Shown: positions 1 to 64,000 of the stretch, piece by piece
Layout: every line of letters begins with the position of its first letter
How positions within the stretch are numbered: position 1 is the stretch's first letter
NCBI GenBank assembly: GCA_963750165.1
Contig: CAVVPN010000003.1
Location: forward strand, 2,528,001-2,592,000
Reading direction: 5' to 3'
DNA length: 64,000 bases
DNA from: an uncultured Gemmataceae bacterium
Lineage (GTDB): Bacteria > Planctomycetota > Planctomycetia > Gemmatales > Gemmataceae
The notes under the pieces: generated by a model
What the model was told of the DNA's origin: nothing
Database searches by the model: none
The model's input: only the letters and a program-made list of their open reading frames with translations
Position numbers and translations under genes: made by a program

Positions 1-1
1 C

Positions 2-511
2 TACGCCACGCGCCGCGCCAACCAGCGCGGCCTGGGCAACGTCCGCTTCGCCGCCTGCGATGGGCAGACGTTTCTGGAGCGCCACGTGCCGCCCGGCAGC
101 GTCCGCGAGGTTCACTGCTACCACCCCCAGCCCTTCTACGACCCGGGCCAGATTCACAAACGCCTGGTCACGCCGCACTTCCTGACGCTGGTCCACCGTT
201 CGCTGGAGCCGGGCGGCCAGTTCTTCGTGCAGACGGACAACCCTGGCTACTGGCGTTACCTGGCGAGCGTGCTGCCGGTGTTCTTCGACTTCCAGGAGCG
301 GGCGGGGACGTGGCCGGACGCGCCCAAGGGCCGGACGCGCCGCGAGATCATTGCGCTGCGGCGTAGGCTGCCGGTGTTCCGCGGCTGGGGCCGCCGCCGC
401 GACGACCTCGGCCTGGAAGACGCCCTGTGCCAGGCCGAGCAGTTGCCGCCGCCCACCTTCGACGCCGACCGGCGGCTGCGCGAACTGGACCAACTGGAAC
501 CAGAACCCTGA
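2..511 (+). CDS. trmB: tRNA (guanine-N7)-methyltransferase, 5'-partial
   Basis: Frame is open from the window edge: YATRRANQRGLGNVRFAACDGQTFL...VREVHCYHPQP...HKRLVTPHFL...LEPGGQFFVQTDN matches the TrmB C-terminal motifs. Confidence 0.75.
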   Translation, partial: YATRRANQRGLGNVRFAACDGQTFLERHVPPGSVREVHCYHPQPFYDPGQIHKRLVTPHFLTLVHRSLEPGGQFFVQTDNPGYWRYLASVLPVFFDFQERAGTWPDAPKGRTRREIIALRRRLPVFRGWGRRRDDLGLEDALCQAEQLPPPTFDADRRLRELDQLEPEP

Positions 512-523
512 AAAATCCGAATG

Positions 524-1264
524 TCACTGTCGCTCACGTAACCGGTCGCGCAGCCGGGCCGCCGTCTCATACTCCTCGTTGGCGATGGCGCGGTCGAGCT
601 GCTCCTGCAGCGTCTCGTCGATGCCGTGCTGCTGCCGCAACGACTGCTCGATGCGGCGCAGGTGTTGCACCATGCCGTCGTCCTCCATCTGCTCCTCGGC
701 GCCGTGCTCGACGAAGAACGCCCTGATGCGCTCCAGGCCGCGGCGCACCTCGTCGATGGCCCGCTCGGGATCCTTGTCCTCCAGCGCCAGCGCCGCCGCC
801 GCCTGGGTGCGCTGGAAGGTGACGAAGCCACGGTAGCGCTCGTGGGCGTCGGTGTACTCCTCGCTGGGCGAGTGCTCGCGGACGAAATCCATGAAGGCCA
901 GGGTGTGGTCGGCGTCGGCGATGGCCGGCCCATAGAGCTTCAGGCCCAGCCAGCTGACGCGGCGGTGATAAAACTGCACGAACTCGCGGTCGGCATCACG
1001 GCACTGCTCCTCGTCCAGCGCGAACGGCTTGCCGGCCCGCCCCGCCTTGCGGGCCTCGTGGCGGAGGTAGTCGAAGTAGGTGACGAAACCGTGCGGCCGG
1101 GCGCCGTCGGGCCGGCCGGTCGTCTCCATCTGCAAGACCCCCAGGTCCACGCGCAACTGCAGGAGTTGGCGGCCGTCGCGCCCCTCGGTGAGGCGGGCCT
1201 GCGGCGCGCCAGGCTCGTAGTCCCAATCACGCAGGGCGTTGTCGATGTGGTTGCTCACGTGCAT
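524..1264 (-). CDS. UvrB/UvrC (UVR) motif-containing protein
   Basis: 246-aa ORF ending LQEQLDRAIANEEYETAARLRDRL, a UVR motif. Confidence 0.8.
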   Translation of the reverse strand: MHVSNHIDNALRDWDYEPGAPQARLTEGRDGRQLLQLRVDLGVLQMETTGRPDGARPHGFVTYFDYLRHEARKAGRAGKPFALDEEQCRDADREFVQFYHRRVSWLGLKLYGPAIADADHTLAFMDFVREHSPSEEYTDAHERYRGFVTFQRTQAAAALALEDKDPERAIDEVRRGLERIRAFFVEHGAEEQMEDDGMVQHLRRIEQSLRQQHGIDETLQEQLDRAIANEEYETAARLRDRLRERQ

Positions 1265-1417
1265 ATCCTCTGGGCCGCGCGGTCATTCGGGCCGGAACGC
1301 TCGCAATCGATGACCGGCGGCGCGGCCGGATTTTACGGTTGCAATGTTCCCTGCTATTGTACACAATCTGTCAACTTACGGAGGAGGCGCAAACTTGCGC
1401 GGCTCACGGAGGAGATC

Positions 1418-1735
1418 ATGGGCGTCCACATGCGCGTGGTACGGGGCCGGCCGCAGGGCAAATGGCTGTACTTCCCCCTGGGCGAGTACCTGATTGGTCA
1501 TGGGCCGGAGTGCCACGTGCGCTCGATCAGCGCCTGTCTCAGCCGCCAGCACTGCATGGTGCGCGTGACGGCTGGCGGGGCCAAGGTGCGGGACCTGGGC
1601 AGTGCGGCCGGGACGCTGGTCAACGGCACCCTGGTGCGCGAGGAGCGTCTGCTGGTGGACGGCGACCATCTTCAACTGGGGCCGCTGGTGTTGCAGGTGA
1701 GCGCGGACGGCCCGGCCAGAGCGAAGGCGGCGTGA
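1418..1735 (+). CDS. FHA domain-containing protein
   Basis: GGAGGAG SD then ATG at 1418; FHA motifs LIGHGPECHVR, LSRQHC, VRDLGSAAGTLVNG, LVDGDHLQLG. This is the 3' part of ORF 626..1735. Confidence 0.85.
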   Translation: MGVHMRVVRGRPQGKWLYFPLGEYLIGHGPECHVRSISACLSRQHCMVRVTAGGAKVRDLGSAAGTLVNGTLVREERLLVDGDHLQLGPLVLQVSADGPARAKAA

Positions 1736-1748
1736 CACTTCTTTCTGC

Positions 1749-1829
1749 ATCATTCACCACGGAGAACGCAGAGAAAAGACCGAGAAATCGGTCTTTTCTC
1801 TGCGCTCTGCGTTCTCTGTGGTGAATGAT
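1749..1829. repeat. Long inverted repeat (REP-like; possible bidirectional terminator) between convergent genes
   Basis: ATCATTCACCACGGAGAACGCAGAG...CTCTGCGTTCTCTGTGGTGAATGAT with inner stem CGCAGAGAAAAGACCGA/TCGGTCTTTTCTCTGCG. Confidence 0.7.
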
Positions 1830-1845
1830 CCGTATTAGCGCTGAG

Positions 1846-3273
1846 TCACCCGTACAGCTCGCGGATGACCCGCCCGGTGGTGAGCGGCAGCGGCCGGCCG
1901 GTCGCATCGTGATAATGGCCGGCCGGATCGACGCCCAGCGCCGCGAACATCGTGGCGGCCACATCCCATGGGCCGACCGGCAGTGTCCGCGGGTAGGCGG
2001 CGCTGCGGTCGGAGGCGCCAACCAGGCCGCCGCGAGCCACACCGGCGCCGGCCAGCACCAGCGAGTACACCGCCGCCCAGTGCTTGCGGCCCGGCGACAA
2101 CCCCGCAAACCCCCGCTCCACCGCCACCTCCGGCGCCCGTCCGAACTCCCCCATGCACACCACCAGCGTCGAGTCGAGCAGCCCGCGCTGCTCCAGGTCC
2201 GCCAGCAGGGCCGCGAAGCTCAGATCGAAGCGCGGCAGCAGCTGGTCGCGCATCACCTCGAAGATGTCGTTGTGCGTGTCCCAGCCGTACCAGTCGGACT
2301 GACTGGGGTTGCGGTCCTGGCCACGGTTGCAGTGGTTCCAGACGACGGTGATCCACGGCACGCCCGCCTCGACCAGCCGCCGCGCCAGCAGACACGCCTG
2401 CCCGGAACGGTTCAGGCCGTAGCGCGCGCGGACGGCGTGCGGCTCGCGGCTCAGGTCGAACGCCGCCCGGAAGTCGCGCGCCGCCAGCAGGTCGTACGCC
2501 CGGCGGTAGACCGTGTCCATGTCCAGCAGGGCGCGCTCGCGGCCGAGCTGTCGCTGCGCGCCATCCAGCGCCTGCAGCAGCGAGCGACGGCCCGCGGTGC
2601 GCACGGGCGGCAGTTCCGGCAGCGGGTCCAGGCCGCGGAGGGCGATCGGCTCCCCGGTCACGTCGCCGAGCAGCAGCGGCTCACAGCCGCGGCCCAGCAG
2701 GCCGGCGAACTGACCGGGGGCGGTCAACTCGGGCACCAGCGCCGGGCCGTTGACGTGGACCGCCGTGTACGGGTGGCGGGTGGAGGGGCGGACGCGGTGC
2801 AGCAGGGCGCCGTAGGTGGGCTGGTCGCCGGGCTGCGGCGGCGGGTTACCGGACTTGCGGGCGTGGAAGTGGCCGGTCAGCGTCAGATAGGTGGCGGAGC
2901 CGTGGTCCAGGTCGTCGTGCGAGGCGCTGCGGACGATGGTGTACAGGTGGGCCAGCCGGGCGAGGCGCGGCAGGTGTTCACAGAGGAGGGTGCCGGGCAC
3001 GGCGGTGCGGACGGGGCGGAATTCGCCGCGGATTTCCACGGGGGCGTCCGGCTTGGGGTCCCAGGTGTCGAGCTGGCTCTGGCCGCCGCTGGCGTAGATG
3101 AGAATGACCGACCGGGCGCGGCCGAAGCCGGGCGGCGGCTGCGGCCTGGCCTGGGCGGCGGATCGCCCGGGCCAGGCCGCCAGGCCGAGCGCGCCCAGAC
3201 CGCCGACGCGCAGCCACTCGCGGCGGGTCAGGCGGCCGCCAGCGGATGGGCTGTCATAGACGAAGCGCAGCAT
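1846..3273 (-). CDS. DUF1501 domain-containing protein
   Basis: TRREWLRVGGLG leader, ARSVILIYASGGQSQLDTWDPKP, GQACLLARRLVEAGV, GWDTH, MGEFGRAP, GRKHW. Confidence 0.92.
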   Translation of the reverse strand: MLRFVYDSPSAGGRLTRREWLRVGGLGALGLAAWPGRSAAQARPQPPPGFGRARSVILIYASGGQSQLDTWDPKPDAPVEIRGEFRPVRTAVPGTLLCEHLPRLARLAHLYTIVRSASHDDLDHGSATYLTLTGHFHARKSGNPPPQPGDQPTYGALLHRVRPSTRHPYTAVHVNGPALVPELTAPGQFAGLLGRGCEPLLLGDVTGEPIALRGLDPLPELPPVRTAGRRSLLQALDGAQRQLGRERALLDMDTVYRRAYDLLAARDFRAAFDLSREPHAVRARYGLNRSGQACLLARRLVEAGVPWITVVWNHCNRGQDRNPSQSDWYGWDTHNDIFEVMRDQLLPRFDLSFAALLADLEQRGLLDSTLVVCMGEFGRAPEVAVERGFAGLSPGRKHWAAVYSLVLAGAGVARGGLVGASDRSAAYPRTLPVGPWDVAATMFAALGVDPAGHYHDATGRPLPLTTGRVIRELYG

Positions 3274-3344
3274 GGGGGGCTCCTGAAACCTTTGGGATGA
3301 GCATACCCTCCGCGGCGGCGGCCCGTCAAGCGGCGGGTCGGAGA

Positions 3345-3944
3345 TCAGATCGGAATGCGTTTATCGCTGGCGGGCGGGGTGCCGTCCTGCTTCTCGTTCG
3401 CCTCCCCGGCCTCCTGCGGCTCGCGGGCCTTCTCCAGTTCCTTGGCCAGCACCTCGACGTGGGTGGTGGCGATCATCTCCTTGAGTTCCTTGTCGGCCGC
3501 CGCCTTCTGCAGGCCCAGGTGACCGCAGATGGCCCGCAGCATTTCCAGCATCTTGGTCGTCTCCTGTTCGCCGAGGAGGTTGATCTGCAGGCCGAGGTGC
3601 GTCCACTGTTCGGCCTGGCGGTTCTGCCGGTTCTGGCTCATGAGGATAAAGGTGGACAGGAAGATCGCTTCCAGGGCGACGACCAGGTTGAGGAACTGAA
3701 AGGGATAGGGATCGAAGGCCCAGTTGCCGAGAACCCAGTCGATGTTGAGAAGGATCCATGAGGAGAAGAGGACGACGTGGGCGATGACGAAGCGGATGCT
3801 GCCGGCGAAGGCGGTGATCGTGTCGCTGATGCGGTCGAGCGGCGTGCGCTGCCGACGGAACTCCTGCTCCAGTTGCGCCACCGACTCGATGTTCTGCTTG
3901 ACCTGTTCGGCCAGGACCGGCGTCTGCTTGTGAAACCACCCCAT
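3345..3944 (-). CDS. DUF1003 family membrane protein
   Basis: DRISDTITAFAGS...FDPYPFQFLNLVVALEAIFLSTFILMSQNRQ signature. Confidence 0.9.
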   Translation of the reverse strand: MGWFHKQTPVLAEQVKQNIESVAQLEQEFRRQRTPLDRISDTITAFAGSIRFVIAHVVLFSSWILLNIDWVLGNWAFDPYPFQFLNLVVALEAIFLSTFILMSQNRQNRQAEQWTHLGLQINLLGEQETTKMLEMLRAICGHLGLQKAAADKELKEMIATTHVEVLAKELEKAREPQEAGEANEKQDGTPPASDKRIPI

Positions 3945-4184
3945 GGCCGCCCCCGTTGCGGTCGCTTGCCCCCACGATATCCGCCCGGAAAAAAGGAATG
4001 CAATTCACGTACCGCTGTGGACGCGGGCGCGCTGCCGTGTCCGGCGGCGGTGCTCTCAACCCTTGCCCCAGCGTTTCCCGGAGGGTGCCAAAAATTATCT
4101 GAAACTTTTCTGTCGCCGTCGGGTTAAATTGTCGGGCTCTCTCTGGCCGCGGCTGCGAAGTATGTGAGACAACCGGGGCACTCC

Positions 4185-4285
4185 TTAATGAACATTTATT
4201 AATAGAAATGAGTCACGAATAGTCTTGCCACGGCGGGAAGAATTAATAACTTGATGCTAATGTGATTATATTTTGTCAACAATGC
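4185..4285. promoter_or_regulatory. AT-rich divergent promoter region upstream of the giant gene
   Basis: Sharp AT-rich island in GC-rich DNA; candidate TTGCCA (4225)-16 nt-TAACTT; lies between divergent genes. Confidence 0.5.
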
Positions 4286-4299
4286 GAGTGAGCCTTGAA

Positions 4300-4821
4300 A
4301 GGAACCCACCCTGAACATCAACGCGCTACCCGGATCAACGAGCCTCCGCCCAGTACTGGGCGTGGGAACTTCAGTCAATCAAGCGAGGAACCTGCCGGGC
4401 GGAAGCACTGGGCCTCCCCGGAACTGCTGTGAATGATTTCTGCTACCACGCTGCCGGGGTGGCCATGCCAGGTCCACGGTTTTCGGTGGCGTTTATGGTG
4501 GACCGGTCACACGGACGGATTATCTCTCCGTGGTCGCGCAGCCCGCTGGTTTCTGAGCTAGACTGGCTACCAGATCAACAGACGGGACAGATGTTTCCCC
4601 CCAACATCTTTGCTCTCGTTGCGGGCGTCGCGTCGCGCCCCTGCCTTTGCGACTCTGGGCCGTGACGCCCTGAGTCGTCAGCTACCCAAATTGCTGCCCG
4701 TCGATTACGTTGCGGATTCTCTTTTCAACCCCCCGTTCGGTGGGCCTTCCGCTGTGCCCCGAACGGGCCCTCAGACCGTCTGCGTCGATCGTACCCAACA
4801 ACCTGTTTAGCGAGCTTCACC
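4300..4821 (+). promoter_or_regulatory. Long hairpin-rich 5' leader of the giant gene (candidate cis-regulatory RNA)
   Basis: Series of stems (CGCCCAGT|ACTGGGCG, GGTCCAC/GTGGACC, AGATGTT/AACATCT, GACTC-GGGC/GCCC-GAGTC, CCCGTTCG/CGAACGGG) with recurring GCTACC linkers; no credible CDS. Confidence 0.4.
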
Positions 4822-7800
4822 ATGTCTCTCTCCTCATGGCGTAAGATAGTCCGCCTCGTCCGTCGGCCCCTCCGGTTCGCCCCAGGCCAACGACCGGCAA
4901 CCGAGTTGAGTGCCTCCCACGGCCTGCGGCTGGAGCAGCTGGAAGACCGCACCCTGCTCTCGACCTACCAGTGGCTCGGCACCTCCTCGGCGCTGTGGAG
5001 CGATCCCGGCAACTGGACCGGCGGCCCCGCCGGCACCTTCCCCAGCCTGGCCGGCGACGTCGCCCAGTTCACCGGTTCGATCACCGGCAGCACGACGGTC
5101 ACCGTCAACCAGGCCATCACCGTCGGCGAGATCGATTTCAACACCGCCAGCAACATCACCATCAACAGCACCGGCACCAACGTCCTGACGCTGGACAACA
5201 CTCCCAATCCCAACGCCATCCTGAACGTCGCCGCCACCAACACGGGCACTCAGGTTCTCAACACGCCGGTGACCGTGGCCGCCGGCACCCCCCTGCTCGC
5301 CAGCGTCTCCGGCGGCACCCTGCAGTTGACCAGCACCGCTGACGTCATCGACGCGACCAGTGCCTTCACCGTCAACCCCGGCGCCACCCTGCGCGCCAGC
5401 GCGGCGGGCGCCGGTTCGCTGGTGATGGGCAACCTGGTGGACGCTGGCGCCCTGGGCAGCGCCGCGTTGAACCTGGCCGGCGGTACGCTGACCCTCGACC
5501 CGACCGCTTCCACCGCGGCCAACGGCGTGGCCAGCGACTACATCGCCCAGACCACCAACCAGCTCAACGGCAACGACTTCCTGACCACGCCCGCCATCGC
5601 CGGCACGCCGACGTTCCAGACCGCCGCCGTCGCTGCCGCCCCCGGCCTGGCCAACACCTTCGCCTTCGGCACCAACGCCCCGGCCAACCTCGCCGGCCAG
5701 TCCTTCGGCACCAACGTTCCGACCACAGATTTTGGCGTGCGCTGGACAGGGATGCTGAACGTCACCACCCCCGGGCCGACCACGTTCACGTCCACCAGCG
5801 ACGACGCCATGAAGGTGTACGTCGATGGCGTGCTCGTGGTGAACAACAACGCCAGCGCCGGTGGTCACGGCCCCGACGCCCCCGTCTCCGGCACGGTCAC
5901 CCTGAGCGCGGGGTTGCACGACATTCGTGTGGACTACACCCAGGGCACCGGCGGCGACGAGGCCCTGCTCACCTGGACGCCCGCCGGCGGCACGGCCCAG
6001 CCCATTCCCTTCAGCGCCCTGTACGCGCCCGACCCGCTCGACCTGGGCAATGCGGTCAACGTGACGGCCAACTCCGCCATCCAGCTCAACGGCGGCAACT
6101 TCACCGCGGTGGGACTGGGGGCCTTGACCCTCGGCGCCGACCTGACCGTGACCGGCCAGGCCGGCAAGCGCCTCAACTTCAGCGGCGCCACGGCCACCGT
6201 CAACCCGGTCACCCTGAACGACACCGTGGACGTGGGCTTCGTCAGCAGCTACGCCACCAACCCGTACACCCCCGGTGTGGTGAACATCCCGAACGCCACC
6301 TTCTACAAGCAGGGTGCCGGCCAGCTTTTCCTGGACAACACCAGCACCACCACCCCGAACGTCCTGCTGGTCCTCGACATCCAGGGCGGCCGCGTCGTGG
6401 CCGTCGGCAGCAGCACGGCCAACTCCAACAGCGACCCGCTGGGCACCGGCAGCGTGCAGTTCGACGGCGGCACCCTGTCACTGGACAGCCGCAACGGCGC
6501 CGTCACCTTCGACAACGCCGTGAACGTCATGACGGTCGGTGGCACCATTGAGGACCAGGCGGACGCCCAGACTCTGGCCCTGGGTAGCGCCACGACGGCC
6601 AACACCGTCACCATCGCCAGTGGGCTGACCCTGAACGTCAACACCTTCGGCGGCACGCCCACGGCCGTCGGCAACACCGCCGGCGCCACCCTGCAAATCA
6701 ACGAGCCCATCAGCGGCGGCACCCTGGTCAAGAACAACGTCCCGATCAGCACCACGGCCAACCCCGGCACGCTGATCCTGAGCCCGGTCGCCGCCAACAG
6801 CTTCGCCAACCTGACCGTCAACGGCGGCACCGTGACCGACACCACGGCCGGCGGCCTCAGCGGCGCCGTGGCCGTCAACAACGGCGGCCAGGTGACGGTC
6901 AACGCCGCCGGCACCGCGACCAACGTCACGGGTTTCACGGTCAATCCGGGCGGCACGGTGCTGATCGACGACAGCGCCGCCAATGTCAATAACCGCCTCG
7001 GGAGTACGACGGCCCTGAATCTTGCCGGCGGCACCTTCACGCTGACGGGCAACGCCACGGCCGCGACCTCCGAGCAACTCGGGGCGATCAGCGTTCAGTC
7101 CGGTTTCTCCACCGTCAACATGAACAAGGGCGCCGGCGGCACCCTGACCCTGTCGGCGGCCAGCCTGGCTCAGACGACTGCCGGGGCGGGCGTCAACTTC
7201 GCGGCGCCCAGTGGCGGCGGCGTCTACGGCTCGACCAACCTGCTGAATGTTACCACGGCTCTGCCCTCGACCAACGGCATCGTGCCCTTCGCCACGGTCA
7301 CGGGGACCGACTTCGCCGCCGGGGGTGGCAACACCATCGCCGCCTTCGTGGGCTATGTCACGTCCCTGGCGGCGGCAACCGCCACGAGCAACGTCAAGCT
7401 CACCGGCAACGACGTGGTGCCGGCCGCCGGCCTGACGGTCAACTCGCTCATCATCAACGGCACCAACCTGAGCGTCACCGGCAGCGCCACCCTCACCAGC
7501 GGCGCCGTCCTGATCACCGGCGGCACGGACTCGGTCAACGCGCCGCTGAACATCGGCACTGCGGGCGCCCTCATCACCAACACCGGCGCCACGGCCAACT
7601 ACAACGGTCCCATCGGCGGCTCGGCCCTGGCCGTGGCGGGCGGCGGCACCACGGTGTTCAACAACGCCGACACCTACACGGGCGGCACCACGCTGGAGTC
7701 GGGCATCCTGAGCATCGGTAACCCCACCGGCCTGGGCACCGGGGCGCTGACGCTCATCAACGGCACGGTCCAGGCGAGCATCGCCACCACGGTCAGTAAT

Positions 7801-10800
7801 GCCGTCAACCTGACCAGCGCCGGCGGCCCCAACGGCACCGTGACACTCGGCGGCAGCACACCGTTGACCTTCAGCGGCGCGGTCAACCTGACCGGCGACA
7901 ACACACTGACCCTGGCCAACCCCGCGGGGACGACCTTCTCGGGGGCCCTGAGTGGGACCGGCTCGCTGACGCTGGTGGGCGGCGTCGCCAACGGCACCCT
8001 GGCCCTGTCGGGCGACAATAGCGCCTTCACGGGGGCGCTCACGCTCCAGGGCGGCAACCTGGTTCTGGGCTCGAACAATGCCCTGCCCGGCGGCGCGACG
8101 CTCAGCGGCGGGACCGTCCTGGCGAGCACCGCGGTCACCACGTCGGCGGCGCTCACGGTCAACGGGCCAGTAACGTTCGCGGGCGGCAACGCCCTCACCC
8201 TCGGCGGCGCCGTCACCACCACGGCCGGGGCGGCGCTCACGGTCAACAACAGCACCACGATCACCGGCGCCGTCACCGGGCCGCTGGAACTGGCGGGCGG
8301 CCTGGGCACGCTGACACTGGACAACAGTGCCACGGTCAGCGGCGACACCACCGTGGCCGGCGGCACCCTGAGTGTGGGCAGCGCCGCCCCGCTCGGCACC
8401 GGCACCCTCTGGCTGTCCGGCGGCACCGTGCAACCCACCGCGGCCGGCCTGACCTTCAGCAACCCGGTGCAGCTCGGCGGCACGCCCACCCTCGGCGGCA
8501 CTGTTGCCAACGCCGCCACTTTCAGCGGCCCCGTCACCCTGGCATCCGCCACCACTCTGTCGGTGACGAACGGCACCACCATCACCGGCGTCATCGGCGG
8601 CGGCCCCACGGCCGGACTGACCCTGGCCGGTGGCACGCTCAACCTGCAAGCGGCCAACACCTACACCGGCACCACCACGATCGGTGGCGGTAATTTGGTG
8701 CTGAACGGCGCCGGCGGCGCCCTGACGGCGACGAGCGGCATCGTCATCAACCAGGGCGGCACCCTGACGCTGGACAACACCGGGACCAACAACACCAACC
8801 GCGTCAACGCCGCCGCCTCGGTCACCTTCAACGGCGGCACGGGTGTCCTGCTCGGCAACGGCAGCGCGCCCACGGTCCAGGCCGTGGGGGCCATCACGCT
8901 CAACAGTGGCCAGTCCACCATCACCGTCAACACCAGCGGGCCGGGCGCCGGCTTCAACCCCGCCAGCCTGAGCCGCAACCCGGGCGCCACCGTCAACTAC
9001 ACCGGCAACGCTGTGCTGCCCAGCACCGCGACCAGCCTGCTGCCCTTCGCCACCGCCAACGGCAGCAATTTCGCGGTGATCGATCCGGTCACCGGCCCGG
9101 CCGCCTTCACCGCCTACACGACCAGCCTGCCCAGCGGCGGCGGCACCGGCACCGAGAACGTCAAGCTGACCGGCGGCACCACCACGGTCACGCAGAACAC
9201 CACCATCTTCTCCCTGGTCCTGGCCAACGGCGCCAACCTGACGATCAGCCCGGGCGTGACCCTGACCCTCGTCAGCGGCGGTCTGTTGACTGTGGGCGGC
9301 AACAGCACAATCAGTGGCGGCACCCTGGTGCTGGGCACCAACGCCACCACCGATGGCGTCCTCAGCACGGACGCGACCACGACCAGTCTCACGATCAACA
9401 GCACCATCGCCGGCATTGGCGGTCTGACCCTGAGTGGTGCCGGCACTGTGACGTTGAACGCGGCCAACACTTACACCGGGACGACCTGGCTCAACGGCGG
9501 CACTCTGGTGCTCGGCAACGCCGCCGCCCTGACCGGCGGCGCCCTGAGCCTGACCGGCGGCACTCTGCAAACCGCCGTCGCCGGCGGCGTGTCCCTGGGC
9601 AACGCCGTGACGCTGAACAACGCCGCGGTCACCTTCAGCGGCAGCAACCCCATCGTGTTCACCGCGGCCGGCAGTGTCACCCTGGGCGGCCTGAACAACA
9701 CGGTCACAGTCGGCAACGCCGCCGGCACACCGCTGGTGGTCTGGAACGGCACGGTCACCACCCTGGCGGGCGCGGTCGGCAACCTGATCAAGTCCGGTCC
9801 CGGCACCCTGGTCCTGAGTGGGGCCAACAACTACACCGGTCAGACGCTCGTCAACCAGGGCATCATTCAGGTGCAGAACACCACCAACACCGCCGGGACC
9901 GTGCCGTACACGACCCCGCTGGGCAACCCCTACGCCGGCGCCGCCACGACCGTCGCCGCCGGGGCCAGCGTGCAGATCCTCGGCACCGGCCTGAGCATTG
10001 ACAAGGCCCTGGTTCTCAATGGTGGCACGCTGGAAAACCTGACCGGCGGCAACAACACCTGGACGGGCAACATCGTCCTGGCCGTCCCGAGCACCATCGC
10101 CGTGGACCCGGCCACCACGCTCACGATCACCACCGCCACGGTCAACGCCTTGCCCAGCGGCGGCATCAGCGGCAGCGGCAACCTGACCAAGACGGGCGCG
10201 GGCACGCTGGTACTGAACGCGGCCGACACCTACACCGGCCAAACCATCATCAACGGCGGCAACGTCAACGTGCAGAACGGCCTGGCCCTCGGCCTGCCGA
10301 CCGGCCAGGGCGGCGACGTGGTTACCGTCAACGCCGGCGCCACGCTCCAGGTGCAGGGCGGCATCACCGTCGCCGGCAAGAACGTGACGCTCAACGGCAC
10401 CGGCTTCGGCAACACCGCCGGGCAGAGCGGCGTGTTGCCCCAGGGGGCACTGGTCAACCTCACCGGCACCAACACCTGGTCCGGCAACATCACCCTGACC
10501 GGCACCGCGGCCCTGACCGGCGGTGCGGTGCCGCTGCTCGCCGGCAGCAACACTGCCAGTTCGATTGGCTCCGCCAGTGGCACGGCGCTGTTCGTGTCTG
10601 GCGTCGTCAGCGGCACCGATCTGATGAAGGTTGGCGCTGGCACGCTGACGCTGCTCAACACCGACACCTACACCGGTGCCACCGTGGTGCTGGGTGGCAA
10701 CCTGACACTGGCCAACAACAACACCGCCGCGGTCGGAGCGACAACGGTCGCCGGCTCGGCGGTCAACGGTGTCACCAGCACCGTCAACGGCGTCACCTAC

Positions 10801-13800
10801 ACCAACTTCGCCGCCGGCTCGCTAACGGTCAACGGTCTCGGCACCCTCGGCACCAGTGCCGTGACCATCGACCAGGGCGGCCAGCTGACGCTCGACAACA
10901 CCGCCATCAATCAGCAGCGTTTCACCAATGCCACGGCCCCGAACCTCACGTTCAACACCGGCAGTTTCACGTACCTGGCGAACAACAGCGCGGGCACCAG
11001 TTCGGCCGAGACGGTGGGGACGGTCACGCTCAACAGCGGTCAGTCGGTCATCAACGCCGGCTACGCCGCGGCGCCGGTGACGGGCGCCGGCGGCTCGACG
11101 TTCACGGTCAACACCCTGGTGCGCAACCTGGGCGCCACGGTCAACTTCGTCGGCGGCACGGGCAACGCTTCGCCGCTCGGCGTGGCGACCAACGGCGTGC
11201 TGAACCAGCTGCTCGTCAACAACGGCCTGACGGCGACCAACGGCACGGCGGGCACGTTCTCGGCAAACGGTTACCAGTATTTCGGCAACGGGGCGAGTGG
11301 TGTCGGCAACATCATCCCGTTCGCGGAGGTCAACGGCGGCGTCGCGTCCGACTTCGCCAGTTACTCGACCACCGGCGTCACGGCGTTCGCCAACTACATC
11401 GTCCAGACGTTCAGTGCAGCCACCGGCACCCTGACGGTGACCACGGCGAGCGACATCATCAAGGTAGTCGATGCCTTCACCGCGGCCGTGACGGTCACGG
11501 TGCCGAGTAACACGACCTTCGGCGCCCTGCTCGTCAGCATGCCGACCACCGCCGCCGGCACGCTGCTCTTCACCTGGGCCAGCGGCAGTACGGTGACCAT
11601 CGCCAGCGGGGCCTACGTCTCGACCGGCAACAACACCGCGAACAACATCACCTTCGGCGTCTCGGGGGCCCAGTGGGTGCTCCCCGCCGCCGCGGCCCCC
11701 TTCACCGGCGAGACGATCGTCTTCGCGGACAAGGGCACCACCAGCAACCGCTTCGACGCCACCATCGTCGGCAGCGGCAGTCTGGTCGTCGGCGGCGCAG
11801 GCGCCTTCGCCTTCGACCAGCAGGCCGCCGGCTCCAACTACAGCGGCGGCACGACGATCAACGCGAGTTCCAGTGTGTTCCTCATTACGGCGACTGCCAA
11901 CTTCGGAACCGGTCCGGTCACGATCAATGGTGGTGCGTTTGCGCCGACTTCGCCGGTAATTTCGTGATTTCCAACCCCGTCAACCTGAACGGCTACGTCA
12001 CGCTCACCAACAACGCGGCCGGCGCGAACGGCGTCTTCACCGGCCCGGTGACGCTGACCGGCAATACCGTCCTCAACACCCTGAACCCGGGCACCGCCGG
12101 CGCCATCCTCTTCAACAGCCCCATCACCGGCAGCAACGCCCTGATCCTGGCCAGCACCGGCGCCAACGAGCCGCTCAACTTCAACAACGCCAACACCTAC
12201 ACGGGCGGCACCTACCTCGTCGGCGGCACCCTGTTGGTCAACAACAATGGCGCACTCGGCACCGGAGCTGTGACCTTCGCCGGCGGCACCCTCGCCGCGC
12301 TGTCCGACCTCACCAACATCGCCAACACCGTCAACCTGCCAAACGCGACCGGAGTCATCGGCGGCAGCAACAACCTCAACTTCACGGGCACGGTCAACCT
12401 GCTGGGCACCGGCACCCTGGCCGTGACCAACACCGGCCTGACGACCGTCTCCGGTACGATCACCGACGGCGGTACGGCCAACACCGCTGGCGTTCTGGCC
12501 ACCGCGGGCAGCACCGGCACGCTGAAGCTGACGGGCACCAACACCTACAGCGGTGGCAGTTCACTCAGCGCCGGCACCGTCATCCTCGGCGGCAGCAATG
12601 TGCTGGGCACCGGCCCTGCGGTCCTCAGCGGCGGCACGCTGATCGGGACGACGCCGCTCACAATCGGCAACGCCCTGGTCCTGACCGGCAATTTCACCGT
12701 GACGGGCAGCAACGCCCTGACCTTCACTGGCGTGACCACCCTCGGCGCCAACGTCACCATGACCGCGAACAACGCCACCACCCTCGGCGGCCTGATCGGC
12801 GAGACGGGCGGCTCCCGGTCGCTGACACAGGCCGGTTTCGGCACGTTGGTGCTGACCGATCCGGCGAACTATTTCTCGGGCGGCGCCACGCTGAACGGGG
12901 CGACCGTGTCGCTCGGCACCTTGGTCGTCGGCAGCCCCACCGCCCTGGGCACGGGCACGCTGACACTGACCAACGGCATCGTTCAGGCCGGCGGCGTGTT
13001 CGCCATCCCGAACGCCGTGAATCTCAACGGCGGCCTGGTCACCTTCGCCGGCGCCAACCCGCTGGTCTTCAACGGTGCCACGAGCCTGGCGGCCGGCACG
13101 ACCACGCTGCTGGCCAACACTCCAGCGACGTTCAACGGCGTCATCAGCGGCACCAACGCCCTGGCCCTGGCCGGCGGCAACGTGACGCTGACCGCGGCCA
13201 ACACCTACACGGGCGCCACCAGTGTCAGCGGCGGCACTCTCACCCTGAGCGGCGGCGGCACCCTGGCCGTGACACCGATCGCCCTCAACCAGGGCGGCAC
13301 CCTCACCCTGGACAACACCGGCACCAACAACCCCAACCGCATCGCCGACGCCGCCGCGCTCACCCTCAACGGCGGCACCCTCAACTACCTGGGCAACGCC
13401 GCCGCCGCCTCGACCGAGACTCTCGGAGCCATCACCCTGGGCGCCGGCAACTCCACCATCACCACGACCCCGGGCGGCACCCAGAGTGTCACCCTGACCC
13501 TCACCAGCCTGGCACGGGCGGCGGGCTCGGGCGGCTTCGTCAACTTCACCGGCACCGGCCTGGGCACCGCCAGCAACCAGGTGCTGTTCACCACCGCCCC
13601 GACACTGACCGGCACAGCTCAGCCCGGCGGCACCGGCCTGCTGCCCTACGCCCAGGTCAACGGCAGTGACTTCGCCACCGTCGGCAGCAACGGCGTCACG
13701 GCCTACAGCGGCACCGGCAGCGCCTACGCCCCGACGGTCAGCGGCGCCGCCCCGGGGGCCAACGTTCTCATCAACGCCGCGACCAACGCCAGTGACACCG

Positions 13801-16800
13801 TCACGACGAGCGAGACCATCAATGCGCTGACCCTGCAAGGGGACGTGACGCTGACCATCAACCCGGGCGTGACGCTGACCATCACCAGTGGCGACCTGTT
13901 CGTGAGCGGCACCACCAACGGCGTGACGATCACGGGCGGTGGCACACTGGCCCTGGGCGAGGCCGTCATCACCACCGCGGCCGGCTCGGCGGTGACGATC
14001 AACACACCCGTGAGCGGCACGAACCTGACACTGGCGGGCGGCGGCACCGTCAACCTGCCGGTGGGCAACACCTTTGGGGCGGGGGGCACCACCCTGGCCG
14101 GCAGTACCCTCAACCTGGGCACCACGATGGCGCTCGGCACCGGCACCCTGACCCTGGTGAGCGGCACCCTGACGGCGACCCCGGCCAACGGTCTGCTCTT
14201 GAGCAACGCCGTGATCCTGAGCAACAGCACCGTCACCCTCGGCGGCAGCAACCCGCTGCTGTTCTCCGGCGCCGTCGCGCTGAACGGCACCAACGACACG
14301 CTGAACGTCACCAATTCCGCCTTGACGGACTTCAACGGAGTGATTTCCGGCGCCGCGATCCTGACCAAGCTGGGCACGGGCACCCTGGTGCTGTCAGGGA
14401 ACAACACCTACACGGGCCTTACCGAGTTGAACCAGGGCATCATCCAGGTGCAGGGCAACAACGCCCTCGGCAGTGCCACCGCCACCGTGGTGGCGAGCGG
14501 GGCGAGTGTGCAGGTGCTGGCCTCGGGCCTGACCGTGGGCGAGGCACTCATCCTCAACGGCACCGGCCCGGACGGCACCGGCGCCCTGCGCAACCTTGCG
14601 GGCGGCAACAACACCTGGTCGGGCGGTATCACTCTGACCACCGCCAGCGCCATCGGTGCCGACCCCGGCACGGCACTGACCCAGAGCGGCGCCGTTGGTG
14701 GGATCGGCGATTTGACCAAGGTCGGTCTCGGCACGTTGAACCTGACCGCGGCCAACACCTACACCGGCCAGACCAACATCGACGGTGGCGTGGTCAGCGT
14801 TCAGAACGCCACCGCGCTGGGCCAGCTCACCGGCGGCGTGGTCGTCAACACCGGCAACGTCCAGACACTGACCTTCAGCGGCAGCCCCACGGGCGGCACG
14901 TTCACGCTGTCCTTCGGCGGCGCCAGCACCGGCCCCATCACCTACAGCACCAACACTGCCACGCTCCAGGTCAACATCGCCGCCGCCCTGGCCGCCGTCC
15001 CGGCCATCGGCTCGGCCGCCAACGTCGCCGTCAGCGGCAACGCCACTACCGTGACTGTGACCTTCCAGGGCACGCTGGCCGGCAGTTCGCAGCCGACCCT
15101 GGCCGTCACCGCCAACGCCCTGACCGGCGGCACTAGCCCGGCCATCGCCGTCAACGCCCCGGGCGCCACGCTCCAGCTCACGGCCACCGTGGCTGGCAAG
15201 TTGCTGACGCTCAACGGGACAGGCTTCGGCATGGTGGGGGCGCTGCCGCAGGGGGCCCTGGTCAACCAGGCCAACAACAACACCTGGACGGGTGATGTGA
15301 CGCTGACCGGCACCGTCGCCGCCGGAACCAACACGGCGGTGGGCGCCGCCAGTGCTACCACGCTGACGCTGAGCGGCATCGTGAGCGGCACCGACCTGGT
15401 GAAGGTGGGCGCCGGCGCCGTGACGCTGCTGGACGCCAACACCTACACCGGTGCCACCGTGGTCAACGCCGGCACCCTGACCCTGTCCAACACCAACGTC
15501 TACAGCGGCGCCACCACGGTCAGCGGCGCCTCGGTCGGCGGCAGTTTCGCGGGCGGCACCCTGATCCTGAACCTCTACGGCACCGCCCTCAACTCCAGCA
15601 GCTTCACCGTCAACCCAGGCAGCACGCTGACGCTCGACAACACCTTGTACAACGTCGCCGACGACGGCACCACCAGCTTCGGCCGCCTCGGCAACGCCGC
15701 GCCCGTGACGCTGATGGGCGGCACTCTCAACTTCCTGGCCGCCAACTTCCTCAACACCGCCACCGCGGAAACGGTCGGGGCCCTGAACCTGACCGGCGGT
15801 CAATCCACCATCCAGGCGGGCTATGGGACGGCAGCGCTGCTGACGGGCGTCAGCTCGAACCTGACCTTCACGAGTCTGACGCGCAGTGCCGGGGCCACGC
15901 TCAACTTCGTCGCCAACAACGCCGCCCTGGGCACGGGCACCACCAACCAGGTCGTCTTCACGACCGCGCCGACACTGGACAACAGCATCCTGCCCTACGC
16001 GACCATTGGCGGCACCGACTGGGCGACCACCGGCGCCAACGGCATCGCCACCTTCGCGGGCTACGTGGCCATGCCGAGCCCCGGCACCGGGACGGAGAAC
16101 GTCGCCTTGACGGCGGCGACCACGGTGTCGGTCAACACCACGATCAATTCGCTCAAGTTGAACGGCTTCGCCCTGACCATCAACGCTGGCGTCACACTGA
16201 CGATCAACACCACGGCCGGCTTCGGCGGCGGCCTCCTGGGCGGCAACACCATCAACGGTCCCGGCACGCTCACCTTCGGCGGCAGCCACGAAGGCATCGT
16301 CCTGACCAACACGGGCGCCACCACGACCGCGGCCACCAGCCTCGTCATCGCCGGGGCCACCACTGGTCTGACCGTTGGCGGCGGCGGGGGCGGCGGCACG
16401 CTGGCCCTGGGGACCACTGTCAACACCTATGGCAGTGGCACTACCCTCAACGCCGGCACTCTGAGCGTGTCGGCCAACAGCAACCTCGGCACCGGCACCC
16501 TGGTCCTCACCGGCGGCACCCTGAGCGGCGCCACCACGGTCGCGCTCGGCAACGCCACGACGATCAACGGCCCCGTCACGTTCACGTCCGCCGCGGCCAC
16601 GACGCCGCTGACACTCGCCGGCCCCGTCACCCTGGCGGCGGGCAACGCCGTCACGGTCAACACGGCTCCTGTGCTGTTCACGGGCACCCTGGCCGGCGCC
16701 TCCCTGGTCGTGGCCGGCGGCAACAATGCCCTGCAACTCAACGGCAACAACACCGGCTACAGCGCCCCGACCTTGCTGGCCGGCGGCACGCTGACGGTGG

Positions 16801-19800
16801 GCAACGCCAACGCCCTGGGCACCGGCGCGCTGATTTTCGCCGGCACCGCGGCCAACCCAGGCACGCTGACTGCCGCCTTCAAGGTGACCCTCAACAACAC
16901 CATCGTCGTGCCCAACACCACGGCCACCTTCGGCGGCGCCACCAACTTCACCCTGGGCGGCAACGTCGTCCTGATGGGCAACAGTGTCCTGGCCGTGACC
17001 AACACCGGATTAACCACCCTCTCGGGGTTCATCAGCGGCAATGGCGACCTGAACACCGCGGGCACTTCCGGGCCGGGCGGCCTGCTGCTGACGGGCACGG
17101 CCAACAGCTACACCGGCGGCACCTACGTCACCGCGGGCAACCTTTTCGCCGCCAACGCCAGCGTCTTCGGCAGTGGTCCCGTGGTCCTGAACGGCGGCAC
17201 CTTGCTGGCCAGCAGCGGCCCGCTGACCATCGCCAACCCGCTGCTGCTTTCCGCGAGCAGCACCATCACCGGCAGCAACCTGGTCACCTTCGGCGGCGTG
17301 ACGACGATCCTGGCCCCGATGACGCTGACCGCGAACAATGCCACAACGCTGAGCGGCATCATCGGCGAGAGCGGCGCCAGCAGCGCGGCGCGGACGCTCA
17401 CGGTCGCCGGTCTGGGTTCGGTGACGCTGGGCAACGCCAACAACTTCTTCACCGGCGGCGTCACCCTCAACGCCGCGGTGGCCAACGCGCCCACGGGCAG
17501 CCTGATCGTCGGCAGCGTCACCGCCCTCGGCACCGGCACCCTGACCCTGACCGCCGGCACCCTGCAAGCGGCGGCCTTTGCGATTGCCAACCCCGTGGCA
17601 CTCAACGGCGCCGCCGGCAGCCTGGTGGTCTTCGGCGGCAGCAACCCGATCACGTTCAGCGGGACGGGCACCTTCACGAACAGCCCAACAGTCCGGGCGG
17701 ACGCGGCAACGACCTTTAATGGCGTCCTGAGCGGCGCCGGCACTCCGGCCCTGCTCGGCGGCAGTCTGACCTTCACCGCGGCCAACACCTACACGGGCGC
17801 CACCAGTGTCAGCGGCGGCACTCTCACCCTGAGCGGCGGCGGCACCCTGGCCGTGACACCGATCACCCTCAACCAGGGCGGCACCCTCACCCTGGACAAC
17901 ACCGGCACCAACAACCCCAACCGTATCGCCGACGCCGCCGCGCTCACCCTCAACGGCGGCACCCTCAACTACCTGGGCAACGCCGCCGCCGCCTCGACCG
18001 AGACTCTCGGAGCCATCACCCTGGGCGCCGGCAACTCCACCATCACCACGACCCCGGGCGGCACCCAGAGTGTCACCCTGACCCTCACCAGCCTGGCACG
18101 GGCGGCGGGCTCGGGCGGCTTCGTCAACTTCACCGGCACCGGCCTGGGCACCGCCAGCAACCAGGTGCTGTTCACCACCGCCCCGACACTGACCGGCACG
18201 GCTCAGCCCGGCGGCACCGGCCTGCTGCCCTACGCCCAGGTCAACGGCAGTGACTTCGCCACCGTCGGCAGCAACGGCGTCACGGCCTACAGCGGCACCG
18301 GCACCGCCTACGCCCCGACTGTCAGTGGCGCCGCCCCGGGGGCCAACGTCCTCATCAACGCCGCGACCAACGCCAGCGACACGGTCACGACGAGCAAGAC
18401 CATCAACGCGCTGACCCTGCAAGGGGACGTGACGCTGACCATCAACCCGGGCGTGACGCTGACCATCACCAGTGGCGACCTGTTCGTGACCGGCACCACC
18501 AACGGCGTCACGATCACGGGTGGCGGCACCCTGGCCCTGGGCGAGGCCGTCATCACCACCGCGGCCGGCTCGGCGGTCACGATCAACACGCCCATGACCG
18601 GCAGCAACCTGACCCTGGCCGGATCCGGGACGGTCAATCTGCCGGCGGCCAACGCCTTTGCCGCGGGACAGACGGCCCTGGCGGGCGCGACCCTCAACCT
18701 GGGCACCACGGCGGCCCTCGGCACCGGCACCCTGACGCTGGTGAGCGGCACCCTGACGACGACTCTGGCCAGCGGCCTGTTGTTGACCAACGCCGTGACC
18801 CTGAGCAACAGCACCGTCACCCTCGGCGGCAGCAACCCGCTGCTGTTCTCCGGCGCCGTCACGTTGAACGGCACCAACGACACTCTGAACGTCACCAACA
18901 CGGCGACCACCGTGCTCGATGGCGTGGTTTTCGGCGCGGCCAACCTGACCAAGATGGGCGCCGGCACTCTGGTGTTGTCCAACAACGCCAGCACCTACAC
19001 CGGCCTGACCTTCGTCAACGCGGGCAACGTTCAGGTGCAGGGCGCCGCGGCGCTGGGCGGCGCCGGCGGCGCTACCGTGGTGGCCGCGGGCGCCGGCGTG
19101 CAGGTACTCGGCTCCGGCCTGACGATCGCCGAGTCGATCATCCTCAACGGCGCCGGCACCGACGGCAGCGGCGCCCTGCGTCTGCTGGGCGCCGGCAACA
19201 ATGCCGTCACGTGGACCGGCGGCATCACCCTGAATACCAACAGCGCGATCGGCGCCGACGCCGGCACCACCCTCACTCTGATGACGGGCGCCGTCGGCGG
19301 CCTGGGGAGTCTCACCAAGGTGGGCGTCGGCACCCTGGTCCTGAACAGTGCCAGCACTTACACGGGCCAGACCAACGTGAACGCGGGCGTGGTGAATGTC
19401 CAGAACGCCGCGGGTCTCGGTTTGGTCAGTGGCGGCGTGGTCGTCGGCAGCGGCGCCACGCTCCAGCTCCAGACCAGCGTGGCCGCCAAGGCCCTCACAC
19501 TGAACGGCGCGGGGTTCGGCAACAGCGGTGCCCTGCCGCAAGGCGCCCTGGTCAACCAGGCCAACAACAACACCTTCGGCGGCGACATCACCCTGACCGG
19601 CTCGGTCGGCCTGACGGGCGGCACCATCCCGCTGCTCTCGGCCGCCAGCACGGGCACGCTCATCGGCGGCGTCACCGGCACCACGCTGACCCTGACCGGC
19701 TCGGTCGGCGGCACCGATCTGACCAAGGTGGGTGCCGGCGCCGTCACGTTGACCGCGGCCAACACCTATACCGGCAACACCACGGTCCTCGGCGGCACGC

Positions 19801-22800
19801 TGACACTGTCCAACACCAACGCCAACACCGGGACCACGGTGGTCAGCGGCGCCGCGGTCGGCAGCGCCTTCACCGCCGGCACTCTCGTGCTCAACCTCTT
19901 CGGGACCACCGCGACCAGCACGGTCACCATCGACCAAAGCGGCACACTGACCCTCGACAACACCGGTGTCAACGTCTCTGGCCGCTTCAGCAACGCCACG
20001 AAGCCGAGCTTGACGTTCAACAGCGGCGCCCTCAACTTCCTGGCCAACGACGTGACCGGGACCGCTTCGAGCGAGACTGTCGGCACCGTCACTCTGGCCA
20101 CTGGCCAGTCCGTCATCACCGCTGGGTTCGCGGGTGTGACGTTCACGGGCGCCACCTCCGTGCTGACCGCCGCCGCCCTGTCCCGCACCTCGGGGGCCAC
20201 GGTCAACTTCTTCGGCGGCGTCGGCAACCTGACGCCGCTGGGCACCGCCAGCAACAAACTCGTCTTCACCGCCGCCCCAACGACGGTGGGCAACGGTGGT
20301 GGCATCCTGTCCTACGCCGAGGTCAACGGCGGCGCCGGCACCGGCGACTTCGCCACCTACGGCGCCAACGGCGTGGCCGCCTACACCAACTACGTCACCA
20401 GTCTCGCCACGGCGGGCGCGGGCGACATCGTGAAGATCACGGCCAACGCGACGGTGGCCGCCAACCAGACCATCGGGGCGTTGCTCATTGCCGGAACCGC
20501 CGGTATCACACTGACCATCAACCCTGGCGTCACTCTGTCCCTGGGCACCGGCGCGTTCATGACCGCCAACACTGGCGGCGGCAACAACATCGGGGTCGGC
20601 TTCAGCGCGAACATCTCGCAGGGCGCCCTCAACTTCGGCGCGGACGGGGTGTTCTTCGCGAACGGCACCGGCGGCAACAACATCGTGAGCACGGCCCTGC
20701 AGGGGACGGGCAACCTCGCCCTGTCCGGTTCCCCGGCGGCCTCGGGCGCCGTGGTCCTCAACACCGGCAGCAACACCAGCACACTCACCACGGTCAACTT
20801 CGTCCTGAACTCCGGGACGGTGAACACCGTGGCCAACGGCGTCGTCGTCGGCGCCAACTTCGGCACCGGCAGTCTGACACTTGTCGGCGGCACCCTGAAC
20901 AGCAGCAGCGGCACCTTCACCCTGGCTAACCCGCTGGTGCTCGCCGGCGCTGTCACCATCGGCACGACCGCGAACTTCATCTTCACCGGGCCGATCACCC
21001 TGGCGAGCAACGCCGTGGTCACCGCCAACAACACTGACTTCTTCAACGGCGTCATCGGCGAGACGGGCGGCCCGCGCACGCTGACGGTCCTCGGCACCGG
21101 CACGCTGACGCTGAACAACGCCAACACCTACACGGGCGGCACCATCCTGGCCGCCGCCGCCAACAGCGGCGTCCTGCAACTCGGCAATAACAACGCCCTG
21201 GGCAGCGGCACCCTGACTCTGGCCAGCGGCACGCTCAACACCAACAGCGCCGTCACACTGCCCAACGCCGTCCTGTTCCCCAACTCCTCGGTGTCGATCA
21301 CCAGCATCACCCAGGGCAACAACCTCACCTTCGCGGGCCCGACCACCCTGGTCGGCAGCAACACCCTTGGCCTCGGCCTGCTCGGCACCACCACCGCCCC
21401 GTTCTCGAGCGGCATGACCGCCTTCACGGGCGGCGTCAGCGGCACCGGCGCGCTCACGGTGAACGGCAACGGTATGCTGTCGTTGCCGACGGCCAACACC
21501 TTCACCGGCGGCCTGACCCTGAACGGCATCTCGAACACGCTATTCGCCCAGGGCGCCACGCCGGCCGGCAACGTGTTGACCCTGAGCGTCGGCAACAACA
21601 ACGCCGTGGGCACCGGGCCGTTGACGCTGTCGGCCGCCACCTTGACGAGCAGCACGGCGGTCACCCTCGGCAACGCCCTGCTGCTCACCAGTGTCGGGTT
21701 CACCGGGGCGACGACGGCGACCACGGCCACCATCACCGGCACCAGTGCGATCACCTTCACCGGCCCGTCTACTTTGTTGGCCAACACCACGCTCACGGTA
21801 AACGACACGGCCCCCGTGACGCTGGGAGGCGTCCTCGGCGAGAGTGGCGGCGCCCGTTCGCTGGCGGTCGCGGGGAGCGGCACCCTGGCACTCACCAGCG
21901 CCAATTATTACTCTGGCGGCACCACCCTGAGCCCGTTGAGCGGGCCGGGCGTGGCCGCCAGTTTCTTGAACCTGAGCGCCGCCCCGGCCACGACCACCGG
22001 CGTGACGCAGATCAACTTCAACGCGGCGCCGGTCTTCACGCGCCTGGACCCCAACGTCAACTACCCGACCGTCGCCGGCGGCCTGACGGGGCCCGGGACG
22101 GCTGGCAATCCGGCGGCCCTGCCCAGCGACGTGCAGATGACCAACGTGGCCGGGCAGTGGCTCGGCTACCTGAACATTGTCACGGGCGGCAGTTACACCT
22201 TCACCAACCTGAGCGACGACGCCAGCACGCTGTTCATCGACGGCGCCGCCGTGGTGACCAACACCACCAACACCACCGGCACCGGCACCGTGACGCTGGC
22301 CGCGGGGCTGCACCTGTTCCGGGTTATCTACTACAACGCCGCCGGCGGCGCCGCGCAGGTCATTAGCTACAACGGGCCCGACACCAACAGCGCCACGGTG
22401 GTCGTTCCCAGTTGGGGCACGGGCACGGGCGTGGCCAGCACGAACGCGGGCCTGCTGGCGATCCCGAGCGCCGCCGTCACCCTGAGCGCGGCCAATAACA
22501 ACGTCTTCGGCAGCGGCGGCTTGACGCTCAACGGCGGTGTCCTGCAGGCCACGACCGCCCTCACGCTCGGCAACGCGCTGACCATCGGCGGGACGCCCTT
22601 CGCGCCGCCGGCCTTCACCGGCAGCGCCATCACCTTCAGCAACACCGCCACGCTGGCGACCAACGCCGCCGTCTCGGTCAACAACACCACCACCTTCGCG
22701 GGCGTCGTCTCTGGAACCAACGGGCTTGCCCTGTCGAACGTGCCCGTGGTGGCCGGCGCCAGCGCGCTCACGGGCGGCGGCAACCTGATCCTCACCGCGG

Positions 22801-25800
22801 CCAACACCTACACGGGCGCTACCACCGTCAGCGCCGGCACTCTGACGCTGCGCGGCGACGGCACCCTGGCCTCGACCTCCGGCCTGACGCTCAACACCGG
22901 CGGCACACTGACGCTGGACAACAACGGCACCAACAACACCGACCGCGTCAACGACGCCGCCGCGGTCGCGCTCAACGGCGGCACCCTCAATTTCCTGGGT
23001 AACGCTGCCGCCCTCTCGACCGAGACGCTCGGCGCCCTCACCCTGACCGGCGGCGCCTCGGCGATCAACGCCGCCAACGGCGCCGGCCAGACCGCCCAGC
23101 TGACCTTCACCAACCTGACGCGCAACGCTGGCACGACGGTCACCTTCGGCAACGTGGTCGGCACCACCACCGGGGCCGCCCTGGGCAGCGCCGGCAACCA
23201 GATCGTCTTCGGCGGCGGGGCACCGCTAATCGGCACCGGCCAGCCGGGTGGCACCGGCCTGCTACCGTTCGCCACCGTCAACGGCTCGGACCCGGCCACC
23301 TATGGCACCAACGGTGTCGTCACCTACACCGGCACCGGCGCCGCCTACGCCCCCACGGTCAGCGGGGCCTTCGTCGGGGACAACGTCAACCTGACGGGCA
23401 ACAACACGGTCACGGCCAGCACGTACATCAACGCCTTGAAGGTCTCGGGCAACGCGACGCTGACCATCAACCCCGGCCAGGTCGTCAGCGTCGGCAGCGG
23501 CGGCATTGTCGTCGCCCCCGGCGGCAGCCTGACCGTTACTGGCGGCGGCACGCTCGACTTCAGCGGCGCGGAGGGCGTCATTCAGACGGCTCCTGGCACC
23601 AGCGCCACCATCAACGACACCATCACTGGCTTCAACGGCCTCACGGTCGGCGGCGGCGGCACCACGACCCTGGGCGCGGCCAACGTCTACATCGGCGCCA
23701 CGACCCTGGTTGGCGGCACCCTCGCGCTGGGCAACGTCAATGCCCTGCCGGCGGCGAGCGCCCTCAACCTCATCGGCGGCACCTTCCAGGCCAGCGGTGT
23801 CTACCCCGCCGGCACCACGCTCACCCTGGCCAACGCTGTCACCTTCACCAACAGCGCGGTCACCTTCGCCGGGACCATCCCGTTGATCTTCAGCGGCACG
23901 ATCACCCTCGCCGGCACCAGCGACCAGATCGCCGTCAGTGGTTCCGGCGGCGCCACGATCACCGGCCAGGTGACCGGCACCGCCAACCTGGTCAAGCAAG
24001 GGCCGGGCACGCTGACCCTGACCAGCACCGTCGGGGCTGCCAGTAACTTCGCGGGGCTGACGACGGTTGCCGGCGGCATCCTCAACGTCCAGAGCAGCAC
24101 CGCCCTGGGCAGCAGCCCCGGCGTGGTCGTGGCCGGCGGCGCCACGCTCCAGCTCCAGGCCAACCTGAACGTGGCCAACGGCTCGTCCTCTCCGGGCTTC
24201 ACCCTGAACCGGTCGCTGACCCTCAACGGCACCGGGACCAACGGCAACGGTGCCCTGGAAAGCGTGTTCGGCAACAACAGCGTGACCGGGAACATCAGCC
24301 TGAACTCCTCCACGACCATCAGCGTCGATGCCGGCACCCTGGCGCAGAACACCGGCGTCGTCTCCGGGGCGGGCGACGTGAAAAAGGTCGGCGGCGGCAC
24401 CCTGGCGATCAGTGCCAACAACACCTTCACCGGCCAGTTCAACATCAACAACGGCATCGTCCGGCTCGACGGTGGGCAGTTCGCCCTCGGCTCCATCGTG
24501 GGCGCCACGGTGGTGAACAGCGGCGCCACCCTCCAGCTCAACGCCAACGGCGGCATCTTCCAGGCGGAAACGGTTGTCCTCAACGGCACCGGCTTCGTCG
24601 GCGCCAATCTGGCCGGGGCCCTGGTCGCGCTCCAGACCAACACCTTGCAAGGCAACGTTGTCGTGAACCCGGGGGCGAGCATCGGCGTGGCAACCGGCAA
24701 CACCAGCGCCACCATCGGCGCCTCCGCGACCGGGGCCACCGAGTCGGGCAACACCGTGACGATCACGACCACGGCGGCGCACCCCTTCTCTCCCGGCCAG
24801 ACGGTCGTGATCGCTGGGGTAGGTGTGGCTGGCTACAATGGCACCTTCACCGTCGCCTCCGTCCCGTCCCCGACGACCTTCACCTACATCAATCCCACAA
24901 CGGCCCTGGCTGGTTCGGGAGGCGGGACGGCGACCGCAACTGGCATCGCCCTCACTCTGCCCGGCGGCGTCAGTGGCACAGGCGATTTGACCAAGGTCGG
25001 CGTCGGCACCCTGACCCTGTCGGCCGCCAACACTTACACCGGAAACACAGTCGTGAACGCCGGCACACTGACGCTGGTGGGCGCCGGCAGCGCCCTCAAC
25101 TCGGCCGGCTTCGTCGTCAACCCGGGTGCCACGCTGACGCTCGACAACAACGCCAACGGCTCCACCACCAGCGTCAACCTGGCCAACCGCATCGCCGGCA
25201 CCGCGGGCGTGACGCTCAACGCCGGCACCCTGAATTTCGTCGCCAATGCCGGCCAGGTCTCGGCGCCGGTGGCCACCGCCGAGACCGTCGGCACCCTCAC
25301 CCTTGGCCCCGGCCAGTCCACCATCCAGACCGGCTATACCGTCGCCCCGGCCTTCGGCTCGACCTCCGTGCTGACCTTCAGCAGCGTGGTCCGCTCCCAG
25401 GGTGGCACCGTTAGCTTCGTGGGCAACGGCGGCGGCGGCGCCGGCACCGGCCTGGACACCAGCTACAACCGCATCGCCTTCGCCACCGCCCCGACCACGG
25501 TCGGCAACAACGGCGGCGTCCTGCCCTACGCCACGGTGCAAACGCCCACGGTGACGACGCTCGACTTCGCCACCTACGACCCGGCCGCCAACAGCATCGC
25601 CGCCTTCAGCGCCTACGCCCCGTCGATTGCCGCGGCCGGTCCGGGCGACACCGTCAAGCTGGGCGCCAACGAGGTGCTGACCGGCAACGAGACCATCAAC
25701 GCCCTGCTGCTGGCTGGCGGTACGGTCGGCGAGGCGGCCTTCACCCTGACCGTCGCCAGCGGCGGCGTGGTAAACGCCCTCAACGGCGGCACCAGTAGCA

Positions 25801-28800
25801 TCATCGGCGGCTCCCTGGCGTTCGGGACTGCGGAAGGCATCATCCTGACCAACGCGGGCGCTGCCACCACCATCAACAGCCCCATCACGGGCAGCGGCGG
25901 CCTGACCGTCGGCAGCCCGAACGCCGGCTCCGGCGTCCTGAACCTGACCAGTCCGAACCCCTATACGGGCGGCACTACCCTGGGCGGCGGCGTGCTGAAC
26001 GTCGGCAGTGGCGCGGCCCTCGGCACCGGGACCGTCACGCTTATCAACGGCACCGTTCAGGCCCTGGCCGGCTCCACGTTCACCAACGCCGTGGCGTTCA
26101 ACAACAGCTCCGTCACCGTCGCCGGCAGCAACAACCTGACCTTCACCGGCCCGGTCACCCTGAGCGACACCGGCACCGCGGCCAACACCGTGACGGTCAC
26201 CAACACCGCCCAGACAGTCTTCGCGGGGACCGTCAGCGGTTCGGGGGCGCTGTTCCTGGCGGGCACGGGCAACGTCTTCCTCAGCGGGGCCAACACTTAC
26301 TCGGGCAACACTTACCTGACCGGCAACCTCATCACGGTCGCCGGCAGCAGCAGCGCTTTCGGCACCGGCACCCTGGCCCTGACGACCGGCACGCTGCTAA
26401 CCGACGGGACCGCGCGCACCCTGGCCAACAACTTCGTGCTCAACGGTCAGGGCTTCATCTTCGGGGCCAGCAGCTACAACGGCGCCGCCGGCGGCAGCGC
26501 CACCAACGCCAACCTGACCCTCAGCGGCGCCGGCATGCTTGATGTCATCCCGTCCACGACCTACATGGCCTCCTCGTCCGTCGTCGTCGTCTACAACACG
26601 ACCACGTTCGCCGGCCCGGTCGGCGGGCCGGGCGGCCTCGTCGTGGCCGGGCCGGGCAACCTGGTGCTGGCCGGGGCCAACACCTACGCCGGCGGCACCG
26701 TGCTCAATTCCGCGGGCACCGGCCTGGTCGCCAGCATGTTCGCCACGTCGGCCATCTCGACGGTGACCGGCATCAACTTCACGGCGCTGACGCCGCAGTT
26801 CACGCGCATCGACTCGACGGTCAACTACCCGAGCGCCAACCCAGGGTTCGCCACGGCCGGCGGCTTCGGCAACCCGCCGGCGAACCCTCCCGGCCTCGCG
26901 GTCACCGCCAACGCCTTGATCGAGACCGGCTATCTGAACATCGTGACGCCGGGCAATTACATCTTCCAGTTCATCGGCGACGACGGCGCCGTCGTGTACC
27001 TGGACGGCATCCTCGTGGATAACGGCGACGGCGCAAACCAGACGGCGACCAGCATCGCCCTTCCGCTGACCGCGGGCCTGCACGCCCTGCAAATCCGCGT
27101 GAACAACAACAGCGCCGCCGCCGCCGCGATCCTGAACTACCAGGGCCCGGACACCAACAACGTCAACGTGCTGGTGCCGTTCGGGGCGCTGGCCAACCCG
27201 GCAGGCACCACCGGCTCGCTGCAACTCGGCACCAACACCGCGCTGGGCACCGGCCCGGTGACGCTGTCCAACGGCGTCCTCCAGGCCAACAGCGCCGTCA
27301 CCCTCACCAACCCGCTGTCCGTGACCGGCGGGCCACTGCCAGTCGCCTTCGCCGGCAGCCCCATCACGGTCGCGGCGCCGGCGGCACTCACCGGCAACGT
27401 CGTGCTGTCGGTCAACAACGCGACCACCTTCGGCGGCGACCTCGCCGGCACGTCCGGAGTGACGCTGACGAACCAGCCCGTGGTCGCCGGCACCACCACC
27501 TACACCGGCGTCGGGAATCTGGTGTTCGCCGCGCCGGTCAGCTACTCCGGCACGACGACGGTCAGCGGTGGCACCCTCACGCTGAGTGGCAACGGCGCCC
27601 TGACACAGACCGCCGCCGCCAACGCCGTCCAGGCGGTCAGCATCATCAAGGCCGCCAGCGGCACGTTCACGCTGACCTTCGGCGGCCAGGTCGCCACCGT
27701 CACCTACACCAACACAGCCCCCGGGACGGCCACGGCCGCGGCCATCCAGGCCGCCCTGGACGGTCTTTCGACGATCGGTGGGGTGGGCGGTTTCGTGAGC
27801 GTGACCGCGGCGGCCAGCAGCACCGCCAACAATCAGCTGTTCCTGGTGACGTTCCAGGGCGCCCTGGCCGGCACGCCCGAGCCCCTCATGACGATCAGCA
27901 CCTCCGGCCTGACGGCGTCCGCGAACACTGTACTCGGCTCCGTCTCGCTGGTGACCCAGGGTAGCGCCGCCGTGACCGTCAATAACGGTGGCACGCTGAC
28001 GCTGGACAACAGCGGCACCAACAGCGCTGACCGCATCAACGACGCCGCCACGGTCGCGCTCAACGGCGGCACCCTGAATTTCCTGGGCAACGCTGCCGCC
28101 CTCTCGACCGAGACGCTCGGCGCACTCACCCTGACCGGCGGCGCTTCGACCATCAACGCCGCCAACGGCTCCGGCCAGACCGCCCAGCTGACCTTCGCCA
28201 GCCTCACGCGCAGCGCCGGCGCCGTGGTCAACTTCAGTAACGTCGTCGGCGCCTCGACCGGGGCCGCCCTGGGCAGCGCCGGCAACCAGATCGTCTTTAA
28301 CCTCACCCCTCCCACGCTGACCGGGACATTCCAGCCCGGCGGCACTGGCCTGCTCCCCTACGCCACGGTCAACGGCTCGGACCCGGCCACCTATGCCGCC
28401 AACGGCGTCGTCAGCTACACCGGCACCGGCGCCCCCTACGACGCCACGGTCAGCGCCGCCGCCTTCGGGGACAACGTCAACCTGGCCGGCAACGACACGG
28501 TCACGGCCAGCACCACCATCAACGCCCTGAAGGTCTCGGGCAACGCGACGCTGACCATCAACTCCGGCCAGACCCTCACCGTCAGCAGCGGCGCGATCCT
28601 CGTCACCGGCAGCGGCAGCCTGACGGTCACGGGCGGCGGCACGCTGGCCTTCGGCGCCACCGACGGTATCCTCCAGAGTGCGGCCGGCACGACGGCGACC
28701 CTGGGGAACGTCGCCCTTGGCGGCAGCGGCGGCCTGACATTCGCCGGGGCTGGCACCGTGTCACTGGGGGCCGTCAACGGCGTCACCGGCACCCTCTGGC

Positions 28801-31800
28801 TGGACGGCGGCACCCTCAACCTCACCGCTAACACCTTCGGCGCCAACGCCCTGACCCTGACCGCCGGCACCCTGACCGCCGCCACGCCAGTGACGTTCAC
28901 CGGCGCCACCACCTTGAACAACAGCAACGTGACCATCAGCGGCAGTAACGCCATCGTCTTCGCCGGGTCGCTCTCCCTGGCCGGCCTCAACGACACACTG
29001 GCGGTCACCAACACTGGCCCGACGGTCATCACCGGCATCATCAGCGACAACGCCACCAACCCGGCGCGTGCCTTCACCAAGACGGGCGCAGGCACCCTGA
29101 CCCTGACCGGGGCCAACACCTACACCGCCCAGACCAACATCCTGGGCGGTGTCGTCAACGTGCAGAACAACTTCGCCCTTGGCGGCAGCAACACTCAGCC
29201 CTCGGTGAACTCGACGGCGAACGCCTCGGTCGCGAACGCCGCCGGCACACTCGTGGCCGGCGGCGGCACGCTCCAGTTGCAGGGCGGCGTCACCGTCGGC
29301 GAGGCGGTCGCCCTCAACGGCGGCACCCTGGAAAGCCTGACCGGCACCAACGTCTACGCCGGCCCCATCAACCTCAACGCGGCCGGCACCGTGCTGGTGG
29401 ACGTGGGCCAGTTGACGGTGGCGGGCCAGATTTCGGGCACGGCCGACCTGAACAAGCTGGGCGGCGGCACGCTGGTCCTGACCGCGGCCAACACCTACAC
29501 CGGCCAGACCAACGTCACCGCCGGCATCCTGACACTGGGCGGCATCGGGGCGAACGCCGGGGCCAACACCTTCGGCGCGGTCACCGGCAGCATCGCCGTC
29601 ACCAGCGGGGCGACTCTACAACTCAACCCGGGCGCCGCCACCACCTACGCTGGCAAACAGCTGCTCCTGAACGGCTCGGGCCTCGGCCTGACCGCCTCGG
29701 GCCTGCTGATGGCCACCGGCGCCCTGCAGAACGCGCCCACCACCAGCGCCGCCAACACCTGGACCGGCAACGTCGTCCTGAGCACCGACAGTGCCATCAG
29801 CGCGGCCCTGAACAGCCTGACGGTGACGGGCGCCATCAGCGGCCCGGGCGCCCTGGTCAAGGTCGGGGCCAGCACCCTGTTCCTCGGCGCGGCCGACACC
29901 TATGCCGGGACCACGACTGTGCTCGTCGGCACTCTGACGGTCAACGGCGTCGGCCAGATCCAGAACACGAGCGGCGTGACTCTGGGCGTCGGCACCACGC
30001 TGACCCTGGACAACACCGGGACCAACCTGTCCAACCGCCTGATGTCCGGGACCAACCCGGCGAACGTCATCGTCAACAACGCCACCATCAACTTCTTGGG
30101 GAACAACACCCCCGGCGTGCTCTCGGCGGACGCCCTGGGCACAGTCACCCTGAACAGCGGCGCGTCCTTCTTCAACCAGACGAGCGGCAGCGGTCTGAGT
30201 GCCGCGGCAACCCTGACCATCGGCACCCTGAACCGCAACACCGGCAGCACCGTGTCCTTCGTGCCGCAGGGCAACGCCGGCACCAACCAGAGCCTGAACA
30301 CTGCCTTCAACAAGATTTTGATTAACACCCTGGGCACGGGGGTGGCGCTGGTCAATGGCATCCTGCCGTGGGCGACGGTCGGCACGCTCGGCAACACGCC
30401 GCAGCAGTACGACTTCGCCACCTTCGTCGCCGCGGGCGCCAGCAACAGTGTCGCCGCGTTCACCAACTACAAGACCTCACTGGCAGCCGCCGGCCCCACC
30501 GACACCGTGCGCCTGACGGCCGGTGAAACGCTGACCACGAACAAGGTCGTCAACGCCATCCTGTTCGCCGGCACCAGTGCCGGGGCCGGCATCACCATCA
30601 CGCAGAACAACTTCACCCTGGGTGTGACCAGCGGCGCCATCCTGGCGATGGGTAACCAGACCCTCACCCTCAGTGGCGGCACGGTGGACTTCGGCACCGC
30701 CGAGGGCATCCTCGACCAGAACAACGCCAACATCGTCGTCAACAGCTCGCTGACCGGGACCGGCGGCCTGACGATCACTGACACCACTGCCGGCACCGTT
30801 ACCCTGAACGCCGCCAACAGCTACACCGGCACCACGACGATCAACGCCAACCCCGTCACCCTGACCCTGACCGCGGGCAACATCAGTGCCTTCGGCAACG
30901 GTCAGGTGACCATGACCAGCGGCGCCCTGACGGACAGCGCCGGCGGCACCTTCGCCCTGGCGAACGCCTTCAACCTTGCCAACAGTGTGGTGACGCTCAG
31001 CAGTTCGGCCAACCTCACGCTGGCCGGGCCGGTCACGCTGACCGGGAACAACCAGGTCACCACTGGCGGTACGGCCAACCTCGTGACCTACCTCGCCGGG
31101 CCCGTCGGCGGGACGGGCTCACTCAACGTGCTGAACCCGGGCGTGGCGTCGTACCTGGCCCTGGAGGGGGCCAACACCTACAGCGGCGGTACCAACATCG
31201 CCAGCGGCACCGGCGTGGTGGTCGTGACCAACAGCAGCCAGCTGAGCGGCAACACGATCACGTCCGGTTCCCTGGGCACGGGAGCCGTCAGTCTGACGAA
31301 CGGCGTGATCCAGTCCGCGACGGCCATCCAGTCTTCCGGCACGCCGTCGCCGGGTGTCGCGGCGGTGACCATCGCCAACCCACTCACGCTCACCAACGCG
31401 GCGGCAACCATCGGCGGCGTCTTCGGCACGACCACGACCTTCAGCGGCACCGTCACCGTCGCCGGCAACACCAACACCCTCACAATCACCCACCCGGGCA
31501 TGCCGGTCGTCTCCGGCGGCGTGGACAGCGGCCTGGTCGTTCCGGGCGTGTCCTTCACCGGCGTCATCGGAGGCACGGGCGCGCTAACCGTCGCCGGCGC
31601 GGGCCTGGTGCAGCTGTCCGGTGCCAATACCCTCACGGGTGGCGTCACCCTGACCGGGGGCAGCACCACCGTCGTCGGCAACAATAGCGCCCTGGGCGCC
31701 GGCCTGGTGACCCTGAATGGTGGCATCCTCCAGGACGACGGGACTGCCGCGCGCACGCTCAACAACACCATCGCCCTGGCCGCCGCCACCAACACGGTCA

Positions 31801-34800
31801 ATGCCACCAACACCGCCTTCAACTTCACACTCGCCGGCAACATTCTCAACGCCTCCGGGGTGGCGGGAACACTGCAAAAGGGGTTGGCCAGCCTCGCCGG
31901 GGCCGTGCCGAGCAACAGCGCCGGCACCGTCGTCCTGAACAACATCGAACTGTACACTGGGGCCACAACCGTCAACCAGGGCACGCTGCTGCTCAACGGC
32001 AGCGGCACGGTCCTGGGCACGTCCGGCGTCACAGTCGCCCCGGGTGCCACCCTGACGCTGGACAACACGGCCGCCAACCTCAGCCGCCTCGGTGCCGCCA
32101 CCAACCTCACCCTCAACGGCGGCACTTTCAACCTCCTGGGGACCGCCAACGCTGCGACCACCCAGGCCCTGGGCGCCGTCACCGTGGGCGCCGGCAGCGC
32201 GACCGTCCAGACAACCGCTGGTAGCGGCGGCACGGTCGCCCTGACGATGGCGAGCTTTAGCCGCAGTGCCGGCGGCAACGTCAACTTCGTCGCCGGCGGT
32301 GGCCAGACCCTCGGCAGCGCCGCCAATCAGGTCGTCATCAACCAGGCGACCACGACCACACTGACCGGCGGCGGCGTCGGTATCCTGAAGGGCGCCACCG
32401 TGACCGACGCCACCACGACCGTCACCGTCGGGGCGGGCACCGCCAACTCCGGCGGCCTCAACCTCGTCACGGCCCCGACCAGCGCCACCGCCACCAGCCT
32501 GGCCGCCCTGACGAGCTACCAGTCGTTCAACCTGGGCGGCAATTCCTCGGGCGACAACGTCTTCGTCAACCAGACGGGAGCGCAGGCGGTGACGGGCGCC
32601 AGCGTGGCCAACGCCTACCTGTTCCGCACCGACGGCCTGAACCTGACCGGGGCGTTCACCCTCACGCCGGCCTCGGGCATGTTCGTGTTCGCCGACACGG
32701 GCAACACCGGCAACACCATCGCCGTCAATCCGAACTTCGGCGCAACCGAAGGCGTCTTCCTCACGGCCAACGTCGCCGGCGCCACCGGCGTCACCACCGT
32801 CAGCGGAGCCATCCCGGCCACGTCCACCGCGGGCCTGACGTTCGGCGGCAGCGGCACCCTCGCCCTGACCGGGGCCGACGCCTACACGGGGACGACCAGC
32901 ATGACCGCGGGCACGCTGATCCTGGGAAGTGCCACGGCGGTTGGCCCCGCCGCCGACACGTTCTCCCTCATCGGCGGCACGCTCCAGTCGCTGGCGAATC
33001 CGACCGTGACGGCCACCATCACCGCGGCCAGCGAGACCGGCAACCTCGTGACGTTCTCGACGACGGCGACCACCCTGGCGGTCAACCAACCGGTCACGAT
33101 CGCGGGCGTGACGACGGCTGGCTATAACGGCAATTTTGTCATCCAGGCTTTCACCTCGGGCACGTCCTTCACCGTGTACAACCCTCTCACCGGCCTGGCC
33201 GCTTACACCGGGAGCGGCAACGTGAGTCTCCCCTTCGCCATCACCAACCCCATCCAGCTGAATTCGGGCACGAGTCCGGTTACGTTCGGCGGCTCCAACG
33301 CACTCACGCTCAGCGGGGCGGTGTCTGGGAGTGGTTCCCTGAACGTGGCCGGTGCTGGTGCTCTCCTGACCTCCACGGTCGCCAACACCTACACCGGGAT
33401 TACCACGGTGAGTGGGGGTCAACTGGTGGAGACGGGTGCGGTCGCCGCCTTCGCGGGCCAACTGGTGGTCAAGAGCGGCGGTATTTTTAACAGTTCCAAC
33501 AACAACGCCGCGGTCCTGGGCTCGGCCGTCAACATCACGATCAACCAGGGCGGCACCTTGCTGATGACCAATTCAAGCACCCTCAGCGGCAACTTGATCC
33601 TCAACGGCGGCACCTTCACCGGACTGTCTACCACCGCAATCACGCTGGGTGCCAACTTCGGCAATGTGATCGTCCTGGCCAACGCCACGACGTCAACCAT
33701 GAATTTTGGCACCACCACCAGCGGCCTGGTCCTGGGTGGCGCGAACGTGATGCGCGATTTCATCGTCGCCGCCGGCGGAACCCTGGATGTTCAAACCCCC
33801 ATCACCAACAGTGCCGCCTCCGCCGGGTTGAACAAGCTCGGCGGCGGCACCCTGCAATTTTCAGGTACGGTCGCCGACACGTTTGCCGGCCTCACCACGG
33901 TGAACGAGGGCACGCTGCTGCTCGCCAAGGGGGCGGCGGTGGCTGCCCTGACCGGGGGCCTGGTGGTCGGTGACTTCAACGGCACCGACACGGTGCGGGT
34001 GACGACCAACTTCGCCCAGATGGGCAGCGCCCCTGTCATTGTCAACGGTTCCGGCACCTTCGACATCAGCGGCTCCACCACAGGCCAGACCGTCGGCAAC
34101 CTGGACGTGCGCGGCGGTGTCGTGAAGACCACCGGCACCAACAACAACACGCTGAGCGTGGGCGCCACCGTCACCGGCCTGACGGCCGGGACGACGGGCA
34201 CGATCAGCGGCAACCTGGCCCTGACGGCGGCCACGGCGATCAACACCGCCGACAGCGGCGCCGTCCCGGCTCTGTCCATCTCGGCGGTGATCTCGGGCGC
34301 CGAAAACCTCACCAAGGGCGGTGCCGGCACGCTGACCCTCAACGGCACCGCGATCAACACCTACACCGGCACCACGACCGTCAACACCGGCACTCTGCTG
34401 CTCGACGACTCGGCCGGCACGGCGGTGCCTGGCACCCTGACCGTCGGCGACTTCCTTGGCGGTTCAGGCGCCGCCAAGGCGGATGTGGTGCGTCTGCTGG
34501 CCCCGACTCAGACGCTCACCTTCGGCGGCGTCACCGGCGGCAACTTCACGCTGACGTTCAACGGCCAGACCACGAACACCATTTCCTGGAGCGCGACCGC
34601 CGCCACCCTGGCGAGCAACATCCAGAGTGCTCTGGCGGCGCTCACCAACGTCGGCGCCGGCAAAGTTACGGTCACCGGCACCGGGCCGTTCACGGTGACC
34701 TTCGCCAACACCGTGGCCAATCCGACGCCGCTGGTGGTGGCTAGCAACGGTCTCACCCCGGCCGGAGCGACGCTCACCGTGGCCTCCGCCGTCAACCAGA

Positions 34801-37800
34801 TCGCCCTCCCCGCGACGGTCACGGTCAACAACTCGGGCCTGCTGGACCTGAACGGCAGCAACAACACCATCGGCAACGGCGCGGTCACGGCCCTGACCCT
34901 GACGGGCGGCAGCGTCACCACCGGGGCCGGCACGCTGACCCTCGGCGGCAACGTGGCCGGCGTGGCCAACGCCACCAACATCACTCCGGCCAGCATCAGC
35001 GGCAACCTGAACCTGGGCGGCGTCACACGGGCGTTCGACGTGCAGCCCGGTGCCCTGGTCAGCCAGAACCCGAACACCACGCTCCTGGACGCGAACGACC
35101 TGGTCGTCAACGCCGCCATCAGCAACGGCGCCCTGACCAAGAACAACACCGGCGCGCTCCAACTCACCGGCACCAACACCTACTCCGGTTCGACCACGGT
35201 CAACGCCGGTATCCTGCTCGTGGACGGCACGCAACCGAGCAGCCCGGTCGCGGTCAACTCCAACGCGACCCTGGGCGGCACCGGCACGGTGGGCATGTTG
35301 ACTGCGCTGGGCGGCACGGTCAACCCCGGCGACCCCGTGTCCAGCACGGGCACGCTCAGCGCGACGACCAGCGGCAACCTCAGCAGCGGCAGCCTGACCG
35401 TTGAGATTGCCGGTTCGACAGGCCACTTCACCAGGGACGTGCTCAACCTGGGCAGCGCCGTACTGACGCTGGGCGGCACCTCGATTCTGGACCTCGACCT
35501 GTCCGGCCTGACCACCACCACCGGCGGCCCGATCACCATCATCCAGGACGGCGGCACCACCGGGACGTTCAGCGCCGTCAACGTGCTGAACAACCCGAAT
35601 GGCTTCACGGCCATCGTGGGCTACACGGCCAACACGGTGACGGTGAACGTGGTCACGACCGCCACGCACCTCGGTGTCAACGTCCCGGCCACGGCCACGG
35701 CGGGCAGCCCCTTCACCTTCACCGTGACGGCGCTGGACCAGTTCAACAACCCGGTCTCGGGTTACCTGGGGACAGTCCATTTCACCAAGAGCGACAGCGG
35801 CACCGGCTCGGCCGTGCCCGCCGACTACACCTTCGTTGCCGGCGACCACGGTTCGCACACCTTCACGAACGGCGCCACCTTCGTGACCGCCGGCAACCAG
35901 ACGCTGACCGCCACGGATACCACGACCAGCAGCATCACCGGCACCAGCAGTGCCGTCAGCGTCAGTGCCGCGGCGGCGACGCACTTCAGCGTCACTGCGC
36001 CTGGCAGCGCCACGGCGGGGACGGCCTTCAGCTTCACGGTGACGGCCCAGGACCAGTACAACAACGCGGCGACCGGCTACGCAGGCACGGTGCATTTCAC
36101 CAGCACCGACAGCGCCGCCACCCTGCCGGCCGACGCCACTCTGACCAACGGCACTGGCACCTTCAGTGCCACCCTGCGCTCCAGCGGCAGCCAGACCCTG
36201 ACTGCCACCGACACGGTCACCAGCACCATCACCGGCACGAGTGGCGCGATCAGCATCCCTCTTACCCCCGCCACACACTTTGTGGTCAGCGCCCCGAGCA
36301 CTGCCACGGCAGGCGGTTCGTTCACCTTCACGGTGACGGCCCTGGACGCCTCCAACAACCCAACCTCCGGCTATACCGGCACGATCCACTTCACCAGCAG
36401 TGACGGCCAGGCCGTGCTGCCCGCCAACGCCATGCTGACGAACGGCGTCGGCACGTTCAGCGCCACGCTGAAGACTTCGGGCAGCCAGACCCTGACCGCC
36501 ACCGACACGGTGACCAGCAGCATCACCGGCACCAGCAGCGCCATCACGGTCAGCGCCGCCGCCGCCACCCACTTCGTGGTCAGCGCCCCGAGCAGCGCCT
36601 CGGCGGGCGGCGCCTTCCTGGTCATGGTGACGGCGCAGGATCAGTTCAACAACGTGGCGACCGGCTACAGCGGCACGGTCCACTTCACCAGCACGGACAC
36701 CAGCGCCATCCTGCCGGCGAACACCACCCTGACCAACGGCACCGGCTTCTTCGTCGTCACGCTGAGGACCACTGGCAGCCAGACGGTCACCGCCACCGAC
36801 ACGGTGACCAGCACCATCACTGGCACCAGCGCCGCCATCAGCGTCAGCGCCGCCGCCGCCACCCACTTCAGCGTCACCGCCGCCGCCACGGCCACCGCCG
36901 GGACGGCCTTCAGTTTCACGGTGACGGCCCTGGACCAGTTCAACAACACGGCCGTTGGCTACACCGGGACGGTGCATTTCACGACGACGGACAGCGGCAG
37001 CGGCGCGGCGGTGCCCGCGGACTACACCTTCGTGACCGGCGACAGCGGCGCCCACACTTTCACGGGCGGCGTCACTCTCGTCACCGCCGGCGCCCAGACG
37101 CTCACCGCCACCGACACGGCCACCGGTTCCATCACTGGCAGCGCCACGATCACCGTTGCCGCCGCGGCCGCCACGCACTTTACGGTCAGCGCCCCCGCCA
37201 GCGCCACCGCCGGGGCACCGTTCCTGGTCAACGTGACGGCGCTGGACGCCTTCAACAACACGGCCACCGGCTACAGCGGCACCGTCCACTTCACCAGCAC
37301 CGACGCGGCGGGGACGCTGCCAGCCAACAGCACCCTGAGCAACGGCAGCGGCGTCTTCATCGTCACACTGAAGACGGCCAGCAGCCAGACGGTCACCGCC
37401 ACGGACACGGTCACCGGCTCCATCACCGGCACCAGCAGCGCGATCGCAGTCAGCGCCGCCGCGGCGACACACTTCACGATCATCGCCCCGAGCAGCGCCA
37501 CGGCCGGCAGCGCCTTCAGCTTCCTGGTCACCGCGCTGGACGCCTTCAACAACACGGCGACGGGCTACACCGGCACCGTCCACTTCACCAGCTCGGACGC
37601 TCAGGCCACGCTCCCGGCCAACGGCACCCTGATTGGCGGCACCGGCTCCTTCAGCGCCACGCTCGCGACCGCCGGCAGTCAGACCCTCACCGCCACCGAC
37701 ACGGTGACCAGCAGCCTCACCGGCACCAGCAACGCCATCACTGTCGTCTCGAACGCCGCCGTGACTCACTTCGCCGTCAGCGCCTCCCAGCGGCGCCACG

Positions 37801-40800
37801 ATAGGCAGTCCCTTCAACTTCACAGTGACGGCCCTGGACGCGAACAACAACGCGGTGCCGGGGTACGGCGGCGTTGTGCATTTCACCAGCACCGACGGCG
37901 CCGCCACCCTGCCGGCCAACACCACCCTGACCGGCGGCACCGGCACCTTCAGCGCCACCCTGCAGACAATCGGCAGCCAGACGATCACGGCCACGGACAC
38001 CACGACCAGCTCGATCACCGGCACCAGCAACGCCATCACGGTCAGCGAAAGCACGGCGACGCACTTCAGTGTCAGCGTCCCAGCCACGGCCACGGCGGGC
38101 AGCCCCTTCAGCTTCACGGTGACGGCCCTGGACGCCTTCAACAACCCAGTCAGTGGCTACAGCGGCACCGTCCACTTCACCAGCACCGACATCCAGGCCA
38201 CCCTTCCGGCCAACACCACCCTGACCAATGGCACCGGCACCTTCACGGTTACGCCCAAGACCGCCGGCGCCCAAACCCTGACCGCCACCGACACCACCAC
38301 CAGCAGCATCACCGGCACCAGCAACACGGTCACGGTCAGCGCCGCGGCGGCCACCCACTTCACGGTCAGCGCCCCGGCGAGCGCCACGGCGGGCAGCGCC
38401 TTTAACTTCACGGTCACGGCGCTGGATCAGTTCAACAACACGGCGACGGGCTATACCGGCACCGTCCACTTCACCAGCACGGACGCCAACGGCACCCTGC
38501 CGGCCGACGGCACCCTGACCAACGGCGCCGCCACCTTCAGCGCCACCCTGCGCACCGCCAGTAGCCAAACCCTGACGGCCACGGACACCGTGACCAGTAG
38601 CATCACCGGCACCAGCAACACGATCACCGTCGCCGCCGCGGCGGCCACCCACTTCACGGTCAGCGCCCCGGCGAGCGCCACGGCCGGCAGCGCCTTTAGC
38701 TTCACGGTGACGGCGCTGGACCCGTTCAACAACACCGCCACCGGCTACACCGGCACGGTGCATTTCACCAGGACGGACAGCGGCAGCGGTTCGTCGGTGC
38801 CCGCGGACTACACCTTCGTGGCCGGCGACAACGGCGCCCACACCTTCACAGGTGGCGCCACCCTCGTCACCACCGGCGCCCAGACGCTCACCGCCACCGC
38901 CACCACCACCAGCAGCATCACCGGCACCAGCAACACCATCACCGTCGCCGCCGCGGCGGCCACGCACTTCAGCGTCAGCGCTCCGGCCACGGCCACGGCG
39001 GGTGGCGCCTTCCTCTTCACGGTGACGGCGCTGGATGCGTTCAACAACACCGCCACTGGCTACTCTGGCACGGCGCACTTCACGAGCAGCGACGGCCAGG
39101 CGGTCCTGCCCGCCAACAGCACCCTGAGCAACGGGACGGGCGCCTTCGTCGGCACGCTGAAGACTGCCGGCGCCCAGACGGTCGCGGCCACGGACACCGT
39201 GACCAGCACCATCACCGGCACCAGCAACACGATCACCGTCGCCGCCGCGGCCGCCACCCACTTCACGGTCAGTGCGCCGGCGAGCGCCACCGCGGGCGCG
39301 GCTTTCAGCTTCACGGTCACCGCACAGGATGCGTTCAACAACACGGTCGCTGGCTACACTGGCACGGCGCACTTCACGAGCAGCGACGGCCAGGCGATCC
39401 TGCCCGCCAACAGCACCTTAACCAGCGGCACCGGCACCTTCACCGCCACCCTCGAGACGGCAGGCAGCCAGACCCTGACCGCCACCGACACGGTGAGCAG
39501 CAGCATCACCGGCACAAGCGGCACCATCGCCGTCAGCGCCGCCGCCGCCACCCACTTCAGCGTCAGCGCCCCGGCCAGCGCCACCGCGGGCGGCGCCTTC
39601 AACTTCACGGTCACGGCCCAGGATGCGTTCAATAACACGGCCGCCGGTTACAGCGGCACCGTCCATTTCACGAGCAGCGACGGTCAGGCCGCCCTGCCCA
39701 TTAACAGCACCCTGAGCAGCGGCGTGGGCACCTTCAGCGTGACGTTGAAGACCGCCGGCAGCCAGACCCTGACCGCCACCGACACCGTCACCAGCACCAT
39801 CACTGGCACCAGTAACACGATCACCGTCGCCGCCGCGGCCGCCACGCACTTCAGCGTCAGCGCCCCGGCCAGCGCCACCGCGGGCAGCGCGTTCAGCTTC
39901 ACGGTCACGGCCCTGGACGCCTTCAACAACACCGCCAGTGGCTACACCGGTGTCGTCCACTTCAGCAGCACCGATGGCCAGGCGGCCCTGCCCGCGAACA
40001 ACACCCTGAGCAGCGGTGTGGGCACCTTCAGCGCTACGCTGAAGACCGCCGGCGCCCAGACCCTCACCGCCACCGACACCGCCACCAGCTCCATCACCGG
40101 CACGAGTGGGTCCGTCAGTGTCAGTGCGGCGACACTGAACCACTTCCTGGTCAGCGCCCCGGCGAACGCAACGACGGGCACGGCAATCACCTTCACCGTC
40201 ACTGCCGTGGATGCGTTCAACAACTTCGCCGCAGGCTACAGCGGCACGGTCCACTTCACCAGCAGCGACGCCACCGCCGTTCTGCCGGCCGATAGTCCCC
40301 TGACCAACGGCGTCGGCACCTTCAGCGCCACCCTGAACACCAGCGGCAGCCAGACCCTCGCCGCCACCGACACCGTCACCTCCTCCCTCACCGGCACCAG
40401 CGCCGCCATCGCCGTGCGCGGCCTGGTGGTGACCGCCTTCACGCCGACGCTCACCGGCTTCACCGTCGCTTTCAGCAAGCCGTTCGTCAACAGCAGTGCC
40501 AGCCCGCTCAACCTCTACGACGCCGGCTCCGCCGGCTACGGCGCCGCCGATGTCACCCTGGTCGGCTCCGGCGGCATTGGTACGGTCAAGGGTTCGCTGC
40601 TCATCGACCCCAGCAACCAGAGCTTCACCTTCCTCAAGACCGACCTGGTCACCGGCGGCGGCACCTCCGGCCTGCTGGCGGCCGGCACCTACACCGTCAC
40701 CCTGGTCAGCGGCGCCACCGCCTTCAAGGACGCCACCGGCGCCCCCCTGGACGGCAACAACGACGGCGTCAACGGCGACAGCTACGTCACCACCTTCACC

Positions 40801-42318
40801 GTGGCGGCTAGCACGGCGGTCGCCGTCACCGTGCCCGACTTCGCCCGCGGCCCCGACGCCACCGACCCGATCAACGTGCCCAACAACAGCACCAACGGAA
40901 TCCCCATCGCCCTGAGTAACGGCGCCGGCGTCACCGACGGCACCTTCGTGCTCAACTACAACGCCAACCTGCTGACCATCACCGGCGGCACCGTCAACAC
41001 CGCGCTGACCGGGGCCACCTTCACCGTCAGCACTTCCGGCAGCGGCACCAACGCTCAGGCGACCATCACCTTCCACACTCCGACGGCGCTGGCGTCCGGG
41101 GTGGTACGGCTCGGCGGGCTGGCGGCCACGGTGCCCGCGAACGCCCCCTACAAGGCGAAGGAGTTGCTCCACTTTGGCAGCCTGTCGCTCAACGGCGGGG
41201 CGATCACAGCGGTCGGCGACGACGGGGTGCATGTGGTGGCCTTCCTGGGCGACACCTCGGGGGACGGCACCTACACCAGCGCCGACAGCGTGTTGATCTC
41301 GAACGTGGCGGCGGCCAAGGACAGCGGTTTCGCCGCCTACCCAATCCTCGACCCGGCCATCGTCGGCGACATCACCGGCGACGGCCGCATCACCTCGGCG
41401 GACGCCACGGCGCTGAACCTGTACCTGAACGGGACCGCGTCCACCCTGGTGCCGCCATATCCCGGCGTGCCGGCCAACATCCCGGCTGGCCCTGATCCGG
41501 CGTTGAGCATCCCCACCGACCTGCGGGCGGGGCCGGGCGGGACGGTGACGGTGCCGGTGAACATCGACGACCCGCACCCCAGGGGCAGCACAGGCATGAC
41601 GCAGGCGCTGCTGGCGTTGACCTACGACCCGGCCGTGTTCGCCGTGTCGGCGGCCGACATCCGGCTGGGCAGCGTGCCGGCCGCGGGCACGGGCTGGACG
41701 CTCCAAACCCGGGTGGACGCGGCCACGGGCCAGATTGCCATCATCCTGTTCAGCGTCACGCCGATCACCAGTTCGGCCGGCGGCAGCCTGGTGACCATCG
41801 ACTTCCACGTCAAGCCCGGAGCGGCGCCCGGAGTCAGCCCGATCAACCTGGCGGCCGAGGTCAACCCCAACGGTCAGGGAGCAGTCCGCACGGCGGTCGA
41901 TGACAACCAGGGGCCGTACACGCTGACCCCGGCGCCGACCGACGCCCCCACCGACCCGGGCGTGGACGGACTGGTGCAGCTGATCGCCGCCGACCCGGTA
42001 TCGGCGACCCTGGACAAGGGGGCGACGGGCGCCGACGGAACCCAGGCGGGAGCTTTCGTGTTCTCCGGTTATGGGGTCGCCGTCCCGGCGGTCAACCCGG
42101 TGCTGGTGGTGACGACACCCACGGCGGGCAATGGTCTGCCCTGGGTCGGGGGCGCTGCTCAGAAGCTGGCGGATCGGGTGTTCCTCGACCTGGCTGGCGG
42201 GACGGACGGCACGAACGGCCCGGCGCACGCGGTTCGGACGCCGCACGAGTGGGATGCCCTGCTCTGGGACGGGGCGGGTGAAACCGACTGGGCGGCCGAC
42301 CTCGGCCACACCGGTTGA
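4822..42318 (+). CDS. Giant extracellular adhesin-like protein, ~12,498 aa after correcting two indels (LEPR-XLL, PATR beta-strand repeats, 3 PA14, 16 Ig-like repeats, cohesin/dockerin)
   Basis: ORFs 4822..11967, 11673..38405 and 37825..42318 join in mid-repeat: one base missing near 11943 (GGAF|ADFAGNFVISNPVNL) and one extra near 37784 (THFAVSA|PSGATIGSPFNFTVTALD). N-terminal LRLEQLEDRTLLS; dozens of LxKxGxGTLxLxxANTYTGxTxVxxGTL repeats. Confidence 0.85.
5520..6030 (+). other. PA14 domain 1 of the giant protein
   Basis: FGVRWTGMLNVTTPGPTTFTSTSDDAMKVYVDG...GLHDIRVDYTQGTGG; boundaries approximate. Confidence 0.8.
13191..14315 (+). repeat. Intragenic duplication, copy 1 (pairs with 17775-18899)
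   Basis: Near-identical DNA from ACCGCGGCCAACACCTACACGGGCGCCACCAGTGTCAGC; offset 4584 nt, in frame. Confidence 0.85.
17775..18899 (+). repeat. Intragenic duplication, copy 2 (pairs with 13191-14315)
   Basis: The first ~800 nt are almost identical, including synonymous positions. Confidence 0.85.
21945..22420 (+). other. PA14 domain 2 of the giant protein
   Basis: VAGQWLGYLNIVTGGSYTFTNLSDDASTLFIDG...GLHLFRVIYYNAAGG; boundaries approximate. Confidence 0.8.
22910..23480 (+). repeat. Second intragenic duplication (pairs with ~28000-28570)
   Basis: Shared TLDNxGTNxxDRxNDAAxVALNGGTLNFLGNAAALSTETLGALTLTGGAS...INALKVSGNATLTIN with high nucleotide identity. Confidence 0.75.
26720..27190 (+). other. 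PA14 domain 3 of the giant protein
   Basis: ALIETGYLNIVTPGNYIFQFIGDDGAVVYLDG...GLHALQIRVNNN; boundaries approximate. Confidence 0.75.
35661..40415 (+). repeat. 16 tandem ~98-105 aa Ig-like repeats
   Basis: Consensus ATHFxVSAPASATAGxAFxFTVTALDAFNNTATGYxGTVHFTSxDxxAxLPANxTLTNGTGTFSATLKTAGSQTLTATDT; units 1, 5 and 11 are a longer VPADYTFVxGD variant. Confidence 0.85.
40815..41920 (+). other. Cohesin-like / dockerin-like / cohesin-like C-terminal module
   Basis: Duplicated Ca-binding loops GDTSGDGTYTSAD and GDITGDGRITSAD, flanked by GIPIALSNGAGVTDGTFVLNYNANLLTI and GGTVTVPVNIDD...LALTYDPAVF...GSLVTIDFHV. Confidence 0.65.
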
Positions 42319-42331
42319 TACAATCAACTAC

Positions 42332-42577
42332 ATGAACGATTTTCGCGACATGGCCTGGGACCCAGAGCACCGCCGCAGCTTTGAAAAGTTGCTGTACCTG
42401 GCCGCCCAGCGCGGCGACGTTGACCTCGTGGCCGAACGACTCTCGTGGGGCATCGACCCCAACTGCGTCTTTTCCAGGGGCCGCACTCCGCTGATCGCCA
42501 ACGTGCGCGGCTCGAGCCCCAGCGCGGCGACGGTTCGCGCCTTGCTGGAACGCGGCGCCATCGTCGATGTTCTTTGA
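42332..42577 (+). pseudogene. Truncated ankyrin-repeat protein
   Basis: LLYLAAQRGDVDLVAERLSWGIDPN...GRTPLI...TVRALLERGA, ending abruptly against a convergent MazF remnant. Confidence 0.65.
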
Positions 42578-42718
42578 TTTCGCCACTTTCGATGTCAGCG
42601 GAACGGTCATCACCAGCCCGGCCAGCCCGGCATTAAAGGAGTCGTCGCTCACCACCAGCACGGGCCGTTGCCCGGACTGCTCATGCCCGCGTCCGGTTCC
42701 CAGATCGGCCAGCCAGAT
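42566..42718 (-). pseudogene. PemK/MazF toxin remnant (N-terminal half)
   Basis: Minus strand reads IWLADLGTGRGHEQSGQRPVLVVSDDSFNAGLAGLVMTVPLTSK, the MazF N-terminal motif; in-frame TAA directly upstream and C-terminal half absent. Confidence 0.8.
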
Positions 42719-42902
42719 TTACCAACTTTTAGGATCGTCAACGTCCTGTTATCCCCATTGTCATGCTTGCCGCGCCCAACCATCCGACCCATCCTGGCGC
42801 GGTTCGCAGTGGTGTGGACCACGAACGGCAGGCCAGTGCTCCCGAGCCGTCCTGCAAACTGCGCGAGCCGCTCCCAGGCTCGAATCTCGACGTGTGAAAA
42901 AG

Positions 42903-42932
42903 TTGGCCCCCTTGGCCCCCTTGGCCCCCTTG
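42903..42932. repeat. Tandem 9-mer (TTGGCCCCC) x3.3
   Basis: TTGGCCCCC TTGGCCCCC TTGGCCCCC TTG read directly. Confidence 0.8.
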
Positions 42933-43111
42933 CTGTGGCAGTGCAGGCCGCTGGTGGTCAGCCCGTGCCCGCCGCCCACTCGTGTGCAAACCGTGCGTGA
43001 ACCGCTCTAGCCGGCCGGCTCGTGGGCGTTCGTGGTCGAAATGGTGGGCAAAGGTGGGGATTTGTGGGCAGCCCGATTTCGGGACCACCGCCGGAGAAAA
43101 TCGATGCATCG

Positions 43112-43139
43112 TTGCACCGCCGCTCCGTTGGGGTACAAT
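43112..43139 (+). promoter_or_regulatory. Candidate sigma70 promoter of the DUF1592 operon
   Basis: TTGCAC-16 nt-TACAAT, about 90 nt upstream of ATG 43232. Confidence 0.5.
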
Positions 43140-43231
43140 CGCACTATTCCGGTCGCGACCGAACCTCAGCAAGCCCTCCGGGAACGGTCGGACCAAAGCA
43201 ACCCCGCAAGACCCACCCCCACAGGGATTCG

Positions 43232-46200
43232 ATGTCCAGCAAATTCGGCATCCGCATTGGCCTCCCGGTGCTTGCGCTCTGCCTCGCCAGCGTGGGCGTC
43301 TGGTACGCCCTGCCGTTCCTGACAGGATGGGCTCCCGAAGACTCCCCGACCAGTCCCGCCACGGAGCACAAACCGACCCCCCTCAAGAGTGCCGATCCGG
43401 CCGCGCAAACCGAGCGGCTCGAACGCCGGTTTGCGACCGAGGTGCGGCCGTTCCTGCGCGCTATTGTTATGCCTGTCACGGCGCGAAGAAGCCGAAAGCC
43501 GCCCTTGATCTTGGCCAGGACGCGACCGTGGCGGCGGTCGTGAAAAACGCGAAGCAATGGGAACTGGTGCTCGAACGACTCCAGGCACAGGAGATGCCGC
43601 CCGCGGACGCGGCCCTGCAGCCGGGGGCCGGCGAACGGGCCGCGGTCATCGCCTGGATCCGCGACCTGCTCCACGATGAGGCGCAGCGCCACGCCGGCGA
43701 CCCGGGAACGGTCCTGGCCCGGCGCCTGAGTAACGCCGAGTTCGACTACACCATCCGCGACCTCACCGGCATCGATATTCGGCCGACGCGGGAGTTCCCG
43801 GTCGATCCCGCCAACCAGGCCGGGTTCGACAACTCGGGCGAATCGCTCGCCATGTCGCCGGCGCTGGTGAAGAAGTACCTGGCGGCGACACGGTTGGTCG
43901 CCGAGCACGTCATCCTGAAACCGGATGGCTTTGTCTTCGCGCCGCATCCGGTGGTGACCGACACCGACCGCGACAAGTATTGCGTGCAGCGCATCATCGC
44001 GTTCTACCAGCGTCACCAGGTCGATTACGCCGATTATTTCCTGGCCGCGCACTCCTATCGGCAGCGCGCATTGCTGGGCCGGGGCGACGCGGACCTGGGC
44101 CGCTTTGCGGCCGACCGCGGCCTGAGTGCGAAGTACCTGGCGCTGATCTGGTCGGCGCTGAACGAACCCGAGGCGAATGCGGGGCCGCTCGCGGCCGTCC
44201 GCAAACTGTGGCAGGAACTGCCGGCGCCGAGCCCATCCATCGACGCCGCTCGCCCCGGCTGCGAGCGGCTGCGCGACCTGGTGGTGCGCCTGCGCAAGGA
44301 ACTCAAGCCTGACGTGAAGAAGTTGAGCGCCAAGGGCATCTCCGCCGGCAGCCAGGCGTTTGTCCTGTGGCGGAATCGCCAGCTGGCCGGCAAGCACCGG
44401 AGTTATTCCGGGGAGGTGCTGGCCGATCTCAACAAGCTCTCCGGCCAGCTCAGGAACACGGACGCCGGGCTGAGAGACTTCTTTCCCGGGACGACCACCG
44501 CTGCGGAGAAAGACAGGCTGCGTGGGGCGCTGGAGCGATTTTGTTCGGTGTTTCCCTTGACCTTTGTCGTCACCGACCGCGGGCCGTACTTCGACCCAAA
44601 GGCAGCCGGTAAGGGGCGGCCGCTCACCGCGGGCTTCCACCTCATGCAGGGGTATTTCCGTGACGACACCCCCCTGTGCGAATTGATTCTCGACCCGCAG
44701 CAGCGGCGCGACCTCGACGCGCTTTGGGAGGAACTGAATGTCATCACCCTGGCGCCGCTGCGGCAGTACCGAGACTACATCTTCTTTGAACGCGCCGAAC
44801 CGCCGCGTTTCATGTTCGAGGCGGAGTTCGACTTCGCGCGCTCCGAGGACAGGGATTGCACTTCCCAGGCGAAGATGGATCGGCTGGCCAAATTGTACCT
44901 GGCCAAGGCGAAAAAGAACGGGGCCACGGGCGCTGCGGTCGAGGCCATCGAAACCTACTTCGCCACCATCTCCGCCGAGGTTCGCCAGGTCGAGCGCGCC
45001 CGGGTGGCCGCCGAGCCGAGCCACCTGCAAGCACTCCTGCAATTCGCCGAGCGAGCCTATCGGCGGCCTCTGACCAGGGAGGTGCGAGAGGACCTGCTGG
45101 CGTACTACCGTCAGCTGCGCGCGCAGGACGATCCGGGGCACGAGGAGGCGCTGCGGGATGTGCTGGTCAGCGTCCTGATGTCGCCGCATTTCTGTTACCG
45201 TTTCGACCTGCCGAAGCCCGGCACGGCGGCGCAGCCGCTGTCGGATTACGCGCTGGCCAGCCGCTTGAGTTATTTCCTGTGGTCGAGCCTGCCCGACGCG
45301 GAGCTGCTGACGCTCGCCCGTACGGGGGAGTTGCATCAACCCCCGGTGCTGACAGCCCAGGTGCGGCGGCTGCTGCGCGACCCGCGTGTGCGCGGCCTGG
45401 CGACCGAGTTTGGCGGCAACTGGCTCGACTTCCGTCGTTTTGAAGAGCACAACAGCGTTGATCGCCAGCGATTCCCGGGTTTCACCAATGAACTGCGGCT
45501 GGCCATGTTCGAGGAGCCGATCCGCTATTTCGTGGATGTCGCGCAGCGGAACCGCTCCGTGCTGGATCTGCTGTACGGCAAGGACACCTTCGTGAATCGC
45601 CCGCTGGCCGAGCATTATGGCATTCCTCACACCGCGAAGCAGCGCGACGCATGGGCCCACGTCGCGGACGCGCAGCGCTACGGCCGGGGTGGGTTGTTGC
45701 CGATGGCGGTCTTTCTCACCAAAAACGCGCCGGGGCTGCGCACCAGTCCCGTCAAGCGCGGCTACTGGGTCGTCCGCCGGCTGCTCGGCGAGGAGATTCC
45801 ACCACCGCCGCCGACCGTTCCTGAGTTGCCGAAAGACGAGGCGAACCTGGGAGAGTTGACGCTGCCGCAAATGCTCGCGCGGCACCGCGAGGACAAAAAT
45901 TGCGCCGCCTGCCACCGCCGGTTCGATTCGGTTGGCCTGGTCTTTGAAGCGTTCGGCCCGGTCGGCGAACGCCGCAGCCGCGACCTGGGCGGCCGTCCCG
46001 TGAACACCACCGCGACCTTCCCCGACGGCAAGGACCGGAGTGGGCTCCCGGGACTGCGCGTATTTGCGCGAGAAACGGCAGGACGATTTTGTCGATAACC
46101 TGTGCCGGAAGCTGTTTTCGTATGCGCTGGGCCGCGGCCTGGTGCCGTCGGACCGGCCGGCGCTCGACGAGATGCGGCGGCGGTTGGCGGCCGATGAATA

Positions 46201-46285
46201 TGCGTTCGGCAGCCTGGTCGAAGCGATTGTCACGAGCCCGCAGTTTTTGAACCAGAGGGGGCGCGACGACCCGCGCGACCAGTAG
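43232..46285 (+). CDS. DUF1592/DUF1588-family planctomycete cytochrome c-like protein (two apparent frameshifts)
   Basis: Hydrophobic N-terminus from ATG 43232; shift near 43456 into RYCYACHG; RRLSNAEFDYTIRDL, ALASRLSYFLWSSLPD, TSPVKRGYWV, CAACH; shift near 46058 into YLREKRQDDFVDNLCRKLFSYALGR. Confidence 0.85.
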
Positions 46286-46360
46286 AATGAAAGTCAGGCG
46301 TCTTCAGTGCTGTTGAAGGGAGAACTGCTTTTTTACGGAGCGGCTAAACAGGAGGCAACC

Positions 46361-46627
46361 ATGATCGAACTCACCGAAGAACAGCGGCAGCGCCTCGGCA
46401 GCGGCAAGGCGGTCGATGTCACCGACTCCCAGACGGCCGAGACCTACGTCGTCCTGCGAAAGGACGTATACGAGCGGGTCCGGCACCTGCTTTATGACGA
46501 CTCCGAGTGGACAGACGACGAACTGCGAATCCAGTTGGCCCGCTCCGCCAGGGAAAATGGTTGGGAGGAACCTGGCATGGAAGCCTACGACCGTTATGAC
46601 GAGGAACTCCGGAAGCGATGCCCGTAA
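46361..46627 (+). CDS. Putative antitoxin (88 aa) of the PemK/MazF module
   Basis: GGAGG SD; acidic small protein whose 3' end overlaps the toxin ATG at 46618. Confidence 0.7.
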   Translation: MIELTEEQRQRLGSGKAVDVTDSQTAETYVVLRKDVYERVRHLLYDDSEWTDDELRIQLARSARENGWEEPGMEAYDRYDEELRKRCP

Positions 46628-46975
46628 ACCGAGGCGACGTGATCCTGACTTATGTGCCGAACGTCGGCAGTCCGGGCGAAAAGGTTCGTCCCCGCGCTCG
46701 TCGTGCAGTCGGATCACAACAATGCGCGGTTGAACGAGACGATCATTGCCGCCATCACCAGCAACACGGCGCGCGTACATGAGGCGACGCAACTCCTCCT
46801 CGAAGTGGCCACACCGGACGGGGCAGCAACTGGCCTGTTGCACGACTCGGCGGTGCGTTGCGAGCGGTTGCATGCAATTCCGCAGGCGGACGTGCGGCGA
46901 GTGATCGGCAAGTTTTCCGATGCCCTCATGCTGAAGATCGATGATTGTCTCAAGGCGGCGCTGGGGATTCCGTGA
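46618..46975 (+). CDS. Type II toxin, PemK/MazF family (one extra C near 46690-46693)
   Basis: MPVNRGDVILTYVPNVGSPGEKVRP|ALVVQSDHNN...IIAAITSN...GLLHDSAVRCERL...IDDCLKAALGI; removing one C of CCCC gives 118 aa. Confidence 0.88.
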
Positions 46976-47007
46976 ACTGCGCCCGTAATCGACCAGGGGA
47001 TGAAGTC

Positions 47008-48336
47008 ATGAACGCGCAACCGCACAAGCTAACTCGCCGCACCCTGCTCAAGGGCGTCGGCGTCACGATGGCCCTGCCCTGGTTGGAAGCGCTGCCGTTC
47101 TGGGGCAGTCCAGCGACCGGCACCGCCGGCGCGGCGCCGCCCAAACGGTTCGCGGCCCTGTTCATGGGCAACGGCATCAGCCCGCCGAACTGGTGGGCGC
47201 GAGGCGCTGGCGCCAGCATGGAGTTGAGCCCGAGTCTCCAGCCCTTGACCGCCCTGCGGCCCCGGTTGAACGTCGTCTCGGGGTTGTTCAACCGCCACGC
47301 GACCGGCGTCGGCATCCATCCCGGCCAGACCGGCAACATCCTGTCGGGGGCTGCACTGCAGCGCGGGGCGGTGCTGCGCGGCGGCACCAGTATGGATCAG
47401 GTGCTCGCCGCCCACTTCGAGGAGGAGACGGCCCAGCCGAGCCTGGTGCTGGGCTGCGAACAGCCGATCACCGGCTACCACGAAACCAATTTCTCGATGG
47501 CCTACAGCTCGCACATTTCCTGGCAAAACGCCAACTCGCCGGTGCCGATGGAGGTCTACCCGGCGCTGGCGTTCGACAGCCTGTTCGACAACCAGGGCAG
47601 CCGGCGAACCCTCAGCGTGCTCGACCGTGTTCGCACCCAGGCCGCGGCGCTGCAGCGCCAGGTCAGTCACGCCGACCGGGCCAAGCTCGACGAGTACCTG
47701 ACCAGCGTGCGTGAGGTGGAACGGCGCGTACAGCGCACCCGTGTCGAGAAAGACCGCGCCGACAACCGGGCCCGCGACCGTGGCCGACCGGCGCTGACGA
47801 TGCCCCGTCCCGCCAACGGGCTGCCCGAAGACATCCGCGAACACATGCGGTTGATGTGCGACATCATCGCCCTGGCCTTCCAGACCGACACGACGCGCAT
47901 CGCGACGCTGCTCCTGTGCCGCGACCTCTCCGGGCTCTTCTACCCGTTCCTCGACGTCCGCATGGCTCACCACCCGACTTCGCACGAAGACCATTCCGCC
48001 GCTTACGAACGGGTGACGCGCTATTACGTGAGCCAGCTGGCGTACCTGGCGAACCGGTTGGCCGCGATGCCGGAAGGGGACGCGACCGTGCTGGACCACT
48101 CCTGCCTGCTGTTCATTTCCAACCTGTGGTCCGGCAGCCAGCACGATTCGAGCAAGGTTCCGGTGCTGCTGGTGGGCGGCCTGGGAGGATCGCTGACGAC
48201 CGGGCGGGTGCTCGATTACCGCGGGCGTGGGGATGCCAACCGCAAACTGTGCAGTCTGTACCTGTCGCTGATGAACCGCATGGGCGTGCGGGCCGAGCGC
48301 TTCGGGGACGCGGCCGCGCCGCTCGCCGGTTTGTGA
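47008..48336 (+). CDS. DUF1552 domain-containing protein
   Basis: LTRRTLLKGVGVTMALPWLEA, PKRFAALFMGNG, YSSHISW, KLDEYLTSVREVERR, IIALAFQTDTTRIAT. Confidence 0.92.
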   Translation: MNAQPHKLTRRTLLKGVGVTMALPWLEALPFWGSPATGTAGAAPPKRFAALFMGNGISPPNWWARGAGASMELSPSLQPLTALRPRLNVVSGLFNRHATGVGIHPGQTGNILSGAALQRGAVLRGGTSMDQVLAAHFEEETAQPSLVLGCEQPITGYHETNFSMAYSSHISWQNANSPVPMEVYPALAFDSLFDNQGSRRTLSVLDRVRTQAAALQRQVSHADRAKLDEYLTSVREVERRVQRTRVEKDRADNRARDRGRPALTMPRPANGLPEDIREHMRLMCDIIALAFQTDTTRIATLLLCRDLSGLFYPFLDVRMAHHPTSHEDHSAAYERVTRYYVSQLAYLANRLAAMPEGDATVLDHSCLLFISNLWSGSQHDSSKVPVLLVGGLGGSLTTGRVLDYRGRGDANRKLCSLYLSLMNRMGVRAERFGDAAAPLAGL

Positions 48337-48341
48337 ACGTG

Positions 48342-50507
48342 TTAACCCGGCAAAGCCTGCGCGGGCTCAACCTTAACAAGATGCACCTCAGCAGGGGTTT
48401 GGTACGATTCCGTTTCGCCGCGCACCTCCACCAGGTTATCAAAAAACGTCGCCCCGCCGCCGAAGTCCGTCAGTTTACTACTCGTCGTCGTGTTGCAGTT
48501 CACGCCGTCGGTGGCGTACTTGTTCCACCACACGCTCAGCGTCACCGCCACGCCGCGCTTGACTGTCTCGCCCACCACCGCCCGCGCCCGGAAGCCGCCG
48601 CGGTCGTTGAAGACGCGCACCCACTGCCCATTCGCGATGCCGCGCGCCGCCGCGTCCTCGGGGTGTAGTTCCACCGTCGGCGCGCCCGCCTGCTGCCGCA
48701 GACTGTCCACGTTGACGAACGTCGAGTTCAGGAACGACGGCGCCGGCGGGCTGACGAGTTGCAGCGGGTAGCGCGCCGCCATGTCCGGCCGCGTCTGCGG
48801 GTCCTCGTGCGGCGGCGTGTAGTTCGGCAGCGGGTCGAGCGCCTGCGCCGCCAGCGCCGGGCTGTAGAATTCGCACTTGCCCGATGGCGTACCAAAGCCG
48901 CCCTGCGCGAACGGCGCGTAATCGCGCGGCACGTTCAGCCGCACCGGCCCCTCGCGCCGCAGCCGCTCCAGGCCGATGCCCGCGAACGCCTCCGCTTTGG
49001 GATACGCGGCCGGCGACTGCGGCGGCAGCATCGCCTCCGCCGCCAGCTGCTCGTCGGTCACGTCGAACAACTCCGGCTCAAAGCCCAGGCGCCGCGCCAG
49101 CAGGCGGAACACGTCGGTGTTGCTCTTCGCCTCGCCCAGCGGCGCGATCGCCTGCTCGTTGGTCTGCACGTACAGGTGGCCATAGGAGCCGTGCAGGTCG
49201 AAGTGCTCCAGCTGCGTCGTCGCCGGCAGCACCAAATCGGCGTAGTCGGCGGTGTCGGTCTGGAACTGGTCGTGGACGACCGTGAACAGGTCCTCGCGCC
49301 GCAGCCCGCGCAGCACGCGCGACTGGTCCGGACAGATGGCGGCGGGGTTGGAGTTGTAGACGTACAGTGCCCGCACCGGCGGCCCCGGCAGTTCGCCGGT
49401 CAGCGCCTCGGCCAGCTGCGTCATGTTGATGGTGCGCGTTCCCGGCGGGATCAGGTCCGGCCGCTGCAGGGCGTCGTTGTTGAACGGGTACAGCTTGCTG
49501 GTGCTCAGCAGCGCCCCGCCGCCGACGTGCCGCCACGCACCGATTACCGCCGGCAGGCAGCAGATGGTCCGCACCGCCATGCCACCGCCGCCGTGCCGCT
49601 GCATGCCGTAGTTCAGCCGGATCAGCGCCGGCGCGGTCGCCGCATATTCGTGGGCCAGTTTTTCGATGTCGCCAACCGGTATGCCCGTGATCGCCGCCAC
49701 GCGCTGCGGCGCATACTCCGTCAGTGCCCGCTGCCGCAGTTCCGCAGTGCCCAGACAGTAGCGCTCCAGATAATCCTCATCCTGCAAACCGTCGCGCCAC
49801 AGCACGTGCATCAGGCCCAGCGCCAGCGCCGCGTCGGTGCCGGGGCGGATGGGGATCCACCAGTCGCTGCGCGCCGCCGTCTTGCAGCGGTACGGATCAA
49901 TGCTGACGATTTTGGCGCCGGCCTTGCGAGCCTGGAACATCCGCGCCCACAGGTGCATGTTGGTGACGCTGGTGTTCGAGCCCCAGTTGATGAGGTAACG
50001 ACTGTGGACGACCGCCTCCGGGTCAAGCACGGCGCGAGTGCCGAGCGTGATCTGGCAGCCCGCCGCGCCGGCCGTCGCGCAGATGGTGCGGTCCAGCAGC
50101 GACGCGCCCAGGCGGTGGAAGAAGCGGCGGTCCAGGCTTTCGCCCTGCAGCTTGCCCATCGTGCCGGCGTAGCTGTACGGCAGGATGGCCTGCGGCCCGT
50201 CCGCCGAGGCGGCGATGTCACGGAAGCGGCCGGCGATGGCGTCGAGCGCCTCGTCCCAGCTGACGCGCTCGAAGCGGCCAGTCCCCTTGGGGCCGACGCG
50301 GCGCAGCGGATATTGCAACCGTTCGGGATGGTAGACCCGCTCCAGATAGCGGGCCACCTTCTGGCACAGAAACCCCTGCGTGAACGGGTGCTCGCGGTCG
50401 CCGCGCAGCTGGACCGCCCGGCCGTCGCGCACCGTGACGACCAGGCCGCAGGTGTCGGGGCAGTCGTGCGGACAGACGGCGCGGACGGTATGGGTGTTCG
50501 GCGTCAT
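48342..50507 (-). CDS. Molybdopterin oxidoreductase family protein (DMSO reductase superfamily)
   Basis: N-terminal CPHDCPDTC...GFLCQK Fe-S motif, TDTADYADLVLPATT, C-terminal LHPEDAAARGIANGQWVRVFNDRG. Confidence 0.93.
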   Translation of the reverse strand: MTPNTHTVRAVCPHDCPDTCGLVVTVRDGRAVQLRGDREHPFTQGFLCQKVARYLERVYHPERLQYPLRRVGPKGTGRFERVSWDEALDAIAGRFRDIAASADGPQAILPYSYAGTMGKLQGESLDRRFFHRLGASLLDRTICATAGAAGCQITLGTRAVLDPEAVVHSRYLINWGSNTSVTNMHLWARMFQARKAGAKIVSIDPYRCKTAARSDWWIPIRPGTDAALALGLMHVLWRDGLQDEDYLERYCLGTAELRQRALTEYAPQRVAAITGIPVGDIEKLAHEYAATAPALIRLNYGMQRHGGGGMAVRTICCLPAVIGAWRHVGGGALLSTSKLYPFNNDALQRPDLIPPGTRTINMTQLAEALTGELPGPPVRALYVYNSNPAAICPDQSRVLRGLRREDLFTVVHDQFQTDTADYADLVLPATTQLEHFDLHGSYGHLYVQTNEQAIAPLGEAKSNTDVFRLLARRLGFEPELFDVTDEQLAAEAMLPPQSPAAYPKAEAFAGIGLERLRREGPVRLNVPRDYAPFAQGGFGTPSGKCEFYSPALAAQALDPLPNYTPPHEDPQTRPDMAARYPLQLVSPPAPSFLNSTFVNVDSLRQQAGAPTVELHPEDAAARGIANGQWVRVFNDRGGFRARAVVGETVKRGVAVTLSVWWNKYATDGVNCNTTTSSKLTDFGGGATFFDNLVEVRGETESYQTPAEVHLVKVEPAQALPG

Positions 50508-50658
50508 TGGGGGCTCCCGGTCATTGGTGGCGACGTGGCCCGGCGGGCCGTCTCCAGGATTGTAGCGAATCGGCCCCGGAATCCCGCGGAAAAAGCGCGC
50601 AGCGAAAGCGAACCTGTCATCGGCGGCAACCGTCTACCCAATACTGATGGCGAAATGT

Positions 50659-50730
50659 GCCCTGGTGGTGAAACGGACATCACAGCTCCCTTCTAATGAG
50701 AAGTTCCGGGTTCGATTCCTGGCCGGGGTA
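50659..50730 (+). tRNA. tRNA-Arg(TCT), anticodon stem degenerate
   Basis: Acceptor GCCCTGG/CCGGGGT, D stem GTGA/TCAC, loop CTTCTAA, T arm CCGGG-TTCGATT-CCTGG; anticodon stem pairs only 3 of 5. Confidence 0.7.
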
Positions 50731-50739
50731 CTGACGATT

Positions 50740-50812
50740 GCGTCCATGATGTAATTTGGCAGCCTACTGCCTTGCCATGGCAGATGTGGGGGTTCAAATC
50801 CCCCTGGACGCT
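50740..50812 (+). tRNA. tRNA-Gly(GCC)
   Basis: GCGTCCA/TGGACGC acceptor, CTGCC-TTGCCAT-GGCAG anticodon arm, GGGGG-TTCAAAT-CCCCC T arm. Confidence 0.85.
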
Positions 50813-50823
50813 CTGCGAAACGG

Positions 50824-50873
50824 TCCGAGCCCGAGCGCCAGCGAGGGGCCCCTCGCTGGCGCTCGGGCTCGGA
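50824..50873. repeat. Perfect 50-bp palindrome, planctomycete REP-like element
   Basis: TCCGAGCCCGAGCGCCAGCGAGGGG|CCCCTCGCTGGCGCTCGGGCTCGGA. Confidence 0.85.
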
Positions 50874-50890
50874 TCGGACATCACACAAAT

Positions 50891-50976
50891 GGAAGGGCAA
50901 GCCAACCGGCGATGGCACCCCATTGGAATTGGGACGAGGCCGCAAGCCCTTGAGGGTTCGACTCCCTCTCCTTCCG
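50891..50976 (+). tRNA. tRNA-Ser(GGA)
   Basis: GGAAGGG/TCCTTCC acceptor, loop TTGGAAT, long variable arm, GAGGG-TTCGACT-CCCTC T arm, discriminator G. Confidence 0.82.
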
Positions 50977-50982
50977 CTGACC

Positions 50983-51055
50983 GTGCCCGTGGCCGAGCGG
51001 CCGAGGCATCTGCCTTCCAAGCAGGATCAGGTGGGTTCAACTCCCACCGGGCACT
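50983..51055 (+). tRNA. tRNA-Gly(TCC)
   Basis: GTGCCCG/CGGGCAC acceptor, TCTGC-CTTCCAA-GCAGG anticodon arm, GTGGG-TTCAACT-CCCAC T arm. Confidence 0.85.
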
Positions 51056-51207
51056 CTGGTGTCTCTCTAATCTGTCGAGTTCTCTTAACTCTTACAACTC
51101 GCGCGGACGCTATTGATTCAGGATCCAGTCCACTGCATCAACCCGCTTGATGCTGCCGGCGCGGCTTTGCCTACTTCGGGAGGCACCGCCCTCACATCAT
51201 TGGCAAA

Positions 51208-51236
51208 TTGACAAACCCTCTGTATTTACCGATACT
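51208..51236 (+). promoter_or_regulatory. Candidate sigma70 promoter of the G8-domain gene
   Basis: TTGACA-17 nt-GATACT. Confidence 0.5.
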
Positions 51237-51342
51237 GGCTGTCATAACCTTCCTGCCAGGGGTAAGATACCAAACAACCGGCCTGCCCGATCAACCCGCG
51301 CCCCGCAGAACCCGCCAACCGCCCCAAGGAGCCTCGAACACC

Positions 51343-53667
51343 ATGCGGCCCGTCACCCTCTCGCTCGCCTGCACCATTGCCTGGCTGTTGACCGGCGCGG
51401 CCAGCGCGCCCGCCCAGGAAAACCCCAGCGACAAGCCTGTCCTCCGCTCCGTCAAGAGCGGCCCCTGGTCGGCATCGGCTACCTGGGAGGGCGGCAAGGT
51501 CCCCGGCGCCGGCGCCCGCGTCCTGATCCGCGCCGGCCATCGCATCCTGTACGACATCAAGTCCGATGAGCCGATCCGCGCCGTCAACGTGGCCGGTACT
51601 CTGAGCTTCGCCACCGACCGCGACACACGCCTGACCGTCGGCCTCCTCAAGATTCAGGACAGCGAGACGTACAGCGAGGACGGCTTTGACTGCGCGGTCC
51701 ACCTGACGGCCCCCGATGCCAAAAAGGACCGCGCCGCCCTGGAAGTCGGCACGCCCAACCAGCCCGTCGCGGCCAGGCACACCGCCACCATCCGCCTGGC
51801 GTACCTCGACGGCATGGACAAACAGTCCTGCCCGGCCATCGTCTGTTGTGGTGGCCGCATGGACTTCCACGGCGCCCCCCTGAGCCGCACCTGGCTCAAG
51901 CTCGGCGCCACGGCGAAGAAGGGCGACGCCACCGCCACACTGGCCGAACCCGTGACCGGCTGGCGCGTCGGCGACCGCGTTATTGTCACCGCCACCACCA
52001 CGCCGAATTACCAGCACGAATGGCAGACGGAGGAGCGCACCATCCGCGCCGTCAGTGACAGCACCGTGACACTGGACCGGCCGCTGGCGTTCGAGCACCT
52101 CGGCGCCGGCGAGTACCGCGGCGAGATCGCGAACCTCAGCCGCAACGTCGTCGTCGAATCGGCGGACCCGAAGGGCGTCCGCGGCCACACCATGTACCAC
52201 CGCCACAGCGCCGGCGCCATCAGTTACGCGGAGTTCCGCCACCTCGGCAAGGAAGGCGTCCTCGGCCGCTACAGTCTGCACTACCACCTCGTCGGCGACA
52301 CCATGCGCGGCAGTTACGTCCTCGGCGCCTCCATCTGGGACAGCCACAACCGCTGGCTGACCATTCACGGCACCAATTACCTGGTCGTCCGCGACTGCGT
52401 CGGCTACCAGAGCATTGGCCACGGCTTTTTCTTCGAGGACGGCACCGAGGTCTACAACGTCCTCGACCGCAACCTGGCGGTGCAGGCGAAGCAGGGCAAG
52501 CGGCTGCCGCGGCAGATGCTGCCGTTCGACGCCAACGAGGGGTCCGGTTTCTGGTGGGCCAACAGCCTGAACACCTTCACGCGCAACGTCTCCTGCGAGA
52601 ATCACCGCTACGGCTACCGCTACGAGGCGACGCAGGGCAGTTCCTTCAAGCTCACCCTGCCCGTGCAGCAGGCGGACGGCACCCTGAAAAAGCTGGACAT
52701 CCGCACGCTGCCGTTCGTCCGCTTCGACGACAACGAGGCGCACTGCGACGGCCTGTACGGCATCAACCTCGGCGAGGGCGTCAACCGTGTCGGCCCGGAC
52801 GCGCGGCACCCGTTCGTGATGCGCAACACGAAAATCTGGTCCGTCCACTACGCCCTGCGGCCGCAGGTGCCGGCGCTGCTGGTCGAGAACCTGAAAATCT
52901 GGAAGGCGGCCTACGGCGTCTACCACCCCAATTACGACAACCACGTCTACCGCAACGTCTACATCGGCTACACCAACACTGAGCCGTTCAACCGCGGCCA
53001 CGACGACCTCAGCACCCAGTACGGCGTGCTGACCGTGGACGGCCTGACCTTCGACGGCATCCGCTCCGGCAGCTTCATGCCGTTGATCCAGATCAGCGAC
53101 GACAACATGAGCAGCACGGCGGCATCGCACTTCCGCAACGTCAAGGTGACCAACTGGAGTGGCGACAAGAAGCGGGCCATCGTCAACCTGGGCGGCGGTC
53201 CGCGGCCGATGCCGAAGACCGATAAGGGTGTGCCGATCTACCTGCACGACCACTTCGGCCCCGGCCGCACCGCCAAGATTGTCAGCACGAAAACCAAGGA
53301 ACTCAAAACCGACGGCCTCGTCTACCGCGAGGAAGCGCTGCTGACCGGCGATCAGTCGCGCGTCGCGGAAACGAAGGGCGTCGTGTTCCCGAAGCTGCTC
53401 GACCCAGTGGACGATTTGCCGCCGGCCACGGTCATCACGCACGTGCGGCGAGTGGACGGCAAGGTGATCGTGCGCGGCACCACGTCGGACAATGGTACGG
53501 TCAAGCGCGTGGTGGTCAGCGGCACCGAGGCCCGACCGCTCAGCGCCAACTTCGCGGAGTGGGAGGCGGTGCTGGAGGGCGTGCGGGGCGGGCTGACGTT
53601 GCAGGCTTTCGCGGAGGATGCCGCGGGCAACATCGAACAGCGGCCGCATGTCGTGGTGCTGCGCTGA
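51343..53667 (+). CDS. Secreted G8-domain / parallel beta-helix protein (CEMIP/TMEM2-like architecture)
   Basis: AAGGAG SD and signal peptide; SGPWSASATWEGGKVPGAG (G8), GWRVGDRVIVTAT, RGEIANLSRNVVV, LGRYSLHYHL, NRWLTIHGT, GHGFFFEDGTE. Confidence 0.85.
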   Translation: MRPVTLSLACTIAWLLTGAASAPAQENPSDKPVLRSVKSGPWSASATWEGGKVPGAGARVLIRAGHRILYDIKSDEPIRAVNVAGTLSFATDRDTRLTVGLLKIQDSETYSEDGFDCAVHLTAPDAKKDRAALEVGTPNQPVAARHTATIRLAYLDGMDKQSCPAIVCCGGRMDFHGAPLSRTWLKLGATAKKGDATATLAEPVTGWRVGDRVIVTATTTPNYQHEWQTEERTIRAVSDSTVTLDRPLAFEHLGAGEYRGEIANLSRNVVVESADPKGVRGHTMYHRHSAGAISYAEFRHLGKEGVLGRYSLHYHLVGDTMRGSYVLGASIWDSHNRWLTIHGTNYLVVRDCVGYQSIGHGFFFEDGTEVYNVLDRNLAVQAKQGKRLPRQMLPFDANEGSGFWWANSLNTFTRNVSCENHRYGYRYEATQGSSFKLTLPVQQADGTLKKLDIRTLPFVRFDDNEAHCDGLYGINLGEGVNRVGPDARHPFVMRNTKIWSVHYALRPQVPALLVENLKIWKAAYGVYHPNYDNHVYRNVYIGYTNTEPFNRGHDDLSTQYGVLTVDGLTFDGIRSGSFMPLIQISDDNMSSTAASHFRNVKVTNWSGDKKRAIVNLGGGPRPMPKTDKGVPIYLHDHFGPGRTAKIVSTKTKELKTDGLVYREEALLTGDQSRVAETKGVVFPKLLDPVDDLPPATVITHVRRVDGKVIVRGTTSDNGTVKRVVVSGTEARPLSANFAEWEAVLEGVRGGLTLQAFAEDAAGNIEQRPHVVVLR

Positions 53668-53686
53668 CCGGGCAGCGCAAACAAAC

Positions 53687-53716
53687 GGCCGCGGTTCCCC
53701 GATGGGAACCGCGGCC
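53687..53716 (-). terminator. Probable rho-independent terminator between the convergent G8 and hsp20 genes
   Basis: 13-bp stem GGCCGCGGTTCCC/GGGAACCGCGGCC with a 4-nt loop; GTTTGTTT follows on the minus strand. Confidence 0.6.
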
Positions 53717-53786
53717 TCGACTTCCCTTCCGCTCCTGACGCCGACTCACGAGCGGCCAACGTGGGGTCGGCCGCCGGTTTGCGGAA

Positions 53787-54245
53787 TCACGCTTTCACCT
53801 CGATCCGGCGGGCCACCGCTTCCGGGATGCGCGGGACGCGCACTTCGAGAACGCCGTTCCGGTAGGTCGCTTCAATCTTCTCCAACTCGACCTCCGGCGG
53901 CAGCGTCAGCACGCGCCGCACATGAGCAACCACGCGCTCAGCGGCTTCCGCACCTTCCGCGGCCGCCTCCCGGTGTTCCGCCTCGACCGTCAACCGATCA
54001 CCCAGCACCTCCACGCGCACCTCCGGCGGCTCAAAGCCCGGCAATTCCGCGCGGATGACAACTTCCCGCTCGCGCTCCTCCATCGTCAGCGCACGTGCGA
54101 GTGGCCACTCGGACAGTTCCTCACCCATCCTGGTGCCGAGAAAGCGGTCGAACAGGGGCGTGAACTCATTCATCATCCAGTCGAACGGGGCTTCCAGACG
54201 CGGCAGCAGCGCCACCGGTCTCGTCCGCGGCGTGAGTGCAAACAT
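53787..54245 (-). CDS. Hsp20/alpha-crystallin small heat shock protein
   Basis: AAAGGAGG SD; VIRAELPGF...LTLPPEVELEKIEATYRNGVLEVRVPR. Confidence 0.93.
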   Translation of the reverse strand: MFALTPRTRPVALLPRLEAPFDWMMNEFTPLFDRFLGTRMGEELSEWPLARALTMEEREREVVIRAELPGFEPPEVRVEVLGDRLTVEAEHREAAAEGAEAAERVVAHVRRVLTLPPEVELEKIEATYRNGVLEVRVPRIPEAVARRIEVKA

Positions 54246-54399
54246 AACCCACCTCCTTTTCGACGGATGCCAGCGATTTTTTCTGGGCGATGGGGAGGGG
54301 AGCGACTGGCCGGTGGTGTCGGTGCTCGCCTTTCTTCCTCCCTAGGATTAGAGGGTCTGGCGAGGGGAAGGGATTCAAGTTTTTTTCAAGCAGAACCCC

Positions 54400-54460
54400 G
54401 TTGACGCCTCGCGTCAACGTTGTGGCCCGGTCTCCGGACATCCAGAGACCGGGCCACAAC
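54400..54460. repeat. Two adjacent inverted repeats (REP-like or terminator)
   Basis: GTTGACGC-CTC-GCGTCAAC followed by the 16-bp stem GTTGTGGCCCGGTCTC/GAGACCGGGCCACAAC. Confidence 0.65.
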
Positions 54461-54491
54461 CGTGTCATTTTCACTGATCACCGACCACGGC

Positions 54492-55878
54492 TCACGGCGG
54501 CGAAGACGGGAAGATTTCCTCATACTCGGAGGAGTCCTCGTGCTCGCCGACGCGCGCCGGCACAATCACGAGGTCGTCGTTCATCTCGCCGCGCGTGAAC
54601 AGCTTGCGGAACTTGGTGACGAACAGCCCCGCCCGCAGATGGCCCGTCAACTCTTGCAACTGGCGGACATCCTCCTCGGGCACGTGGCGTACCAGGTAGC
54701 CGTTCGGCCGGTCCTGGTGCGCCTTCTGCAGGCGCGCCAGGATGGTCTTGACGACCGCTGCCCGGCGCTGCGGATCTTGCACGTCCGCCTGGGTGAAGCC
54801 CTCGTCCACGTTGGGCACCTTCTCGGAGTATGCGGCCTGACCGCGCAACACCTGAATGTCGGTGTCGGTGAGGCGCCGGGCCCACTCCATCGTGGTGGGC
54901 ACGCGGCCTTGCGCGTTGGGCTGCGGCCGCTGCTTGGCCCTGAAAGTGAAGCCCAGCTCCTGGCCGCGCTTCAGCAAGTCGGGGATCTGCGTGCTGATGG
55001 CATTCAACCACTCCTCGCCCTTGCCCGGCAGCGTCTTGATTTTGCCGCTGCGCGGTCCGCAACATCGGCACCCATTGATACTGGTAGCTCATGTCCCCTT
55101 GCAGATCGACCTTGTACGGCGCCTGCACATAGAAGAGGGCTTCCGTCTTATCCTTCACGGAAATCTGCGTGATCTTGAGCGGATAGACCAGCTTGTCGCT
55201 GGCGAAGGTGAAGCGCGTGGGCGTGACCTCACCGTCGTAAGTACCGTCCTTGTTCTTCTTCATCTGCATGGTGTCGATCTTCATGACGGTGAAGACCCAC
55301 TTCTTCTGCACGTAATGGTTCAGCGTCGCCTCATCCCCCGCGTAGCTGTACTTGTTGGCCTTCAGCCAGGCGTACAGCGCGTCGGCACGGGCCGCCTCGA
55401 TGATCTTGTAATCCAGCGAGCCGACCACCCCCACTTCGAGAATCTTGATGAGCGGCGGCGCCTTGGTCTCCTCGTCACTCCCCCCGTCCTTTTTGGCGCC
55501 GCCCTTCCCCTTCGCCTTTCCTCCCCCACCGAACTTCGACGTCCGAACCAATTTGGAGGCCGGGTACTGCCGTCGCTTGAGGATCGAGTAGACGGCCAGA
55601 TCCTTGAAGAACCCCTTGGGCATTTCGTTCAGTTTCGGCTGCGTGGGCGTGGGGATGACCATGCCGAAGTCCAGGGCGTTGCCCTCGAACTTCGGCTGCA
55701 CCGTGAACGTCTCCACCTGCTTCTGCGGGTCCCAGGTGATGAATACCTTCTGCGCCGGTTGCAGGATGTCGGTGTTTTTCGCCGAGAAGTAACAGCACGC
55801 CGCGTCCGCCGTCGCGGGCACCAACGCCGCGACTGCCGTCAGCAACGGCAGGGCGAGGCGCGCCAGCAGTCTTCGCAT
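54492..55878 (-). CDS. DUF2330 family protein, paralog 3 (one extra base near 55050)
   Basis: ORFs 54520..55878 and 54492..55007 join as WVPMLRTA|SGKIKTLPGKGEEWL, collinear with the two intact paralogs. Confidence 0.8.
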
Positions 55879-56019
55879 GGTCTTGCTCCTTCGCGTGAGG
55901 GGTGAGGGAATAATTCTGGCAACGGGTTTCGAGTCTTGCGCCGAACACTCTACCTCTTGTAACCACCCGCGCCGGGCGAAGTTCTGCGCGGCGCGAAAAA
56001 AGGCACGACCGGGGGCCGC

Positions 56020-57411
56020 TCACGGGGGCGAGGTGGGCAGGATTTCTTCATACTCGGAGTTGTCTTCGTGCTCGCCAACGCGCGCCGGCACGATGACGAG
56101 GTCGTCGTTCATCTCGGCGCGCGTGAACAGCTTGCGGAACTTGGTGATGAACAGGCCGGCTTGCAGGTGGCCGGTCAATTCCTGCAAGCGGCGCACGTCC
56201 TCGCTTGGGGCCTGGCGGACGAGGTAGCCGATGGGCCGCTCCTTGTGGGCCTTCTGCAGCCGGGCCTGGATGACCTTGCTGACCGCCTGGGCGCGGTTGG
56301 CGTTTTTGAGGTCCGCCTCGGTGAAGCCGTCATCGACGTTGGGCACCTTCTCGCTGTAGGGGGCGGCACCACGCAGCACCTTGATGTCGTTGTCGGTGAA
56401 CCGGCGGGCCCACTCCATCGTGGTGGCAACACGGCCCTGCTGGTTGGGTTGGGGCCGCTGGCCGGCAACGAAGGGGAAGCCCAACGCTTCGCCGCGCCTG
56501 AGCAACTGGGGGATCTGCCGGTCGATCGCTTTCAGCCAGTCGGCGCCCTTGCCCGGGAGCCCGCCAGGGGTGCAGCCCGACGCATCTTGCAGCATGGGCA
56601 CCCATTGATACTGGTAGCTCATGTCGTTCTGGAGATCGACCTTGAACGGCGCCTGCACATAGAACAGCGCCTCGGTCCTGTCCTTGACGGAGATCTGCGT
56701 GATCTTGAGCGGGTAGACCAGCTTGCCGCTGGCGAACTGGAAGCGCGTGGGCGTCACTTCTCCGGCATAGGAGCCGTCCTTGTTCTTCTTCATTTGCATG
56801 GTGTCAATCTTCATCACGGTGAAGACCCATTTCTTCTGCACGTAATGGTTCAGCGTCGCCTCATCCCCCGCGTAGCCGTACTTGTTGGCCTTCAGCCAGG
56901 CGAACAGCGCATCCGCCCGGTTGGCCTCGATGATCTTGTAATCCAGTGAACCGACGACACCCTGCTCCAGCACGACAACGGCGGAACTACTTTTGCTCCT
57001 CCGAGAATGCTCTTCTTCCTCTTCTTCCTCGTCCCAGTACCAACTCCAGTGAGGCCGACAGGCGGCCCTGAGCTTCCACAGCAACGTGGATTGCGGGAAC
57101 TTGCGTTGCTTGAGGATCGAGTACACCGCGAGGTGCTTGAAGAAGTCGCGCGGCATCTCGTGCAGCTTCGGCTGCGTGGGGGTCGGAATCACCATGCCGA
57201 AGTCCAGGGCGTTGCCCTCGAACCTGGGCTGCACCGTGAACGACTCCAGCTGTTTCGCCGGATCCCAGGTGATGAAGACTTTTTGCGCCGGCTGCAAAAT
57301 GTCTGCGTTCTGCGCCGAGAAGTAACAGCACGCCGCGTCCGCCGCGCATGGGGCCAGTCCACCCAGCGTGAGCACGGCCAGCGACCACCAACGGAAGTGC
57401 CTTCGGTCCAT
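56020..57411 (-). CDS. DUF2330 family protein, paralog 2
   Basis: AAAGGA SD, signal peptide, ACCYFSAQ...FTVQPRFEGNALDFGMVIPTP...ALFAWLKANKY. Confidence 0.85.
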   Translation of the reverse strand: MDRRHFRWWSLAVLTLGGLAPCAADAACCYFSAQNADILQPAQKVFITWDPAKQLESFTVQPRFEGNALDFGMVIPTPTQPKLHEMPRDFFKHLAVYSILKQRKFPQSTLLWKLRAACRPHWSWYWDEEEEEEEHSRRSKSSSAVVVLEQGVVGSLDYKIIEANRADALFAWLKANKYGYAGDEATLNHYVQKKWVFTVMKIDTMQMKKNKDGSYAGEVTPTRFQFASGKLVYPLKITQISVKDRTEALFYVQAPFKVDLQNDMSYQYQWVPMLQDASGCTPGGLPGKGADWLKAIDRQIPQLLRRGEALGFPFVAGQRPQPNQQGRVATTMEWARRFTDNDIKVLRGAAPYSEKVPNVDDGFTEADLKNANRAQAVSKVIQARLQKAHKERPIGYLVRQAPSEDVRRLQELTGHLQAGLFITKFRKLFTRAEMNDDLVIVPARVGEHEDNSEYEEILPTSPP

Positions 57412-57568
57412 CCGCGATTCCTTTCTGCAGCACGGGCGACGCAAGGGAGAACACTCCGCCAAGCATAGCCGCCCTGGTCCGGCGCCGCCAGCGCAATGCA
57501 AACGGCCGCAGCGCTCCTGCCCAGGTAGCGCTACGGTCGTTGCTGGCACTCAACATTTCTCAGCCGGC

Positions 57569-58972
57569 TCACGGGGGCGAGGTGGGCAGGATTTCTTCGT
57601 ACTCAGAGCTGTCCTCGTGCTCACCGACGCGCGCCGGCACAATCACGAGGTCGTCGTTCATCTCGTCGCGCGCGAAGAGCTTGCGGAACTTGGTGATGAA
57701 CAATCCCGCCTGGACGTGGCCGGTCAGTTCCTGTAAGCGGCGCACGTCCTCGCTGGGGGCGTGGCGCACCAGATAGCCGATGGGCCGCTCTTGCCGCGCC
57801 TTCTGCAGCCGGGCGTTGATGACCTTGCTGACGGCCTGGCTGCGCTTGGCGTCCTGGATGTCCGCTTTGGTGAAGCCCTCATCGACGTTGGGCAGCTTCT
57901 CGCTGTAGGGGGCATCGCCGCGCAGCACCTTGACATCGCTGTCGGTCAGCCGCCGCGCCCACTCCATCGTGGTCATGATGTGGCCCTGCTTGTTGGGCTG
58001 GGGGCGCCGGCCCGCCATGAAGGTGAAGCCGAGGTCCTGGCCGCGCTTGAGCAGCTGGGGCATTTGTTGCTGGATGGCCTTGAGCCAGTCGGCGCCCTTG
58101 CCGGGCAGGCCGCCGGGGGTGCAACCGCTGGCGGCCTGGAGCATGGGCACCCATTGATACTGGTAGCTCAGGTCGCCTTGCAGATCCACCTTGAACGGCG
58201 CCTGCACATAGAAGAGGGCTTCCGTCTTGTCCTTCACGGAAATCTGCGTGATCTTGAGCGGATAGACCAGCTTATCGGAGGCGAACTGGAAGCGCGTGGG
58301 CGTGACTTCGCCGGCATAGCTGCCGTCCTTGTTCTTCTTCATCTGCATGGTATCGATCTTCATGACCGTGAAGACCCACTTCTTCTGCACATAGAAGTTG
58401 AGCGTCGCCTCATCCCCCGCGTAGCTGTACTTGTTCGCTTTCAGCCAGGTGAACAGCGCGTCCGCCCGGTTGGCCTCAATGATCTTGTAGTCCAGCGAAC
58501 CGACCACGCCCTGCTCCAGCACGATCACTGCCGGCTTCTCTTGTTGCTGCTGCTCCGCGTCGGCTCCGGCCTGGCGTTTATTGGCCATCCCCGGAGCACT
58601 GCCCCGTCCCCCCTTGCCGTGGTACAGCGTCGGCAGCAGCTTGGAGTGAGGAAACTCGCGTTTCTTCATGATGGAGTAGACGGCGAGGTGCTTGAAGAAG
58701 TCGCGCGGCATCTCGTGCAACTTCGGCTGCGTCGGTGTCGGAATCACCATACCGAAGTCCAGGGCGTTGCCCTCGAACTTGGGTTGTACCGTGAACGACT
58801 CCAGCTTTTTGGCCGGGTCCCAGGTAATGAAGACTTTTTGCGCCGGCTGCAGAATATCGGCATTCTGCGCCGAGAAATAGCAGCACGCCGCCCGTGCGGC
58901 GGTGGGGCCGACCGCCAGCAGCGGCAGCGCCAGCAGCGCCGTCAACCAGGGGCCTTGTCGGAATCGGGGCAT
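57569..58972 (-). CDS. DUF2330 family protein, paralog 1
   Basis: AAAGGAG SD, signal peptide, same conserved core as the other two paralogs. Confidence 0.85.
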   Translation of the reverse strand: MPRFRQGPWLTALLALPLLAVGPTAARAACCYFSAQNADILQPAQKVFITWDPAKKLESFTVQPKFEGNALDFGMVIPTPTQPKLHEMPRDFFKHLAVYSIMKKREFPHSKLLPTLYHGKGGRGSAPGMANKRQAGADAEQQQQEKPAVIVLEQGVVGSLDYKIIEANRADALFTWLKANKYSYAGDEATLNFYVQKKWVFTVMKIDTMQMKKNKDGSYAGEVTPTRFQFASDKLVYPLKITQISVKDKTEALFYVQAPFKVDLQGDLSYQYQWVPMLQAASGCTPGGLPGKGADWLKAIQQQMPQLLKRGQDLGFTFMAGRRPQPNKQGHIMTTMEWARRLTDSDVKVLRGDAPYSEKLPNVDEGFTKADIQDAKRSQAVSKVINARLQKARQERPIGYLVRHAPSEDVRRLQELTGHVQAGLFITKFRKLFARDEMNDDLVIVPARVGEHEDSSEYEEILPTSPP

Positions 58973-59119
58973 GATGGTCCTCTCCTTTGCGGATGACACG
59001 TGTCGGATAGCAAGAGCCTAACTTACTTCATGACGATTGACAAGCCGCCGCGGATTGCGCGGCGTACACTGACCGGGTGCCGCCAGGGCACGGTCACTCG
59101 CCGGTAGTGAGGCCACCCC

Positions 59120-60586
59120 ATGTCGGAACCGTATCGCATTGTCATCGGCCTGGAAGTCCACGTGCAGCTGTTGACGCGCACCAAGCTCTTCTGCGGTTGC
59201 AGCACGCAGTTCGGTTTGCCGCCCAACTCGGCCACCTGTCCGGTGTGCATTGGCATGCCCGGTGTGTTGCCGGTCATGAACCGCCACGCCTTCGAGCTGG
59301 CCCTGCGTGCCGCCCTGGCCCTCAACTGCCACATCGCCCCGTTCACGAAATGGGACCGCAAGAATTATTACTATCCCGACCTGCCCAAGAACTATCAGAT
59401 CAGCCAGTACGACCTGCCGTTCAGCCACGACGGCTGGCTGGAGATCGAAACCGACCACGGCCCGAAGCGCGTGGGCCTGATTCGCGCCCATCTGGAGGAG
59501 GACGCCGGCAAGATGCTGCACGACGAGCACGGCCGCGGCGACAGCAAGGTCGATCTCAACCGCACCGGCACGCCGCTGGTGGAAATCGTCAGCAAGCCGG
59601 ACATGACCGCCCCGGAGGAGGCCCGCGCCTACCTCGAAGAACTGCGGCTGCTGCTGCGTGAGCTGGGCGTCTCGGACTGCGAGATGCAGGAGGGCAGTCT
59701 GCGCTGCGACGCCAACGTCAACCTGCACGTGTCGCGGCCCGACGGCGGCATGGACGCCACGCCCATCAGCGAGATCAAGAACCTCAACAGCATCCGCGGC
59801 GTTGAACACGCCCTGCGTTACGAGGCGGAACGGCAGTACGAGGAGTTCCGTCGCACCGGCGAGACGCTGAAACAGGGCTCCAAGCGCACCTACGGCTGGG
59901 ATGCGGCCCGCGGCGTCACGGTGCTGCAGCGTGCCAAGGAGGACGTGGCCGACTACCGCTATTTCCCGGAGCCGGACCTGGTGCCGGTGACGCTGACCGT
60001 GGAGGCGATTGAGCGGGCGCGGGCGACGCTGGGCGAGTTGCCGCAGGGCCAGTACGCCCGGTTGCAGAGCCAGTACGGGCTGTCGGCCTACGACGCGAAG
60101 GTGCTGACGCGGCAGGGGCGGGCGCTGGTGGCCTACTTCGAGGAAAGCGCCCTGCTCTCCGGCGACGCCAAGGAGGCGAGCAACTGGGTGACCAACCAGG
60201 TCCTGCAAACGCTCAACGAGCGCAACCTGGACGTGCGCGCCTTCCCGCTGTCGGCGGCGGCGCTGGCCGACCTCATCACCCAGCGCCGGGCGAAAAAGCT
60301 CAACGCCCAGCGGTCGCGCGAGGTCTACGCGCACATGCTGGAACACAACGTCGGGGCCGAGCCGGCCATGAAGGCGCTGGGCATCCAGGAAGGGCCGGAC
60401 GAGGGGCAGCTGCTCGACATCGTGCGCAAGGCAGTCGCGGCCAACGGCAAGGCAGTCGCGGACTACAAGAAGGGCAAGGTCAAGGCCGCCGACGCCATCA
60501 AGGGCGCCGTCATGCGCGAGACGCGCGGCATGGCCAACACCGAACTGGTGCAGAAACTGCTACAACAAGAGCTGGAAAAAACGTGA
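59120..60586 (+). CDS. gatB: Asp-tRNA(Asn)/Glu-tRNA(Gln) amidotransferase subunit B
   Basis: IGLEVHVQL, DRKNYYYPDLPKNYQISQ, HLEEDAGK, EGSLRCDANV, DYRYFPEPDL. Confidence 0.98.
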   Translation: MSEPYRIVIGLEVHVQLLTRTKLFCGCSTQFGLPPNSATCPVCIGMPGVLPVMNRHAFELALRAALALNCHIAPFTKWDRKNYYYPDLPKNYQISQYDLPFSHDGWLEIETDHGPKRVGLIRAHLEEDAGKMLHDEHGRGDSKVDLNRTGTPLVEIVSKPDMTAPEEARAYLEELRLLLRELGVSDCEMQEGSLRCDANVNLHVSRPDGGMDATPISEIKNLNSIRGVEHALRYEAERQYEEFRRTGETLKQGSKRTYGWDAARGVTVLQRAKEDVADYRYFPEPDLVPVTLTVEAIERARATLGELPQGQYARLQSQYGLSAYDAKVLTRQGRALVAYFEESALLSGDAKEASNWVTNQVLQTLNERNLDVRAFPLSAAALADLITQRRAKKLNAQRSREVYAHMLEHNVGAEPAMKALGIQEGPDEGQLLDIVRKAVAANGKAVADYKKGKVKAADAIKGAVMRETRGMANTELVQKLLQQELEKT

Positions 60587-60644
60587 GCCGTTCGCCACGG
60601 CGCGGGGCCGGGGTAGGCGGCGTCAGTCGCTGGAGGGGTGCGTT

Positions 60645-60998
60645 ATGTGGTTACGCATGAGCGGCGGTCTGCTGGTGGTTGTGGCCTTTACCGTCGGCAG
60701 CCTGGAGGGGCAGGACAAAAAAGCCCCTTTGGGGGTCAAGGAAATCGTCGGCAAGGTCAAGGTCGTGGACATGACCAAGAAAACGTTCACCATCACGCTG
60801 GCGGACGGTAAGGATCGCTTGTTCCAGGTCAAACCGGAAACGAAGTTCGTCGGCCCGAAGGGCGGCGTCAGCAAGGAGGGCCTCACGGACGATCGCATGG
60901 CCAAGGGCTACGAGATCAAGGTGACGCCGGCCAAGGACGAGAAGGTTGCCGCGGTGGTCAAGTTGCCGCTCCGCAAGAGCAAGGGCAAGGGCAACTAG
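60645..60998 (+). CDS. Small basic secreted hypothetical protein
   Basis: GGAGG SD, hydrophobic signal, GKVKVVD...FTITL...ETKFVGPKGG beta-rich body. Confidence 0.7.
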   Translation: MWLRMSGGLLVVVAFTVGSLEGQDKKAPLGVKEIVGKVKVVDMTKKTFTITLADGKDRLFQVKPETKFVGPKGGVSKEGLTDDRMAKGYEIKVTPAKDEKVAAVVKLPLRKSKGKGN

Positions 60999-61027
60999 CG
61001 GCCGCAGTTCGGCCGGCGAGGAAACGC

Positions 61028-61056
61028 CGCGGCCCCCGGTTCCTCCGGGGGCCGCG
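61028..61056. terminator. GC hairpin between convergent genes
   Basis: 12-bp stem CGCGGCCCCCGG/CCGGGGGCCGCG; no clear U tract. Confidence 0.45.
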
Positions 61057-61095
61057 TGTCCGCTTGCAAATCAGGGTCAGGTCAGGGAGAGTGCG

Positions 61096-62067
61096 TTAGC
61101 GACTGGTCTTCTTCGGGGCCGTGCGGTCGATGGCAAAACCGCTGGCCCGGGTGTCCTCGCCGTAAGCCGGGAAGGCGAACTGAGACGCTGGTTGCTGGAC
61201 GGGGCGATTGGAGTAGCCCACCAGCCGCAGCGTCGCCGGGGGCGCCGGCGCCGTCTTGGCGGGGTTGGGATTCACCTGCGGCATCGGCACCGGCGCGGTT
61301 GGGCCGCCGTCGTAGGGGTAGGTGCCGTCGCCGGGCTGCACTGGCGGCATCGGCGGCAGCGTGGTGCTGGAGCCGGAGATGCCGTACCGTTGCAGCGTGT
61401 TGCTGTAACCGTTGATGATGCTGTACTGCGGCGAGCCGTAGGGGACGACGCCCTGAGACACGCCGTAGGGCGCCACGCTCGCCAGGTAGGGCTGGTTGTA
61501 GGCGTATGGTGACAGGATGCCCGTGCTGCACCCGTAGTAACCGTAATACGGGTAGCCGGAGCCAGCGTAACCGTAATATGGGTAGCCGTAGCCGAGACCG
61601 TAGCCATAGCCGAGGCCGCCGTAGCCGAGACCGTAGCCAAGGCCATAGCCGCCGTAGCCGAGACCGTAACCGAGGCCGCCGTAGCCAAGGCCATAGCCGC
61701 CGTAGCCGAGGCCGCCGTAACCGAGGCCGTAGCCGCCGTAGAAGCCGCGATAGCCGCCGAAGCCGCCGTAGCCGCCGAAGCCACGGTAGCCGACGAACCC
61801 GCCGCGGAACCCGCCAAACCCACCGTGGAAGCCCCCGAACCCGCCGTGGAAGCCACCGTGGAAGCCGCCGCCGTGGAAGCCGCCGCCGTGGAAGCCGCGT
61901 ACCAACTCCGTGTCGGCCGCGGCCGAGCCGAGCGTGATCGTCTGGGCGCGGCTGGTGTCCGCCTTGAGCGTGTACACGTCCGATTTGGTGGTTTGAGCGT
62001 CGGCGACCTGAGCGCCGGCGAACAACGCCGCCACGCCGGCCAGGCCCGCCAGACTGCGAATGCACAT
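61096..62067 (-). CDS. Secreted Gly/Tyr-rich low-complexity protein
   Basis: GGAGG SD, signal peptide ending ADA-Q, GFHGG and GYG/GLG repeats, YPYDGGP motif and Pro-rich tail. Confidence 0.75.
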   Translation of the reverse strand: MCIRSLAGLAGVAALFAGAQVADAQTTKSDVYTLKADTSRAQTITLGSAAADTELVRGFHGGGFHGGGFHGGFHGGFGGFHGGFGGFRGGFVGYRGFGGYGGFGGYRGFYGGYGLGYGGLGYGGYGLGYGGLGYGLGYGGYGLGYGLGYGGLGYGYGLGYGYPYYGYAGSGYPYYGYYGCSTGILSPYAYNQPYLASVAPYGVSQGVVPYGSPQYSIINGYSNTLQRYGISGSSTTLPPMPPVQPGDGTYPYDGGPTAPVPMPQVNPNPAKTAPAPPATLRLVGYSNRPVQQPASQFAFPAYGEDTRASGFAIDRTAPKKTSR

Positions 62068-62246
62068 GGTCATGCCCTCCAGTAATGGAATGAGTATGCC
62101 AACCAGCTCCCCCTTATCATCCTGCTCCCTGACGGCGCTTCCGCTGGCATGCCATCTATGTTGCATTGTACCCAGCTGACCCGGCGTGTCAAACGCATCG
62201 TTCACAAGCCGATACTATCGCGGAGTCGTGGCGGTTGCAATGTGCG

Positions 62247-62993
62247 CTATCGCGGCAGGGGCCGTTGCAGCAGCGCCTGCACGACCTCGGCGGTGCGGTC
62301 GATGGCGGCCTGCAGGAACGCACGGCCCTTCTCGGCGGTCGCCAGTTCGGGGTAGCCGACGGCCCCCTGCTGCGTGCGCTGGTGCATGTCCTCGGCGAGG
62401 TACAGGCCGCGCAGGTCTGGATCGCTCGAATCGGGGTCGTTGCGGATTTCCTCATGCCAGACCAGGTCCGGCCGCAGCGCCAGCATCATCGACGTCTCGA
62501 ACTCACAGGCGTGGCCCATGACCTTGCGACCGCCCTCGGCCAGCGCCGCCAGCTCCTGCGCGGCCAGGTCCCAGTACGACGCCGCGGCCAGCTGGCGGTC
62601 GGTGTAGCGCGGTTGTAGCCGGCGCAGGGCCAGCTGCATGGTGTCGATGTTGCCGCCGTGGCCGTTCAGGATCAGCAGTCGTTGGTGGCCGTCGCGCAGC
62701 AGCGGTTCGAGCAGGTCGCAGAGCATGGCGACGTGGGTATCGACCTCGGCCGACAGGGTGGCGCCGAAGCGCAGGTGATGGGCGCTGGCGCCGAACCACT
62801 GCGTCGGCAACAGCAGCACCGACTCGGGCAGGCGGCGCTCGACGGCCTCGGCGACGGCGGTGACGAGGATGGTGTCCGTGAAGGTGGCCAGATGGCGGCT
62901 GTGCTGCTCGCAGGCGGCGATGGGCGCCAGGACGAGGGCGCGGTCGCGCGGCACCTGTCGCAACAGGGGCCAGGTCATTTCGTGGAATTTCAT
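62247..62993 (-). CDS. Creatininase family protein
   Basis: EMTWP, CEQHSRHLATFTD, GASAHH, LNGHGGN, GHACEFETS, ATAEKG. Confidence 0.92.
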   Translation of the reverse strand: MKFHEMTWPLLRQVPRDRALVLAPIAACEQHSRHLATFTDTILVTAVAEAVERRLPESVLLLPTQWFGASAHHLRFGATLSAEVDTHVAMLCDLLEPLLRDGHQRLLILNGHGGNIDTMQLALRRLQPRYTDRQLAAASYWDLAAQELAALAEGGRKVMGHACEFETSMMLALRPDLVWHEEIRNDPDSSDPDLRGLYLAEDMHQRTQQGAVGYPELATAEKGRAFLQAAIDRTAEVVQALLQRPLPR

Positions 62994-63184
62994 TGGGGTG
63001 GCTTCCCGGGGTTGGGGGCGAACTGTTCTGGGTGGGCCTGCCCAACCACACTCTGCTTCCTTTAGCTTCGAGCGGCACACCGGCACACCGAACTGCTCTT
63101 GCCGGACGGTGTCCGCAACGGCATACTCCGCGGCCCGGCGGGGTGCGTCAACAGAAAACCGGCAGGACAGCGAAAGGTGCGGAC

Positions 63185-63586
63185 ATGAAGCGACGGCACA
63201 ACGTACCCTGGCTGTGGCTGATCGGAGCGGCGGCGCTGGTGGCGGGCTGTTCAAAGCAGGACACGGAGGGCCTGGGCCGTGTCGGTCGCAAGACGGCGGC
63301 GCGCTGCGAGGTCGTGACCGCTGGCGTCCAGCAGACGGTGCAGCGCGGCTGTGCGGGCATCTGGAGTGCGTGGGAGTCGGCGGCGCTGGAGACGCGCGTG
63401 TCGGCTCGGCTGCGCTGGGAGAAGAGTCTGTCGGAAGTCGCCGTCGAGGTTCGGGCCACGGGTAAGACGGTCGAACTGCGCGGCCGGGTGCGGGACGAGC
63501 AGCAAAAGCAGCGGGCCGCGGAGGTGGCGGCAGCGACGCTCGGCGTGGAAAAGGTGGAGAACCTGCTGACGGTGGCGAAAGAGTGA
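63185..63586 (+). CDS. BON domain lipoprotein
   Basis: Lipobox LVAGC; RVSARLRWEK...VELRGRV...GVEKVENLL. Confidence 0.85.
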   Translation: MKRRHNVPWLWLIGAAALVAGCSKQDTEGLGRVGRKTAARCEVVTAGVQQTVQRGCAGIWSAWESAALETRVSARLRWEKSLSEVAVEVRATGKTVELRGRVRDEQQKQRAAEVAAATLGVEKVENLLTVAKE

Positions 63587-63593
63587 GCGGTTT

Positions 63594-63635
63594 CGATTTA
63601 TCGGTTCGCGCGGGCCGGAGCGAACCGATAAATCG
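63594..63635. repeat. Inverted repeat between convergent genes
   Basis: 16-bp stem CGATTTATCGGTTCGC/GCGAACCGATAAATCG. Confidence 0.65.
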
Positions 63636-63646
63636 GCAACGCCGCC

Positions 63647-64000
63647 TCAGCGGCAGACGTAGCCGCCATCCACGACGAGCGTTTCGCCGGTGATGTAGCT
63701 GCCGGCGTCGCTGGCCAGCAGCAGTGCCGGGCCGACCAGTTCGTTGGGGTCGCCCCAGCGGCCCAGGGCGGTCATCTGCGCGAAGCGTTGCTTCTCCGCG
63801 TCGGTCAGCAACCGGCCGGGCAGGTCGGTCAGGAACGGCCCCGGAGCGATGCAGTTCACGGTGACGCCGAACGGCCCCAGCTCCACGGCGTTGGCCTTCG
63901 CCATCGCGATCAGCGCCGCCTTGGTCGCCGAGTAGGCGGCGCGGCCGGCGTTGGACACCAGCCCCATGATCGACGAAATGTGAATGATCCGTCCCCAGCG
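63647..64000 (-). CDS. SDR family oxidoreductase, 5'-partial
   Basis: RWGRIIHISSIMG, catalytic YSATK, VNCIAPG, SYITGETLVVDGG. Confidence 0.92.
   Translation of the reverse strand, partial: RWGRIIHISSIMGLVSNAGRAAYSATKAALIAMAKANAVELGPFGVTVNCIAPGPFLTDLPGRLLTDAEKQRFAQMTALGRWGDPNELVGPALLLASDAGSYITGETLVVDGGYVCR

Follow-up and report, generated by a model that had tools for sequence, protein, structure and literature searches.

Three overlapping ORFs lie on the forward strand of the window (the whole 64,000-nt stretch of Gemmataceae DNA that was analysed), and they raise the question of whether the locus encodes three proteins, the remains of one, or a single giant that is broken only in the assembly. 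ORF A (4822..11967; 2,381 aa) is coding until ~11941 and meets its stop 24 nt further on, ORF B (11673..38405; 8,910 aa) is coding over ~11943–37783, and ORF C (37825–42318, open from 37765; 1,497 aa) is coding from ~37786. All features given below are on the same forward strand.

Three ORFs form one reading path

High GC3 (~0.9) leaves frame 0 for frame 2 near 11.9 kb and is back in frame 0 near 37.8 kb, and a codon-usage Viterbi path steps by 2 bases at 11941 and by 4 bases at 37785. Together with tblastn, these data uphold the initial annotation, in which the ORFs join in mid-repeat through one base missing at ~11943 and one base extra at ~37784. Two further steps of the same path, at 4846 and 4895, cancel each other; they lie in the atypical leader and were treated as noise. 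Reading across both one-base breaks gives a whole gene (4822..42318) of 37,497 nt, and the joined translation bore out the proposed 12,498 aa with a net shift of zero; there is no in-frame stop on the coding path 4822–42318. The joined product (with X at the breaks) has a pI of 4.2 and a computed mass of 1.20 MDa, in agreement with the ~1.1–1.2 MDa that had been claimed. It is also free of cysteine, as expected, and all six cysteine residues of ORF B sit in its head and tail, which are Arg/His/Cys-rich out-of-frame junk of ~90 and ~200 residues respectively. Its composition (T 18.1, G 15.0, A 13.9, L 9.8, V 8.5, N 8.3 and S 7.8%) matches the predicted dominance of Gly/Thr/Ala/Asn in its top three residues, but asparagine ranks only sixth. 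In the AT-rich upstream spacer there is a weak match to a sigma-70-like consensus (4243..4272; one match compared with 0.3 +/- 0.6 in shuffles), which is no evidence of function.

Junction 1 (11936..11946) lacks one base at GCGCC inside a beta-helix repeat, and junction 2 (37778..37788) has one extra base at GCGCC in an Ig repeat, within its HFxVSAP motif, for which 12 sibling repeats were compared; the chance of both falling at GCGCC is ~0.012. Within this genome, 100 of 103 tblastn matches at junction 1 and 111 of 114 at junction 2 pass the site in a single frame, and a paralogue with an 11,412-aa frame stays open over both equivalent regions. Such reading through by paralogues and sibling repeats argues against programmed frameshifting or phase variation giving short (2,381-aa) and long forms. 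Contingency switching is common among adhesin genes and the two shifts do cancel, but there is no slippery heptamer within 30 nt of either junction, base runs there do not exceed three, and housekeeping genes are broken in the same manner (see below), so that we consider a switch of this kind extremely improbable. No more weight can be given to three overlapping genes for three separate proteins: three ORFs with possible GTG starts are present, but the breaks lie within repeat units, ORF B would bear its junk residues at both ends, and an export motif is missing from ORFs B and C, whose first starts fall within repeats, with no purine-rich ribosome-binding site seen by eye in the preceding 20 nt. 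To judge from the sequence, the three ORFs are very probably one intact gene.

Conserved genes are broken in the same manner

When 177 conserved genes (209.5 kb of alignment) were compared with the proteins of genomes G003 and G023, 15 of them showed frame switches, 16 in all. The affected genes included atpA (twice; G000:C3:2430771 and 2431500), secDF, purQ and ahcY, and for each of these four the frameshifted copy was the only one found by tblastn. The reverse control was not zero, giving four rows (three distinct) in 172 genes (197.6 kb), and internal stops were present in six of the 177 best HSPs. The break rate in conserved genes, 0.076/kb, predicts 2.85 breaks in 37.5 kb. Of 629 well-flanked breaks across the genome, 377 had GCGC at most 7 nt away, compared with 15.5% at flanking positions and 191 of 1,550 simulated indels (12%); among the 16 homology-defined sites, 13 had GCGC no more than 10 nt away, compared with 21% at random. 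The other 40% of the genome-wide breaks had no GCGC nearby. A genome-wide HMM detected junction 2 and missed junction 1. As a path based on GC3 only put the junctions of this gene ~15–30 nt off, the numbers of GCGC sites that it gave in other genes are approximate. Homopolymer slippage explains little, with runs of at least four bases at 99 of the 629 sites compared with 53 in flanks, and no run above three at either junction.

Because conserved genes are broken at a matching rate, GCGC is enriched at the breaks and both junctions lie at GCGCC, the two breaks are most likely systematic assembly errors at this motif and not biology, a question on which the initial annotation had not decided. 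Long-read miscalls at a modified GCGC motif, with both platform and modification inferred, are the most likely source of both single-base consensus errors. Two PF00145 methylases were found in the genome, but neither could be assigned to GCGC. Methylation-linked nanopore consensus errors have been reported (PMC11610573 and PMC11610603), and ours resemble those in the accessible text of PMC11610573 in clustering at a short sequence motif, whereas those are mainly base ambiguities at other motifs and ours are single-base indels at GCGC. Among the matches listed, no paper was relevant by title to GCGC methylation and nanopore indels.

A real recent pseudogene, with at least one indel in the DNA itself and its paralogues standing in for a copy that is either dead or cut short at 2,381 aa, would suit a large and redundant gene with two close paralogues and a downstream region that resembles the junction of two gene fragments, and some of the breaks away from GCGC may indeed be real. 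Nevertheless, the two breaks match the count predicted from the assembly error rate and both lie at the error motif, the gene runs for 37.5 kb without a nonsense codon and with GC3 near 0.9 throughout, and the sole atpA copy is likewise broken twice, all of which makes a pseudogene improbable. The best explanation overall, to which we give a probability of roughly 0.7, is an intact gene, broken in the assembly at GCGC, that encodes a secreted surface rod of the LxLExLExR family.

At ~0.076 breaks/kb, the probability that a gene of 37.5 kb is assembled without a break is only ~6%, so that annotation-based counts of giant genes will be low in such assemblies; the locus is a clear example of assembly errors fragmenting planctomycete giant genes. 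A chain of frames of ~26,500 aa is also hidden in the same assembly, at G000:C4:647458–727178.

Export-type motif and beta-helical shaft

A planctomycete LxLExLExRxLL export-type motif (4924..4959; residues 35–46, LRLEQLEDRTLL) follows a basic leader with no long hydrophobic core by eye, and fits the consensus published in PMC8567305. The motif in its forms RRLxxExLExRxLLA and LxLExLExRxxP (PF07595) is credited there to Studholme et al. 2004. PF07595 scores 13.3 bits on the giant against a cut-off of 25.5, all 27 matches of this profile in the genome stay below that value, and control genomes score at the same level; the LxLExLExR pattern itself has 98 matches in this genome. Neither the first 193 aa nor the C-terminal segment matched an NCBIfam family. 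Export would be directed by the N-terminal motif.

Beyond the motif lies a PATR-rich right-handed beta-helix region (4960..35680; ~10,200 aa; 35 PATR stretches, TIGR02601), in which a ~500-aa module recurs about ten times in diverged form, alongside recent internal duplications (13123–14846 and 17707–19445, 86% DNA identity). One 502-aa module out of the ~10,200 aa was modelled (pLDDT 91.4, pTM 0.90), and its structural neighbours in a wide VIA-align search were beta-helices, the best being Ssp (8e7f; Z 12.4, rmsd 3.7, 172 aligned), followed by Vag8 (Z 11.9) and Fap2 (9qe7; Z 10.9, 430 aligned at rmsd 28.1). Foldseek gave no match to the module at E <= 0.001 and only weak ones to antigen 43 and SepA. 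The beta-helical character first proposed for the whole protein holds for most of it and fails for the last ~2,200 aa, which consist of Ig repeats and a cohesin–dockerin–cohesin module. These two parts, the export-type motif and the three PA14 domains described below were absent from the initial annotation. Scaled from Fap2 (47 nm per 2,905 aa), the beta-helix part would form a rod of ~150 nm. PA14 domains (PF07691) are present at 5698..6012 (E 7.2e-15) and 22137..22391 (E 4.7e-9), and a third, below the cut-off (26919..27098; E 4.9e-4, 20.4 bits against 24), shares a DD motif with the other two; all three may bind glycans along the shaft. Pfam matches to SPATA48, UFD1, Cupin_3 and Filamin were discounted as reflecting composition or generic Ig similarity.

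Ig stalk and C-terminal module

Sixteen tandem Ig-like repeats of 98–105 aa each, with Big_1 matches, form a stalk at 35680..40420. Ig-like domains are ~4 nm in length, and the stalk would add ~60–70 nm, for a total rod of ~200 nm. The C-terminal module starts with an all-beta Ig-like domain in the predicted structure (40420..40810), for which the first Atlas match, Big_5 in 16% of members, is a lead only. It continues with a divergent cohesin (cohesin 1, 40810..41240), which falls below the PF00963 cut-off (E 2.4e-4) and was recognized from its model and Foldseek, a dockerin with two Asp-rich calcium-loop motifs (41248..41430; PF00404 E 5.8e-7, above cut-off), the key aspartates of which are conserved in 88–100 of 102 homologues, and a second cohesin (cohesin 2, 41506..41856; PF00963 E 1.1e-9; Foldseek, e.g. 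3ul4, TMt 0.81). Foldseek E values for the C-terminal cohesin fold were 3e-10 to 1e-6 against many solved cohesins. The protein ends in a low-complexity linker and a Trp/Asp-rich tail (42000..42318, by inspection), similar tails being found on both paralogues; inspection of this tail revealed no barrel, PEP-CTERM or obvious membrane helix.

Paralogues, relatives and candidate scaffolds

Several comparable giants are encoded in this genome, including the two close paralogues, and ~12 frames match the C-terminal module strongly. Uninterrupted homologues were sought by tblastn, and this expectation held for the 11,412-aa paralogue frame but not for a full-length orthologue, which the queries used did not find in the other genomes. 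A gene for 10,601 aa runs uninterrupted in genome G023 and shares both the N-terminal motif and the C-terminal module with the giant; the two proteins align over this module only. The C-terminal query was matched in seven of 41 genomes, this one counted, and at three loci in the species-genome scan; among its named relatives, the closest carry the labels Planctomycetota or Gemmataceae, an indirect pointer to a planctomycete host. The 150 best relatives of the beta module included, by pattern counts, 44 with PEP-CTERM-like tails, at least 19 with barrel-like aromatic ends and six with the planctomycete motif, so the rod appears to have been swapped between export systems.

Both paralogues are directly followed by genes for motif–cohesin–cohesin–Ig–9xDUF4214 proteins, and in L065 a cohesin pair comes after the C-terminal module. 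Beside the present copy there is no cohesin–DUF4214 gene, and the downstream neighbour looks truncated. The C-terminal module would hold the rod non-covalently, with these cohesin–Ig–DUF4214 proteins as putative binding partners; on this sequence evidence, tethering via cohesin–dockerin is put forward tentatively, at slightly less than even odds. A complex prediction for the dockerin (A2 residues 266–352) and the second scaffold cohesin (A4) scored 0.01, with an uncertain partner fold. Elsewhere in the genome PF00404 had six matches, all in frames of at least 2,209 aa, in a search that missed the giant's own divergent dockerin. No paper joining cohesin and DUF4214 was found among the matches listed in the open-access literature.

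An intact gene might instead give a released protein that, by way of its own and its relatives' cohesin–dockerin–cohesin modules, is cross-linked to form a matrix or coat. Each chain does carry both plug and sockets, the many frames with strong module matches would supply partners, and this copy has neither a membrane anchor nor an adjoining anchor gene. However, the cohesin–Ig–DUF4214 genes directly after both paralogues look like dedicated anchors, and an RTX–DUF4214 protein has been reported to bind O-antigen (bioRxiv 10.64898/2026.09.02.748959), which leaves release unlikely compared with a secreted rod held at the surface.

Comparison with known systems

The rarity of proteins above 10,000 aa implied at the outset was overstated, given the several giants in this genome and the frequency of proteins of at least 10,000 aa in Planctomycetota (bioRxiv 10.1101/2023.11.21.568195). 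Motif proteins of Tuwongella immobilis reach 10,566 aa and 1.1 MDa, with the motif in eight of the ten longest and in 52 genes (PMC8567305), and the giant has in common with such proteins the N-terminal motif, great size, repeat-built extracellular domains and many genomic copies. Unlike the Tuwongella set, as far as it is described in the accessible text, the giant is somewhat longer, consists mainly of PATR beta-helix with PA14 domains in place of integrin-beta/Calx repeats, ends in Ig–cohesin–dockerin–cohesin and scores below cut-off for PF07595. The largest gene of Fuerstia marisgermanicae is 36,239 bp (PMC5177795), about equal to our 37,497 bp, and giant genes there are likewise above 30 kb with predicted adhesion and carbohydrate binding. 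The giant is thus a large but expected planctomycete surface protein and not new in kind, since genes for more than 10,000 aa and 1.1-MDa motif proteins have already been published. In the accessible text of the survey cited above, 10,000 aa is ‘large’ and at least 30,000 aa ‘giant’, the latter among PVC phyla only in Omnitrophota; those proteins have catalytic domains, whereas ours has 12,498 aa and no catalytic Pfam family, and neither enzyme nor membrane domains were detected in it.

Type Va autotransporters and beta-helix adhesins (Ssp, Vag8, Fap2, antigen 43 and pertactin) share PATR repeats and a right-handed beta-helix with the giant, but the C-terminal beta-barrel PF03797 is absent from the protein and was not found in the 93%-complete genome; the giant is passenger-like as a rod, yet is no autotransporter. 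T1SS/RTX giant adhesins of the LapA and SiiE type have RTX repeats and adjacent T1SS genes. The giant does not resemble this class, with no RTX families in it by Pfam and no T1SS-like neighbouring ORF on reading the translations.

With cellulosome-type scaffoldins the giant shares the cohesin fold and a dockerin with two calcium loops, a pair also described in secreted planctomycete proteins of the planctosome (PMC6461901) and in scaffoldins (PMC11557425), where polyvalent adaptors similarly carry a dockerin and several cohesins per chain. The planctosome hypothesis, in its accessible text, concerns Phycisphaerae, where the cargo consists of peptidases and the anchor is of the lamin-tail type (PMC6461901). 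In the present case a 10,000-aa beta-helix takes the place of the cargo and a cohesin–Ig–DUF4214 protein is the candidate anchor; both are sequence-only proposals.

Possible role

The product is very probably a secreted beta-helix rod, and an adhesin or matrix role is probable, although adhesin function is an inference; most likely it would act over long range, as an adhesin or a spacer, in attaching the cell to particles, biofilm matrix or other cells. If the tethering is true, the pairing of rod and scaffold genes would explain how megadalton proteins with neither barrel nor anchor remain on planctomycete cells, and its small domains would allow the unproven planctosome idea to be tested. 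A wider and more doubtful possibility is a modular coat of several ~200-nm rods of 10,000–12,500 aa, plugged into dedicated scaffolds that would consist of an export motif, cohesin pairs, a long Ig stalk and nine LPS-binding DUF4214 repeats. Such a coat, if true, would be a Gram-negative, enzyme-free counterpart to cellulosome anchoring. In this reading, motif-linked errors would also hide the largest genes in long-read planctomycete assemblies, the ~26,500-aa chain included, and the size ceiling of the phylum would have been underestimated.

Reading frame and product of the giant gene

Three long ORFs on the forward strand, at 4822–11967, 11673–38405 and 37825–42318 (the last open from 37765), each overlap their neighbours, and the initial annotation had read them as one split gene. 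GC at third codon positions is ~0.9 in frame 0 to 11.9 kb, in frame 2 to 37.8 kb and in frame 0 thereafter, and a codon-usage Viterbi path stepped by 2 bases at 11941 and by 4 bases at 37785; two further, mutually cancelling steps within the leader were treated as noise. Both breaks (junction 1, one base missing, and junction 2, one extra base) lie inside repeats, with the frame continuous across them in 100/103 and 111/114 tblastn matches in the same genome, and the extra base of junction 2 is missing from 12 sibling Ig repeats bearing the same motif. The initial observation was thus confirmed, and its interpretation supported and refined. When the three segments are linked, with an X standing at each break, they give a product of 12,498 aa with a mass of 1.20 MDa, in keeping with the 1.1–1.2 MDa estimated beforehand, and a pI of 4.2. 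It contains no cysteine, as first noticed by eye, the six cysteines of the middle ORF all falling in its out-of-frame ends.

Origin of the breaks

The assembly (9.62 Mb, 12 contigs, 93% complete) was compared with two single-contig relatives, G003 and G023, by taking 561 ORFs from 37 stretches of these genomes and retaining the 177 that matched it strongly. Fifteen of these genes carried frame switches, 16 in all across 209.5 kb (0.076 per kb). They include atpA (twice), secDF, purQ and ahcY, each the sole such copy found; the reverse comparison gave four rows, three of them distinct, among 172 genes. At this rate 2.85 breaks would be expected in the giant, and the probability of finding it unbroken would be 6%.

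An intrinsic HMM yielded 1,357 shift calls across the genome, 629 of them with 300-nt flanks. It recovered 14 of the 16 homology-defined sites and, of the two junctions, only the second. GCGC lay within 7 nt of 377 of the 629 flanked shifts versus 15.5% at flanking positions, the top 5-mer being GCGCC, and accompanied 191 of 1,550 random indels that were simulated and then located with this HMM. It also lay within 10 nt of 13 of the 16 homology-defined sites versus 21% at random. Frameshift calls are enriched approximately four-fold at GCGC, most strongly at GCGCC, and both junctions lie at GCGCC (chance for both ~0.012); slippery heptamers and runs of more than three bases are absent from both. 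Nanopore assemblies are known to contain errors that DNA methylation causes at particular motifs (PMC11610573), and the pattern hints at genome-wide GCGC modification, the sequencing platform and the modification behind such errors being our inference. GCGC is not depleted in the genome (observed/expected 0.96), and two C5 methylase genes are present, neither linked to GCGC as target. The breaks are most probably assembly errors; the alternative, that a real, recent lesion in the DNA splits the giant, we regard as very improbable. Frameshift calls also occur in ordinary genes of the window, at 43467 and 46039 within the gene at 42982–46285 and at 55059 in the third member of a tandem array of three paralogs (54520–58999, minus strand); those at 43467 and 55059 adjoin GCGC, and that at 46039 does not.

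Probable export motif, predicted rod and C-terminal module

Residues 35–46 match the planctomycete motif LxLExLExRxLL, which is considered a likely export signal (PMC8567305); the Pfam motif model falls below cut-off here and on every match in the genome. In the ~10,200 residues that follow there are 35 PATR beta-helix stretches, along with three PA14 domains that bear the DD motif; the third of these domains scores below cut-off. PA14 domains with this motif are typical glycan binders. A module of ~500 aa is present approximately ten times in this predicted rod, with recent duplications at 85–86% DNA identity. Two kinds of non-helical insert interrupt it: a ~100-aa domain in three copies (~14820–15200, ~27600–28000 and ~34500–34850) with no Pfam match, and an FCCH-like beta domain in two (~24660–25000 and ~33000–33260), the first matching PF16190 below cut-off (E 0.0014).

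The beta-helical character proposed earlier held for the single rod module modelled, which is all-beta (pLDDT 91.4, pTM 0.90). Foldseek gave nothing significant with this module; a wide structural search placed right-handed beta-helices at the top (Ssp, Vag8 and Fap2, with Z values of 12.4, 11.9 and 10.9). For a repeat fold these values are modest, and they indicate shape, not function. The rod is followed by sixteen Ig-like repeats of 98–105 aa and a 527-aa C-terminal module, modelled (pLDDT 93.6) as Ig, cohesin, dockerin and cohesin, with both calcium-loop Asp pairs of the dockerin conserved in 88–100 of 102 homologs. The giant is predicted to work in the manner of an autotransporter passenger rod, but it has no barrel, and we do not class it as an autotransporter for that reason; PF03797 also had no match in this 93% complete genome.

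Paralogs and relatives

Two paralogs in the same genome share the overall plan: one at C3:3184607, whose frame stays open for 11,412 aa and which shares ~80% DNA identity with the giant over several kb, and one of ~10,500 aa at C3:3402049, which is interrupted by three shifts, each of them near GCGC. The search for uninterrupted orthologs gave an unbroken 10,601-aa gene in G023 that shares the motif and the C-terminal module with the giant but differs in its middle; no full-length ortholog was found in other genomes. Among 8,000 candidates scored, 163 were homologs of the C-terminal module, those with names being mostly from Gemmataceae or Planctomycetota, and a few being cadherin-domain proteins of proteobacteria. 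In another planctomycete genome, two tandem genes of ~4,000 aa (L064, L065) end in this module and are likewise split by frameshifts, one being followed by a cohesin pair (L065). The rod module had 9,301 relatives at E ≤ 0.001; by pattern, the best 150 of these include 44 with PEP-CTERM-like tails, at least 19 with barrel-like ends and six with the planctomycete motif.

The giant belongs to an already known kind of planctomycete giant protein. According to one survey (bioRxiv 10.1101/2023.11.21.568195), proteins that reach 10,000 aa or exceed it occur frequently among Planctomycetota. Fuerstia has a gene of 36,239 bp (PMC5177795), motif proteins of Tuwongella reach 10,566 aa and 1.1 MDa (PMC8567305), and cohesin–dockerin use by planctomycetes has been proposed as the planctosome (PMC6461901). 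The least-described element is a candidate cohesin–Ig–DUF4214 anchor, which was absent from the papers listed in our open-literature searches.

Proposed anchoring

What the analysis establishes for the giant is a single coding path, its motif and domains, and two of its folds. Beyond this, we propose that the motif would route the chain outward. The beta-helix would form a rod of ~150 nm (Fap2 scaling after subtracting ~900 aa of inserts) carrying PA14 domains as predicted glycan binders, and the Ig stalk, at ~4 nm per Ig domain, would add ~60–70 nm. The scaling takes 47 nm per 2,905 aa of Fap2 (PMC12397386). As the giant has no membrane anchor, its cohesin–dockerin–cohesin end would be the likely tether, through predicted binding.

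Directly after both paralogs lie candidate scaffold genes (G000:C3:3219175-3238820 and C3:3433921-3444474; loci L068, L087 and L086) encoding the motif, cohesin pair(s), a long stalk of tens of Ig repeats of the giant's type and nine DUF4214 repeats. Given this adjacency, the cohesin pair in L065 and a report of an RTX-DUF4214 protein as an O-antigen binder (bioRxiv 10.64898/2026.09.02.748959), these neighbours are plausible anchors, with putative binding. The ORF next to the giant is a short ankyrin-repeat one (81 aa, 42332–42577, plus strand; PF00023, E 8e-5) beginning 13 nt past the giant's stop, so the giant would need such anchors in trans. Functionally, the chief alternative to tethering is a matrix protein that is released and cross-links to itself; the missing membrane anchor and the lack of an anchor gene beside the giant speak for it, and the scaffold genes beside the paralogs speak against it. 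The ankyrin ORF runs into a minus-strand fragment (42560–42700), which may resemble a PemK/MazF toxin; the arrangement suggests that a deletion or misassembly has fused two truncated genes. Further along, at 61096–62205 (minus strand), a 369-aa ORF has a signal-like leader and then long Gly/Tyr-rich GGYG repeats.

Other putative giants in the genome

Additional frame chains for giant surface proteins, roughly 8,800–15,400 aa long and split by similar shifts, were seen on the minus strand at C11:2064518-2110694, C3:1680404-1720136, C9:1-38502 (extending past the contig end), C3:556149-582500 and C11:1496162-1522500, and on the plus strand at C4:229821-259477; some of these chains may comprise two or more genes. 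At G000:C4:647458-~727178 (minus strand; 3′ part, locus L088), six overlapping frames chain with third-position GC steadily near 0.9, from an LExLEDR motif to an end that is DUF4214-like by eye, giving ~26,500 aa if read through; four of the five called shifts lie near GCGC.

A bolder reading, at a probability of about 0.3, would be an anchored coat of ~200-nm rods together with larger hidden genes such as this chain. At twice the size of the giant, the chain would come close to the 30,000-aa line, which one survey reports, among PVC phyla, for Omnitrophota only (bioRxiv 10.1101/2023.11.21.568195).
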